NCBI GenBank assembly: GCA_964199315.1
Contig: OZ116699.1
Location: 25,544,001-25,608,000, forward strand
Source of the DNA: Orbicella franksi
Lineage: Eukaryota
DNA: 64,000 bases
Direction of reading: 5' to 3'
Numbering within the stretch: the first letter of the stretch is position 1; every line of letters starts with the position of its first letter. Below the pieces are notes generated by a model, which worked only from the letters and a program-made list of their open reading frames with translations, was not told the DNA's origin and searched no databases. The position numbers and the translations under genes were made by a program. Below are positions 1 through 64,000 of the stretch, piece by piece.

Positions 1-187
1 GAGACTACTCATTAGCTTTCTTTATAATCGGATCTCACTGATTATCTCCTCCTCTCAAGTAAACACCTCTTGCATCAGTAAACAATTGCATTGTGAATCA
101 TAGTGGACTGTGTTTCGCTCAAGACTTGGAAAAGTAACAGAACAAGGGCATCTTTAACCAGATAAAAATAAGTGATCTATTAAGGTT

Positions 188-3100
188 CTACGACATTTGT
201 TCGCCCTGTACGATATTTTCCCACCGCACAGTGTAGATACCAAAGTATATTCCCAGAAAGATAGTGTACGAAAGAGGAAAGAAGATCCTGGAGTATTTAT
301 CCAAGTAGCAGATTTCCTCTTCGCCTTCTTCAATAGTCTTTCTAATCATCTGAATCATGGAGGGCCTTCTATGAAGCTTTTTCAGCTGCGCGCGGTTTGG
401 CGGCTTCCGTTTAGTCTTTGGCATATTGCTCCGCGGATCTACAATTCTGACGTTTCTTCCGCCACCATTATGCGTGTTGCAGTTGGCCTCCGAATTATCC
501 TCCGTTTTTATTCTACCGTTTTTAAAGTCGTATGTTTTACTACCAACTGACACTGTAACACACACCTAAGAAAGCGATTGATAAAAGTTCAGATTAGTTC
601 CGCTCTCACTTCTACACGCTATAGCCGTCACGTGATGATCTCTCCAACAACGCCAAAGTGATTATTCCTCAATTCGTAACGTTCAGTACGATCAAACCCT
701 TCAAGATATAACGCTTATGTTTTAAAGTATAACCGTGCAGAAAGTGGTTAAAAAAGGGAATTCGACATGCAAGTTTTCTGTTACATCTATTTCCTGGTGA
801 AAAACTCGGCGGTTTTTTATCCAGTGTTTTACCCAACGACAAACCATTTGCTATGGAAATTTAACTCAATTTCATCTGAACAGTTTTACATTTTTTTTTT
901 AGGACTAGCTTAGATGCCAAACAAAACCAGGCGATAAATGGCTCATAATTGACTTAAGCATCCAATAAAAAGATTTACTGGTTTATAACCAGCAAGCTAG
1001 GTGTGCAGTTCCAATTTTATATTCGTCATCTTAAACAGACAGTGCTCTTGTATTGGCACAATACGTAGCTTCTGATATGAGTTAGTGACAAAGCGTGAGC
1101 TCAAGATGGCTGGATATTGGCCAAGTTCTTTTAGCCAATATCTAGACATCTTGACTGAACAAGCTTATATGAAAAAAGGACACTACTTTCTTGCGGGACA
1201 CAGCTGGTAATCCCGAGCGGGCAAGATAGCGCCATCTCGCCTACTCGCGTAGCCAATCACAGCGCAGGATTCGATTCATCTTGCCCATTCACGGAGCTAC
1301 CAGATAATAACTTACCTTCTCGTCCTCTGATTCGGGGAACAGCAACTCAGCCTCGCGCTGCCGATCTCGCGCAATCGTTTCTTTATTTTTCTCATTCTTC
1401 TTTTTCTTTTCCTTTCTAGTCTGTTTCAAGACTAACACGTACTCAATCAGCGTCATGAACACGAATACAAAGGAACCCAACAAAAAATAATCCACAGACT
1501 TGAGATAAGATACGCGAGGCACGCTGTCATTCATTGAGCCCCGCATGAAGCTGATGGTTAGTACCGTGGCTATCCCCAGTCCAACGCGATCAGATCCGTC
1601 CGTCTCGTCAATCCAGAAACTCACCCACGACAGAATGACAACGCAGATACATGGAATGTACATTTGGAAGATATAGTACATTGTTCGACGCCTGAAACGT
1701 ATCGTGGCTGTAAGACCAGCAAATGTCTCTGATGAATAAGAGGAGAAATGCTAGTTCAAAAACGTGGTATAACTTACAAATGTAATTGTTCTTCTTCGTA
1801 TATGTGCAGTAAGGTTCCAAATGTAAGGCCCGACCCATTTCCCAATAACTCTACCCCCGCCCCTTCACACCTCTTTCCGCTAACAAAAAAATTGTAATAA
1901 TAATTCCGTTTATAAGCCTTCTCGCCACCAAAGAACATTGTTCTTTAAATAGAAATAGACAATGAATACATTTTTCAGCCAATTAATGCTCGGCAGACCT
2001 AAACGCCTAACCAGATTGGCTCTGACAATCTACTCACCAGAATGATAAACATTGTGTTTCCCAGCTCTTCTTGCTGTTAAAATATCAAACTGTGCCATTT
2101 CATTGTCATAAATGTAAATGTCGGTTCCTATTGCTTGCTTCCAAGTCAGATTCAGATCCGTGTTTTCGAACGAAACTAGAAAAGTAATCATGTTAAAAAA
2201 AAAAAAAATTGTATAGTATTTTTAGGATCTCGGTGGACTAAACATGACGTAAAAGGAAATAGATGACCACGAAAGGCCTAAATACCAACTTAATTAAGTG
2301 TTGAGCATGTAGGTCGCTTTCAAGCAGCCGTCAATTGCCAGTTTCAAAACAATGGCTTTTCTTAAGAGAGACATTTTTCAGGTAGTACTGAGGAGTTATA
2401 ATGAATACAGAAAATGTGTTGATTGTGTGTGATCTTTGCGTCAATGTAAACTTTAACAACTTACAGCTTTCAAAGGCCAGGTGACAAATCTGATCATCCA
2501 AAGGATAATCTCTCAGGTCCACCCTACAAGAACTTCGAGCGGTATATCTGTGAAACGCGAGAATAGGTCGATGAGGAAAAACAAGCCAACTTTTTGTATC
2601 TTACTTCAAATTTGTCCTCGAGACTGGGTTTTCTAGGGAGATCAAATTATGCTTAAAGATGATTTCCAGTCCGTACTGCGCACTCTCGGGAGTTTGTTTA
2701 CGTTTTTCTGTTTTGAATTGAATAATGCAGCATGTTGCAGCTACTTACATGAGGTAAATTCAAAGTTTCGTGTCAACTGCCATCATGATTACGAAGTAAT
2801 ATATCAAATACGAACGACCGTGTTTGACCACATTTCCAAACACCGAGAGGAGAGTTGAACGTACGAGGCGTAACGGAGTATTTCTGACGAACTTCGAGGT
2901 GTTGGGAAAAGTGGTCAAACACTGTCTTGAGTGTTTGATATATCTTCTCAATCGAAACTAAAACTAAGGAGAAAATGAAGAAATAAAATCGTAGAAATCT
3001 ATGCTAATTGGATCAGATTTCCAAACACTGTCACAGTCATGATTTTCTTTGATTAAACTTGGTGAATTATTAATGAGTTTGAGAAGCGTTATACCTCGTT

Positions 3101-6100
3101 CGTTCCGATATCACCAAGTGAAACAACTTTGTAGCTGTTCAAGTCAAAGAAACTGTTGGAAAAAGAATTTAAAATGCCTCAAAGAGAAGGTAAGCAGTTC
3201 ATAACGAATAACATCGATTCGCATTCCATCGAATGAGACTCTCAAACTTTGGGGTGCTGAGACTGCGCAGTACGGTGGACTGTTTTAAAAGGTAACGACC
3301 GCAAATCATGCCGAATTCTCTTCTGCAAGTGTTACTCAGGGGCATTAGAGAAAACAAACCTGTTTATCTTGGCATTTCGTTGTTCAATTATTATCGTATT
3401 TTGTATCTCACGTACCTCAAAACCAACATTATCGTTCCATTGCCTAGATGCACCCAAGCCTTCTTGTTAACAGCTACCAGCTGATGGATTTTCGTGTCGA
3501 TTGAATTTATAATGAATGTGTCCGGGAGCCAGAGCTTGTTTGTTGCGTCTCCGCTAAGTATTATAGTTTTGTTAAGACCGAATCCTAGTCGAGGATCTCG
3601 CCAGAACTGCCCCATGTATAAGTCAACTGAAAATTCCTAGTGAGAGATTGAACGGTATGACTTTTAAGAATGGATCGAGAAGTGGTCAGTAGCTTAAGTG
3701 AGTGAATCTATCAAAAGCTTTGGCTTCTGTCCATGGCAATGTTTTTTAAGACATTGAATTAATATTCTAGTTGCATTTAGTCTGGAAGTCAAATTAGAAT
3801 CCAAACAACACTAGAACATGGGCAGTTAACCTTGTTAAGACGGCAAATGAGATTACGATACAAAGGGAATCGAATCCACATAATCATGCTTCGAAGCAAT
3901 TAAAAAAAAAATCACAGTTAATGCGTCATTCATACTTTCGACTTGATCATACATCCCTTGATAATGTAAGAACTTTTTAAGAGAAGTGTTGATATATCGA
4001 GTCAGTTACATTCAAAGCAAAGTAAAATAAACAAAAATATCTCAAGCATGTTAAGGCAGCCAATGGCTCCTCCACTGGCAATTTTAGGATTTTAAGAAAT
4101 ATTTAAACGTTGCTTTGCTCTAACAACCACCAAAACTTCAGGAAAAATGCATTTTAGGGTGCTTAAATCTGTGAAAGTTTAACTATTATTGGTCACGTGA
4201 TTTTTGGGCAAGATTTGCAAACTCAAACTAAAAGCAAACCATCGAATCTTGTTTGACTTACCGCGTAGCAACTCCTTCTGTCCTGTATGGAATGACATCT
4301 ATTATTATTAAGAAGCTTTTAAGTAATAAGGCATGTCACGTGACCTACTTTGTATAATATCCTTTTAAATCAAGATCGAGATAATATCCTTTTAAATCAA
4401 GATCGTAGTAGGTACTTGATAAGTACCTCGGCGTGCATCTGGACCCGACACTTAATTTTGAAACTCATTTTCAAAAAATTTACAAGAAGGCAGCAGGAAG
4501 AGTGAACCTCTTACGGCGCATCCGTTCCAGTATTGATACTTTTACTGCCCAACGAATTTACCAATCGATGATTATGCCAATATTTACGTATTGCGGCTAT
4601 ACTAGTCTTGGATGGTCAGAGTCCCGCAAACGCATGATCCGCTCCATTGAGACCCGAAGCCTCGAAATCATTTCCCCAAAATGCAGTTCGCAGAACTGTG
4701 ATCTTCGATTTTTAACTGTTGATAACTTTTTACAAAAAAGAGCGTGCTGCTTTGTATTTGACTGCCTTAATGGAACTGCATGCTTTCCATTTAAAGACTA
4801 TTTTCACCGATTACATCATAATGCTTTAAACACTCGCAACAATGGGAAAACTGCAAAACTACCAACTGTCAGACTGGATTTTTAGGTGCCTCGATTTTTA
4901 ATTTATTGCCTTTAAGTTTAAGAAACATTAATTCTAGAGTTTTATTTAGGAAAGCCTTAGACGATTATTACTTGTAATTTCTATTGTATTTTTAACGGTT
5001 TTTAATATGTATCTTATTTTATATATCTTAATAATTCTTGTTTATTAGTTTTTAATTGTCAGCAGGACCCCGTTGATAACAGTACTTTGTACTGAAGGGT
5101 TATCCTGAGGAAATATTCGATTATTATTATTATTATTATTATTATTAGTCAACCATACGGAGCACATTTATAAAAAGGCTTGTCCTATAATGACAGACAC
5201 ACTGCGTTTGATATTCATAATTCATCCTCTTGACAGCCCATTTTTAACTTTCTTTTTGTTGGGACAAAAAGAAAAAAAACAGACAACAGGTCATATGACC
5301 AAAATTATTTTACACCGTAAGCCATAAATCAGTTAAGGTTAACAGGGCTTATGAAGCTGCAAAGTTTCAAAGTTCTTTTGCTACATTTTCGCACAGCTTT
5401 GAGCGCTTTGAGAATTTATGCAAATTAGGTCTTGAGCCATACCTTAACATGCTTTAGAATAACGTAAATGAGTGGAAAAACATCAAAGAAGCAATGACTA
5501 ACATAAAAAAAAAAAAACCGACAAATAAATAAATAGATAGAAGAGTTTCACCGTGAACGTTAATTCTCTAGGCTTATTTTTCCGAAAATGTAGCTTGTCT
5601 AAAGCCTATGGGTCGATCCTTACCATATTGGTTTCACTTAGTTCTCCAAAGGACAGGATAAGTAAATCCATTTGGACATCTAGTGTCTTAACTACAATAA
5701 AACATCGTAAGTTGTGTTATTAGGATATCGTCGTCTCAAGTCGGGCGGGTTTCATTGAATATAATATTATTTACTTTCCACCTTCAGTTTTCATTCCCAT
5801 CTTTAGTAGGCATTTTTCCTTTTTCATGTCCTTTTATTATGTTGTTGTGCCCTGGTGAAAGGACAAAATGCCTTCTTCCCTGTTTTAGCTAGTTCTTACC
5901 ACACACAATTTCTTAAAAGGTGCCTCGAACGATCGCACGGGACAACACTGTTATAAATTGTCAGAAATATTGTACAATTACGGAGGTTTCAAGCTCAGTG
6001 TTGAAGATTTATGACCTACCGTCATAAAAGGGTCTAATTCGCTTATCATAGGTTTTGAACACGGCATCTAACAGGCGTGACATGTCTTTCCCCGCCAAAG

Positions 6101-7746
6101 TCTCGTTCATGTAATTGTTTTTAAGAACTGGCAAATCGGATTCTTTATTAGACGACGTCTTCACATCCCTGGAAAGAAGCAAGAAAAAGAAAACATGGAT
6201 CGTCTGATTATCGGTACAAGTGACGTAAACTCTGACCTGCTAACAATTGGAATGCTTCAGGTAATGACTGAGAATGACGGATCGGATCATCTCAGGAAAA
6301 CGCCTCAACGCAAGACGCAAGACAGTTGCTAGGAGAATTGCAGACTATCTGGGAGACGTGTACACCTCAGTTATTTCTCCCCAAGACCGTGTTTAAATCA
6401 GCTTGTCTAATCAGAGTTTTTTGGGGTGGAAACCCTTGCACATTGGTAAAAGGAAAGAGAGAAAAAAATAGTCGCCTTTGGAACCTCGAGGCGGGTTCCT
6501 TTGGTTGCTGTTTGAAAGTTAATCTTTCGCACACTTCCATTATTGTCTACTCTTGGGTTTCCCAGGAGTGAAGACAAACTCAGTGGATTAATTCTGATAA
6601 TATAATTTCCTCGGTTCTCAACAAATCTTAAGCTGTTAGGGTCACATGCAAAGCACAGACCTGCCAGCAATGGAGGGGCGAGATTTATAATTGTGAACAT
6701 GTTATAGAGAAATTAAAAATACAAATCAAGGGAACAAATGAGCATATACATACGAGATTTCCACAGCATCTGCCACAGACACGTTCCCAAGAATCATTCG
6801 AGTCAGGTTAGAGTACGGGTGGATACTTCGAACAGTTTTCCTACAAGAAGGATTGTATTCAACATTATTTGCCGACGTACCGATGCAAGATGGTTAGGAG
6901 ATAATTATTCTTTATTTTCGTTTTGTTGCTGTTGCTGTGGTTGTTAAGGTTATGGTGGTGGTGGTGATATGTTGTTGCACTCACACTTTTGAGAACAATT
7001 ATCACTGTCATATTGTCATTATATTCTACATCTTCATACTTTAATTTGGAACACGACCTTTCCATTGTTAATACAGCAAAGGCACGACTTAACTGTAAGG
7101 TTTCATTTAATTGGCTGATGGTTTGTTACACAGAATTGTTTTAGCAAACTGTAGTAATGGAACGCCTTCGCAAATTCTAGTTACTCATGAAGAGACTGGA
7201 GTGTGCTTATATGTATATGGTTGCCGGATTTGATTTGGAGCAAGTTATTATAGCTCTCAGGTTTTCTTCATTGAGTTAAATTTAAAGCTACACTTACAAA
7301 TTGTATACAAATTGCAACCTGGAAAGTGTATTAGGTGTTAGGTTTGAATTGAAAAATTCGTCTTACCTGTGCATAAAATGTACATCATGTTTGGCGGGTT
7401 TGGTTTCGTTCTTCCTCTTGGTATCCGTTAAGGACCTGAAGAAATTTTAAGACGTGTTATACTGACTGCGAGCAGTTGGCAGAACACGCCATCTGCTGTC
7501 AATCTATCTTGCCTCCCAAATTCCTAAGAGGACCCATTTTGTTTGGTCCATTGCAATAATTAGTAGTATTCTTGTTCAAAACTGGATCATCGCATGGATA
7601 ATACAATTCAAGAGTTTTCATTGGCTTAAGCATCATGATACATGAGCAATTATACCATGTCCTACAGATATGGTAAGCGTGCGCGTTTTTATTTTTATTC
7701 CACTGGGGCTTATAGTCATCTCGCCGTCTTGCTGACTATCTATCAT

Positions 7747-7782
<36 letters not shown>

Positions 7783-8337
7783 ACATCCTAGCTTTTGTAT
7801 AACACCGATTAAGTGGTACGTTTGGTCAAAAATGACAGTGAATCTTACACAAAAAAAAATCATTTGTGATTTCGTACTTTCTTGTCAGGTTGCTGTATCG
7901 GCTGAAGGCGTTACTGTCACGGTGCTGTCAGTCAGTTACAACAAACAAAGGCTTTCAGAAGTGCACGAGTGAAAGAATAAAAATGCAAAGTCGTCAAGGT
8001 TTTGTTCAACTTGAAATAGTTTTCACTTGTTCACAGTACAACAACATCTTGCCTAAATCAACACACGGCCATATTTCTGCGAAGAATTTTGCTTAATTGG
8101 AGAATTAACAAGCACACCGATGGAAAATTACTCGAGCATGTTACAAAGATAGAACCGTTTTAGAATGAAAATATTTTTGCCATCAACAATGCTATTTTCT
8201 CTCTAACATTATCCTGAAAAATAGATGCTTAAAAGTGGCACTCGATGAAATCATAGTATTTACCTGCTCTCTGAAATAGATTTCCACAAGTGGATCTGGC
8301 AAAGAATTAAGACAATGATTTGCTGACTGTACCACAT
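188..8337 (-). CDS. Cys-loop ligand-gated ion channel subunit, GABA-A/glycine receptor-like, ~530 aa, 9 coding exons
   Basis: Exons (minus): 8337-8264 (signal peptide MWYSQQIIVLILCQIHLWKSISES), 7435-7367, 6168-6020 (LLDAVFKTYDKRIRPFY), 5691-5624, 3636-3416 (EFSVDLYMGQFWRDPRL..LWLPDTF), 2547-2465 (Cys loop CRVDLRDYPLDDQIC, C-x13-C), 2175-2038, 1728-1316 (M1-M3), 565-188 (M4, TAG). All GT-AG, phases compatible, total 1593 nt. The 68/221/83/138-nt exon sizes match the conserved GABA-A receptor pattern as I recall it. The two N-terminal exons are less certain. Confidence 0.92.
1092..1310. repeat. Interspersed repeat (MITE-like) in the last intron of the Cys-loop gene
   Basis: GC-rich block with repeated gggcaagat/atcttgccc motifs in both orientations; resembles a repeat I recognise from coral genomes; boundaries approximate. 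Confidence 0.4.
2800..3095. repeat. Interspersed repeat with internal inverted repeat
   Basis: gtgtttgaccacatttccaaacacc (~2820-2844) is an imperfect inverted match to ggtgttgggaaaagtggtcaaacac (~2898-2922); intronic; boundaries approximate. Confidence 0.35.
4420..5147 (+). mobile_element. 5'-truncated LINE (CR1/L2-like), antisense in a Cys-loop gene intron
   Basis: ORF 4433-4885 (LGVHLDPTLNFETHFQKIYKKAAGRVNLLRRIR..IYQSMIMPIFTYC) is the post-RT C-terminus typical of CR1/L2 ORF2; AT-rich 3' UTR ends in a (tta)n tail at 5121-5147; a ~25-nt direct duplication (ataatatccttttaaatcaagatcg) lies just 5' at ~4354-4405. Confidence 0.8.
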
Positions 8338-11300
8338 CTTGGAAGGTTGTAAATTAATTCTAAGGCTATAGCCGGTGCAGCTAAATTGGATACAAAAGAA
8401 ATAAACACCGTTAATGAGGCTATAAAGATCCCTTTTTACACTTCATAACTTTCGAGACCCAAAAATGATCTTAATCTACTTTCTCCTCACAATTTCAATG
8501 CAAAGTGCAGCACAGAAGTGAAAAGAGTTGAGGATTTTATCACCAAAGACAAATGGTGTTGATCGGTGAATCATTTCTGGTATTAATTATGAATAAATAT
8601 ATGCTAAATTTAAACAGGGCCCCTATGGATACCAGCCTTTAAGCTGAACGGGCTACCCTGTTTAAAAAAAGTTTACTTTACTACAGAGAAGAGTGGTTAA
8701 ATGTTGATGGTGCAGTGATAACCAAAATAACTTGAAAGCTAGGTCTTGTAAAGCTGTCAGTTCTGCATCATCATACGTCTTGTAAAGTTTAAAAGCCTGA
8801 CTAGACCCAAAGGCACCACGGCCGCTAACAATTACGCCCTCTCTTAGAGCTATCTTCTTTTCGAAACACAGATCAGCTTTGTTTTAATGTGTGACTGGTA
8901 ATTTGTTTTGCACAACTGAGACCAAAAACATAGGCCAACAAAGAAACCTATGGCGGCATGTGTTTATAATAAAGAACTTATTTTTCTCTAGAGCGAAGCA
9001 CAAGCACAGCACCTACGCTTGAAAAACATTCGAATGACAGATGTTCAAACTCCAAAGTATCGGCTTCTTTCTAAAGCGTATCAAGAAAACCGGCTCAACA
9101 TTGATAACAATAGGTATTGTTGTAAGACCTAAAATTGGTCTTATATGGTCATTTTGAACAATGGCGGTATAAGCTTCTAAATGCCCGCGGGAGTTTTTGA
9201 AATTTCCGATTACCGTACGAGCGCGGAATTTAAACGATCGGAAAGACTGAACGGAAGACAAATTCTCCTGAGGGGAAATGGTATTGGTATAATCCTGTCG
9301 GTGCAAATAGTTGCGCTGGGGTGGCTGGTGGGGTGGCGGTTGTACACATGTATTTAAAAGTGAAAGTAAAAGCTGCCGACAAGTAAGGCATCTTTTTGCT
9401 TTAAAATTGCTCTAACCTGGTAGACTCACCACGCGTGGAAGTGAAAGTGAAGTTCGCATTTGGCTAGATTGCGAACAGGCTCTCTTTCGCTCGTAAACCC
9501 ATAAGATCAGTGTAGGATGAACGCGAAAAGAGCGAGCGTGATAATCGAGCGGCAAAGCCGCTCGCTTCGTGCTCCCGCTGTTTCCGCGTTCGACCCACGG
9601 ATTGAAAAGCAGGAGGAGAGACTGCTTTCAGTCGAGCATTCGGCCAGAGATTAATAGCTCTTAACAGCGCTTCGAAGCTCGCGCGTCTTTCCTCCCCGAC
9701 CGATTGATGTCCACAGCGATTTCTAGCGGAAAGAAATCAGGGAAAAAATAATTAAAATTACAGACGCGATGTTTTGGGTAGCGTTTCTCTGCTCTTTAAT
9801 AATTTTCCCTTTACTCTCAACGTATTTTTTTGTGAATCATGACTCCGCCGTTCTAGATTTGTTTACTAAAATTGAGTTCATTCAAATGCCGCGCTTCATT
9901 CATCAGGTTAAGTGTTCTTGTGCTGTTTCCGAAATAAGAAATAATGTTTATGAGCTGTTATTTTTCTCACATCTAATGATCAGAAACCAATATAATTACG
10001 GACAAAATACAACACCCTGCTCGGGTGTAGGTGTGTGTCAGTTCTTTTTATGTAAATGTGCGATTTTCCAGTTACGCACTGAATTCATGATGAATGTGGT
10101 CAGTAATTAAATGAGTTTGACATGTCGTGTCTTCCTCGGATAAGGTCTCAGAAATGAGTGGTTAACTCAAACAAGCCTTTCCTCATTAAGTGCTAATTAG
10201 CAAAGTGCACACTGAAAGTGTGCCAATGGGGTAGAGTTAGATTATGCACAATGATTCTTATTTTCCTTAACCACTTGTCAGCGTTTTTATAAAACAGCTC
10301 GTGCTAACCAGTATCAAAGCTTTAATTATCAAAATGTGTGTGTTGAAATTGCACATAGTACACATTGCCATCATGCCAGTGACGGTAGACAATGACACTG
10401 TTATTTCCCTGACCGCTTATCAGGGTTCAGTTTATAACACTGGTCTTGCAGATCCTATAATGTTTTATAATATACGATAAATAAATATTCACTTTAGAAA
10501 ATGCATGCTATAAGTAAAAGGTTCTTATTGGCAAACGATAAAATGAGACAAAAGAATTTGGTAAGGTGTAAAGGTCAATAAAGGAAGACTTATCTGGATT
10601 GAACCGGTCTGTTTAAAGATGGGAAGAGAGACATTCGATAAAATGCGTTCCAAACTCAATTATGTTCAATTTCAATAAATTAAAGTAAAATGCTCTTTGC
10701 TGTTTTGTTTGTTCGTTTCTTGTTTTGTCACAAAACCTTAATTTGTCATCGCCAATTAACAATGGTACATTGATACCTGCTATTACAAATATGCTATTTA
10801 TGATACTTTTGTTAGGTTAGTACATGTGTTCACTATTGTATAAAACTCTCACGTTAATTTGGGTTAGTATATTTTTATCCCTTTTAAGCTCCTGCCATAC
10901 CACTTCACTCTCTCTTGATAGGCATCATCACGGCCTTTCCAGGTCTTTCCAGAATAGTGCATGTTGTTGTAACTGTAAGTTCATTTAAGAGCTTAGATAA
11001 ATTACTCCTTATGATGAAAGAATTAATTCACAAGCTTGGAAGTGACATTCATGAGACGAATTCCCGCGTATTTATGCTTTTTGATTATCTATGAGCTGCC
11101 TCAACATAGTGCCTGTAAGATCTCTGATTACGGTGAAAGAAGTTTCGGGGCAGCAAAGTTCAATTCGAATCCCCCTCCCCCTGACACTGCTCATGTTGCC
11201 CTTTCTGGGATATCGTGGAATAACCACTTGAACTTGCACAAATAAAGTCATATAATCCGACGTTGCAAAGCTGCATACCACAGGTATGACACTTTCAGTT

Positions 11301-11631
11301 CGCGAGTCTTTTGCACGACTTACACTAAAGTGCTCGCCGCATGCCTGCAGAGTCTCTTTTAAACAGCGCGATTTATCTTGCGTAACATCCGCGCGCTAAC
11401 AAGGAACAATTACTTACGGTTTTGTTGTACCTCACCACAAACAGCATAAAGAATATATTACTGGCACAAGACAATCAAGGACAGACCGTTCTATTGGGTT
11501 TATGATCAAGCACAACGTCTGAGATAGTTCAGAGACTCGCCTTGTCGCATCATTCGTAGCACTTAAGAAAACATGTCTTTCAAATTTGTGCCCCTCCCCA
11601 GTACCAAGCATGCTTTTTTCTTTATCACTGT

Positions 11632-11870
11632 TTACATTACACCATACGTGTTACGTACAGCCGCCGTATCGCGGAAACAATCGTTTCGAAAAAGCCGATA
11701 TTCAAAATGATGACCTGTCTTATCGCTCAGACAATCAACCAAGAACGCACCTTTATCTTCACTTTCGCGATCTGTTTTTTCAAGGCATACAGGAATCTGG
11801 CAAATGCCTTCGACAAACTCACAGTACGAGGTTCTTGTTGTCTCATACGTACTGCTGGCAACTATTTCCT
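11632..11870 (-). CDS. Possible exon of an unidentified gene
   Basis: After a tttttatacAG acceptor, a 78-codon stop-free frame (EIVASSTYETTRTSYCEFVEGICQIPVCLEKTDRESEDKGAFLVDCLSDKTGHHFEYRLFRNDCF..) looks protein-like, but I could not join it to phase-compatible neighbouring exons. Confidence 0.25.
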
Positions 11871-14800
11871 CTGTATAAAAACATGATGTTTAACTAGAAG
11901 AAACATTAGGTAAACTGCACTAAGATAAAACTACAATGTACATCAGACGACCCGTGTACAGGCAAATGCACAAACAACACACCTTCTCTAGATTAGGAGA
12001 ACAATCATCTTCTGATGACTTTTGCAAACGGATGTCTTTGGCTGATTGCTTAGGCCAGGTGACAAGAAAAGCAATCAAACGAAAAAACGATAGTTACAGG
12101 GTGCCATGATGCCATTACCGCGGGTTTACACGTGAAAATACTACTCCCTCCATAGAGGACCGAGCACAAAAATATCTTCCTCCATTGAGTACGTACCACA
12201 ATACAACTGCTGTTTTTCTGAACAAACCCCATCTATGACTACTCTAAAAACAAAATAAAAATAAAAATAAATAAACACTTTCTGTCGAGTTGCCGTTGCC
12301 GTTGCCGTTGAGCTGCGTTTCACGTAAATTTTCTCTGTTCTAAGTCGGCATTTTGGTGTTTTTGACAGGAAATAGACGACAAAATATTGATGCGTCGCAA
12401 AAGAAAACCGGTTATTAAAAATATATAATTTATCTTGCTGTTGCACTGATATTTCATGAAATGTGGTGTAGACTCCAACTCAAGATCAAAGCAAGTGTTT
12501 ATTCTTCACTATTGAGCTTGAGAGGACAGCCTAGCCAGAGTCAACAGGAAGTTAATTCACTGTTTACACAAAACACTGTGCCAGTGTCTTCATTTCATTC
12601 GGTCAGCGGATTCCTAAAAGACGCGAATGCGCGAAGAGTCACTCACTCGAGCTTAGGGAAATTTATAAGCGAACAAACCATTAAACAGTGATTAAACGGA
12701 GTACAACTTGAGTAATAGTAATCACAAAAGCCACGTAAAATTATGTGAATGGCATGCAAAACGGGCAGTGCGTCAACATACTAGGAGAATGACTCGTGTA
12801 TGGCGAAAGACCAGCTGGTAGTCATTTCTTCCAGAGATATCTATGTATATCTATGATTCGTTTTCATTGCATTTTGCCTGTTCTAAATGCGTGAGTATCC
12901 CACGTGCATTATAACCATGCCAATAAAATCCTCAAAACTCAAACTTACTGGGTCAGTAAACTACAAATGTCTACAGTCATAAAAAATCGAGTTTAAATGT
13001 TTTAATCTCCTGATTATTGCATTTTAACCGAAGTGTTACGATGTTATTGAGCGCATACGGCCCGAAGAATTACATCTCGTTGTCTTTTAGGACGTGGCTT
13101 TCGGCATTATTATTACATCAAGTGAGTCCCGATCATTTCCGTCGGTAATTGGCGCAACAGATTAATCATGCAATGTAATCGTCGTTTGCGGCGGGCAAAT
13201 CCATTTCCATGATCTTAAAGTTGGCATTTCTTATATCTTGGCGTTGAACAGGATTTTATTTAATGCTTTGAGGCAATCTGGTATTCCATAGAATGCGAAT
13301 AAGCTGACACATGATGTAACTTTAAAGACCAAGTTTTAAATGTTAGTTAGAAATGCTAAATTCACTCTTGGGTCTCTTGTCGCCAAGACTAACATTTTGT
13401 ATCCACTGTTTTAGTCCAAGCCCACTGCATACGTCATGTCGTAGCATTTTTAATATCTACTTCATTACGTTGAAGAAGAAAGGCTGGTTAATAAATTGAT
13501 GTCAATCAAAGTCTCATTTTGTTGGTTTCTGTGGCTTCAACACCTTAACCTAAGTTTCTTTCAAAAATCCTTTGAAAAGATTCGAGTGAAAAACACAAAG
13601 CAAATGAAGCGATGCTGATTTAAAACCAAGACATCTTAACCGATTTCACTATGCAGGGCTGGATATTTACACAATTCATTGCTTAGTAGCGTACCAAACA
13701 AAACACAAAATATGAAGTGATTCCTTCTATGCAAATGTAATGGAATATATTATGATTGTAGGATGGTAAATAGAAAGTTCATGATGATATTACTGCTTTT
13801 ATTTGTATCTGAATTCAAACAGGCTTCCGAGGAGAATACAAAGAAAACCTTTTTCCTGTCTATGGACGTGGTGTACTAGTGAGCTTGCAGTGATCTATGG
13901 ATTCTCTTTGTCGTGTTTGCTAAAATCGCCAACGGCCGAATTCACCACAAGGAATGACAACTTACCCAAATACTTTTTTTCATATCTGAAAACGCAGACT
14001 ACAATTTTAAGAACCAAATTAAAGAAATATGATTAACTTACCACCAAAGAGGCAAAGCACTTTTCGAAAATACGCTCAAGTTAAATTGTATGGTTCTAGT
14101 TTGCGTCTTTAACCTTTCAGATGCAGCAGAAATAGAAACTTGCAGTTTTTGGCCTTCGGCAAAATTGCTCCGAAATTAAGTTAAAAATTGTGTTTATATG
14201 CGTTTAATTAGATTATACTTAATTATAGGGAGCGTGATTTAATTAAATCGTCTGAAAAACGCGAGATTAACACGAATTTTCGATAACTTCAAATTTGATC
14301 ATCTGTGGGTCGTTAACTTACCATAGGTTTAGTAAGAAGGAAAATAATTATTCAGTTAACAGAAAAAATGGAATTCAGGGAGATATGAGTTAGAGATAAC
14401 GGCCTCTTTTGATTGAATGCAGTACTGTTTTCTGTAAAATATTTGATCCGTGAAATATCATTTCCGTAGTTTCAACAACAGTTCATCGAAACGACTGTAA
14501 TATTATAAATGACCTTGTCAGCGATTCGGATAAGTTTGGAATTAAGGCAACCAACTGGTGCTTTACATAATATGAGGCGTAAAGCCATACTTCACGGCTA
14601 TAGAATTTAGAAATTAAAGTCTTCGCAACGAAGTTAAAATAAACCTATAATAGGTTTAACGTTTTTCCGTAGCAATTTAGCTTGAGGCATGAATTGCAAT
14701 TTAAGAGTTGGAAACGCGACGCAAGCATTGTTTTGAAGAATGGCGATAGTATTTTCAAAGACACCGCAAAGCTCAGGCATGGTCAAAATTTTGTTTTGAA

Positions 14801-16882
14801 ATACTTGCTATAAAAACAAACTAAGATTATTCTCGCAAATATTGAGCTATAATGATCATCTCAGAGCGGCAAAAAGGGCTGTTAAGGTACCATAAGACTT
14901 CAATAACAGCAACAGGTATTTTGGGTCAGATGCGACATAACCTTCATAAACTTGGCAGGCATTGCTCTTTGTCATAACATTTGATTCAAGTCATTTGTAT
15001 CAATAAAGACTTCAAATAGCACATATCTCCTTACTGAGATAAAATGGTCTTTCTAGCATGAGCTCAGCGCCTAAAATATTGATCACTGTTTTGCAAAAGC
15101 AATAGATTTCAACCCTGGCTCTAAATTGCAGTTATTTTTATTTATTTATAATTTTTTTTTTATAATTTCTACCGCTATCAATTTATCAATGCTGGAGAAA
15201 AGACCCAATAAACAATTTGTGGAAGGATGTGTCCTCGTTAGTTGTTAATAAAGTTTATTTCGTTTTAAATTTTGGTAATTCTACTTTCAAAAAGTGTTTC
15301 TTTCAGAGCAAAGGCGGAGAGGAACATATGTTAAATAAACTGGAGAAACAATAACATCCTGCATAAAGGATGTGAAATATTTACCTCAATGCATAATAAT
15401 GAATGTCAAAATACCGCAATAAGGATTTGATGACTTCTCATTACATGGTTGTTCTGTTAGTTGGGGGACAGAATTCATTCTCGCACCTGTTTGACTTTTT
15501 ACATTGATATTGTCAAAAAAAAGTTATGCGTTAATCATACTTTAGAAATGTTAAGGGTCATGCATTTCCGATGTTGGTTTGTAGAGTCATAAATATACGG
15601 GTGGAAGTTTGGGAGAACGAGGAACAATGTCGAAACACGTGCCGCAGGGGAATGTTTCATTCCACTGTTTTTCCAAGTTTTCTCAAACTTTGCCAGTGTT
15701 ACTATAGAGAAAGGAAAATCACTCGTTTATTTCGATTATCAAGAGATGTACTAGTTCTGTGTCTCTATGGTTGTCAGTGGAATTTTACTAGTAAACTAGT
15801 GATGCAAATGCTGTAATAGGATTGCCTTTGCAATCGTACACTATTCGAAATTAGGTGGGCAGTGGCAGCAAGTCTTCCACATATTAAATGGCGACGTTTT
15901 CAGGTTCCCCGATGTTTGGGAGGAAGATTTAGAGATATTACTGCATAATTAAAATTCTCAAGAAGGCCAAGAACACCCAAGGAAATGGACCGTCATGCGA
16001 CTTTAAAGCCTCAACACTGTCTAGTGAACTGATGAGCAGATGTAAACAGCCGCAAGTTTCAAACGATTCAGTTCACATAACTAAGAGTTCGCTAAATGAT
16101 TTGAAGTCTTTTTAACTTGACTTTTTTCAATGGTGTATATAAGTTTTTCTTTCATTCGGTTTAGTTCGTTACCGATTGTGAATTAAACTCGTTGATAGAA
16201 GTCTGCCAGGGTGAAATACGACAGAAATAAAATGTCATGAGCCCACGGCTGATAAATATGGATATCGTAACAGAAAAACATATCCAAATATAACACTCTA
16301 TGTAATTCATTGTCTTGTTATACTGATACATTTGTAGGCATTTCTCATTTAAAGAAAGATTTCCAGGCGATGCCAACAAAAAAAAGGGTATACTAAGTAA
16401 CTTATTTTCTGGAGCTTTGCACATTTCATTCGCACTTTGAAAAAGCTACTGAAGTCCATCGTACACTGTTCCACTTGTTACCTCAAAAGAAAGAAAGGGA
16501 AGAAAAAATTCTAAATATTTCTACAGAGTAAACTTCACTTTCAATGAATTAAAGTGACTTTTTGATGTCTGATAAACACCAATAGAACCCAAACAGGATG
16601 AATTTTTTTCTCTCTCCTGGCGTAAGCCTTGATGTTACCCAGAATTAAGGGTTGGTATCTTTTACTGTCACCTAAAAATAGCTTGAATTATATTTGAATG
16701 AAAGGCCAAGTTTTCGATCCGTTGAACTGATAATGGAAAACTGAACACAATCAACAGAATAGAGTTTGTCAAATATCAATAAACATAAGGTTTTTTTCCT
16801 GGTTTTCGCGACGGTTTTATTTTCCACGTCTTTTATTTGGCTAGTCTCTTCAACTAAAGGATGGACAAGTAAAAACTTCATC

Positions 16883-19800
16883 ATGTTCCTGAAAACTGTG
16901 AGCTGTAGAATATTACACGTTTTCGGAGTGAAATATTGAATTGAGTGATAAGAGAATTGACGGAATACTTGGAGAAGACATTGAAGAGATTGAAGAGACT
17001 TGCATTAACTCAATTCCAACAACACGATGGATAATGGAGCAATGAAAACTGTCCAGACTGAAAAAATGATCACTCCATAACGTAGAACGCCTGCCTATAA
17101 ATCAAATTTGTCGAAACAAAACCAAGTTAGCCGATACAAGACAAAAAACAGAGTCATTTCATAAGAAATACAAAACAACAATATTTGATTGTTTGAACGA
17201 ACTTTTTGCGATTGAATCGACACTGGGTTGGTTAACTTGCGCGAAACAATGAAAGGATTTTTTTCTGTTGTACACTCGGTTCTTTTAGGCGAGAAAGTCA
17301 TGGACGCGCTTCATTCAAGAGAACAACAAAATTTTTCTGACTATCTGTTTGCCCCTTGTTTGAGTATCTTCAGGAGTCATCTGATCACACACCCTACTGA
17401 GTCTAGTAATCAAAATTGTAAACAATAAAGGCCTCAATGCAATGTTTACAAGGATTAGCTAATTGAGGATGAAGGACAATATTTACCATCTTGGAATTGC
17501 TGGCAGTATTTTTGCCTCCTTATTTGCAAACTAATAAAAAGATGCTTTGGCAGAATTACTTAAATCTATGGTTGAATTTTTTTGGTAGCTTTATTTCCCT
17601 TTCACTTCGTTCTTTCTTTTCCTGATACCTGCATCATACAACTTATTGTAATCATCGACTGTTAAAAATACTCATACCACTTGATGGTCGCCGATCCATC
17701 GTTCAACAGATGAAAAAATTCTAATTTACATAACCTCTTCCAAAATGCAACTTTTGATGAAAGAAAAAGGAGGACTCGACAAAGATCTCGCCAAACAAAG
17801 CACCCTTTCAGTGTTTTCTTTTGTTGAATTGCCTTTCAAGTGCTGCCAATTTGAAGGCAGGTGAACGAATGATCAGGCGATGGTTGACTAGTGTCTGTAG
17901 TTAAACTTTCTAATTGAGTTTTCGTGTCTGCCGTATTTTGCCAAGCCAGTGGATTCTGAATTGTTTTGCAGAGTCTTGGAAGTAACCAGCGGGGGAAGTG
18001 CATTGTAAATGCTTTAGTTTACAAAACTGTGACAGCAGTTGGTCTATGCTGTTTTAAACACTTGCGAAGTTTCCAGCGAAATGTACTTATGACGAACTTG
18101 AAAACAATCACCATAATAGAATCTATCGATCTTTCCATTTACGCGCCGTAAATATAAAGATAATATAGCGTTTCTGTCAAAACAAACTGAAAATATCAAC
18201 TCAAACAATTCACAATAATCGATGCTTTTCCATGGGAATTACAATGAGCGTGAATTTTACTAAGCTAATTTTTTTTTACTTGAATATTAAAATCACTAGT
18301 CACCTCACATAAAGGAGGTCAACAATGGTATAAACACACTACTTCTGTCAGAATATAATACAATGAATCGAAGTTGATTATGTGTGATCAAGAAAGCCGT
18401 CGCAAGATTGAGTTAAAAGATGTCTTTGGCGACTTGAGCTTAAAAACAGTTCAGTAAAGGCGCTTGGACACTTTGACGTATTCATTTTCTTTTGTGATCT
18501 AAAATTTAAATAATGAGTCTTACTGACGTATTTCTTATTCTAAACTCGATAATGTGGTAATTTTCAGTTGATCAGTCTCCTAGCTAACAAGGGATGATAG
18601 AATACAGTAAGTAAATCATAATTTCTTTACCGGCTTTCAGCGTTTGCCTGGCCAGTGACAAATGTGTAGAATTTCACTAAGTCTCACGAGCATGTATCAG
18701 CATTTTCTAGCAGCAGCTTATGGTACAGTTTATAGATCGCAATTTTTCCAAGAGTGTCACCTTATCAAAGCCACGTTTGAAAACCGAAACTCCATGAAGC
18801 CACGGCGATATTAAAAAGTCTCGCTTTCTTTGAATTATCCGCTTACGTACCTCAGAAGCTCAATGAGCCTCAATTTGCATTCAAAATGAAAAACAAAACG
18901 ATATAAGGGCTAGCTTATGTGTCTGGCCTTGAATGTTGTGCGTGCAAAAAAATGGCTAAGGCGACAAATCGTGTTGTGAACTCGCCTAATGGTTCCCTGT
19001 TTAGCCAGAATATAAGTGATCAAAACTACTTAATAAATGTTCTTGTGTAAGCACGCTAATTTACAACGTGAACCTTCCTTCTGTTTGCTACCAAGATTAA
19101 GCTTTCTTAGCAATGGAGCTGTAGGTACTTTTAAGAACTGATTATTATAATAGAATTATTGTTCGCATTACCTCGATTCTCGTTGTCCACTAGATCCCTG
19201 GCTGGCAGATGAACAACGAAGAGAGTTGAACTTCTCTGAATAAAGTCGGAGAAATAAACAAAGCCAGGTTTGCTCTCCGGGGAGGGAACCCTTGTTGACA
19301 AAGAACAAAGAATTTAAGACATGTTTGGTGGATAAACTTTATCAGTAGCATGCTGAGCCAGAACTTTAAAATTCGAAAGTAATCTGTCATAACAATATTA
19401 CGCAGCACCACCCAGTACCATTGCTGAATGAAAATCTGTTTTTTTATTATAACAATCAGTGGGAATTGTCTTGATAGCACCAGGTTGGTAAGATGGACTA
19501 TTAAAAACAGATTGATTATGTTCTCTGGGTTAAGAGTTCAACGAAACATCTTAAACAGTCGCTATACGTATGTCAGAAATCCGTGGCACCGTTGACTGAC
19601 CCTGAATTCTATATATATCACTGATTATGCATGCAGTTTCCGGCTGATCCCGTGTACCATGTTGCTGTCTACACATAACAAGGAGTCATAACCAGGTGTA
19701 AGGGAAAAAGAGGGAGAGGGAGGGTCAGTATGACAACCGAAAGTTGGAAAATGTTTGTTAGTTTAGTCTTAGTATTGTTTATAATTATTGAGCATACAGT

Positions 19801-22800
19801 ATTTTGCTAGTGACAATTAAGATAATAATGACCATTAAACATTTGAATAATGCAACTCATATTTTCCCTACTGTATCAAAGTTCACTTTGTTAGAACCAA
19901 AGGTGTATCAAGTTTTTGTATTGGAATAAAATAACCAATGAAATAATAATGCAAGGCTTGTAAAACGGGAATAGCGGCAGACGTGTGGAAAACGAAAGGA
20001 AATATGTGAAAAACTAGTTAGCATTCAAGTGTTTAAAATTAAAGTAGACAGCTCGTGCGTGAAGCATTTGAGCCATAAACTACACAGCAATAAACTTTTG
20101 CTGTAATTTCCCATTGACCCGGTAAAAATAAGAAAAGGATCCCTACAAACGAGTCAGCCTTAAAGTTCATCAAATAGCACGAATGAAATCTGCGCACCCT
20201 GTAATCAGTGGATCTAAAGTGTCCATAGGGAGTGTTCTGAGCTGAATGAAAAGCGCCCATAGAAATTCATCCAAAGATGAAAAGGTATTATTTTTCGTAT
20301 GGAAATATGCAGGTTTGTAAGCAAAAAGGTATTTTCAGGTACCTTTCGTGTGTCATAAATATCTCAGATAGTGTTGAGAAGTTGCCAGGTCAAGCGACGA
20401 AGATTGATGAGGACAGCTGCGCATGAGTGCCTGACGTCAATTCATTGTTCAGAATCAACGATATCCAGATGTTTTGACCAAGTTATCAAGTGTGGATGTG
20501 AATGAATGAATTAATAAATGAATTAATTGATAAATGAATAATGAAAATGCGAATACGTTTATCGGTTATTACAAACATATTATGAAATTACTTTTTCTTA
20601 TTTAATTTTGTCTTCCTACAGCGCCGATCAGGCGTTAAACTGGCGAATTTCCTTCCAGGTTAACGCTTTGTGTTTTTCAAAAGTGGAGTAAACGTAGTTG
20701 TTATTCATGGGAAGCCCAGATTATTTAACTAATAAGCTATACATGAGAGACAAAAAAAAAAAAAAAAAAAAAAACAGTAAACAACTTATAGCATTGGTTT
20801 CGTGCCCTCTTGACCGTCCCCAATAAAAAAAAAAAAAATAAAAAAAAAGAGAATTGGTTCTTTTTATTAGAGTATATAATGAAATTACCTTACATGATGT
20901 TTGTTAGAACGTATTAGGGAAAACGTTCAAGGAAATCAGCTTATCTTTACTTACGAAGTAGCCAGCCATAGTTACGATTTCATCGCGTTACTTTTTGACA
21001 CTCCAATTGTGCTTTCAATTACAGGTAAACTCTCAAGTTTAAAGCTCAGATAACAAAGGCCTTTCTTTGCGGGTGCCAATGAATACTTTGCAGGCTTCTG
21101 AAGTTTAAAAATCTCTTACGGCAAATGAATTTTCGAGTTCTCGTTGGAACAAACGTACTAGACCATTTTGAAGTAAATGCACTCTTAATGTTTCCGAGAA
21201 ACTAACCTCCAGTTTAGATATTTTGCAATGCACTAGGGGCATCTGTACACGGTATGAAAGAAAACGATGTACTAACACAAAATTTATTCCGAAAAATATA
21301 ACTGGAGTAATTAATGGATTTCACTTTTAGTTCACGTTTTTTTTTTTTTTGAAATTTTAGTTTTAACCAGTCCTATCTATTTTTGCCGCTTTTAGTAGCT
21401 GACCCAAGATCCAACTGCATGTTACATTATTTGTTTTCTATGAAATTTGGTGCGTGACGAAAGGACCCATGAATACGACACTTATCAAATGCTATTCTTT
21501 TCAACATCGACAAAAACATTTAACACGACTAAATTATCGATGTTTATTATTACCGAAGAAAGATGGAAATTGAAATTTGGCGCCAAACAATCTGGCGGCG
21601 GCTTGTTAGGATATATTTTCTCGACGGTTTGGTAATTCGCACACTTCACCCTGACACTTTCACTCCGCTATAAAATAAGCATGTGTAAAATTGAAGTTTG
21701 AGGTTCTCTGTACGCCCGTTGTCGGGCTTCATACGTCCATCACCAGTTCAACTTTAGGAGGCTCGGTGAGGCGAAAATGGCGAAGCCCACGCAGATTTGA
21801 TTGACGGCAGCAAAAAACACAAAACCGTCGGTCGAGAATTGAATTTTTGAGTTCGCGTAAAGTGAGAAGTGCAGTTAAGTCTGGCTGGTTCTTGCGTTCA
21901 CCTCGATACCAAATTTATTTACTCAGTCGTAGTCTGATATACTGAAAATAACAAGCTCGTGAATGAAAATGGTGCGTATCGTTCCTGCTACGCAATGCTA
22001 ACACGATTTTGGTTTGCAATTACAGCCAGCCGCACTAAACAAAACTGTATTACAAAACTGGGCCAAACGTACATCAGGATCTATGGTAAAGTGGATGACT
22101 GATGGCCCAAGTAGTTGGTAATCATTTCGGTGGATAAAGCAAAAACCGAACACAGATTCATAGGTGATAGCATGGAGATATTTTGTTCAAAACATCCGAT
22201 CTCCTGTCAGCGTTCAGTGAAAAATAATGAAACAACAAATTGTCGTGTAAACTGAATTATCTTACCTTTCAATGTTGCATTTTCCCTCAGATTCTTGGAA
22301 TTTCCATGAAAAATTAAAATGAAAACAGCAACACAGACACTGCTTGTTTCTGTCAATCTGAGCGCGGTAAAAAGTATTGTCAAAATTAAACTTGTGAAAA
22401 GACTTTTGCACTTCGGTACCACGGCTGCAGAGAGAATTTTCTGTAAACAATAGGCTAAGTGCTAAATAATACAAGTAACTGATGAGTTACGGTGATTGCT
22501 TAAAACGTTGTCAACTTGTGCTCTTCTGGCTCTCCTTAGTTCCCGTTTTCTCTACTCCCTTCGCTTTCCCCTATGGTGTAACTAACTGATGACAGCGCTC
22601 TCCCAAGTAAAAAAGTTACGAGGGGAGGCGGGGATTTAATAACGTTAATTAATTGTCATTAGATATGCTACTTTTAAAGTGTAATTAACGTTTGAACAGC
22701 CCTGATTGCATTGCTTTCAAAGGTTCAAATGCGAATCTACCACTGATAAACAACGTCATGCTGTACAGGTTAACTTCAAGAAAAAGAGAAAAAAACAATT

Positions 22801-25230
22801 AAGTGGAGTAAAGTGATTCAACACAAAAAGTAACGAGGTCAATCAGCACTGTCACGGTATATTTTGGTGTTGTGGCTGATCATGAGCTTCTAAACCTACT
22901 GTGCATGATTAAATTCATCGCCTTTCTACCTTGTATTTAGTCTCTTATGCAAGATGGCAGGACATTTACACATGAATGGGCGTAATATTCATGGTGCTAT
23001 TCGCTTTTCGTTACCATGGATGTGCTTGGAAGTCAGTCACTCTGAGACAGATACAAAGCAGCAATAAGTCCGAAAACTTCTAACTCGATTGAAGCACCGT
23101 TTTGATACAAACTAAAAGATCTGGATAAATCTATTACTCTGAATCCCGTAAACCCTCACAACTAGTTAGGTGTGCTTGTAAATCTACAGTGACAGAAAAG
23201 TAAGTAAGCGAGATCTGAAGCCAGATCGAATTGCTTTATTTCACTTGAATTTTAAACATGCTGGATTGCAATATTTTCCACATTTAATTCTTGACTTGCA
23301 GTGCACGGAATAGGACGAATCTGAAGCGAGTCCTGAAGTCGCTTGCCTCCATCATCAAACAAAACGTGGTACACAGCTTTCTTATAGCACTTATTGTTGT
23401 GAGAAATCCTCTTGTGCGTGACTACACTAGGGTAATACCTGGTTCTTCCAGGCCAGAAACCAATTACACGTTGACCAGCGTGGACCTTACTGTAACATGC
23501 AGGGTGATCGAGTATTACTGCTGTCGAGTCAATCTTAGGTAAAGTGATGGTGTCTCCATCATCATAACTGATGAATACGGTCGTGTAGGTGGCACTTGTA
23601 ACGAATCCGCGATAGTATAGACCGTTTTTCCAGCGGGCAAACACTCTGGCGCCCACTGGAAGTGAAAAAAATGGGATATTAGTTGATGCTGGTCGTTGCA
23701 AATGGCAAGCAAAATTTTTCAGGTCACGTTTGACTGGTAACTAAAACAGGTAAATTTTGGGAAAAACATTTTGTAAAAGAAATAAAAACATTTATCGCTA
23801 AATTTGCTTTGGACGAGTTTAGAATGCCAAATGGCTAAATTGGATATTTATCGATACAGTTTTCGCAGATACCCTTGTGTTATCGTATGTATGCATGGTT
23901 CCTGTGAATCATGGACGTGGGTCTATACTGACCTTCATGAGCTGAGAAGTGATCAGGAAAAATCCTTAGCTGACTGACAGCATAATAGTCCTCGTCGTTG
24001 TTATCAAAAGTGACTTTGAAACGGTTACCAGAATGTTTATCAGACACGTAACCAATGAAGAACGTGTTGCCTCCTTCCCATGTTGCTACCACGTGGTGTC
24101 CAATGTCTACGTCATGAGGTACCTTATCGGGAATTACCGCTGAAATGTCTGAGACTCTGTGAATGATCGTGTCACTGTCGTCAAACAAAACTTTCACCTG
24201 GCCAATTCCAATTGATAACACTTTCCCAGGGTAATAAAGGTTGTTCGTCCAACGGGCAATAATCCGATCATCAACTGTAAAGTAAAGAACGATGACAACT
24301 ATAACATAGCGGAAAAGTTAAGACCCCGGCTTGGAGGGAGGGGGGGGGGTGCTTGTCGTACCTTATTGGGGTTAAAAGAGCGTTTTGAGGGTCAGGATAC
24401 CTCTTAGGGGGTTCAGCCTCGAAAGGTCTACAGCGGAGCTTTTGCGGTACCTTTTAGGGTATTTGGCCGATAAAATATGGCAGGAGATAATGGGCCTGTG
24501 TCGTTTTAGAATTGATACCTCTTAGCGGTGAAAAAAAAAAAAAAAAAAAAAACTAAAAGCCACGCCAAAAACTAGGATCTTGGTATCTCTTAGAGGTTCA
24601 TTTCAAAATTTCGCACGAGCACCCTCTTCCTTTTTTTTCTTGAAACCTCAGATACGCTCGATGAACTCAAGCGGCGAGGTCATTTTGTTCGATTAGTATA
24701 CCTTTTAAGTTCGCGTAGTCACAATTTCCTATATAATTCTTCCAAAGCAAATACCAAAGTCGCCAGCCTAAGAAGCGTCAGACGGAAACCACTCTAAGAC
24801 GGACAACGGACACTTTGAAACCGTCAAAGAACACTTGAGAAGTGCTTTTTCTAGTGAAAAATACTTCAGAACGGAAAGGTAGATACTGAATGGTACAGCA
24901 GATTACAATTTGAAGAGCCAAATGCGTTTCCTAAAACAAAAAGATGGCATATGAGTTATCCAGTTTTCAATTGGTTATCTTTTCATATACTGAAAAGGCT
25001 GCACGTAACAAGCAAATACCTAAAATAACAATTAAAAAATACCATGCACTTTCCATTAAACGGATTCGAAAGTGCAAAGACGATTGAAACAAAGTAAAGG
25101 ACCAACAGAACTTGTTTCATGGTTGCAAATGTTGCCTGTGTAAAGGAACAAAAAGCTAAGACGCATCAGAGCAGAATTCATACAGGAAAATGTAAAACTA
25201 AATAGGGGAAAGGTGCCAAACATGTCATAT
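16883..25230. repeat. Tandem segmental duplication, copy 1
   Basis: Collinear and roughly 90% similar by eye to 26816-33730, from atgttcctgaaaactgtgagc (16883/26816) to ccaaacatgtcatatg (~25230/~33722); ~18.2-21.1 kb is specific to copy 1. Confidence 0.9.
23252..25120 (-). pseudogene. Secreted four-Tudor-domain protein, copy 1, probably pseudogene (first donor GT>GA)
   Basis: Exons 25120-25054, 24767-24702, 24274-23933, 23655-23252 match copy 2 in size and phase with open frames, but the intron after exon 1 starts GA (25053-25052) rather than GT; substitutions at otherwise repeated positions (YYPG>YYPS, FDDGD>FDDGG). Confidence 0.65.
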
Positions 25231-25384
25231 GAGATCGAAAAGATGACATATGGGTTATCCAATTTTCAATTTTGCTGCCTGCATGCAGTCTCCTATTTCT
25301 GCCCTGATATCAGGTTATCTGTTTGCCGTTCCCAGACCCCACTGCGTAGAAAGTCTGGGATTGGTGAATTTATTATGGACAGAC

Positions 25385-26790
25385 TTGAATCTGCGACCTC
25401 GCACACAAAAGCTTGTATACCACACCCGCACGGAGCCCATGAGGGATAGGATCTTTCACACCAAAAATGTTGCCGATTTTAAAGGATGAGAAAACTAACT
25501 TAATATCAATGCTGTTACAATAACGTTTAGCAAAGTGGCGAATCTTTTTTTGCGCGATAACAGAGAAAGGACGAATGTAGGGTAATTTGAAGTAAAAGGT
25601 CCGTGTAGTGTCAGAGACGGAAGCCGGGCCGGATTACAGTCATGACGAGTAAATATGAGATAACGATTAATAATATTTTCAACTAGATGGACTGGAAAAA
25701 GATTCTTTTAAAGGATATCGGTAAGTTTCGTGATGTTCTCGTGAAAACCCAACCAAGTTTTGTTGATCTTGTAGGCTCTATCAACAAACGTGCGAATGAG
25801 ACCCAGTTTGCAGGAATGCGATGTAAAACTAAAGTAATTGGTCAATAGGCCCGTGAAGGTCTTCTTACGGTAAACACTAGTGACAGGAGAATGAGTGTCG
25901 TTGTTGATCAGAACATCTAAGAAAGGTATTTTGTAATCTATTTCTTTTTCCATAGTGAATCTGATGTTAGGGTGCCTAGAGTCGAAAAATAGTAGCGCTT
26001 GATTCTCCGAATGAAAAAAGCAAAATGTATCATCATCATAACGTCGGTAAAATAATATCTCCGAGCCCTGAAAATTTTCCAACCATAATTTTTCGTGATG
26101 CTCCATAAATAAATTAGAAAGAACAGGGGCGAGGGGAGAACCCATAGCTGTTTGCTAAACGTTATTGTAACAGCATTTATATTAAGTTAGTTTTCTCATC
26201 CTTTAAAATCGGCAACATGTTTGGTGTGAAAGATCCTATCCCTCGTGGTTTCCGTGCGGGTGTGGTATACAAGTTTTTGTGTGCGGGCTGTAATGCCTGC
26301 TATGTCGACGAAACCACCCGACATTTTTCCACGCGCGTACGTTAGCACATGTTCAGTGATAGGACCTCTAACATTTTCAAAAACCTGCAAAATTCCCAGC
26401 AATGCCGCACTTCATGCTCCAATGACTGTTTCAGTATCCTAGATCACGCTTCCACCATATCTAGTCTCCTCCGCAGCCGTTGTTTGGGGGTGGAGCGTTG
26501 CGTGACATCCCAAAAAACGGCTGCGGAGGAGACTAACCACCTTCCAGCTTAAGATAAAAGAAGCTATTCATATTCAATGGGAAAAACCTACACTAAATCA
26601 TCAACTTTATCATGTTAATTTAGAACTTTCTCTGTAATATTTTACATTGTTATGTTTCCTTATATTCAATTACCATTTTGCGCACACTATATATTCAACT
26701 CTGTACTTTGTAATTTAAACTGAAGATGACAGAAGATTCTGTTGAAACATGTTTTTAAAAAGCGTTTTGTTTCTTAAAATTTCAACATGT
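25385..26790. mobile_element. Degenerate Penelope-like retroelement, two fragments head-to-head
   Basis: Minus 26149-25400: RT (AMGSPLAPVLSNLFME..RRYDDDTF, YVDD motif altered) continuing to the start of the endonuclease. Plus 26151-26637: GIY-YIG (GVVYKFLCAGCNACYVDETTRHFSTRVR*H..QLKIKEAIHIQWEKPTLNHQ) with an in-frame stop, then a 3' UTR. Confidence 0.88.
26462..26535. mobile_element. 74-bp MITE inserted in the Penelope GIY-YIG region
   Basis: TIRs tagtctcctccgcagccgt / acggctgcggaggagacta (19 bp, perfect); interrupts the frame between LDHAST and TTFQLKIKE. Confidence 0.75.
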
Positions 26791-26956
26791 CTGCTACCAT
26801 CCAGACCTTTTCACTATGTTCCTGAAAACTGTGAGCTGTAGAATATTACACGTCTTAGGAGTGAAATATTGAATTGAGAGAGTTGTTTGAGTGTATGCTT
26901 GGATAGGATATTGGAGAGAATTGCGAGAATTCAATGCTAACAACACGATGGATAAT

Positions 26957-27997
26957 CACGTAGGGGCCAAACCACCCCCCAAATGTTTCTTCAGTTCTTG
27001 GGTATTTCACATTATTTCGCATTACTTAAAAAGTATTGACTCTTTCTACACTAAACTTGGCAGATGAGCAGGAGACCTATTGCCAATTACATTTACGTGA
27101 AAAATGTCGGTAAATGTCAAAGTTGTGACGTCACAGTGATGACGTCATGTTTTTGCCACTTTTGAAGTTTTTAATATGCATATTTTTTTACAATGTGTTC
27201 GAAAGAGCACATCAAAGGGAGTTGAAACCTGAAAAAATTTTGTCCATATCACAAAAATTAAATGAAATATGGCATTTTTAAATATGAAAAATAACTCTGC
27301 AAAATATGGGGTCCCCCCCTTGAGAAAAATCCTCAAATTGGAGCTGTATTTTTGTTCCAGCAAATGCAGCTATGTTGCACATGTGATGTGCCAGATGACT
27401 AAAGCAAAAATAAAGAAGAAAATCGGAATAAAAAATTATCCCTCTAGTGTTATTGCGTTAAAACTAGTTTTGTTACGTCATAACTTGTGACGTCACCCGT
27501 TTTTTTTCTGTTAATACCATCATAAGAAAGCTGAAAATCAAATTTCTAAAACCATACGATTTTTGACAACATTAAGCTTTCTATTTTGCTAGATTATTAG
27601 CCTTCCTAGAATAAAACTGAAAAAAATAAACCAGAGAGATTGACTTAAGAAGGACAGTATGGTTAAGCAAATTCCGGGGGGGGACAACCAAAAAATATTT
27701 AACTTCCCATATCTCAAAAAATAATCATCATAGCAAAAAACGGTTTCCGGCATTTTACTCCTCAAGTCAGGACCTTTCTAATGACATAATCTTTACATAA
27801 GATTTTACAAAAAATTATAACACGTTTTGGTGACGTCATCAATTATGACGTCATAATCTGACATTTTGTCACAACTTCCAAATTAAAATAAACTGGAGAA
27901 CAAAGAAAGCTCATCTGCCAAACTTGGTTCAGAAATATATAAACCAAGCAAATATAGCCTTCATGAAACATTAGGCGGGTGGTATGGCCCCTACGTG
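26957..27997. mobile_element. 1041-bp non-autonomous DNA transposon, CACTA/EnSpm(CMC)-like
   Basis: 21-bp TIRs cacgtaggggccaaaccaccc / gggtggtatggcccctacgtg (1 mismatch), 3-bp TSD aat (26954-26956, 27998-28000); the empty site ggataatggagc is present in copy 1 (~17029-17040). Superfamily inferred from CAC termini plus 3-bp TSD. Confidence 0.85.
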
Positions 27998-29140
27998 AAT
28001 GGAGCAATGAAAACTGTCTAGACTGAAAAATTATCACTCCATAATGTAGAACACCTGCCTATAAATCAAATTTGTCGAGCAAGTTACCTGATACAAGACA
28101 AAAAACAGAGTCATTTCATAACAAATACAAAACGACAGTATTTGACTGTTTGGACGAACTTTTTGCGATTGAATTGACACTGAAAAGGTTTGTTTGCAGA
28201 AAGCAATGCAAGGATTTTTTTCTGTTATGCACACGGCACTTTTTGGCGAGAAAATCATGGACGCGCTTCATTCAAGAGAACAACAAAATTTTTCTGACTA
28301 TCTGTTTGCCTTTTGTTTGAATATCTTCAGGAGTCATCTGATCACACACCCTACTGAGTCTAGTAATCAAAATTGTAAACAAGAAAGACCTCAACGCAAA
28401 GTTTACAAGGACTAGCTAATTGAGGATGAAGGACAATATTTACCATCTTGGAATTGCTGGCAGTAATTTTGCTTCCTTATTTGCAAACTAATAAAGAGAT
28501 GCTTTGACACAATTACTTAAATCTATGGTTGAATTTTTTTTTTGGTAGCTTTATTTCGTTCCCTTTCACTTCGTTCTTTCTTTTCCTGATACCTGCATCA
28601 TACAACTTATTGTAATCATTGACCGTTAAAAGTACTCTTATCACTTGATGGTCGCCGATCCATCGTTCAACAGATGAAAAAATTCTAATTTACATAACCT
28701 CTTCCAAAATGCAACTTTTGATGAAAGAAAAAGGAGGACTCGAAAAAGATCTCGCCAAACAAAGCACCCTTTCAGTGTTTTCTTTTGTTGAATTGCCTTT
28801 CAAGTGCTGCCAATTTGAAGGCAGGTGAACGAATGATCAGTCGATGGTTGACTAGTGTCTGCAGTTAAACTTTCTAATTGAGTTTCGTGTCTGCATTTTG
28901 CCAAGCCAATGGATTCAGAATTGTTTCGCAGAGTCTTGGAAGTAACCAGCGGGGGAACTGCATTATAAATGCTTTAGTTTACAAAACAGTGACAGCAGTT
29001 GGTCTATGCTGTTTTAAACACTTGCGAAGTTTCCACCGAAATGTACTTATGACGAACTTGAAAACAATCACTATAATAGAATCTATCAATCTTCTCATTC
29101 ACGCGCCGTAAATCAGATAAAGATAATATAGCGTTTTTTT

Positions 29141-29308
29141 TAGACACAATTCTGCATTTCGCAAAAAACGAAGCTAAAACGGTGGGCCCCAAATAGTTAT
29201 GTCACACCTTAATAATATTTTTACGCCTGTTTCCTAGACGCATTACCGAGCGGTTTGTATACGCAAATCCGTAGGTGTCGTTTTTTGCGAAATGCAGAAT
29301 TGTATCTA
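29141..29308. mobile_element. MITE with ~31-bp TIRs
   Basis: tagacacaattctgcatttcgcaaaaaacga / tcgttttttgcgaaatgcagaattgtatcta (1 mismatch); not seen at the corresponding position of copy 1. Confidence 0.75.
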
Positions 29309-31754
29309 GGTATATATACAGGTATACTTGATTGTATTGTTAAACTCCCTGAAGAAGTGTGCGCTAGTCACACGAAACGCGTAGGGGAAAATAAAAAAGT
29401 TTTACAACTCAAGTAGTTCGCAGACGTGCTGCTCACTGGTTTTACTTTAAAAAATTTAAAAACAATTTCCGTTGGAGTAAAAGTGACGATGACAAGAATT
29501 AATTTTCAAGCATTCGTTGGAACAAACGTACTGGACCATTTTAAAGTAAATACACTCTTAATGTTTTCGCAAAAGTGAGCCTTAGTTTTACATATTTTGC
29601 AATGCACTAGGGACACCTGTACACGGTATGAAAGAAAACGATGTATTAACAACATTTATTCCGAAAATTATAACTGGAGTAATTAAAGGATTTCACTTTT
29701 AGTTTATTAGTTTTAACCAGTTCTATCTATTATTGCTACTTTTAGCAGTTGACCCAAGATCCAAGAACTGCGCGTTACATTATTTGCTTTCTGTGAAATT
29801 TGGTGCGTGACGAAAGGAAAGATGAATACGACTCTAATCAAAAGCCATTATTTTCAACATCGACAAAAACATTTAACACGACTAAATTATCGATGTTTAT
29901 TATTACCAAAGAAAAATTAACTTCATCTTGGCCATAGCTACGTTTCCCAATAAAACCCCCCAGAAAAATAATTGGGAAAAATTAACACTCGTGGAAATTT
30001 GGCGCCAAACAATTTGGCCGCGGCTTGTTAGGATTTATTTTCTCGACTGTTTGGTGATTCACTCACTTCACCCTGACACTTTCACTCCGCTATAAAATAA
30101 GCATGTGTAAAATTGAAGTTTGAGTTTCTCTGTATGCCTGTCGTCGGGCTTCATACGTTCATCGCCAGTTCAACTTTAACGAGGCTCGGTGAGGCGAAAA
30201 TGGCGAAGCCCACGAAGATTTGATTGACGGCAGCGAAAAACGCAAAACGGTCGGTCGAGAATTGAATTTTTGAGTTCGCGTAAAGTGCGAAGTGCAGTCA
30301 AGTCGGGCTACTTCTTGTAACGGTTCACCTCGATACCAAATTTATTTACTCAGTCGTAGTCTGATATACTGAAAATAACAAGCTCGTGAATGAAAATGGT
30401 GCGTATCGTTCCTGCTACGCAATGCTAACACGATTTTAGTTTGCAATTACTGCCAGAGGTATTAAACAAAACTGTATTATAAAACTGAGTCAAACGTACG
30501 TCAGGATCTATGGTAAAGCGGATGACTGATGGCCCAAGGGGTTGGCAATCATTTCGGTGGATAAAGCGAAAACCGAATACAGATGCCAAGGTGATAGCAT
30601 GCAGATCTTTTGTTCAAAACATCCGATCTCCTGTCAGCGCTCAGTGAAAAATAATGAAATAACAAATTGTCGTAGAAACTGAATTATTTTACCTTTCAAT
30701 GTAGCATCTTCCCTCAGATTCTTGGAATTTCCATGAAAAAATAAAATAAAAACAGCAACACAGACACTGCTTGTTTCTGTCAATCTGAGTGCGGTAAAAA
30801 GCATTGTCAAAATGAAACTTGTGAAAAGACTTTTGCACTTCGGTACCACGGCTGCAGACAGAATTTCCTGTAAACAATAGGCTAAGTGCTAAACAACACA
30901 AGTTACCGATGAGTTGCGTTCATTGCTTAAAACGTTGTCACCTTGTGCTCTTCTGGCTCTTGTCAAAATGTACTCCTTAGTTCCTGTTTTCTCTACTTTC
31001 TTGGCTTCTCCTATGGTGTCTGATAATTGATAACAGCGCTCACGTCAAAGCAAACTTCCAAGTAAAAAAGGTACCTAGGGAGGCGGGGATTTAATAACGT
31101 TCACTAATTGTCATTAGATAAGCTACTTTTGACGCATAAATAACGTTTGCACAGCCCTGATTATATTGCTTTCAAAGTTCAAAATGCGAATCTACTTTAA
31201 ACTACGTCCTACTTTACAGGTTAATTTCAAGAAAAAGAAAAAAAAAATAGATAGAGTAAAAACTTGGATTTAGTTTGGCTAAAACTGGTGATAAAACGTC
31301 GCGATTTTCTCTTCAACACAAAAAGTAACGAGGTCAATCAACATTGTCATGGTATACTTTGGTTTCGTGGCTGATCATGAGCTTCTAAACCTACTGTGCA
31401 TGATTACATTCATCGCCTTTCTACCTTGAGTTTACTTTCTTATGCAAGATGGCAAAGACATTTAAACATGAATGGGCGTAATATTCATGGTGCTATTCGC
31501 TTTTCGTTACCATGGATGCCCTTGGAAGTCAGTCACTTAGACAGATATAAAGCAGCAATAAGTCCGACAATTTCTAACTCGATTGAAACATTGTCTTTTG
31601 ATACAAACTAAAAGATCTGGATAAATCTATTACTCTAAATCCCGTAAACGTTCACAACTAGTTAGGTGTGCTTCCAAAATCTACAGTGAAAGAAAGTAAG
31701 CAAGATCTGAAGCCAGAATTACTTTATTTCACTTGAATTTCAAACATGCTGGAT

Positions 31755-33612
31755 TCAAATATTTTGTACATTCAATTCTTGACTTGCAGTGCACGGAATA
31801 AGACGAATCTGGAGCGAGTCTTGAAGTCGCTTGTCTCCGTCATCAAACAACACGTGGTACACAGCTTTCTCATGGCAGTTATTGTTGACAGAAATCCTCT
31901 TGTGTGTCACCACACCAGGGTAATACCTGGTTCTTCCAGGCCAGAAACCAATTACACGTTGACCAGCGTGGACCTCACTGTAACATGCAGGGTGATCGAG
32001 TATTACTGCTGTCGGGTCAATCCTGTGTAAAGTGATGGTGTCTCCATCATCATAACTGATGAACACGGTCGTGGAGGTGGCACTTGTAACGAATCCGCGA
32101 TAGTATAGACCGTTTTTCCAGCGGGCAAACACTCTGGCACCCACTGGAAGTGTAAAAATGGGATATTAGTTGATGCTGGTCGCTGCAAATGGCAAGCAAA
32201 CTTTTTCAGGTCGCGTTTGACTGGCACTTAAAAAAGGCAAATTTTGGGAAAAAGATTTTGTAAAGGAAATGAAAATATTTATCGCTGAATTTGCTTTGGA
32301 CGAGCTTAGAATGCTAAATGGCTAAACTGAATATTTATGGATGCAGTGTTAGCAGATACCCTTGTGTTATCGTAGGTATGAATGGTTCCTGTGAATCATG
32401 GACAAGGGTCTGTACTGACCTTCATGAGATGACCAGTGCTCAGGAAAAATCCTTAGCTGACTGACAGCGTAATAGTCCTCGTCGTTGTCATCAAAAGTGA
32501 CTTTGAAACGGTTACCAGAATCTTTTTCAGACACGTAACCAATGAAATACGTGTTGCCTCCTTTCCATGTTGCTACCACGTGGTGTCCAATGTCTACGTC
32601 ATGAGGCACCTTATCGGGAATTACCGCTGAAATGTCCGAGACTCTGTGAATAATCGTGTCATTGTCGTCAAACGAAATATTCACCAGGCCATTTCCAATT
32701 GATAACACTTTCCCAGGGTAATAAAGGTTGTTCGTCCAACGGGCAATAATCCGATCATCAACTGTAAAGTAAAGAACGATACCAACTATAACACAGCTAG
32801 CAAGTTAAAACGCCACTTTATAAGGAGTAGCTGACAGACCTCGACTAGTACCTCGCTTTTACCCAGCAAAGATCCAGCTCAAAGCAAGGAAGACAGAAAG
32901 ATTTCGCCATTTGGATCAATATTTAGTACCCACAGTTTTACGCCAGCGTTGGAAAATTCACTTAAGCAGTTATGTCATTCGTCCTCATAGAAACTAGAAA
33001 TCTCTCCATGAAACCTTAGATACGTTCGATGAACTCGAGCAGTGAGGTCGATTTGTTTGATCAGCATACCTTCGAAGTTCGCATAACCACAATTTGTCAT
33101 ATACTTCCTCCAAAGGAAATACCAAAGTCGCCAGCCTAAGAAGCATCCTGGTTTTATATACAGTCAACTTTACAAGACGGACACGTGGTTCTGGTCCCTG
33201 CCGCTTTTCCGTCATTTTACTGTGACTGAATTCCCTATAAGACGGACATCTCTCTAAGACGGACAACGGACACTTTGAAACCGTCAAAGAACATTCTAGA
33301 AGTGCTTTTCCCCGTGAAAAATTCTTCAGTACGGAAACGTATAAACTCAGTGTTACAGCAAATTACAATTTGAGGAGCCAAAATGCTTTTCCTAAGACAA
33401 AAAGATGACAAACATGTGTGCGCTATCAAATTTTCATTTAGTTATCTTTTCCCATTTATACGATTTGGTGATGACAATACAAATTATACTAAAAAAAGCT
33501 GCATGCATCAAGCAAATGCCTAAAATAAAAAATAAACCCACTTACCATTAAACGCATTCGAAAGTGCAGAAACGCTTAAAGCAAAGTAAAGGACCAACAG
33601 AACCTGCTTCAT
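31755..33612 (-). CDS. Secreted protein with four Tudor-like repeats, 287 aa, copy 2 (intact)
   Basis: Exons 33612-33546 (MKQVLLVLYFALSVSALSNAFN, preceded by caaccATG), 33135-33070, 32761-32420, 32143-31755; all phase-1 GT-AG, 864 nt. Repeats: IIARWTNNLYYPGKV..SFDDND; VVATWKGGNTYFIGYV..TFDDND; VFARWKNGLYYRGFV..SYDDGD; VIGFWPGRTRYYPGVV..LFDDGD. Confidence 0.85.
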
Positions 33613-34187
33613 GGTTGTGAATGTTGCCTGTGTAAAGGAGCAAGGAGCCAGAGTGCGTCAGAGCATAATCCATACAGGAAACTGTAAAACTAAATAGTGG
33701 AATTGTGCCAAACATGTCATATGCGACCGACAAGTTAGGAGATTTCATTTCACATTAACGGATGCAAAACAAAAGAACCGTTAAGTAGATTGTGAAACAT
33801 ATCAGATGTAAATTGATCCACAACACTTCAACAGCGGGGCAAGGGTGACCTCAATTTTAGAAAGCGAAAAGTGGAAAGGAAAAATATAAACACCACAAGG
33901 CCAGTGTGAGCTAGCTCCCAAGTTCTTAATATTCCTTTTAGGAATGTGGGGTATTTTTCGCTAGTATTTTGGTACGCGCTAGCTTTTAGAATGCACAGGT
34001 CGTATTCGACGTATTCATATGCCAAATTTCTGTTACTCAAACCACAAGTTATATTATGTTACCTCTCTAAATAGCCTGTTAGTCATTTCCTGTACGGTAA
34101 AAAAGCATCCTTCGATGAATAAAGAACTCCTGTTTCACTTAGCTTGTTAGCATGTAGGAATCTTGGCACGGGAAATTGTGGTTAAGC

Positions 34188-34599
34188 CCCGGGCAGGGGG
34201 CGGGGGTGAAGGGGGCGCTGCCATATATGGGCTATATAGGTATGTGCCGCTGTGAAGGGTATGGTTTTCAAGCAGTTTACTCTAGGATAGGGTATATAAG
34301 TCAGAGCATTTGGGTCTAGAATAGGGTATCATTTTCCACAAAACTGACTGGTTGGTTGAAGATTTTATCTAGAGTAAGGAAACCAGGGATTGCCACTCAA
34401 AAATATAAAAAATTAAATCGGCAAGTTTAAATTTACGCAAATCAGCCTCAACAGTGTGATAGATGGGATGCTTTTGGGAGTTTACTCTAGTATAGGTTAG
34501 CAAAATTCAGCTGAGCTAGCTCTGGTATAGGCTAAGGGTTCCAGGGTCCCAGCGGCACATCCCCACCCAGAAATTCCCAAAGTACCCCCCCCCCCGGAA
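34188..34599 (+). mobile_element. ~410-bp non-autonomous DNA transposon with 8-bp TSD (hAT-like), copy 1
   Basis: TSD ggttaagc (34180-34187, 34600-34607); C/G-run termini; near-identical to 56051-56460. Confidence 0.8.
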
Positions 34600-35531
34600 G
34601 GTTAAGCCCAATGCATGTTTATGCTTTGGTTCACAGGATACTGAGGATATGACATAGTGTTAGCGCATCAAGAAATTGCCAGTAGCAAGCTAGTTTAAGT
34701 CAGTTACACACAAGCCTTCGCACCAGCAGTTGTTCTGAAGCAAGCAATTTTCAAGTCAAGTCTTAGTTGACCTCAAGTCCTTGTTACTTTCACCCTTTTT
34801 TGCTTTACGTAGTAAATTTGTTTGTTATCAAATTGCATTTTGTCTGTAGTTTACATAACAACACCGAATCTAACCTGGTCACACCAGCTTACACCAATTT
34901 TCAACAGAGAGCGAAACAAAATATAACGGTAACAAACACAGTAATGAAAACCGGCTTCCTTTATAAAAACAGACTGCAAAAGAATTGGACATAAAAATCA
35001 TAGCGCACGTTTAAGTCAATTTAGTGAACAGAAAACAAAGTGAACATAAAGTATACGTACATACAAAAAGTAAATCACTGCCTTCCTAATGCCTTCGTCG
35101 ATTCTGGCCATTTTTGCTCCATACAGTGCAGCTTCTTCCTTTAGTCGGTGTTGCTCTTCTGGCCGTAGTGTGCAAACACAGACTCAAATCAAAACAGCTT
35201 CGCGAGAAATGGTCACTGAAGTCAAAGACCCACAGTACTGGCTTATTGATTGATTAGTTTAGTCACTAATTTTATTTTATGGTCTGTTTTCATAAGTCAT
35301 TCGTCTTGAATTCTTAAAAGACTGACAAGTGAAATGTCAAAAAATGATTAATAACTAGGACTAATTTGCGATGCGGTCATGTTTTTAGTAGGACAGAGAA
35401 AAAATGTTTTTGCCTGGTTATCAGCAAGTAACTAGTACTCATTTGCAACACTCCACAGACATATAAGAAAGCACGAGGACTCTATCAAAAGGTGCCTTTG
35501 CCTTCTTAACACGGTATGTACTTAAAATTCC

Positions 35532-38500
35532 TTATTGTTCTTCATGCATTTGCCTTGCCTCTGTAATTGCTTTGGTTATCAGTTTCAAATTGTCCTTTGT
35601 CATTTCTCTAAGCACATCTAAGTCTTCCTTTATCTTCTTTACCAGGTTAGCGCATGCGAGCGTTTGTCTGTACCTTTCCCTATCTACCTTACGCAGGACG
35701 TCTTCGCCTTCTTTTTCAACATCTAAACCTGCCAGCTTTGTGAATTCTGTTTGAGTATCATTAAACAAATCTTCAAATTCCCTAAAATTGGCTAGGATAT
35801 TATCTCTCAGTCTTCGAAATTGCACTGTTGAGTCTTTTAGATCACGGTTGATGACCGCCATCTTGCCATCGCTTGCTGCAGCGTATGACTGCTTGCTCTT
35901 AGCGTTACTCGATACGACGTCCATCTGACCAAGAATCTCCACCCCTTCACTGCCAGCTGAAGTCATCTAATAAAATAACGGGAAAATGGAACGCAACATT
36001 GTGAGTGTTTTTGTAACTGCTTCAAATGAGTCTCTTGTCTAGGTTTCGCAAGACTTTTTGCCTCTGTATGAACTGTTTTCTACAAAATAATGCGATAGGA
36101 TGTCGAGTGCACATGATCACTTCAATAGCCAACCCTCCTAAGAAAGATAGAAACCCGGTAAATTGGACAAAATGGTTTCGTAAATTTAGATTAAGCTGAG
36201 AAAAGGTGGTCCCTAAAAGCTTCTTTTCAAAGAATAAACAACCAATGCAGAAAGCAAGCAAGGAACTCCTGACCCGGTTGGCTAGCATTCGAAAAACATT
36301 TCTAGTTGATTCTATTGTAGCTTCATTTTGAATTCTCCTGATTCTTTTTGGTGTGAACCAAGTGACCAACGCTGTCATTATTTTTGGTATCTTGTGTTAA
36401 AATGTAAAGTACATAAGAGGGTTTATTAGGCATCACAAACTCGCTTCAGCCTGGTTATCGACAAATCTCTACTGACAAGCAATTCCACGGACTCGTTATA
36501 AATACGCCTTGAGAAGTCTACTGTGAGAAGGGTCATTCGCGTATTTTTCAGCGAATACACATCACATTTTACCCTGAAATCCTTACCTTGGCTAACACTT
36601 GAACTCCGTGTTGACCCATCCCTACGTAAGGGTAAAGTTGTTTTGTTGTTTTGTCACACTCTATCAGCAACTCTTTATCTGTCACCTGGTCTCCATTCAA
36701 GCAAAATACAACTGGTACCTTGCCGTTAGATTCCATTTCGAACTTAAGAATGCAACCAATCAGATCACCTCGATTCACCACAGGAACTAAAGGAAGAGAA
36801 CAGAGAGCAAGAAACTCTCAACAACGACAACAATGGACAAGTAACCAAATTATCATCTTTACTGGTGTTATATTTTTATGCCCCATTTATTGATCACTGA
36901 TTTGTAGTATGCTATTTTAGATTTTCCACTAGATTGACCCATGGATACATAATAAATGGAACCAACTAAATGTGATATAACCGAATACCTATGGTTGGCT
37001 GGGCTCATTGACAATCTCAGATATTGATTGACACAATTTAGTGGACTACGTTTGATTGTTGGCGCAACGAAAATGCTAACGAGTGAAGCTGTATATAGGT
37101 ACTTAACAGAAGATGGATGGATTCCTCTATTTCGCTACGTGGAAAATTTTACCGTACCTTCAATTAATCTGCGTGTTGTTAAGTCTTCATTTCCGCCATC
37201 GACAATATTTCCATCCGCGTGATAGGCCACGCTACCAGTATAGCATCCAGGTCTCAAATGAAAATCGTATCCCTTTCGCACCACGCCGACTTCGAGAAAC
37301 CTGTTTCTACCAGTTTCTAGGACTAGAACCTAAGGTGGTAAGGAAGCCACAAGACACAAGCCAAGTTAAACGAGAGTACTCAGTGAGAAAATCAAACAAA
37401 CACCGAACAAAACACACAAAAAGTATTTTCATTCCTACCTCAAAGTGTGGGAAGTCCTTGGAGAACGGAAAAACGTATCTGGCACCATGATGCAATAGTG
37501 ATGCTGTTGATTGTGGAGAAGTCTCACAAACCTCACAACTTTTGACTCCCTCGTACAGGAGAAGGCAGTCCCTCACCTTTACACCCATGCTATGCCACGC
37601 CTGTAATGATGTAAACAAAAAAAAGTTACCAAACAGGAAAAACATGTTTCTAGTACAATGCAGTCTGCTTTGACATTAAGCAAAACCCGATGCTACCTTT
37701 TGGCCTGTCGCTAGAATATCTTGGCGAGCCAGGAATGCTCTCTGCGCAGTTTGATTGGCAATTCGACGATTACCCTCAGCTTCCAAAAACAACTGGTCCA
37801 TCTTCCCTTCCTCTATAAAAAACAAACAAAAGAGAAAACTTTCTGTGGCTAGATATAATTCATTTCACACAACGCAGTTCATTTTATTTAGGTATATTTG
37901 AAAAGACGAGAGGACATTTGTAATTGTTTAAAGCAGATGTCGGTTTTGTCACGTTCTTCTGCTTATATTTCTTCTGTAAAATTTAATTGACACTATGTCT
38001 TTGGGCCACTACATTAAGGACCACATTAACAAAAAATGAAAAAAGAGCTGTCCAACACAGATAAAACTCCATCCACATCTAAAATATAATCGTCATTAAC
38101 AGCAAAAACTAGGTGTTATCTCCTCGTTGTACCTACCTGTTTGAGGAAACGAAAAGCCATAAGCTGCAAAATAACTAGTTTGAAGCTTTTCAATAACTTC
38201 ATCCAGCTCTTTAGTCTGGAAGAAATGAGAAAAGCGACAATAGTAGGTCTCTAACACGCATCCCTCTTCTTCGTCGATAAGAACTACGGTAAGAAATTAC
38301 CCTAAAAGCACATTGGTAAAGACGACCTAGACCTAGAATTCTACGTTTCAAGAAATTGACACGATCAATTTACTTTCTGTAAAAAAAGAACAGAAAAGCA
38401 TCAAGAAAAAAGACCCTTGCAGAATACGCAGATAAATGGTCAGAGCAGCTTATATTTTAAGAGATAGAAATGCTGTGATCATTTCAATCTATAAGATATA

Positions 38501-41500
38501 CAAGTCAGAATCGCCGGGCACGCTAAAAACTTACGTGCCGTACAGCAGAAGTCGGGATGTCTGGATGTCCTTTGCAGCACCTTCTACATTTCTTCCACAA
38601 CCACCAAACCCCCATAACAAGACTGGACACAAGGTTTAGTGGCACAGGTATTGGATCATACGAGCTGTACGTCTGGATTGTGATGGCTTTCTTGAACTTC
38701 CATTCCATTAAAGAATTGTCCTTAAAATAGCCAGCAAGTACTATAGTGTAAGCTCAAGACAGTTGACAAACTTCGATATTTTCACAGATCACTGTTTTTT
38801 CAAATAAATCTTACAAACTCAGTAAATGAAATACATTAAAAAATCTAAAATAAATCACATTTCATCTGACTGAATTGAACAAGAAAGAACCAAACAACAA
38901 TACAACTGCTTTAAACCAAATTGGAAACCTGAATAACGTTCGACTCAGTGTCATGTCCAGGGACTTTGAGTTCCGTAATTTTTAAGAGCTGTATTCGAAG
39001 TCTGCCGCTATTGGTGACCTGAACTACCTTTAAGAGTACTTTCAGACACTAATTGGCCCTCTGTTATCTTGATATAGTTAACTGGAATCAATCATGTTAA
39101 TCACTAGTTTAGACCTGCGAGCAGGCTATTTATAGGCACGCCACTAACACTGACGAAACGAATGCAACAAACAAACATAACATGGCTATAAATCTGAAGG
39201 AACACCAGCTGGTTATTTACAAAGCGTCATCAAGGAGTTGATCCCGGTGGAGGTCTTGTAAGCGCTACAAATCACTGTCCCATGCTAACTCCACAATAAG
39301 CATTGAAGCAAAGCAGGAACTGAAAGTTTCTTACTTCCACACGCTGGTAAGTGTTGGATAAAAGAGCTATCATCATGTTAACAAGAAGAATGACACCCAC
39401 GACCAGGAAAATACCATACAACAAGTGAGCAAGCGTCACCGTCGCACTGTCAACTGATTCAAGCGTCTCCAGTTCCGCTATTCCAAGCAACGACCAGCAG
39501 AGGTGTTTTACCACGGTCCACCAGCTGAGAGGAGACACCAAAAGACAGAAGGTGAACTCACTTTTGTGACTATAATCAGTGTAAAAAAGTGGAGGTAAAC
39601 GAGGATAGAAGAGCAATTATTGCCTGACTTACCAAGTTTTTAAAAAAAACAACAACAAAAAAACAACACATTCATTTAATCATAGCAACACTTACATGAC
39701 TCAAACTTATATTATATGTCATTACTTACAATTTTCTTAGGTCTGAATTTATAAAGATGTTAAAGGCAAAAGTGTCTTTTTTTTTTAGCATTTTTCAAAA
39801 AAAAAAAATTCATTTTAAATACGAAAACTTCCAATTTCAGTCGGAGCCCTGTAAGACCCGACTTCACTCCACTGTGACCACCTCACACCTCTCCCTGACT
39901 TACCAGGTTGGTCCAGACGTACTGCACACCCTAAAAAAAAGGAAGTACTTGAATCAGTAAATCACAAATTCATGTTCTCTGTTATAGCTAGTCAATTTGC
40001 CAGGCAGTGATAAAATATATCGCTTTTGTTCTTAAGTCGCTTCTAACATTTTCAGGGCTCTTTCACCTACCCGCCTGTCAGTTGCTTTTACCTATACGGT
40101 TGCTTTCCAACTTTGCCTCAGCACCACGTGACAAGGAAAAGCTTCATATAATTGAACAGCTAAAACCTGTAAGAAGTCAGGTTCTAAACTTCTTACAAGT
40201 CTTAGCTGTTTTAACTTGAACTCAGGTCAAAACCCGACTTCTTACAATAGAAGTAAATGCTAATTGATGTTAAGCCGTAGAAATGTAAAATGTCAGTAGT
40301 CTACACAGTTAACACTTTGAGTGCCATTTACCAATTTTTAACCAATCTTTTGCATTCGCTTGCTATTACCTGCCAGTCTTGCTTCTGGTATGACGTTAAA
40401 GAAATGATCTCCTTTAACATACCTAACATAAAAAAATACACTTACGGGATACCATCATATTTTTCTGTGATAAACGACTTCTCCGACATGTACACTTTCG
40501 TGATTGCGAACGAGAAGGCGATGACAATCGCGACAAACTGCCAAAATATCGTTGCAATGTCTCTGATGATACTGAACAAGGCGATTTGAATGGTTCCAAG
40601 CCCTTTTACTGTCTCCATCAGCTGACCAAATACTCTGAAAGTGAGGATCATAGTATTGAGGCCATACAAGTAGCCAGCTATGACAAGGGATCGATTGTTT
40701 ACCACGAATTTGGATGAAGACCACGTGACCATTCTCAGCAGAAACGTGCAGGTGTAGACGAACATAGTGATAAGGTCCAAACAGTTCCAGGTATCTCTGA
40801 TGTGAGAAGGTGAGAAAGATTTAGTAGATGCAATATGTCAAGTCTAACTGCAGAGTTAACCGAAAAGACCCTACTACACATAGTTACAAACGATTATTCC
40901 GTTAGTGTTAATTAATTAAGGTAATTATTATCGGAAATACATTCAAAACTAAATCATGAGGAAAATTATGGTTTATAACCCCCTAAGCCCAGACATCTAT
41001 TGGCTTTTCATCATTCTTTTTTCTGAAAACCAAATACAAACGGAGCTTATTTAACCTTGCTTGCTTCTTATTACAACTGGCTCTCATCGGGGGTGTTTTG
41101 TATTGGGCCAAATAATTAGGTCAGTGAATGGCTTTTAGAAAACGTATCACAATAATATAGAACATTTAGATGTAATCAACTTACTTTGTGTTAATTTGTT
41201 AGCAGCATTTGACTTAAACATAGGGCTATCGGAAACTGTTCTACCTCTCGCAGTTATTCAAAGTGAATACCATTTACCTGGTGAACTTCTTCAATTTCTT
41301 TAAAGCAATAATCGCTACGTTTTTACAAGGAGAAGCACACTTCTTTACACGCTTGACTTCAACTTTGTTATCCTTTTGCTTCTCACTTTGATGATGGAGT
41401 TCATCTAGCTCTGTGAGCAAGTCGTCAATCTCTTCCTGGTTGGCGTCTTTCAAGTCAAAGATTTTAATTTTATCTTTATTTCCTTGTCCCACTTGCACCT

Positions 41501-44500
41501 TTATTACGCAGAATTGCTTAATTTCCATCACCATTCGGCCCACGAAGAAGATCAGGATAGCCCACTCTTGTTCGCTGAATTCAACGCTTGTTGGACTGAG
41601 ACAAATGGACAAATGGAGTCCAAGTAAGGCCAGATAACTCAACGTGTCACGGATAAATAGGAAGTAAGGTGTAGTGAAATATTCTCGATACGTCTCTGTG
41701 GAAATAAAATACGAACACACACAAAAAGGCGCGACTGAATTCTTATTACAACGCCCAAGGCCTTATGAGTCCTATGAAGCCAAGGACGGATGGATAACCA
41801 TAAAGCACCATGAATCAGCGATAATTCCGCTACAAACGATATCTATTTGGTCAACCACCTTTTCAAACTAAGCTTAGTCGTTGACTGGCGCAGCGGAAAA
41901 TCTTCTTTGGCATAGGATAGTGTTAGGTAGCTATGTTCACAAATGTCAAGATGCTGACAAAAGAAATCTGTCTGAAGTTCAAACGTGACAGACTTTATCT
42001 AGGTGTCTTTTATGTTATAAATGTACGCAATAAGTTTTTTAACATGGCAATTTTACTATAAATTGTGATCGAAACGACTCTCAAAGCCGTTTTAACTTTG
42101 GGTAAAAATAAGAAATAGAAACTTACCATAAAGGTCGATTTTACATCGTTCTGCGATGAAAAACAAAAATTCTTTAAGTTTGTCTAGCCACACGACCAGT
42201 ATCGCAGGAATGCCTAACAACAGCTTGGTTTGCTACAAAATAACCCCATGTTTTCCAACTCGCGGCTCTTACTTGCTGCAGAGGACCCAGCTGACGCAAA
42301 GCAATAGAGAATAAAAGGACAAAAAAACGAGGAAAACAATGAAAACAATAGGTTTGTGAGGCGCAATCTATTGTGACGTGTTCTTTGTCTTCTACATCAA
42401 GAAGGAGCCCAACTCATTGCCAGTCTTGGGTGTCAAGGTTTGCCTCAAAGGCTAGCACTTATGGCCGAACAAGAATGAGTTCAAAGAAAGCGATATCTCC
42501 TCTAGCCATCTTCGCTCGTCAAGAATACATGCACAAGAAACCATGGTTTTGCTGCAGATTTGGCGTCATCAACGCATTCTCTTTCAAATGATATCTCAGT
42601 TCTTCGACATTATTCTCAGAAGCAATTTCCTGAAACATTCTCTACTTATGTACAAATGTATTGAAAAAAAAAAAAATCTAATGTAAAACAAACTCCAACC
42701 TGAATAAGCCTTGTTTATTTACTATGGAGAGTGTTATTGAGAGACCAAAGAAAAAGTAAGACAACTGGTTGTTCCTGTTTACCATTAACAACGTTTATTG
42801 ATTGTTTTAAAGTAGTTTGAAATCTGGAGTTCAAAAATTACCTGTACTGTTACTCCACTTTGCCCTCCCAAGGTGGATAAGGTAAAGGACAATGAAAACA
42901 ATTGGAAATAGCACCAAATCAAACAAACACCATAAGTCAAGAAACATCCATTTCCACCGTCCAATGCTGAGATAAGATGGCGTCCACATTTCACCAAGTT
43001 CACCATACCACTTGTCATTGTTAAGATTATCAATTACTGGATGGGTGAAAAACTGGAAAGTAACAATAAATAGAAAATGTTTAGTAACTGGAAGAATGCT
43101 GCGCGCGTTCGGCTTCCCGTCCAGGGTCACATGCATAAAATGTTTGATTTTTGCAGATTGTAGGTTGCAGAGTGCATCTACAGTACTGTAGATGCATCTC
43201 TGAGATGCATAAACAGATGCATCTACAGCACTACGAGTGAGCAAGACTGTTTTGGAGCCAAATATTAAGAAATTATATTTTAAAGAAAGCTTAGTTTTGG
43301 CAAGCCAAGGTTAATTAACAAGAGTGGAACTCTCAATTCTTGAATGAACGCCTCTTTCGTTTTCCTTGGAAACGTTTCTTTCTAGAATCTTTCTTCGGAC
43401 GCTCACGTGTGTACATGTCTGTGTCGTTCTTGCGACCTTAGCTTATACTTCCCCTAGATAGATCCACGGTTAGCTGTCGCTAAAGATTATAATATTTTTT
43501 CTAGTTGGTTAATCTCGGCTTGAATTATCAAGTCAGCTGCGTTCGTTTAGGATTTACATCTGAATACTTTGTTTTGTGCCACCTGATTTACCTTTGGCTT
43601 GAGTCCCGGGCGTAACTAGAGTTAGCATAAAAGTGAGTTCATTGGAAAGTTGTATTAAGCAGAGGAAGTAAGCATAGTGGAAGACGTAGAAGTCCCGAAG
43701 AATAAAGATTAAGTCTCAGAGTCTCGATACCTCTCGTTGGTCAGTCGTTAGTCTCCTACAAAACTATTGTCATAAGATGCCAGTCGCAAGTCAATTCAAT
43801 TCCCCTCCAGTCTTTCAAGCATGGGTTCCCCTTGGGCACACTTACCCATACGTGTCCAACGGGTGAAGAGGGACATTAAGAGTCAAGCGTATTGCCCCAG
43901 CAGACTACTTTTGGATTGTTATAACGAATCAATAGGTTCCACGCATAGCTCACTTTCTAAGGTAACAAAAAGACGATTTGTAATCACCGACCTTCTTTTG
44001 CCCAAGCTCAATAGCAGTTTCCATGACTTCATCAAAGCACTGCTTGAACTGTAAACGGCACTTTATGTCAGATTTTAAGGGGTTCATCAGACAGTTAGTG
44101 AATTCCTCCACAGAGGACGCTAATTTTTCCTCATCTTCAAAGTTTGGTAACCTCCTGTCCGCCAAAGAGCGAAGTTCGTAACTCACCTTGGTGTTAAAAA
44201 CAATAACAAATGAAAAATCTTTAATTTTTGTAGAGAAACACTTACTTACCCAACTGAAGTGCTATTATTACCGTCGAGCTTCTAAAAATAAAGTTAACCT
44301 TTGTGTTACTCTTAAATAACTGACAGAACATACTGTCTTTTTTCGATTAGCTTCGATTAAAGCTCATGCGTTGGGGTTAAGGTAACACTTTTATTTATTT
44401 ATTTATTTACTTATTGATCGATTCATTTATTTACAACACTTTCGAATCACAATTATCGCCTGCCTGACAATCAGCAAGATGAAATCTTTATTCACTAACA

Positions 44501-45786
44501 CTTTCACCATCACTGCTTTTCAAATTCAGTAGGTAATAAAACAAAAAGGCACAGACACGGTTGGGATTAAGATAGTTTTGTGGAGTTGAAATGAAGCGTA
44601 AAGTTACCGCAGATTACATGCAGCATGATTGAACTAAAATCATCCCAGTAACTATACTAGCCTAATTGTATGAGCTTTGATAGGAGCTTTCAGAATTGTT
44701 TAGACTTGAGCTTCGTAGTTTATTGGTTGTTTGGATAGTCATCGAGTGAGTCTTGTGATTCAAATACCCGCAAGCCGCACATATAGTTTTTTCCTCCAAG
44801 TTATTTGCCTTCGCGCGTTAATAATTCTTTACCCTAGAACAACTGCTTGCATTGGTGGTCATGTTTGCGTTGTCTAATGTCTTTTTCCTGTTTAGGCGTT
44901 GATTCTCGAAGGGTGAACATTTTATTAGTAAGTCCTATTCATTTGCGGGAGTCGCATGAAAGTGTCTGGGTTAGTGTCCTGTAAAGATGTTGAATCCACC
45001 AAAGTCAGTCGTCCGATATAACCAAACATGCCTACTTCAAAGAGGGTATGCATTTGCTAGTCAATCCGAAAGATTATTGTGCAAGTCAGAAGACGTAATC
45101 CAGCAAATAAAACTAGATTCTTGTTTCCTCTCGTAACTTACATCGAGCGCTCAAAAAGTTATACAAAAGTCTTACCAATGATGTCTTGATTTTGGTATGA
45201 GATAATGCACTGGTTTTCAGTTCTGGATCAAAGAGGAGTTGTGAGAATATGATGGACTCACCAGCATTGACATCTGCATAGCGTTCTTCTCGCATTTTGT
45301 AAATGCCTTTGGTGTGATTTTCTCACTGATTTCAAGGAAGTTGCCTTTCCTTATGGTCTTTATCAGCGACTCCTCGAAAGCTGGGTAGACATCAGTCAAA
45401 TGTAAGAGGTTATAAATGAATACTGATATATTTGATACATAAGGTTTTCAGAAGTTATTTCTACCATGGTTTGGAGGATAATTCCTATCTCAAGCCTCGC
45501 GTACACATTTAGGAACAAACATAGTGTTAAAAGAAGAAAAAAAGTAAGGTACATGTTGTTGAAGAGGTCTTATTAAGTAATTGGACCTTTTGAACCGAAA
45601 TACCAACTTTGCCGGATTGGTAATAATGCATCACCAAGAAAAGAAAATTAGCAATGTTAAAAGCGCTGCTCTGCTACTACCTCTCTTTTTTGGCCTTTCA
45701 CTTTCACTTTCGCTGCACGTTGTATCGCCGTCTTGTCCATTGCCGGCGAGACTCTCACATTCTACCTCAATGTCTGAAGCAGTCAT
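35532..45786 (-). CDS. TRP cation channel (TRPC/TRPM-like core, no ankyrin repeats) fused to a C-terminal SPRY domain and coiled coil, ~1002 aa
   Basis: Exons (minus): 45786-45681, 45380-45262, 44186-43992, 43052-42842, 42290-42273, 42150-42127, 41695-41278, 40796-40446, 39930-39904, 39524-39335, 38720-38535, 38215-38137, 37812-37697, 37600-37439, 37329-37158, 36786-36587, 35966-35532; GT-AG, phases compatible, 3009 nt. S3 DTWNCLD, pore LCWSLLG, S6 LVNMMIALLSNTY, TRP box EWKFKKA, SPRY FEVLVLETG..EVGVV..PGCYTGSVAYHADG..GDLIGC..LYPYVGM. Confidence 0.9.
43159..43760 (+). mobile_element. Possible solo LTR in a TRP intron
   Basis: ~600 bp bounded by tgtagg..cctaca (TG..CA inverted ends) with AATAAA at ~43701; no matching TSD found. 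Confidence 0.3.
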
Positions 45787-47984
45787 CACTGAGTTTCAGG
45801 GACCTTCAATAGCCATCTAGAGAAATGTTCCAACGTATCACAACATTCGTCTCCAATTGCTGAACTGCGAGGTGGGACAAAATTTCCTTTCATCAGCTTT
45901 ACCTGAAAGGAAAACGACGTATTCATAAGAACTTTAGAACTTTAGTAAGGAAGGAAGCAACAAGTACAAGAAGCATCTTTTGGTTGGGTGCCATGTAACT
46001 GCACGGAATCAGTAATGCCTTTCACGTCCTACGGTACTGCGCGTGCTCTGGTACATCTCGATAAGAGCGCTGCTTTCTTGACAATACAAATCACACCTTG
46101 ATATAACGGTTATATATCGACCTGAAGAGGGCTAAGCCCAAAACGTCATCTACTTAAATATTTGACATTTCAGTTTCACCAAATATTTTTCAAATTTTTA
46201 CTTCTAACTGGTTTTTTCCTCTAAAACGCAGTGAAGAGAATGGCGACGAATGAAAGAGGGAATACTTTAAGACCCTTTTGATAAAATGTATACATTACAA
46301 TTAAGTTATTTGCAAATTTCACTATAATAAGAGAAACAATCCAATTAATTACGCCAGGCCTCAGTACCGCTTAAGTCTTCTTTACACTTATGATATAGGT
46401 GGTCACTTCTTGCAGATTTCTCGGCACACAAAATTGAAAAAAAAAAAAAAAAGATGGTCCCAGAACGTGGTAGTTCAACTGTCTAATATAGGAACGGCTT
46501 TCAACCCGCGCTGCCATACAGTGTTTTGTAATTGCTATTTTATTAAATCTCATGTTTTTCCCAAATTATTGCAATAACCATTTACTGCAAACGCACATGA
46601 CGGTTGTAAAGGCCACTTACGTGACAAATATTGTGAAAATTAACGTGACCTAACCACTTTAAGCAGCTCATAACCTCTTCACGTGGTTATGACCGTGACT
46701 TTTGGTTACTTTACATGCAACTCATCACGATTCCGTTCATTCTAAAAAGTCATTAAGGAGTATGTCAACCCTTCAAATCACCACAGTCCCAGACAAACAT
46801 AGCATTTTATGAAAGCATAGCTCAGTGTCTAAAGACAAGCAAAAACAATTAGAACTATATTAATTAATGTGTTCCAGTTGAGTCTCTTTAAGTTACAAGG
46901 TAAAAACTAAAGCAATTCAAATTGCTTATAATTATGTATGTCACGCAAGGCGAAGCTGCCAGCGTATGCAAGCTTATGCACAGCAAACAGTGTAAGATGA
47001 TCGACCACGATGGGCATTCTTCCTACCACAATTTGGCAATCAAAGCCTATAAGTTAATCTGTACTGATTCCACTGAACAAATCTGATTCCAACTGAAAGA
47101 CAGTGAAATTCTTCCGTGCTGGACAATATTCTTAGGTTACTCCTCGCTTAATTAAAAGCCTGACCGTTCTCGTAGAGAAATCATCCAACACAGTACTATG
47201 CTGTGCAGGGTAGTTGTCCTCGAAATCAGTTTTGAAGATGTCTTTTAAACTTCGCGGATAAGATGAATTTTTTGCACACGATTTATCAGAGAGCTGAACT
47301 TTATTTTAAAACATGTCAACCAACTTAACAGTTTTAAAAGAACGTGACTGGTACATGCGCAATACTAATTGTGTGTTGTGATGTAGTTTCAGGCGAGCGT
47401 GCATGTAATGCTGTTGTAAAATCTGGTAACGTTCTATGTACATTTGAATTTTAAGAAATAACATAAAACACGCTGGAAAAACTCGTTATGTTTCTTCACT
47501 CGTGAAATTTGCATTGTCTGTGTGCATTGCCCTCAAAAGTACATCTGCATTTGTGATATTCGACATGAGTTGTGAGTACAAAGTTTGAACACAATCAGCT
47601 TTTCTGATTATTTACCTGGGGAAAAATCCCTGCATGAGGAGATCGCTAACATTACCTCAGGTATAAAAAGCATAACAAAACCGAATACTTAAGGCTAAGT
47701 AAAATTAATGGCATAAAATTCGGAACCGAGGCAAACTTTTTAATGAAGGCGATGTTGACACAGCTCCCATGGGAGAGAATTGAAAATGCAAATGTGCCTT
47801 TCTATTTACGTAGCACTGGTTCGTGTAATAGCATTAGCATTACCTTGGAGGTAAAATTGTCCCTTGTACAAATGTGAACGTGATGCTGGCTCGCTCTAGA
47901 GCCTTCCAGTTAACAAGCACATCAAAATCAAGCACGTCAAGGAATATTTGCATGTTAATCTACGTTTTAACCCGTGACCCAAGC

Positions 47985-48019
47985 CATAGTTAGTGGAGGG
48001 GTCCCCTCCACTAACTATG
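47985..48019. mobile_element. 35-bp perfect hairpin flanked by a 7-bp direct repeat (TIR-only element or footprint)
   Basis: catagttagtggagggg-t-cccctccactaactatg, flanked by cccaagc (47978-47984, 48020-48026). Confidence 0.7.
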
Positions 48020-48129
48020 CCCAAGCCAAGTCACGCCGAAAGTTAGCGAAACGACAGTGTAACGCAAGAAAACGTAACGGCTTGTTATCTCGTGATCTGA
48101 AATCCACGTTGCTTTAAAAGCAGTTAGTA

Positions 48130-49547
48130 GGAATCTAAACAGTTAGTAGGAATCTTATCAACGGATATGTCAAAGGCCTTCGATTCCATGCACCAGCTGT
48201 GTTGCTGAGTAAACTAGCATACGGTTTTGAAGAGAATTTCATCAATTTGTTGCGCTCCTATTTATGCAAATGACTACAACAGAGTGAAGCTGGCATCTCA
48301 AAAAAGGTTCTTGGAAATGAGTTCACCAAGGCTGCCCCCAGGGATTAGCGTTGGGACCGTTATTGTGAAATATTTTTCAAAAAGTCAACAGAATCTAAGC
48401 AAAGGCTGATGACCAGCAGCTTTTCTAAATTAGCGATAACGTTGTGACGATTAATGACAACCTAAATGCGAGCGCAACGATAGCCTCTTTATGGTACGAG
48501 TCGAACTTACTTAAGGGGAGCCTCTCCAAATACCATACCATGTTAATCAACAATAAACAGAGGGACAGGAGAGACGAGATTCGCGTAAATGTATAAGGAA
48601 CTGACATTGAATCTCTGAACAGTATTAAGTTATTAGGTGCCACTATTGACAACAAGCTTAATTTCAGTGAGCACATAAATATCACGAGCAAGAAAGCGAA
48701 CCAGAGGATAGGTGTATTAACGAGACTCAAGAACTTAGTGCCCACCGTTGCGAAACTACACCTTTTTAAGGCTGCGATTCTTCCGTACCTCACCTATTGC
48801 CATCTTACCTGGCATTTCCGCCGAGCAAGTGACAAGAGAAAACTCGAACGCACCCAGGAGAGGAGTTTGCGTGCAGTCTTCAGAGATAGTAAATCTACAT
48901 ATGAGCAACTACTGCAGAAAGCTAACTTAAAAACTCTTTATGAAAGAAGGCTACAGGACTTAGCTTGTATGGTGTTCAAAGTCAGGCATGATCTGTGCCC
49001 CCCGTCCCCTTCCTCCCGAGCGTCAAAAATTTGTTCTCATTGAAAAGTTCTACTTACAACCTTAGAGGCGCAGATTTCCACATTCCCAGATTTAATACTA
49101 TCACCGATGGGAAAAACTCCCTCAGATATATCGGACCTATGCTGATCATGAGAGTAACTGGACAGCCATCGACTCCTGGCCCCAGTTGCAAACAAGCTAA
49201 CTTCTCATTAGTGAAAAAAATCGACTCTCAACTAACTTAAAAAAACTTACCGTCCCTGCAATCTTTCAAAAGACAGATCTGCTTAACTAACTTTTCGTCC
49301 AAGATAAAACACGAGTGCGAGAACTCTGTCTTAAGTAGTACATGACCACCAAGCTTGTTTCGTGAATTATTGTAAATATATAAGGTAGTTAAATTTTAGT
49401 TTTTGTACATGGTCAAATTTTAGGTGTTTAAATTTTAATAGCTTATTTTTTTTATTTTAAGTGTCCCCTAATAGTAGAGGTTTTTTTTTTTACCCTCGGC
49501 TAGACTTCCTTGAAATAAAGTTTTTCATTCATTTCATTCATTCATTC
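48130..49547 (+). mobile_element. Degenerate L2/CR1-like LINE (RT and C-terminus)
   Basis: Frame-disrupted motifs LSTDMSKAFDS, GCPQGLALGPLL, IKLLGATIDNKLNFSEHI, KLHLFKAAILPYLTYCHLTWHF, YNLRGADFHIPRFNT; ends in a (ttca)n-type tail at ~49525-49547. Confidence 0.85.
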
Positions 49548-50674
49548 AAGGGGAGGGGAGCGCTACCATCGAAGGGGTACCGCATGTTTTCTGGATACAG
49601 AACCAAATTAAAAAAATACTGGCTGTAGAAGTAAGAAGTAGAAATATAATTATGAAATCCAGGATCAGGAAACAAACTTTGGTTCAAATGAGGAGTCCAT
49701 TATAAAGTTTTTCCCAAGAGGTTTCTTAGTTTGGTGAGCAAGTGTTGTTTTGGACCATTTTTGGCTCACTTGTAGACGAAGGCGGGCAAGCCAAACATGT
49801 AATGACACGCGTGATACGTTTTCAACGAGGAGATCCCCAGTTTTTTTTTGTATGACTTGTTTTATTGGCCCATTTTTTGCACAAAACTGACTCGACCAAG
49901 AAGTAAGAATAAACCAGTTCCTTTGTTTCCTTTATTTTCTTAAAAACAACATTTCTAAATAGTCGAAAACAACTTTCTCTACTGAAAGGTCTTACAAACG
50001 CTTCCTTTATTTTCTTGAATTAATCCACATTTCCAACATAGCTAAAATCAGTATTCTCTAGTCAAAGTTTCTATACTACATGTGTATTGATCTCAAAATT
50101 TTTATCAGGCTTCCGGGTTACAACAAAGGTGAAACACAAAACTTGCTCTAGTACACACCGGAATCTGAACACTACGGACAACTTAATTGATACATAAGGT
50201 AAGCTTATTTAGAGCATTCACTCTCATTCCACGTGTATCTGTCCTGATTTGGCAAAACTCTGCTGTGACGTTTTTGGTTTTTGTGTGAAGATTTGAAAGG
50301 GGGATTGGAAGGGGAAGGGTTGGGTTAAAGTGTGGCACTGTTCGTCGCTACCCTGTGGTTATTAGATTTAAGGCTGTTGTAAACTGAATTCTGACTGCCC
50401 TCATTGGAAGCGGTTAGCCAAGTTGCCATCCGAAACTTTTAGCTCTTTAAAACAACTTTTCCTGGAATTGAGAGCCTAAACAGGGCGCATCAGCACGAGC
50501 ACGGCCACTCTCGTTGTCAGGGTTGGAGAAAGCCGGGAACTAAAGGGACGGGAGACCGGGAGCTCTTAGAATATGAAGCATTCTTATAGTTGTCTGTAGC
50601 TAAGGTTTGGCAAATCAGGTTGAACTTATATTTCAGTAATCGTCATCCAGAGTTTCATCGACAGTTGGCTTGGT

Positions 50675-53600
50675 TTATTCGTCTGTCCCAACAGTTGAAG
50701 GGTCCATGTCTGGGGTTGTCTTGATAGAACCCTCAGCGGCATTGACTGGGTTGGTTACCACAGCTGCAGTGGTAACTGCTTTGGAATCAAACAGATTGAA
50801 AAAACTTGTGATTTATGCACATAAAAGGTGCACAATTACAAATTGTTGCAATAATGAAGTCTCGGTCTCGATATTAAAGAAAAGAAAGAAGTATCTTGCA
50901 TATTATAATTCGCTGTGTACATACCTGGGGTTGGCGGATGTGTGACTGGTGATGCACAAAGAGCTGAATAAAAAAAAAAAGGAAGCATAATTACAACGGT
51001 GTTGAAGGTAAAAATACAACAATGTCTTCTGTATATATCATTACTTCAATAAACCCCCGACAACCAGCAAAAGGACTACAAATAAACAACAAGGAATATA
51101 AGCAACAAAACACAAACAAAGAGTAAAACAAAATCATCTAATTATCACCTGCCGAAGATTTGCAGACTTGAGCTTGGTTTTTCGGCTCCACGCATGTTTC
51201 GCAGTTTTCATCACAGACATTGTAGCCAATATGGTCTTTGGACCACAATCTCAGGGCAAAATTTTCCTTGCATTTGGTGCAAGACCCACTGATTAAACAG
51301 TCCACGCACTTGCTCGATGCCTCACATTCTGTAAGGAATTCGAACAGAAAAACAAACTCATTCCACTGTCAACGAACTGTTTTGGCTTGGATTTTACTAG
51401 TAGTCAAAGTATAAGGACAAATATAGGTTCACCTGCACGGCAGCAGAAGACTAAAACACATTAAACCAGGTACAAGAAAATAATGAGAAGTGAACTGACT
51501 CGTTCTCATCTGACCCTAACTAGTGATCACCGCGGTATAAGTCGATCTGAACAGTTCATAAGCAATGAAAAAGATATGAACTGCGAATGATTGTAAGCTG
51601 AAGAAATCATTCTCGGAGTAGTGTTTGCAATTTAAGGAACGTTAAAAATGCTATGTTTGTGTTTATTTTTTCTGTTTCTTCTCATATCTCCATTCTAAGG
51701 TTAATAGTTAGGGTGAACTAACACGTTGTATCGATGCAGGCCTGCCTATAGACCTACCAATATCCCACGTGACTGAGAAACATTACAAAGAAACTAAGTT
51801 AACATTAGCCACATCACCCATACTTATTTGCAGCTCAAAGATAATCAACTTAAGAGTGGATGTCGTTGATCTCAATACCTCCTCTCTGATCACAGATGTG
51901 CGTCCCTAAGACTGGGTCCCAAACCACGCCATTTTTTTCTCCTCCCCAGCATTCACTAGCACGCACACATAAACGGCGCACGTAAATTTTTGTCAGTGCG
52001 TAGCCATCGTCGCACTTGTGACATTTATTGTTTCTACAGTCCTGACAATTGTTACAATCTGAAAGCAAAGCAATCATCAGTTTATATATAAAGAAGAAAT
52101 TAAATCATTTGAATTGTGTTATTCTTACGCATACGCCCTAGCAGTAGAGGTTACTGAAAACTACTGATACACTGTGTGACTGACGCTGGAGCCTGTGGAA
52201 AGTTTCACTTATCAAACTGGCATCTGTAGTTTTGACGTAATAAACAAATCCTTTAAAGTAATACCTGCTGTTAAAAGTATCAATCGTGATGTTTATATAT
52301 ATATATATCCAGATTATGGCAGAAAGAGGTCTGGGTGTTGAAACTTGGAACTATACAATTGCATGCGCTACACAACTGAGAAATTTTGGAGCGAGCGGAG
52401 CGGATAAAGGCAATTTGTGAACTTGTGTTTCTCGGTCCTTGCAACAATGTAGCCAAGGGTTCACTGAAACAGCAATAATCTGATGCGACTCGCACCGTGA
52501 TTTCGCACTCCTGCCACTTATCAATGGTTTAACTGAGCCACTTGCATTACTACTCACAAACAACGGAATTCGAGCGATGAGTAGAATTTTTCCCCTAGGC
52601 CAAGAACACCGGCTGGTTTACAAACAAATATTATTTATGAGGTTTCCTGTGCAGACGTTCCGTCGAACTATATGGGAGAAACTGGAAGGTGTTCACAAAC
52701 CAGAAGAAACGGACATTTTAGAAACACAACAACCGTGAGAAGGTTCAAACATTGCCACTCACGCATTGTTGAACAATCACTCTAGTGACTTTAACAACGC
52801 CCACGGAATCAACAAGGGAAATTTTCGCGCGAGGAAACATTGGAATATTGGTATACTGCAATCACAAGTGAATCAGTAACTCGAAGCTATTACCCAGGCA
52901 ATATTAATTCGGTTATGAACTCCACATTAGCATTTTATTTGGGCGCAGGTAATTTATTGTTTTTGTTTTTGTTTTTGTTGTAGTATTTTCTACTTCACAA
53001 TTTTTACCGTACATATTTCTGCGTTCGCGCTTTTTACTCACATTTGTTAGAGATTACAGACTGACAATCGAAAGCTCCAGTAATTTCAAACTATTTTAAC
53101 CAGAGAACGTTTTGTAAATTTTAATTGTGTCTTATCTTGGTTAGTTGTCCATTTTTAAACATTATATTGTACACCGAGTGGTCATACCCCTTAATCTTCA
53201 ACAAAGGCACACAGTGGAATATCTGAGTGAGAGATGCTCTCGTCTGACCTTATTACTGATTAAGGAAAGTGAGGGAAAATAACAGAGCCACTTAACGGTA
53301 CCTAATATTTTTATAGAGCAAAGTCAGTATAACTCAGCTGTTCATTTACCCTTCTGCCCTCGGTCTTTTCAGTTTTAATCAGTGGACATTCCGACATTTC
53401 AGTAGGAGTGCCACGGAGGGTCGCTATCTGAGACACACCTCGCGTTTGAACTGTTGCAATAATGAAGTCTCGGTCTCGATATTGAAACTAAATAAAGAAA
53501 GAAGCATCCTGCATTTTATAATGCGCTGTACACATACCTGGGTTCGGCGGATGCGTGGCTGGTGGTGCACAAAGAGCTGAATAAAACAGAAAAGAAAAAA

Positions 53601-56138
53601 AAGCAAGCATAATTAAAACGGTGTTGAGGCTAAAAATACAACAATGTCTTTTGTATACATCATTACATCAATATACCCCCGAAAACCAGCAAAAGGACTG
53701 CAGATAAGCAACAAACAACAAGGAATATACATGTAAGCACCCAAACACAAAAGAAGAGTTAAAAAATCATTTAATTATATATCACCTGCCGAAGACTTGC
53801 AGACTTGAGCTTGGCTTTTCGGTTCCACGCATTTTTCGCAGTTTTTGTCACAGACATTGTAGCCAATATGGCCTTTGGACCACAATCTCAGGGCAAAATT
53901 TTGCTTGCATTTGGTGCAAGACCCACTGACCAAACACTCGACGCACTTGCTCGATGCTCCACATTCTGTAAGGAATGCGAACAGAAAAAGAAATTCATTC
54001 CACTGTCAACAAACTGTTTTGGAATAGATTTTACTAGCAAGACACGTAGCACCATAAGAACAAACATAGGTTCACCTGCAAGGCAGCAAAAGACTGAAAC
54101 ACACTAAAATAGGTACAAGAGAATAACGAGAAGTGAACTGACTCGTTCTCATCTGAACCTAACTAGTGATCGCTGCGATACAAGTCGATCTGAACAGTTG
54201 TCTTCCATAAGTAATGAAAAACATATAAACCGCAAATGGTTGTATTAAAACTGAAGAAATCATTCTCGGAGTAGTTTTTGCAATTTAAGAAGCGTTAACA
54301 ATGCCGTGTTTGTGTTTAATTTTTCTGGTTCTTCTCATATCTCCATTCTAAGGTTAATAGTTAGGGTGAACTTACGCGTTGTATTGATGCAGGTCTGCCT
54401 ATAGACCTACCAATACCCCAGGTGACTGAGAAACATTACATAGAAACCAAGTTAACATCGGCCACTTCACCCATACTTATTTACAGCTCAAAGATAATCA
54501 ACTTATGAGTGGATGTCGTTGATCTCAATACCTCCTCTCTGGTCACAGATGTGCGTCCCTAAGACTGGGTCCCAAACCACGCCAGTTTTTTCTCCTCCCC
54601 AGCATTCACTAGCACGCACACATAAACGGCGCACGTAAATTTTTGTCAGTGCGTAGCCTTCGTTGCACTTGTGACATTTATTGTTTCTACAGTCCCGACA
54701 ATTGTCGCAATCTGAAAACAAAAGCAATCATCAGTTTATAGATAAAAAAGAAATCATTCGAATTTTGTTATTCTTACGCATACGCCCTAGCAATAAAGGT
54801 TACTGAACACTACTGTTACGCCGTTTGACCTACGTTGAAGCCTGTGGTAAGTTTCAGTTTTCAGACTGGCATCTGTAGTTTTGACGTAATAAACAAATAA
54901 CTTTCAGCAGTACCTGCTGTTAAAAATATCATTTCTAATGTACATCCAGATTATATGGCAGAAAGAGGTCTGGGTGTTGAGAAAGGTCACCGAGTCTTGG
55001 AACTACAGAACTTCGAAATTTTGGAGCGAGCTGAACGGATAACGGGAATTCGTCGTTTCTTTTCAACAGGCTGTCGCGCTTGCGTTTTTCCCTGTAATAA
55101 TTTAGCTAAGGGTTCACTGAACAGCCACAGTCTGATGCGACTCACTCCGTGATTTCGCAGTCCTGTCATGTATCAAATGTTTAACGGAGCCACTTACAAG
55201 GTTACTCAGAAACAATGACATTCCAGCCACGAGTAGACCTCTCAAAACCCTACGACAATAATTTTTTCCCCTACGCCAAGAACAGTTGCGGACAAACAAG
55301 TGTTGCTCATGAGGTGTCTCCGTCGAACTATAGAGAAACTGGAAGGTATTTTCAAACCAGAAAGAACGAACATATTAGAAACACAAAAAGTTATGGAAAA
55401 GGTTCAAACATTGCCACTCATGCATTACTGAACAATGCTGAACAACCACTCTATTGATTTTAACGACGCCCATGGAATCGACAAAGGAAATTTTCGCGTG
55501 AGGAAAACATTGGAATACTGGCAAACTGCAATCACAAGCGAATCAGTAACTCGAACCTATTACCCAGGTATTATTAATTGTGTTATGAACTCCACATTAG
55601 CATTTTATTTCCGTGCAAGTAATTTATTGTTCTTGTTGTTATTTTTTTCTACTTCACACGTTTTCACCGTACATATTTCCGCGTTCGCGCTTTTTACACA
55701 CATTTGCCAAAGATTACAGTCTGACAATCGAAAGTTCTAGTAATTTCAAACTGTTTTAACCAGAGAACGTCTTGAAAATTTTAAGTGTGTGTTATCCCGG
55801 TTTCCTGTCCATTTTTAAACATTATATTGCTGACCGAGTTGTCATACCCCTCAATCTTGAACAGAGGCACTCGGTGGAATATTCGACTAAGAGTTCCTCT
55901 CGTCTGACCTTATTACTGATTAAGGAATGTGAGGGAAAATAACGGAGCCTCTTAACGGCACTTAATATTTCAATAGAGTAAAGCACAACTCGGCTGTTCA
56001 TTTACTCTGCTGCGTTGGTCTTTACAGTTTTAATCAGTAGACATTTCGACCCCCGGGGGGGGAGGGGTACTGCCATATATGGGCTATATAAGTATGTGCC
56101 GCTGTCAAGGGTATGGTTTCAAAGCAGTTTACTCTAGG

Positions 56139-56177
<39 letters not shown>

Positions 56178-56367
56178 GTATCATTTTTCACAAAACTGAC
56201 TAGTTGGTTGAAGAATTTATTTAGACTAAGGAAACCAGCAATTGCCACTCAAAGATATAAAAAAATCAAATCGGCAAGTTTAAATTTACGCAAATTAGTC
56301 TCAACAGTGTCGATAGATGGGGGGATTTTGGGAGTTTACTCTAGTATAGGGTAGCAAAATTCAGCTG

Positions 56368-56398
<31 letters not shown>

Positions 56399-57046
56399 GG
56401 TCCCAGCGGCTCACCCCCACCCAGAAATTCCCAAAGTACTCCGGCCCCCCCCCCCCCGGGATTTCGACATTTTAGTTCGAGCCCCACGGGGGGCGCGATC
56501 TCGGACATACGTCGCGTTTGAATTTTGCCAGTGCAAGAGAAAGAAATTTTTGTGGTAGCCACAATGTCTTGTCTTATCTTGTCTTGTAAGGCAAATGCAT
56601 TTCACAACGATTAAAATCGGACTTCATAAACATAATGATAGTCGGGTCAGGGATTTGTTCCGTAAAAATCACACAGCGCCATGATCAGTGCTTCAAGTGG
56701 TACACATCACTTACAAATCGCCACGATAAAACGTGCTTGAGAAAAACGGTTCAATTAAGATTACAAATCAAGAGACAAGAAAAAAAAAGAAACACTTATA
56801 GGAAATAGAGTTCTGTTCAAGGGTGTAGCGAACTACTTCTAGCTTTCAGGAAACTTTCGGAGATAACAGATTAAGCCTTTCAAATTGGTACGAAAATAGT
56901 CTGCCAACGTGACCTCACAAATTACACTAAACAAATTACAAACTGTCTCTACAGATAAGAGAAATGAGATAAAACTTACCGTTGAATGGATACGAAAGTG
57001 CAGGGACAAGAAAGACTAAACTGAGAAGAAACACAACGGTCTTCAT
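50675..57046 (-). CDS. Secreted cysteine-rich protein with furin-like (FU) repeats, ~322 aa, with an internal 3-exon duplication
   Basis: Exons 57046-56980 (MKTVVFLLSLVFLVPALSYPFN), 54711-54532, 53965-53786, 53576-53538, 52058-51879, 51328-51149, 50963-50925, 50778-50675 (T/P-rich tail, TAA); all phase-1 GT-AG, 969 nt; CxxC-x4/5-CxxC modules. Confidence 0.82.
52600..53095 (+). mobile_element. Penelope-like 3' fragment (GIY-YIG end), intronic
   Basis: Degenerate NYMGETGRCSQTRRNGH..SNIATHALLNNH..KGNFRAR; duplicated at ~55280-55740, so it predates the intragenic duplication. Confidence 0.7.
55280..55740 (+). mobile_element. Penelope-like 3' fragment (GIY-YIG end), intronic, second copy
   Basis: ORFs 55215-55457 and 55435-55740: ETGRYFQTRKNEHIRNTKSYGKGSNIATHALLNN, DFNDAHGIDKGNFRVRKTLEYW. 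Confidence 0.75.
56051..56460 (+). mobile_element. ~410-bp non-autonomous DNA transposon with 8-bp TSD (hAT-like), copy 2
   Basis: TSD atttcgac (56043-56050, 56461-56468); the paralogous intron has the empty site ggacattccgacatt (~53385-53399). Confidence 0.85.
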
Positions 57047-57532
57047 AGCTGGGTCGTCGCCAATGAGAAAGCAGGACTTATTGCGTGCAAAGGAAACAAA
57101 CACCAGTCAATTGATCTGAGCATAAGTCTGCGCGTGAAACCAGTTAAAAAGGATCAAATACCGGATGTTTCTTTAAAAAGATACGTTTGATTTTAGATCT
57201 AATTTCTTGTCACTGCGCCAAAGCCAAGATATCCTGGAGTATATTCTAGCCTCGTATATTGAGGGTGGCAAAGGTGGGGTACCAATCACGCATCACGCTG
57301 AATTTTTTTTTATTAAATTACGCATCACGGAGAATTTTTTTCCACAAATCACGCGACACGTAAAAAGAAGAAAGCAAATCGACAATTTTACTTTCTTGAC
57401 CCTAAAAGTGTCGTTAAAAGAAGAACTTTGCCGTTTCAACCACAAAAATGCCTCGGCAAATATGTGACCTCTCACGCGAAAACGTTCCTTACGGCATCCG
57501 TTGGAACGGCTGAACGCACGGCAAGTGAACTA

Positions 57533-57738
57533 GCCCGCGAACAGGCTCCCAGCGAGGGCGGAAAAAATCCGGCGGGGGCGTAAAAAAAAATCCGGCGAGC
57601 AAAGCGAGCCGTTAAGCGCGAAATAGAAGAATTTCGCGAATTGTGCTCCCCCTGGTCACCATTCCGCTCTCGGCTCTCCACGCTCGCCCTAGACCACACC
57701 TGGCTAGTTGGCACTAAACTGGGAGCCTGTTCCCAGGC
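57533..57738. mobile_element. MITE
   Basis: Imperfect 18-bp TIRs gcccgcgaacaggctccc / gggagcctgttcccaggc around a GC-rich interior. Confidence 0.55.
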
Positions 57739-57903
57739 CACAAGTGAACAGATAACTGGAATAGCGATAGTCAATTTACTTGTTCCAAGCAAGAGAAAAT
57801 GTTCTCTTGTTCCAAAATATCTTAACACCACTTGGTTCGACATGAGTTGATAACCACTGAATATGAGTAATGACTTTAGAGACGATTTAATGAAATGCAA
57901 ACC

Positions 57904-58735
57904 GTGAAGGTAAATGTTAGAGACTCATGAAATGTGGGCTGTGTAGGTATATGTTGGAAATTAATAGGATGAAAGCTGTGTAGGTATATGTGGGAGATTA
58001 ATGAGATGTATTGCTGTGTAGGCATATGTTCGGAATTCGGAATGAATACTATGAAAGACGTGTAGGTATATGTGGGGGATAAATGAGATGTAGGCTGTGT
58101 AGTACATGTAGGGGATTAATGAGATGTATTGCCGTGTGGGGATATGTTGGGAATTAATACGATGAAAGCTGTGTAGGTATATGTGGGGGATTAATGAGAT
58201 GTATTGCTGTGTAGGTATATGTGGGGCATTAATGAGATGTAAGCTGTGCTGGTAAATGTGGGGGATTAATGAGATGTAGGCTGTGTAGGTATATGTGGGG
58301 AATTAATAAAATACAGACTGTGTAGGTATGTGGGGGATTAATGAAATATATTGCTGTGTAGGTATATGTGGGGGACTAATAAGATGTATGCTGTGTAGGT
58401 AAACGTGGGGGATTAATGAGATGTAATGCTGTGTAGGTATATGCCGGGAGATTAAGGAGTTGTGTAGGTTTATGTGGCGGATCAATAAAATGTAGACTGT
58501 GCAGGTATATGTGGGGGATTAGTGAGGTGTAGGCTGTGTAGGTATATGTGGGGGATTAATGAGATGTTGGCTGTGCAGGTATATGAAGGAGATTGATGAG
58601 ATGTAGGCTGTGAAGGTAAATGAAGGGGATTAATGAGATGCAGGTAGTGTAGGTATATGTGGGGTATTAATGAGAAGTGGGCTGTGTAGGTATATGTAGG
58701 GGATTAATGAAATGCAGGCTGTGAGGGGATATTGG
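57904..58735 (+). repeat. 37-bp G-rich minisatellite, ~22 copies
   Basis: Consensus gctgtgtaggtatatgtgggggattaatgagatgtag; unit starts at e.g. 58533, 58570, 58607. Confidence 0.95.
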
Positions 58736-59814
58736 GGGATATTTAGGGGGATGTTTGAGCAGGAATACTTGATTATATATTCAGGAGGTATTGCTTTAAG
58801 AGATTAACAGAGATGTGTATATTGCGGTGGGATTAACTGGCCGCCCAACCATCCGGGTGGTGTCGCACTTATAAAGCGAAAGAACAAAAGGCTGGGCTGT
58901 GAGCCAATGAGAAAGCACTGGCGTCATAGTCAAACTGGACGAACGAGTTTCGGACACCGGCTGGATTTGATTATTCAAAATGGCGGATATACCTTACTTT
59001 AAGGTTATAATATGCTAATTTGCCATTCTTTATATGCACGCTTGTGTTCTGTAACGGCTTTGTAATTTATGCTGTACATACAGTTATACATTAAAATACA
59101 CGTTCACCTTGTGTATCTTGAGTTACAGTAGCCAGATTAAGCCTTCATTGACAACGTTCGTTTAAGGTTCTCTCTACCATTTAATATTACAGGTTGCAGC
59201 GACAGGGTAGTTGAAATTCCACCGTCTACGAATGCCTACGAGCGAAAACAACTTCCGGTGCCTCGCCGCCTAAAGCATCACAATTTTCAATTCCATCAGA
59301 TATCATTGTCTCCGCATCATTTAGATTTGAGGCCAATTAAGTAGCGAAACCCCCGAGAACTGAAAGCTATGGAAAGAGAAATAATGTACTAATTACTTGG
59401 TTTGGAGTGGGAAAGCCCCGAGTAACAACTCGTTATGTTCAAGGGCGTTATCGATGACATGGCCTTTAAGTGTTCAAAGCCTTGGGCTATACTGAAGAAG
59501 ATGCAAGCGATTGCCTTGTAGTAATGGGGAAGATGAAAAGGTGTTGCATCGGCGAAGTAACGTAAACGAGACTTTTTCAGCAGGAGGGAAGAACTTCTTA
59601 CCTAAACGCTTGACAACTTAATCGCTGAATTAAAAAAGAACCTTGACAAAGAGCTGCAATTTATGTGATTTTTTACGGTTTTTACATGATGCTGTCATCT
59701 GCGTTCGACTGGTCTTGGGATAAAACATGAGCAAAGCACAAAGCAGCCACTTAGGATGACAGACCCCAATCGTTAAACAAGTGTATCGACCTTCCAGCAT
59801 TGGAGATGCAAATA

Positions 59815-60425
59815 TAGGGATCTTAACAATGACGACGGCGACGCCGAGGGCAACACCTTGTAAAATTGAATTTGTCCAGGATGCCTATGGCTCTAAAACC
59901 TCGCTCAGGCTAAATATGTAAATGAAAATACGAAAAATTAGCAGTTCGACTCATCGTTCGCGTTCGCGGTCATTTTGCGTTGCTGTTTTGTAGAGAACGG
60001 CTATGAAATGTACAAAGGTTTACTGAACACACTTGCACAGCCTTTGTTTTGCTCATTAAACCTTTTGATTGGTGGTGCTCATTGACGTCGTGGTTTGCTC
60101 CAGACTCCGTCCACACTATGCCGGAGGAATTTAAAAACGCATGGAGCTTTATTTCTACGGTTAGGCCTACGGTCCAAAGTAATCCGTCACGAAAACGGAG
60201 CTTTTCGAAAACGCTCTTCAAACCGGAGGAATTTGAAAACGCCGGCTTTGAGTTTTCGTGTGGACGGAAAACATTTTAAAACGGACCTTTCCGAACACGA
60301 TAGGATCAGGAGAACCACTTGATTCCCCTGGCCGAGATTTGCTTAAACAACAATATCAAACGACCGCTGATTGTTGCGTTTTTAAATTCCTCCGGTGTAG
60401 TAGACGACCGGGCCTAAGCTTCCAG
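59815..60425. mobile_element. Nested MITEs
   Basis: Outer element starts tagggatcttaacaatgacgacggcgacg and its right end (gacgtcgtggtttgct..taagcttcca) is split by an inner element at 60102-60415 with TIR cores ccggaggaatttaaaaacgca / tgcgtttttaaattcctccgg (PIF/Harbinger-like by resemblance). Confidence 0.6.
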
Positions 60426-61379
60426 GGCTCCTAATGAAGTCAATAATCAGACGGCGTTCTTCAATGAGTCTAAAGAGAAAAAATTCGGAGGTCCCGCCCA
60501 AAGGATAAATGCACCATATATAAACACCGTAAACAAAATAAATATTTAGGAGTGGAACTCTTAAGGACCTCGGTAAAGTTTAATGTTCCTTATATGTTAC
60601 TAGCATTATCACGAGGGCTGACCCGCTGGCTAACCTACTTTTACTGTCGGATTTATCAGAAGGAACCTGAAACACATTTTAGAAAAACTCTTGTTATCGA
60701 ATACCAGGGTATGCCACTCGTTTTTGTTAAACATTTTTATCATTCCCCTATAACACAATCAGGAGCCTGTTCACAGGCTAAGTTGGCAAAGATTTTGTGT
60801 ACAAATTGAGAAGAAGTCTACGCCACCTTTGCCATGCTCCAATATACAGGCAATATTTTCGTCAAACAAAAACAGCGCTTGTCGAATGCTCGATGTCAAT
60901 AATATTTCTGCGAGTGCGTGATATAAGGCTATAATGCCTGCACCCTGACTCCAAAATTGCCGTTAACACCATCCAGACAGACATCAAATACATTCGAAAA
61001 CAGAAATGTCACACGATATTATTTAAGAATATTCAAAGAATATTTTCAGCTTAAAATCGGCAGAAAAATAAATTGGAGAGTTTGTTGATTCCTTGTCAAA
61101 CACTTTCTCAGCAAACAGACCAAGCCCAAACAATAGCGTTTATTGTTATGGTATATAATTTGAAGAGGTGCAGCATAAACAATATTCTTATTAAAAATGA
61201 GGGTAGTGCTGACAGGGCTACCTTGTTAAATAAAGTTGACTTTACTTTACTTTACTTTAAGACTGTTCGAGGATGTACAAGTAACATAATCAAGTTGAAT
61301 TCGGTAAAACGGGCCGGACTTAAAAAGGATATTCTCGGTATATTTTGTGTCAGACATCCTGGAATACCTCGAAAATATT

Positions 61380-64000
61380 TCCTTTAGGACAGTGCATACG
61401 ACGTTTCGTCCGTTCAGGCATCGGATGTTAGAGGAATAGATTTATCGATTAATATTTCCCAAGAGTTTTGGAATAGTAACTATTCATTTTATGTTTCCCT
61501 ACGCATACTGAAAAAACATGAAGGACCTCAAAGACAGACAAATTTTACCACACACTGCTATTTCTCTAGGACAGTGCATGCGACGTTTCGTCCGTTCAGG
61601 CATCGCCGGGATGTTCAAGAAATGGATTTATCGATTAATAATTCCCAAGAGTTCTGGAATAGTAGCCATTCAATTTATGTTTTCGTAGGCATACTGAAAA
61701 ACATGAAGGACCACAAACACAGACAGATTTTACCACGCACTGCTATTTCTTTAGGACGAGTGCAGGCGACGCTCTATCCGTTCAGACATCGCATGATCAA
61801 GAAATGGATTTATGGATCAAAAAATTCCCAAGAGTACTTTCGAAGTACTTGAAGAGAAACCATTCAATTTCTGGTTTCGTAGCCATACTAACAAAATAAT
61901 GGTCCCTAAAGAGATACACCTATTACCACAAGCACTGCTATTACTTTACCAGGGGTGCATGCGACGTTTTGTCCGTTTAGACATCGCATGATCATAAAAT
62001 GGATTTCTGGATTAAAAACTTCCCAAGAGTACTAGAAGAGTACCCATTCATTCACTGCTATTCCTTCAGGAAAGTGTATGCGACGTTTCTCCCGTTCAGG
62101 CATCGGATGCTCAAGAAATGGATTTATCGATTAATTATTCCCAAGAGTTTTAGAATAACAGCCATTCAATTTATGTTGTCGTAGGCATACTGAAAAACAT
62201 GAAGGACCCAAAAGACAGACAAATTTTACCAAACACTGCTATTTCTTTAGGACGAGTGCATGCGACGTTCTATCCGTTCAGACATCGCATGATCAAGAAA
62301 TGGATTCATGGATTAAAAAATTCCGAAGAGTACTAGAAGAGTAGCCATTCAATTTCTGGTTTCGTAGGCATGCTAAGAAAATGATGGCCCCTAAAAATAG
62401 ACACCTTTTACCACAAGCACTGCTATTCCTTTACGGGGGTGCATACGACGTTTCGTCCGTTCAGACATCGCATGATCAAAAAATGGATTTATCGATTAAA
62501 AGCTTCCCAAGAGTACTAGAAGAGTAGCCATTCAATTTGTTGTTTGGTAGCCATACTCGGAAACACGAAGGCCCCATAAAGAGGTACGACTTTGACCACA
62601 AACATTGTTATTTCTTTAGGACAGTGCATGCGACGTTTCGTCCGCTCAGGCATCAGATGTTTAAGAAATGGATTTATTGATTAATTATTCCCAAGAGCTT
62701 TAGAATGTCAGCCATTCAATTTATGTTGTCGTAGGCATAATGAAAAACATGAAGGACCCAAAAGAAGAGTTTTAGAATAGTAGCCATTCAATTTATGTTC
62801 TCGTAGGCATACTAAAAAACATGAAGGACCACAAACACAGACAAATTTTACCACGCACTGCTATTTCTTTAGGACGAGTGCAGGCGACGCTCTATCCGTT
62901 CAGACATCGCATGATCAAGAAATGGATTTATGGATTAACAAATTCTGAAGAGCACTAGAAGAGTAGCCATTCAATTTCCTGTTTCGTAGGCATACTAACA
63001 AAATGATGGCCCCTAGAGATATACACCTTTTACCACAAGCACTGCTATTCCTTTACGAGGGGTGCATGCGACGTTTTGTCCGTTAAGCCATCGCATGATC
63101 AAAAAATAAATTTATGGATAAAAAAAAAACCCAAGAGTACAAGAAGAGTAGCTATTCAATTTGCTGTTTCGAAGCCATACTCAGAAACATGAAGGACCCC
63201 TAAAGATGTACGACTTTGCCCACAAACACTGCTATTCCTTTAAGACAGTGCATGCGACGTTTCGTCCGTTCAGGCATCGGATGTTCAAGAAATGGTTTTA
63301 TCGATTAATTATTCCCAAGAGTTTTAGAATAATAGCCATTCAATTTATGTTTTCGTAGGCACACTGAAAAACATGAAGGACCCAAAAGACAGACAAATTT
63401 TACCACACTGCTATTTTTTTAGGACGAGTGCAGGCGACGTTCTATCCGTTCAGACATCGGATGATCAAGAAATGGATTCATGGATTAAAAAATTCCGCAG
63501 AGTACTAGAAGAGTAGCCACTCAATTTTTCGTTTCGTAGGCATACTAACAAAATGATGGCCCCGAAAAATATACACCTTTTACCACAAGCACTGCTATTC
63601 CTTTACCAGGGGTGCATGCGACGTTTTGTCCGTTTAGACATCGCATGATCATAAAATGGATTTATGGATTAAAAACTTCCCAAGAGTACTAGAAGAGTAC
63701 CCATTCAATTTGTTGTTTGGTAGCCATACTCAGAAACATGCAGGCGCCTAAAGATGTACGACTTTGACCACAAACACTGCCATTCCTTCAGGAAAGTGTA
63801 TGCGACGTTTCTCCCGTTCAGGCATCGGATGCTCAAGAAATGGATTTATCGATTAATTATTCCCAAGAGTTTTAGAATAACAGCCATTCAATTTATGTTG
63901 TCGTAGGCATACTGAAAAACATGAAGGACCCAAAAGACAGACAAATTTTACCACACACTGCTATTTCTTTAGGACGAGTGCATGCGACGTTCTATCCGTT
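61380..64000 (+). repeat. Satellite array, ~180-186-bp monomers in a ~550-bp three-monomer higher-order repeat; runs past the window end
   Basis: Anchor tg(c/t)a(t/g)gcgacgtt recurs at 62879, 63063, 63249, 63429, 63613, 63797, 63979; monomer variants recur every third unit. Confidence 0.95.

Follow-up and report, generated by a model that had tools for sequence, protein, structure and literature searches.

The window analysed here, 64,000 nucleotides from the coral Orbicella franksi (GCA_964199315.1, contig OZ116699.1, forward-strand positions 25,544,001 to 25,608,000), contains no N runs and carries on its minus strand a gene whose coding sequence, read directly, begins with an ATG at 33612 and ends with a stop codon at 31755-31757 (Table 1). 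The corresponding Orbicella faveolata gene is RefSeq LOC110043570, whose 287-residue product, XP_020604698.1 (P0211), is named only as an "uncharacterized protein" and is one residue apart from the window; a search for literature on LOC110043570 or its orthologues found none. RNA contigs from four runs of four different studies, mapped on positions 31500-33800, show that the gene is real, spliced and expressed. The joint 32143|32420 is present in all four runs, and the joint 32761|33546, by which exon 1 passes directly to the first Tudor exon, in three runs (X1, X4 and X5) from three studies; contig depth over both Tudor exons exceeds that over the introns, by a factor that ranges from several-fold to above ten. 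RefSeq P0211 has the same exon model as the one derived from RNA, with its start placed at an upstream ATG at 35111.

Table 1. Features of the Tudor-domain gene and its tandem paralogue, with positions in the window and residue numbers of P0211.
Feature	Position	Strand	Remarks
5' exon, spliced to 33627	35061..35330 (upstream limit unmapped)	-	From contig overhangs and RefSeq
Exon with signal-like segment	33546..33627	-	RNA contigs 33546-33627; 15 leader bases and conserved ATG 33612; coding part 33546-33612; GT donor in phase 1
W/Y-rich block of the first-pass annotation	33070..33135	-	66 bases, open, AG/GT flanks; treated as intron
First Tudor exon (module 1, barrels 1 and 2)	32420-32761	-	342 bases; symmetric, phase 1-1
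Tudor barrel 1 (residues 46-100)	32595..32759	-	Cage W53, Y59, F75, D77, D79; model strands 48-93
Tudor barrel 2 (residues 101-158)	32421..32594	-	Cage W110, F117, F134, D136, D138
Terminal coding exon (module 2, barrels 3 and 4, stop)	31755-32143	-	Open frame; RNA joint
Tudor barrel 3 (residues 160-215)	31974..32141	-	Cage W167, Y173, Y189, D191, D193; Cys212 in linker
Tudor barrel 4 (residues 216-287) and stop	31755..31973	-	Cage W226, Y233, F258, D260, D262; Cys248 in inserted loop
Tandem paralogue, gene B	23267..25120	-	Same exon plan; Tudor exons 88.5% identical in protein

One element of the first-pass annotation, a short W/Y-rich exon between the signal-like segment and the Tudor repeats, does not survive comparison with the transcripts, as the joint 32761|33546 bypasses it and no joint falls at 33070 or 33135. 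The block is also missing from RefSeq P0211, from the Oculina protein P0156, from P0208 and from the Montipora proteins. Where the tandem paralogue conserves it, it does so within a 139-base island of intron sequence reaching beyond both the block and its borders. A tryptophan-containing linker in the P0158 subfamily was considered as a homologous mini-exon and rejected, being encoded inside the signal-peptide exon (L013, this genome). We treat this segment as intron, and a rare isoform containing it is conceivable from the contigs.

At the protein level the two large exons are 36-37% identical to one another, with an E value of about 1e-13, and the Tudor repeats are therefore not a chance resemblance. 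Pfam and this exon self-match agree on the arrangement first proposed, four repeats of the motif W..YY.G.V ... (F/Y)DDxD with two in each large exon. The eukaryotic family DUF4537 (PF15057), for which the Pfam gathering cut-off is 27 bits, matches both modules along almost its whole length (profile positions 1-108 of 120), at 31.3 bits for module 1 and 39.6 bits for module 2; module 2 additionally exceeds the cut-offs of PF21744 (45.9 bits, its best score), PF18359 (40.5 bits) and PF18115 (38.2 bits). By name, the Tudor profiles above threshold include Tudor_3, BAHCC1-like Tudor and Tudor_5. A search for a published function of DUF4537 found none, the literature mentioning the family in passing only. 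We note that the strongest DUF4537 matches of this genome lie elsewhere, on contig C9.

Structure prediction points the same way. The AlphaFold model of the whole of P0211, built on 26 homologues, contains four five-stranded barrels (pLDDT 87.6, pTM 0.78), and module 2 modelled alone from the window's own sequence reaches a pLDDT of 90.3. Foldseek ranks Tudor, Agenet and MBT readers highest and, after them, the elongation factor SPT5 with its KOW domain, and a profile of the coral family searched against the PDB finds KDM4B (E 1.4e-7) and both barrels of the BAHCC1 tandem Tudor (E 3.5e-7). The predicted Tudor fold is therefore well supported. The first-pass annotation had likened the repeats to Tudor-1 of 53BP1, a likeness that holds for single barrels (Foldseek E about 1e-5; PF09038 at 27.0 bits for module 1, with a cut-off of 22) but not for the module as a whole, since PF09038 gives just 13.0 bits for module 2 and the module 2 model superimposes on 53BP1 structures with a TM score of only 0.38-0.40 and an rmsd of about 6.5 A, against 0.66-0.68 for BAHCC1 and SETDB1. 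In the models the packing of the barrel pairs is thus that of BAHCC1 and SETDB1 and not that of 53BP1.

The closest structural relatives are all tandem Tudors of chromatin readers. Structural alignment places SETDB1 (PF18359) first with a Z score of 13.7, followed by BAHCC1 at 12.8 (residues 154-277) and SGF29 (PF07039) at 12.5 (residues 40-153). SETDB1 and SGF29 provide the best structural match for each of the modules; they are nuclear readers of histone marks attached to enzymes or complexes, and their identity to the coral modules is only 11-24%. The BAHCC1 tandem Tudor (8ye8, PF21744) shares two packed five-stranded barrels with the coral module, with 115 residues aligned at 24% identity, and has the same W, Y, F, D, D cage including the sequence FDDGD. 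The proteins differ in setting: BAHCC1 is a large nuclear chromatin protein that reads H4K20me1 and has one ligand-binding barrel, whereas the coral protein is small, has an export-type N-terminus, two modules with a full cage in each of four barrels, and a pair of cysteines.

Translation from the ATG at 33612 gives a segment of about 20 residues resembling a signal peptide: basic residues come first, then a hydrophobic core 14 residues long, and Ser/Ala stand at positions -3/-1. The RNA contigs that end at 33627 run on into an exact match to 35061-35090, with AG and GT in place, and a 5' exon, which the first-pass annotation did not report, is therefore spliced to 33627, its donor lying directly after 35061. 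The frame is open from the 33627 side through this exon back to an in-frame stop at 35186, and within it lies the in-frame ATG at 35111, in good context, along with further ATGs that are out of frame. Because every sampled word of 35112-35330 (15 of 15) occurs in nine runs on record as RNA (data that give neither strand nor 5' ends, with introns also present at low depth), the upstream ATG is probably included in at least some transcripts. A start there would put 22 residues ahead of the signal-like segment, so that its hydrophobic core would occupy residues 26-39; the segment would then be buried behind a long N-region or would make a membrane anchor.

In one alternative the protein is not exported at all: translation would begin at 35111, the hydrophobic stretch would serve as a membrane anchor or a buried helix, and the product would be an intracellular, possibly membrane-tethered, methyl-lysine reader. 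The RefSeq choice of start, the good context of that ATG, the presence of the upstream region in many RNA libraries, the modelling of residues 5-38 of P0211 as one long helix (at low confidence) and the nuclear location of all solved structural relatives are in keeping with it. Against it, the 22-residue extension is not conserved, as the Oculina orthologue P0156 has the downstream Met as its first residue and the extensions in the Montipora models are unrelated to it, and the out-of-frame ATGs in the leader are typical of untranslated leaders. In paralogues and orthologues the signal-like segment stands at the very beginning, the start at 33612 being the one used by both Oculina P0156 and the Logan ORF P0209, and the EGF fusion and cysteine pair described below also speak against an intracellular product. 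Even a type II anchor, given the distribution of charge, would put the barrels on the luminal side. We consider this alternative improbable.

The wider family favours export. Taking a 10-residue Kyte-Doolittle mean of at least 2.3 as the criterion, a strongly hydrophobic stretch precedes the first barrel in 23 of 26 aligned homologues and falls within the first 20 residues in 20, in most of which the first barrel begins some 10-20 residues later; those that carry a species name come from Orbicella, Montipora, Oculina and the octocoral Paramuricea. Homologue P0164 has an EGF domain (30.9 bits, cut-off 21.5) between the signal segment and the Tudor domains. Cys212 and Cys248 behave as a pair, being both present in 17 and both absent in 7 of the 26 homologues (raw counts, uncorrected for phylogeny). 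The exon with the signal-like segment ends in phase 1 and the first Tudor exon is symmetric, phase 1-1, which in metazoan exon shuffling is the usual arrangement for shuffled extracellular modules. The predicted mature protein is about 28 kDa with a pI of about 6, and the C-terminus of P0211 has neither a KDEL-like retention signal nor a hydrophobic anchor. There are no chromatin partner domains in the coral protein, and the export-type N-termini in most of the family together with the EGF fusion do not fit a nuclear or cytoplasmic chromatin or RNA context. The secretion originally proposed for this protein remains a prediction: an export-type segment is encoded in the transcripts and most homologues are alike in this, but the RefSeq start lies 22 residues further upstream. 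From these sequence features we regard export through the secretory pathway as likely.

The nearest named relatives outside the corals are the Nematostella vectensis 'Tudor domain-containing proteins' A7SWQ8, LOC5502812 and LOC5502073, in which the same module is repeated four times at 38% identity. Unlike the coral proteins they are without a signal-like N-terminus and without a Cys pair in the equivalent loop, while their termini are extended by additional regions and by a tail rich in Gly, Pro and Tyr; because of these features they look intracellular. More distant relatives occur as large multi-repeat proteins in an oomycete and in brown algae, and in fusions to BTB, kinase, EF-hand and FERM domains. 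We set these arrays and fusions aside as evidence on secretion, as they are ordinary intracellular Tudor arrays.

An architectural parallel comes from bacteria, whose chromo-like and Tudor-like proteins were surveyed by Kaur, Iyer, Subramanian and Aravind (2018, PMC5906684). These proteins are consistently secreted and carry two to six barrels in tandem; they have an aromatic cage, their cysteines suggest disulfides, and extracellular groups resembling methyl-lysine are their proposed ligands. In that account the Tudor and chromo-like domains of eukaryotes act as readers inside the cell, and consistent secretion is reported for the bacterial versions only (PMC5906684). The coral proteins are alike in architecture but differ in having genes with introns and in having cnidarian proteins as their closest relatives. 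We note also that some bacterial Tudor-like clusters match weakly in features and in fold; Protein Atlas feature matches all fall below 0.8 and are leads only. Since the coral genes have introns and the Nematostella relatives are closer, there is no need to invoke horizontal transfer of a secreted Tudor-like protein from bacteria. Our search of the literature for secreted or extracellular eukaryotic Tudor proteins, and for Tudor domains in the coral skeletal matrix, found nothing relevant. The coral family thus combines a known fold and Pfam family with an apparently extracellular location, a cellular context unusual for eukaryotes.

Within the genome, 17 matching exons are found at about ten loci, mostly clustered on the same contig, and homologues of the family are present in other stony corals and in one octocoral. 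Of 244 aligned positions, 28 distinguish the tandem paralogue in the window, gene B, from the main gene: 27 are residue substitutions and one is the replaced stop. Between the two genes dS is 0.11, dN/dS is 0.46 and intron identity is 90%. Its exon 1 has a GA donor in place of GT, its stop codon is lost, and two cage aspartates are changed (D136N and D262G); gene B may be decaying or diverging. Some other family members have also lost individual cage aspartates. Elsewhere in this genome, a related Tudor-like exon lies 640 bases from exons encoding WSC domains, on the same strand.

The cage itself is complete in all four barrels, each with five residues, W, Y/F, F/Y, D and D, that is, three aromatic residues and two aspartates. 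Each of the 20 cage positions is kept in 18-25 of the 26 homologues (with Y and F pooled at one alternating position), and the cage of barrel 1 in 23-24 of 26. That of barrel 4 aligns one to one with W1990, Y1998, F2020, D2022 and D2024 of BAHCC1, the FDDGD sequence being identical (alignment to 8ye8). The residue alignment to the BAHCC1 cage and the 26 homologues thus bear out the earlier suggestion that cage residues are conserved in every barrel, and from these alignments we infer that they lie together in space. Cage residues also help to define the Tudor fold, so that ligand binding is not proven by the fact that they are conserved.

In a second alternative the protein is a secreted but general SH3-like scaffold for peptides, glycans or nucleic acids that does not recognise methyl or ammonium groups, and the cage residues are kept mainly for stability of the fold. 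SH3-fold barrels bind many types of ligand, and bacterial extracellular SH3 and chromo-like domains have been proposed to bind cell-wall peptides (PMC5906684); the loss of individual cage aspartates in some family members and in the tandem paralogue, as well as the proximity of a related module to WSC carbohydrate-binding domains, would also be in keeping with such a role. It accounts less readily for the retention of all five cage positions in four barrels across 18-25 of 26 homologues, including the aspartates that contact the ligand in BAHCC1, and we think it unlikely.

What the cages might hold is suggested by the structure of BAHCC1 with H4K20me1, in which the methyl-lysine sits amid W1990, Y1998, F2020, D2022 and D2024, and the aspartate pair forms hydrogen bonds to the ammonium protons while higher methylation states are sterically shut out (PMC12219854). 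The presence of two aspartates per cage, as in BAHCC1, argues for coral cages suited to protonated or lightly methylated amines over quaternary cations.

In 53BP1, a Tyr is found where the coral barrels carry the second Asp, and the first barrel alone binds. Aromatic cages can also bind quaternary cations by cation-pi contacts, and such compounds are abundant in corals, which lends some appeal to the idea that the ligands of the exported cages are quaternary or sulfonium cations, with trimethyl-lysine, phosphocholine, betaines and DMSP as examples. Ligands of this kind (Kme3, choline, betaine and DMSP) had been put forward in the first-pass annotation and are now disfavoured: they offer no protons to the two carboxylates of the cage, and the corresponding aspartates of BAHCC1 exclude higher methylation (PMC12219854). 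We judge them very improbable ligands. Binding of an amine or methyl-lysine by the coral protein, drawn by analogy with BAHCC1, is itself a tentative proposal that falls somewhat short of an even chance.

We know of no extracellular methyl-lysine ligand in corals. The reading that we prefer, to which we give a probability of roughly one half, is that two tandem-Tudor modules stand behind an ER-targeting segment, and that the protein is exported and uses its cages to grip protonated or low-methyl ammonium groups with avid binding. The protein would enter the secretory pathway and either be released or expose its barrels on the luminal or extracellular side. Each cage would hold a protonated or lightly methylated ammonium group, of the kind found in mono- or dimethyl-lysine-like ligands and perhaps in plain lysine or amines, through cation-pi contacts and hydrogen bonds to both carboxylates in the manner of BAHCC1. 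Four cages per chain would confer avidity for repeated ligands and could cross-link or coat the surface displaying them, for which matrix or mucus proteins and microbial or symbiont surfaces are candidates. As to its origin, an intracellular cnidarian tandem-Tudor module, comparable to those of Nematostella, was most likely placed behind a signal-peptide exon in phase 1-1 arrangement, and gained a disulfide-type Cys pair.

A broader proposition, possible though doubtful, is that in anthozoans a methyl-lysine reader of the chromatin type was redirected to the secretory pathway and grew into a larger family, yielding a tetravalent extracellular reader of low-methyl or protonated lysine-like groups. 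If this is true, such a protein could serve in pattern recognition or adhesion, directed to microbial or symbiont surfaces or to matrix proteins bearing such groups, and an animal would have a working 'methyl-lysine code' outside its cells. The biology of readers would then reach as far as the surface of the cells, or the mucus, in a reef-building coral. At about 28 kDa the protein is small and easily expressed, and would be suited to probing methylated and amine ligands outside animal cells. The identity of its ligand could bear on recognition between the coral and its microbes or symbionts, and any ligand found would also inform DUF4537, a family without an assigned function.

The gene that encodes two tandem-Tudor modules, one in each of its large exons, has a tandem paralogue on the same strand in which two of the aspartates of the aromatic cages are substituted, D136N in barrel 2 and D262G in barrel 4. 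The Tudor exons of the two copies share 88.5% identity (dS 0.11, dN/dS 0.46), the donor of exon 1 in the paralogue is GA rather than GT, and its stop codon is gone; this may be a copy in decay or divergence. The copies share an island of 139 bases in intron 1 at 84% identity (33009-33147 and 24641-24779), with no alignment of the intron sequence on either side of it, and within this island falls a W/Y-rich open block (33070-33135) that is skipped in assembled transcripts. One Logan contig (L001, run SRR6255878) represents a transcript in which intron 1 is kept but intron 2 has been removed, indicating that partly processed RNA of the four-Tudor gene is common in some libraries.

Coordinates of the paralogue, the 5' exon and the Tudor-like exon near WSC domains
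Feature	Location	Strand	Remark
Tandem paralogue of the four-Tudor gene	window 23267-25120	minus	sequence comparison with the four-Tudor gene
5' exon of the four-Tudor gene	window 35061-35330	minus	several upstream ATGs
L014 exons: one tandem-Tudor-like, two WSC-domain	G000:C2:33049000-33058999; 9559-9939, 8541-8918, 3693-4082	minus	

Relatives with other architectures include three uncharacterised proteins of Nematostella vectensis (P0254, P0248 and P0250) that have four tandem-Tudor modules, a short non-Tudor region at each end and a Gly/Pro/Tyr-rich repeat tail, and in which a signal segment is absent. A fold search shows that the C-terminal module of A0A7D9EVM0 ('Histamine H2 receptor-like', 402 aa) resembles module 2 of the four-Tudor gene (43% identity, rmsd 1.7 A over 119 residues); the entry represents a fusion of a receptor with a Tudor module or, alternatively, two genes merged in one model. 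The Tudor-like exon of locus L014 is a more distant relative (30% identity, E 1.6e-11) that has lost part of its cage aspartates; two exons encoding WSC domains (67.6 and 67.0 bits) share its strand.

In the 5' exon of the four-Tudor gene, one upstream ATG, 11 bases ahead of the in-frame ATG at 35111, starts a short out-of-frame ORF, and the splice junction creates a further one. These ATGs suggest translational control or an ambiguous start codon. A channel gene (35532-45786) neighbours this exon at a distance of about 200-470 bases. The four-Tudor and channel genes may have a common promoter region.

Follow-up and report, generated by a model that had tools for sequence, protein, structure and literature searches.

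Leader exons of a secreted Tudor-like gene and a nearby cysteine-rich gene of Orbicella franksi are most likely ancient copies of a signal-peptide exon

Two genes that encode secreted proteins of unrelated sequence begin with leader exons that are very probably related to each other, not matched by chance. Both genes lie in a 64,000-nt stretch of the coral Orbicella franksi (the window: contig OZ116699.1 of assembly GCA_964199315.1, positions 25,544,001 to 25,608,000). We refer to the two copies of the Tudor gene as T1 and T2 and to the cysteine-rich gene, earlier labelled a furin-repeat gene, as F. The T and F leaders are probably paralogous ER signal-peptide exons, with a Tudor-family leader copied to F before the deep split of the stony corals. 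The case is a neat but not surprising instance of exon shuffling, with the two leaders most likely ancient copies of one another; it points to neither a new secretion system nor a toxin-like family of genes.

On the minus strand, T1, T2 and F each have a first coding exon of exactly 67 nt (22 codons plus G, phase 1), which confirms the description in an earlier note on this DNA. The T2 leader exon (33546..33612), read from sequence, encodes MKQVLLVLYFALSVSALSNAFN plus G and is followed by the donor GTAAGT. The T1 leader exon (25054..25120) encodes MKQVLLVLYFVSIVFALSNPFN plus G, and its donor is altered from GT to GA (GGAAAGT). Exon 1 of F (56980..57155) consists of at least 109 nt of 5′UTR and the 67-nt leader (CDS 57046-56980), which encodes MKTVVFLLSLVFLVPALSYPFN plus G. 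The GTAAGT donor reported earlier for the intact genes is present in F as well as in T2. Recounting the T2 and F leaders gave the same values as before: 42 of 67 nt are identical without gaps, including 19 of the last 25 nt with GCACTTTCG among them, and 10 of 22 amino acids are identical. The T1 and F leaders are identical at 43 of 67 nt and 12 of 22 amino acids. As criteria for an ER-type signal peptide we took a Met and a basic residue at the N-terminus, 7–15 hydrophobic residues as the core, and small residues at −3 and −1; by inspection, the leaders have MK, a 13-residue L/V/F core and A-L-S in these places. Cleavage is likely to occur after A-L-S, which would leave N/Y-[AP]-F-N at the mature N-terminus. 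The mature regions of F and the Tudor proteins are unrelated by sequence, as had been claimed.

The structure of F was established from RNA reads and a full-length mRNA contig (L049, which covers 57155-56980 in exon 1). The gene comprises the leader and seven more exons, all phase 1, and encodes 322 amino acids. Its internal exons of 180, 180, 39, 180, 180 and 39 nt are all symmetric 1-1 and have GT..AG joints in RNA; the joint behind the leader, 56980|54711, is supported by 21 raw polyA-RNA reads (X24) and by one contig (X6). Exon 2 (unit A1, 54532..54711, 180 nt, phase 1-1, 8 Cys), exon 3 (unit B1, 53786..53965, 180 nt, phase 1-1, 9 Cys) and exon 4 (linker C1, 53538..53576, 39 nt, phase 1-1, Pro/Thr-rich with one Cys) all lie on the minus strand, as does the rest of the gene, and are documented by both RNA joints and L049. 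The same holds for exon 5 (unit A2, 51879..52058) and exon 6 (unit B2, 51149..51328), while exon 7 (linker C2, 50925..50963, 39 nt) is covered by L049. This second A-B-C unit is a 2.65-kb tandem duplicate, 87–92% identical to the first, and is evidence, as a side result, that F was enlarged when a set of three exons duplicated in frame. The last exon (49582..50778, L049) encodes a Thr/Pro/Ala-rich tail, with a stop codon ending at 50675 and a 3′UTR of about 1.1 kb.

The domain identity of F was less clear. CxxC-rich spacing and predicted β-hairpins in its first 30 residues recall the furin-like or VSP-type CxxC repeats (PF15913, PF03302), but the full 322-residue protein matched no Pfam family at E ≤ 1, and a PDB sequence search returned 0 matches. 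The AlphaFold model of the F unit has low confidence (pLDDT 38.9), and the language-model and structure look-ups (Atlas) gave weak leads only. Because Pfam finds no family for F, the furin-repeat label is unconfirmed.

T2 has three exons and encodes a 265-residue protein. Its exon 2 (32420..32761, minus strand, 342 nt, phase 1-1) and the coding part of exon 3 (31755..32143, minus strand) each encode two Tudor-like domains; the latter includes the stop codon and is followed by a 3′UTR to about 29484. The junction of exons 2 and 3 is present in an RNA-run contig (L062). We infer the exon 1–exon 2 junction in O. franksi from gene models of Montipora capricornis and Oculina patagonica, in which the T2 leader type is joined to VDDRIIARW. 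The claim that all downstream exons are phase 1 held, for F by the RNA joints and L049 and for T2 by the 342-nt length of exon 2. T1 and T2 arose from an 8.49-kb tandem duplication. The downstream exons of T1 (24274-23933 and 23655-23252) remain open, and its conceptual product of 270 residues is 88% identical to T2.

Both Tudor copies belong to a cnidarian family of secreted proteins with four Tudor-like domains (DUF4537 / BAHCC1-like Tudor). Exon 3 scores exceed the Pfam cut-offs for BAHCC1-like_Tudor (45.9 bits, cut-off 28), DUF4537 (39.6, cut-off 27) and Tudor_5 (40.5, cut-off 31), whereas F has no Tudor-like sequence and has the leader type alone in common with the family. Montipora, Oculina and the octocoral Paramuricea have orthologues or paralogues, and in nearly every one of these V-[DNG]-[DE]-R comes after a short phase-1 leader. 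The closest paralogues in the genome (C2:23.50-23.55 Mb) have a different, 37-codon phase-1 leader (MSRFGASF...), so that not every Tudor gene has a T-type leader; the secreted Tudor-like family uses at least six kinds. Literature searches on secreted Tudor proteins in corals and on a “secretory cassette” turned up nothing directly relevant.

The whole case hangs on only about 22 residues, and signal peptides, short and of biased composition, generically contain M, K and A-x-S. Two unrelated signal peptides could share M-K, a Leu/Val/Phe core, A-x-S and a phase-1 intron near codon 20 by chance or generic constraint, an account that we regard as unlikely. Among 134 hydrophobic ATG-ORFs, taken from 353 kb of DNA from the Orbicella genome and loci of other corals, the best identity to any Tudor leader averaged 4.9 and reached at most 8 of 22 residues, and 37 other real hydrophobic N-termini likewise showed at most 8 identities. 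None of these 171 signal-like N-termini exceeded 8 of 22, compared with 10–12 for the F–T pairs; as a null they combine pseudo-signal ORFs with a small number of real N-termini of mixed origin and stand in for curated signal-peptide exons of the genome. The comparison with shuffled signal peptides that the earlier note had proposed also indicated similarity beyond chance: shuffling that retained M and K and held composition constant within the hydrophobic and the C-terminal region yielded p = 0.0009 for the window F and 0.0025 and 0.005 for the other F orthologues, nominal values that overstate the case because the pair was chosen for looking alike from a very large scan. Once M, K, A16 and S18 are removed, T1 and F still match at 8 of 18 positions, and the shared P-F-N after the cleavage site is not needed by signal peptidase. 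The identical 67-nt length, kept in both lineages, and the persisting linkage of T and F also argue against chance. In its favor, genes for animal secreted proteins have an excess of phase-1 introns at the cleavage site, a position generic for signal-peptide genes (PMC1626468), and the codon argument is weak, with 5 of 9 shared non-Met residues using the same codon compared with about 3 expected by our own estimate.

Two further results are of the kind expected from chance resemblance, namely that the leader has no other carriers in the genome and that the flanks of T and F are dissimilar. Whole-genome blastn with each leader recovered T1, T2 and F alone, the pattern GCNYTNWSNNNNNCNTTYAAYGGTRAG matched T2 and F alone, and a profile built from all three leaders recovered nothing beyond the leaders themselves but one match at E = 0.74. 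The pattern ATGAAR-N30-51-ALS-xx-F-x-GGT gave 21 matches, compared with 6 in a reversed control, and among the 21 the open hydrophobic ORFs were again T2 and F alone. Another of these matches, MKLSAWGQMFRMALSNDFNG at C2:5190345, is not signal-like. The search for more carriers proposed in the earlier note thus added none, and the proposed comparison of upstream DNA was negative too: alignment of 400-nt flanks on either side of the T and F exons revealed no similarity in the upstream or the intron sequence. Both leaders have a copy of a repeat close by (34203-34417 and 56055-56269), but this dispersed, MITE-like element has no Rfam family and is not collinear with the exons; it was discarded as a shared flank.

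The age of the leaders can be judged from other corals. Oculina patagonica, a distantly related stony coral, has orthologues of both F and T (G006820 and G006818, respectively), and its genes follow the order of the Orbicella window: F – TRP channel – T – Cys-loop receptor. The TRP-type channel gene (35532..45786, minus strand), which serves as context only, has a conserved position, and the Oculina gene between F and T carries Ion_trans and YVC1_C. Oculina retains the 67-nt length, phase 1 and the GTAAGT donor in both F and T, and a third coral does so in F. Between Orbicella and Oculina, the T leaders share 16 of 22 residues (77% identity for the whole protein) and the F leaders 14 of 22 (69% for the aligned region). 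F leaders share 7–11 of 22 residues with T-type leaders and 9–11 with those of the type of P0157, a Tudor paralogue; the T and P0157 types share 9–11, and the F orthologues share 9–14 among themselves. Thus, the F leader is as close to the two Tudor subfamily leaders as those leaders are to each other. The F orthologues retain different T-like residues: ALS.PFN in the window F, MKAVLLLL...LS.AFK in the third coral, matching the MK.VLL.L of T, and SLAFLVPALS in Oculina, compared with SLAFLVSAIS in P0157. At the DNA level, cross-species F–T identity (33–36 of 67 nt) equals that of an orthologous F pair (Fo–Fx, 36 of 67), so that leader DNA identity has little resolving power. Because both leader lineages and their linkage are already present in Oculina, copying of the leader would have been a single ancient event. 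Recent gene conversion between the neighbors, which would keep the T and F leaders alike by concerted evolution, is extremely improbable. Within each species T and F use identical A-L-S codons, and these are not the same in the window (GCA CTT TCG) as in Oculina (GCC CTT TCA), but in a quartet count over the 67 sites, 10 sites favored the orthology split (T|F), 2 the within-species grouping and 2 the control, and one of the two within-species sites is a CpG, prone to parallel decay. With no excess of within-species sites, we reject gene conversion.

The conotoxin gene superfamilies and the frog preprodermaseptin “secretory cassette” also place related signal sequences before mature parts without sequence similarity. 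Such families are large, conserve the leader far more strongly than the mature peptide, and include a propeptide that bears processing sites. T and F resemble them in carrying related leaders on dissimilar mature parts but differ in all of the latter features. VDDRIIARW in T and DCDNC in F come directly after the leader, with no propeptide or dibasic processing site, and between Orbicella and Oculina conservation of the leader (64–73%) does not exceed that of the mature part (about 69–77%). With no further carriers and with unlike flanks, the earlier analogy to toxin families with conserved leaders does not hold. It is very unlikely that the leader is a specialized sorting or co-expression cassette that steers the two proteins into a single secretory pathway or cell type. 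Leader conservation about equal to that of the mature domains exceeds that of typical signal peptides, F–T linkage is conserved, and sequence words of F and T both occur in whole-colony RNA runs X1, X2, X3 and X12, although whole-colony RNA is uninformative on cell type. Only two gene families carry the leader, which argues against a cassette, as do the missing propeptide and dibasic site and the lack of shared upstream sequence. We consider it quite unlikely that the leader is more than a ticket for ER entry, conserved to this degree as part of a co-regulated block (cysteine-rich protein, TRP channel, secreted Tudor, Cys-loop receptor) in one secretory or sensory cell type; if so, the common leader would route both secreted products alike.

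We return to exon shuffling as the probable origin of the shared leader. Exon shuffling of class 1-1 modules behind a signal-peptide exon is the principle of Patthy's modular extracellular proteins (PMC8001218, PMC1626468). The 1-1 phase architecture of T and F permits it: the signal-peptide exon ends in phase 1 by the cleavage site, the downstream exons are all symmetric 1-1, and the in-frame tandem duplication of the A-B-C exons within F shows the same principle. The case differs in that the leader exon itself, not a mature domain, is shared and in that one transfer is seen. We infer common descent of the leaders rather than convergence, and transfer from the Tudor family to F. The F leader probably goes back to an ancestral leader exon of the Tudor family that, together with its phase-1 intron, was copied locally before the deep split of the two main stony-coral lineages; the copy would have come to head a gene of unrelated phase 1-1 cysteine-rich exons. 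The two leaders would then have evolved separately, keeping the 67-nt length, while the genes stayed two genes apart. Of the earlier proposal of a shuffled secretion-leader module, the very probable kinship of the leaders, the phase-1 introns and the unrelated 1-1 mature parts stand; a module reused more widely does not, as there is no further carrier.

The analysis yields correct models for two coral genes whose secreted products had no annotation. Two distant stony corals preserve both products along with their splicing and linkage, and the case is a clean, datable example of how a secretion leader and its phase-1 intron can be reused to export an unrelated domain.

The leader exons, each the first coding exon of its gene, were read on the minus strand at three places in the 497-Mb stony coral assembly (window at OZ116699.1:25,544,001-25,608,000), and identities were counted by script. 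The leader of Tudor gene copy 2 (T2; 33612-33546) encodes MKQVLLVLYFALSVSALSNAFN + G and is followed by GTAAGT. That of copy 1 (T1; 25120-25054) encodes MKQVLLVLYFVSIVFALSNPFN + G. The leader of F, a gene for a Cys-rich secreted protein (57046-56980), encodes MKTVVFLLSLVFLVPALSYPFN + G and is also followed by GTAAGT. The T2 and F leaders agree at 42/67 nucleotides, at 19 of the final 25 and at 10/22 amino acids; for T1 and F the counts are 43/67 and 12/22. The places and identity counts in the earlier note were thereby reproduced from the minus-strand sequence.

T2 has three coding exons on the minus strand (33612-33546, 32761-32420 and 32143-31755), which encode 265 amino acids and are separated by two introns, each in phase 1. 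The exon 2-exon 3 junction is visible in an RNA-run contig, L062. Because this contig begins within intron 1, the predicted exon 1-exon 2 junction rests on canonical splice sites, the reading frame and orthologous models from Montipora capricornis (P0158, 87.5% identical) and Oculina patagonica (XP_078359533, P0159, 77%), in each of which a T-type (Tudor-gene) leader joins VDDRIIARW. L062, which retains part of intron 1, reaches about 2.3 kb past the stop codon (29484-31755), implying a long 3'UTR. T1 is part of an 8.49-kb tandem duplicate. Its coding exons (25054-25120 and 23252-24274) are open and give a 270-residue conceptual product 88% identical to T2, and its intron-1 donor is lost, with GA (GGAAAGT) where GT is expected. 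Between the two copies, at 25708-26145, is a reverse-transcriptase fragment whose match to RVT_1 is weak.

The GT..AG joints of F (56980/54711, 54532/53965, 53786/53576, 53538/52058 and 51879/51328) were found in raw polyA RNA reads (X24) and in contigs of other RNA runs; beyond 51149, reads continue into another small exon. An independent metatranscriptome contig (L049) is the full-length spliced mRNA, in eight genomic blocks: 57155-56980, 54711-54532, 53965-53786, 53576-53538, 52058-51879, 51328-51149, 50963-50925 and 50778-49582. The 322-residue product consists of the leader, two sets of units A (60 residues), B (60) and C (13), and a Thr/Pro/Ala-rich tail, with no transmembrane stretch. 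Each internal exon is 180, 180 or 39 nt long and is therefore phase 1-1. The two A-B-C sets lie within 50925-54711, and one mRNA contains both; the second arose by a 2.65-kb tandem duplication and has 87-92% identity with the first. Oculina F has a single A-B set in a 206-residue protein, so the doubling is not common to Oculina. A dispersed MITE-like element of about 385 nt with G-run/C-run ends and no Rfam match occurs at 34203-34590 and 56055-56440, in copies about 90% identical. RNA contig depth reaches thousands over the copy within F intron 1, presumably as the sum of many genomic copies.

The mature regions of F and T are unrelated by sequence, as the earlier note had held. The T exons match BAHCC1-like_Tudor, DUF4537 and Tudor_2/3/5 above Pfam cut-offs, and a search of 1.84 billion representatives returned 566 relatives, many carrying 10-25 repeats. 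Some Tudor-like (DUF4537-type) repeat proteins from bacterial-looking sequences (e.g. P0041, P0062, P0064 and P0085) bear signal peptides or lipoprotein-like N-termini, which suggests that extracellular use of the fold may extend far beyond cnidarians. F matched no Pfam family and no PDB sequence, and its predicted structure is of low confidence; with furin-like or VSP-type repeats as weak leads only, "furin repeat" is a label rather than a result.

We compared the leader similarity with three surrogate nulls. Among 134 hydrophobic-core ATG-ORFs from 353 kb of DNA (this genome and loci of other corals), the highest identity to a set of 12 Tudor-family leaders averaged 4.9 (SD 1.1, maximum 8), and identity to the T type alone averaged 3.5 (maximum 7). 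The maximum among 37 real hydrophobic N-termini from other proteins was 8. The observed values were 10-12 for the window F, 11 for a third coral and 10 for Oculina, and shuffling each F leader with M and K fixed and composition preserved within the hydrophobic and the C-terminal region gave p = 0.0009, 0.0025 and 0.005. The similarity exceeds all of these surrogates, a result to be read with the three F sequences being interdependent and the F-T pair having been chosen for its similar look.

Orthologues of F and T occur in other corals. The Oculina F orthologue (ACROYT_G006820, P0212) has MRTVVLAFSLAFLVPALSLPAS, in an exon of exactly 67 nt + GTAAGT. The third-coral orthologue (L055-L057; 84-85% identical in exon A) has MKAVLLLLSVAFFIATLSLAFK + G, 67 nt + GTAAGT, with two additional codons in L055 and L056. 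The Oculina T leader is MKQGLLVLCFIFSVSALSNPFH, 67 nt + GTAAGT. The T-like residues retained differ from one F orthologue to another, which is what common descent would predict. Leaders with this build also occur in other Tudor subfamilies, e.g. P0157 (MKRSLFILSLAFLVSAISVAARVR) and P0174 (...SSSPFE). F leaders share 7-11/22 residues with the T type, 9-11/22 with the P0157 type and 9-14 with one another. Since T and P0157 types also share 9-11, the F leader lies within Tudor-family leader diversity, suggesting transfer from the Tudor family to F and not in the opposite direction. This genome's closest Tudor paralogues, three tandem four-Tudor genes at OZ116699.1:23,503,900-23,555,800 (L026, L036 and L037; 66% identical in exon 3), have a different first exon of 37 codons + G, phase 1 (MSRFGASFAAVICVVVILAGQSTGLHQWRPILYPNFR), confirmed by transcript-derived proteins P0161 and P0163. 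Tudor paralogues of this long-leader type are about 2.1 Mb distant both in this genome and in Oculina (there, from F).

Oculina CM126636.1 (~29.49-29.54 Mb) carries, in order, F, a 1004-residue Ion_trans/YVC1_C channel, T (G006818) and a Cys-loop receptor, 4/4 on the same strand. We take the window to run from F through a TRP-type channel to T2 and T1, with a Cys-loop receptor farther along. Both leader lineages and the neighbourhood are therefore older than the split of the Oculina and window coral lineages. Gene conversion between F and T leaders was undetectable: across 67 leader sites, a quartet count assigned 10 to the T versus F split and 2 each to the within-species and control splits, the pattern of leaders that evolved separately.

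The earlier note had proposed a shuffled secretion module, as in toxin families. The relatedness it presupposes is likely; the family is not borne out. Genome-wide DNA, pattern and profile searches returned no further leader copy or relative, there is no propeptide after the leader, conservation of the leader does not exceed that of the mature parts, and F and T flanks lack similarity. As a rule, animal genes for secreted proteins have a phase-1 intron beside the signal-peptide cleavage site (PMC1626468). Sequence words from F and T are both present in the same whole-colony RNA runs, which are uninformative on cell types. The F and T leaders are probably old paralogous signal-peptide exons. 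This is a single, ancient reuse of a leader exon within a conserved gene neighbourhood, not a toxin-like family, and as such a fresh example, of modest importance, of an already known evolutionary mechanism.
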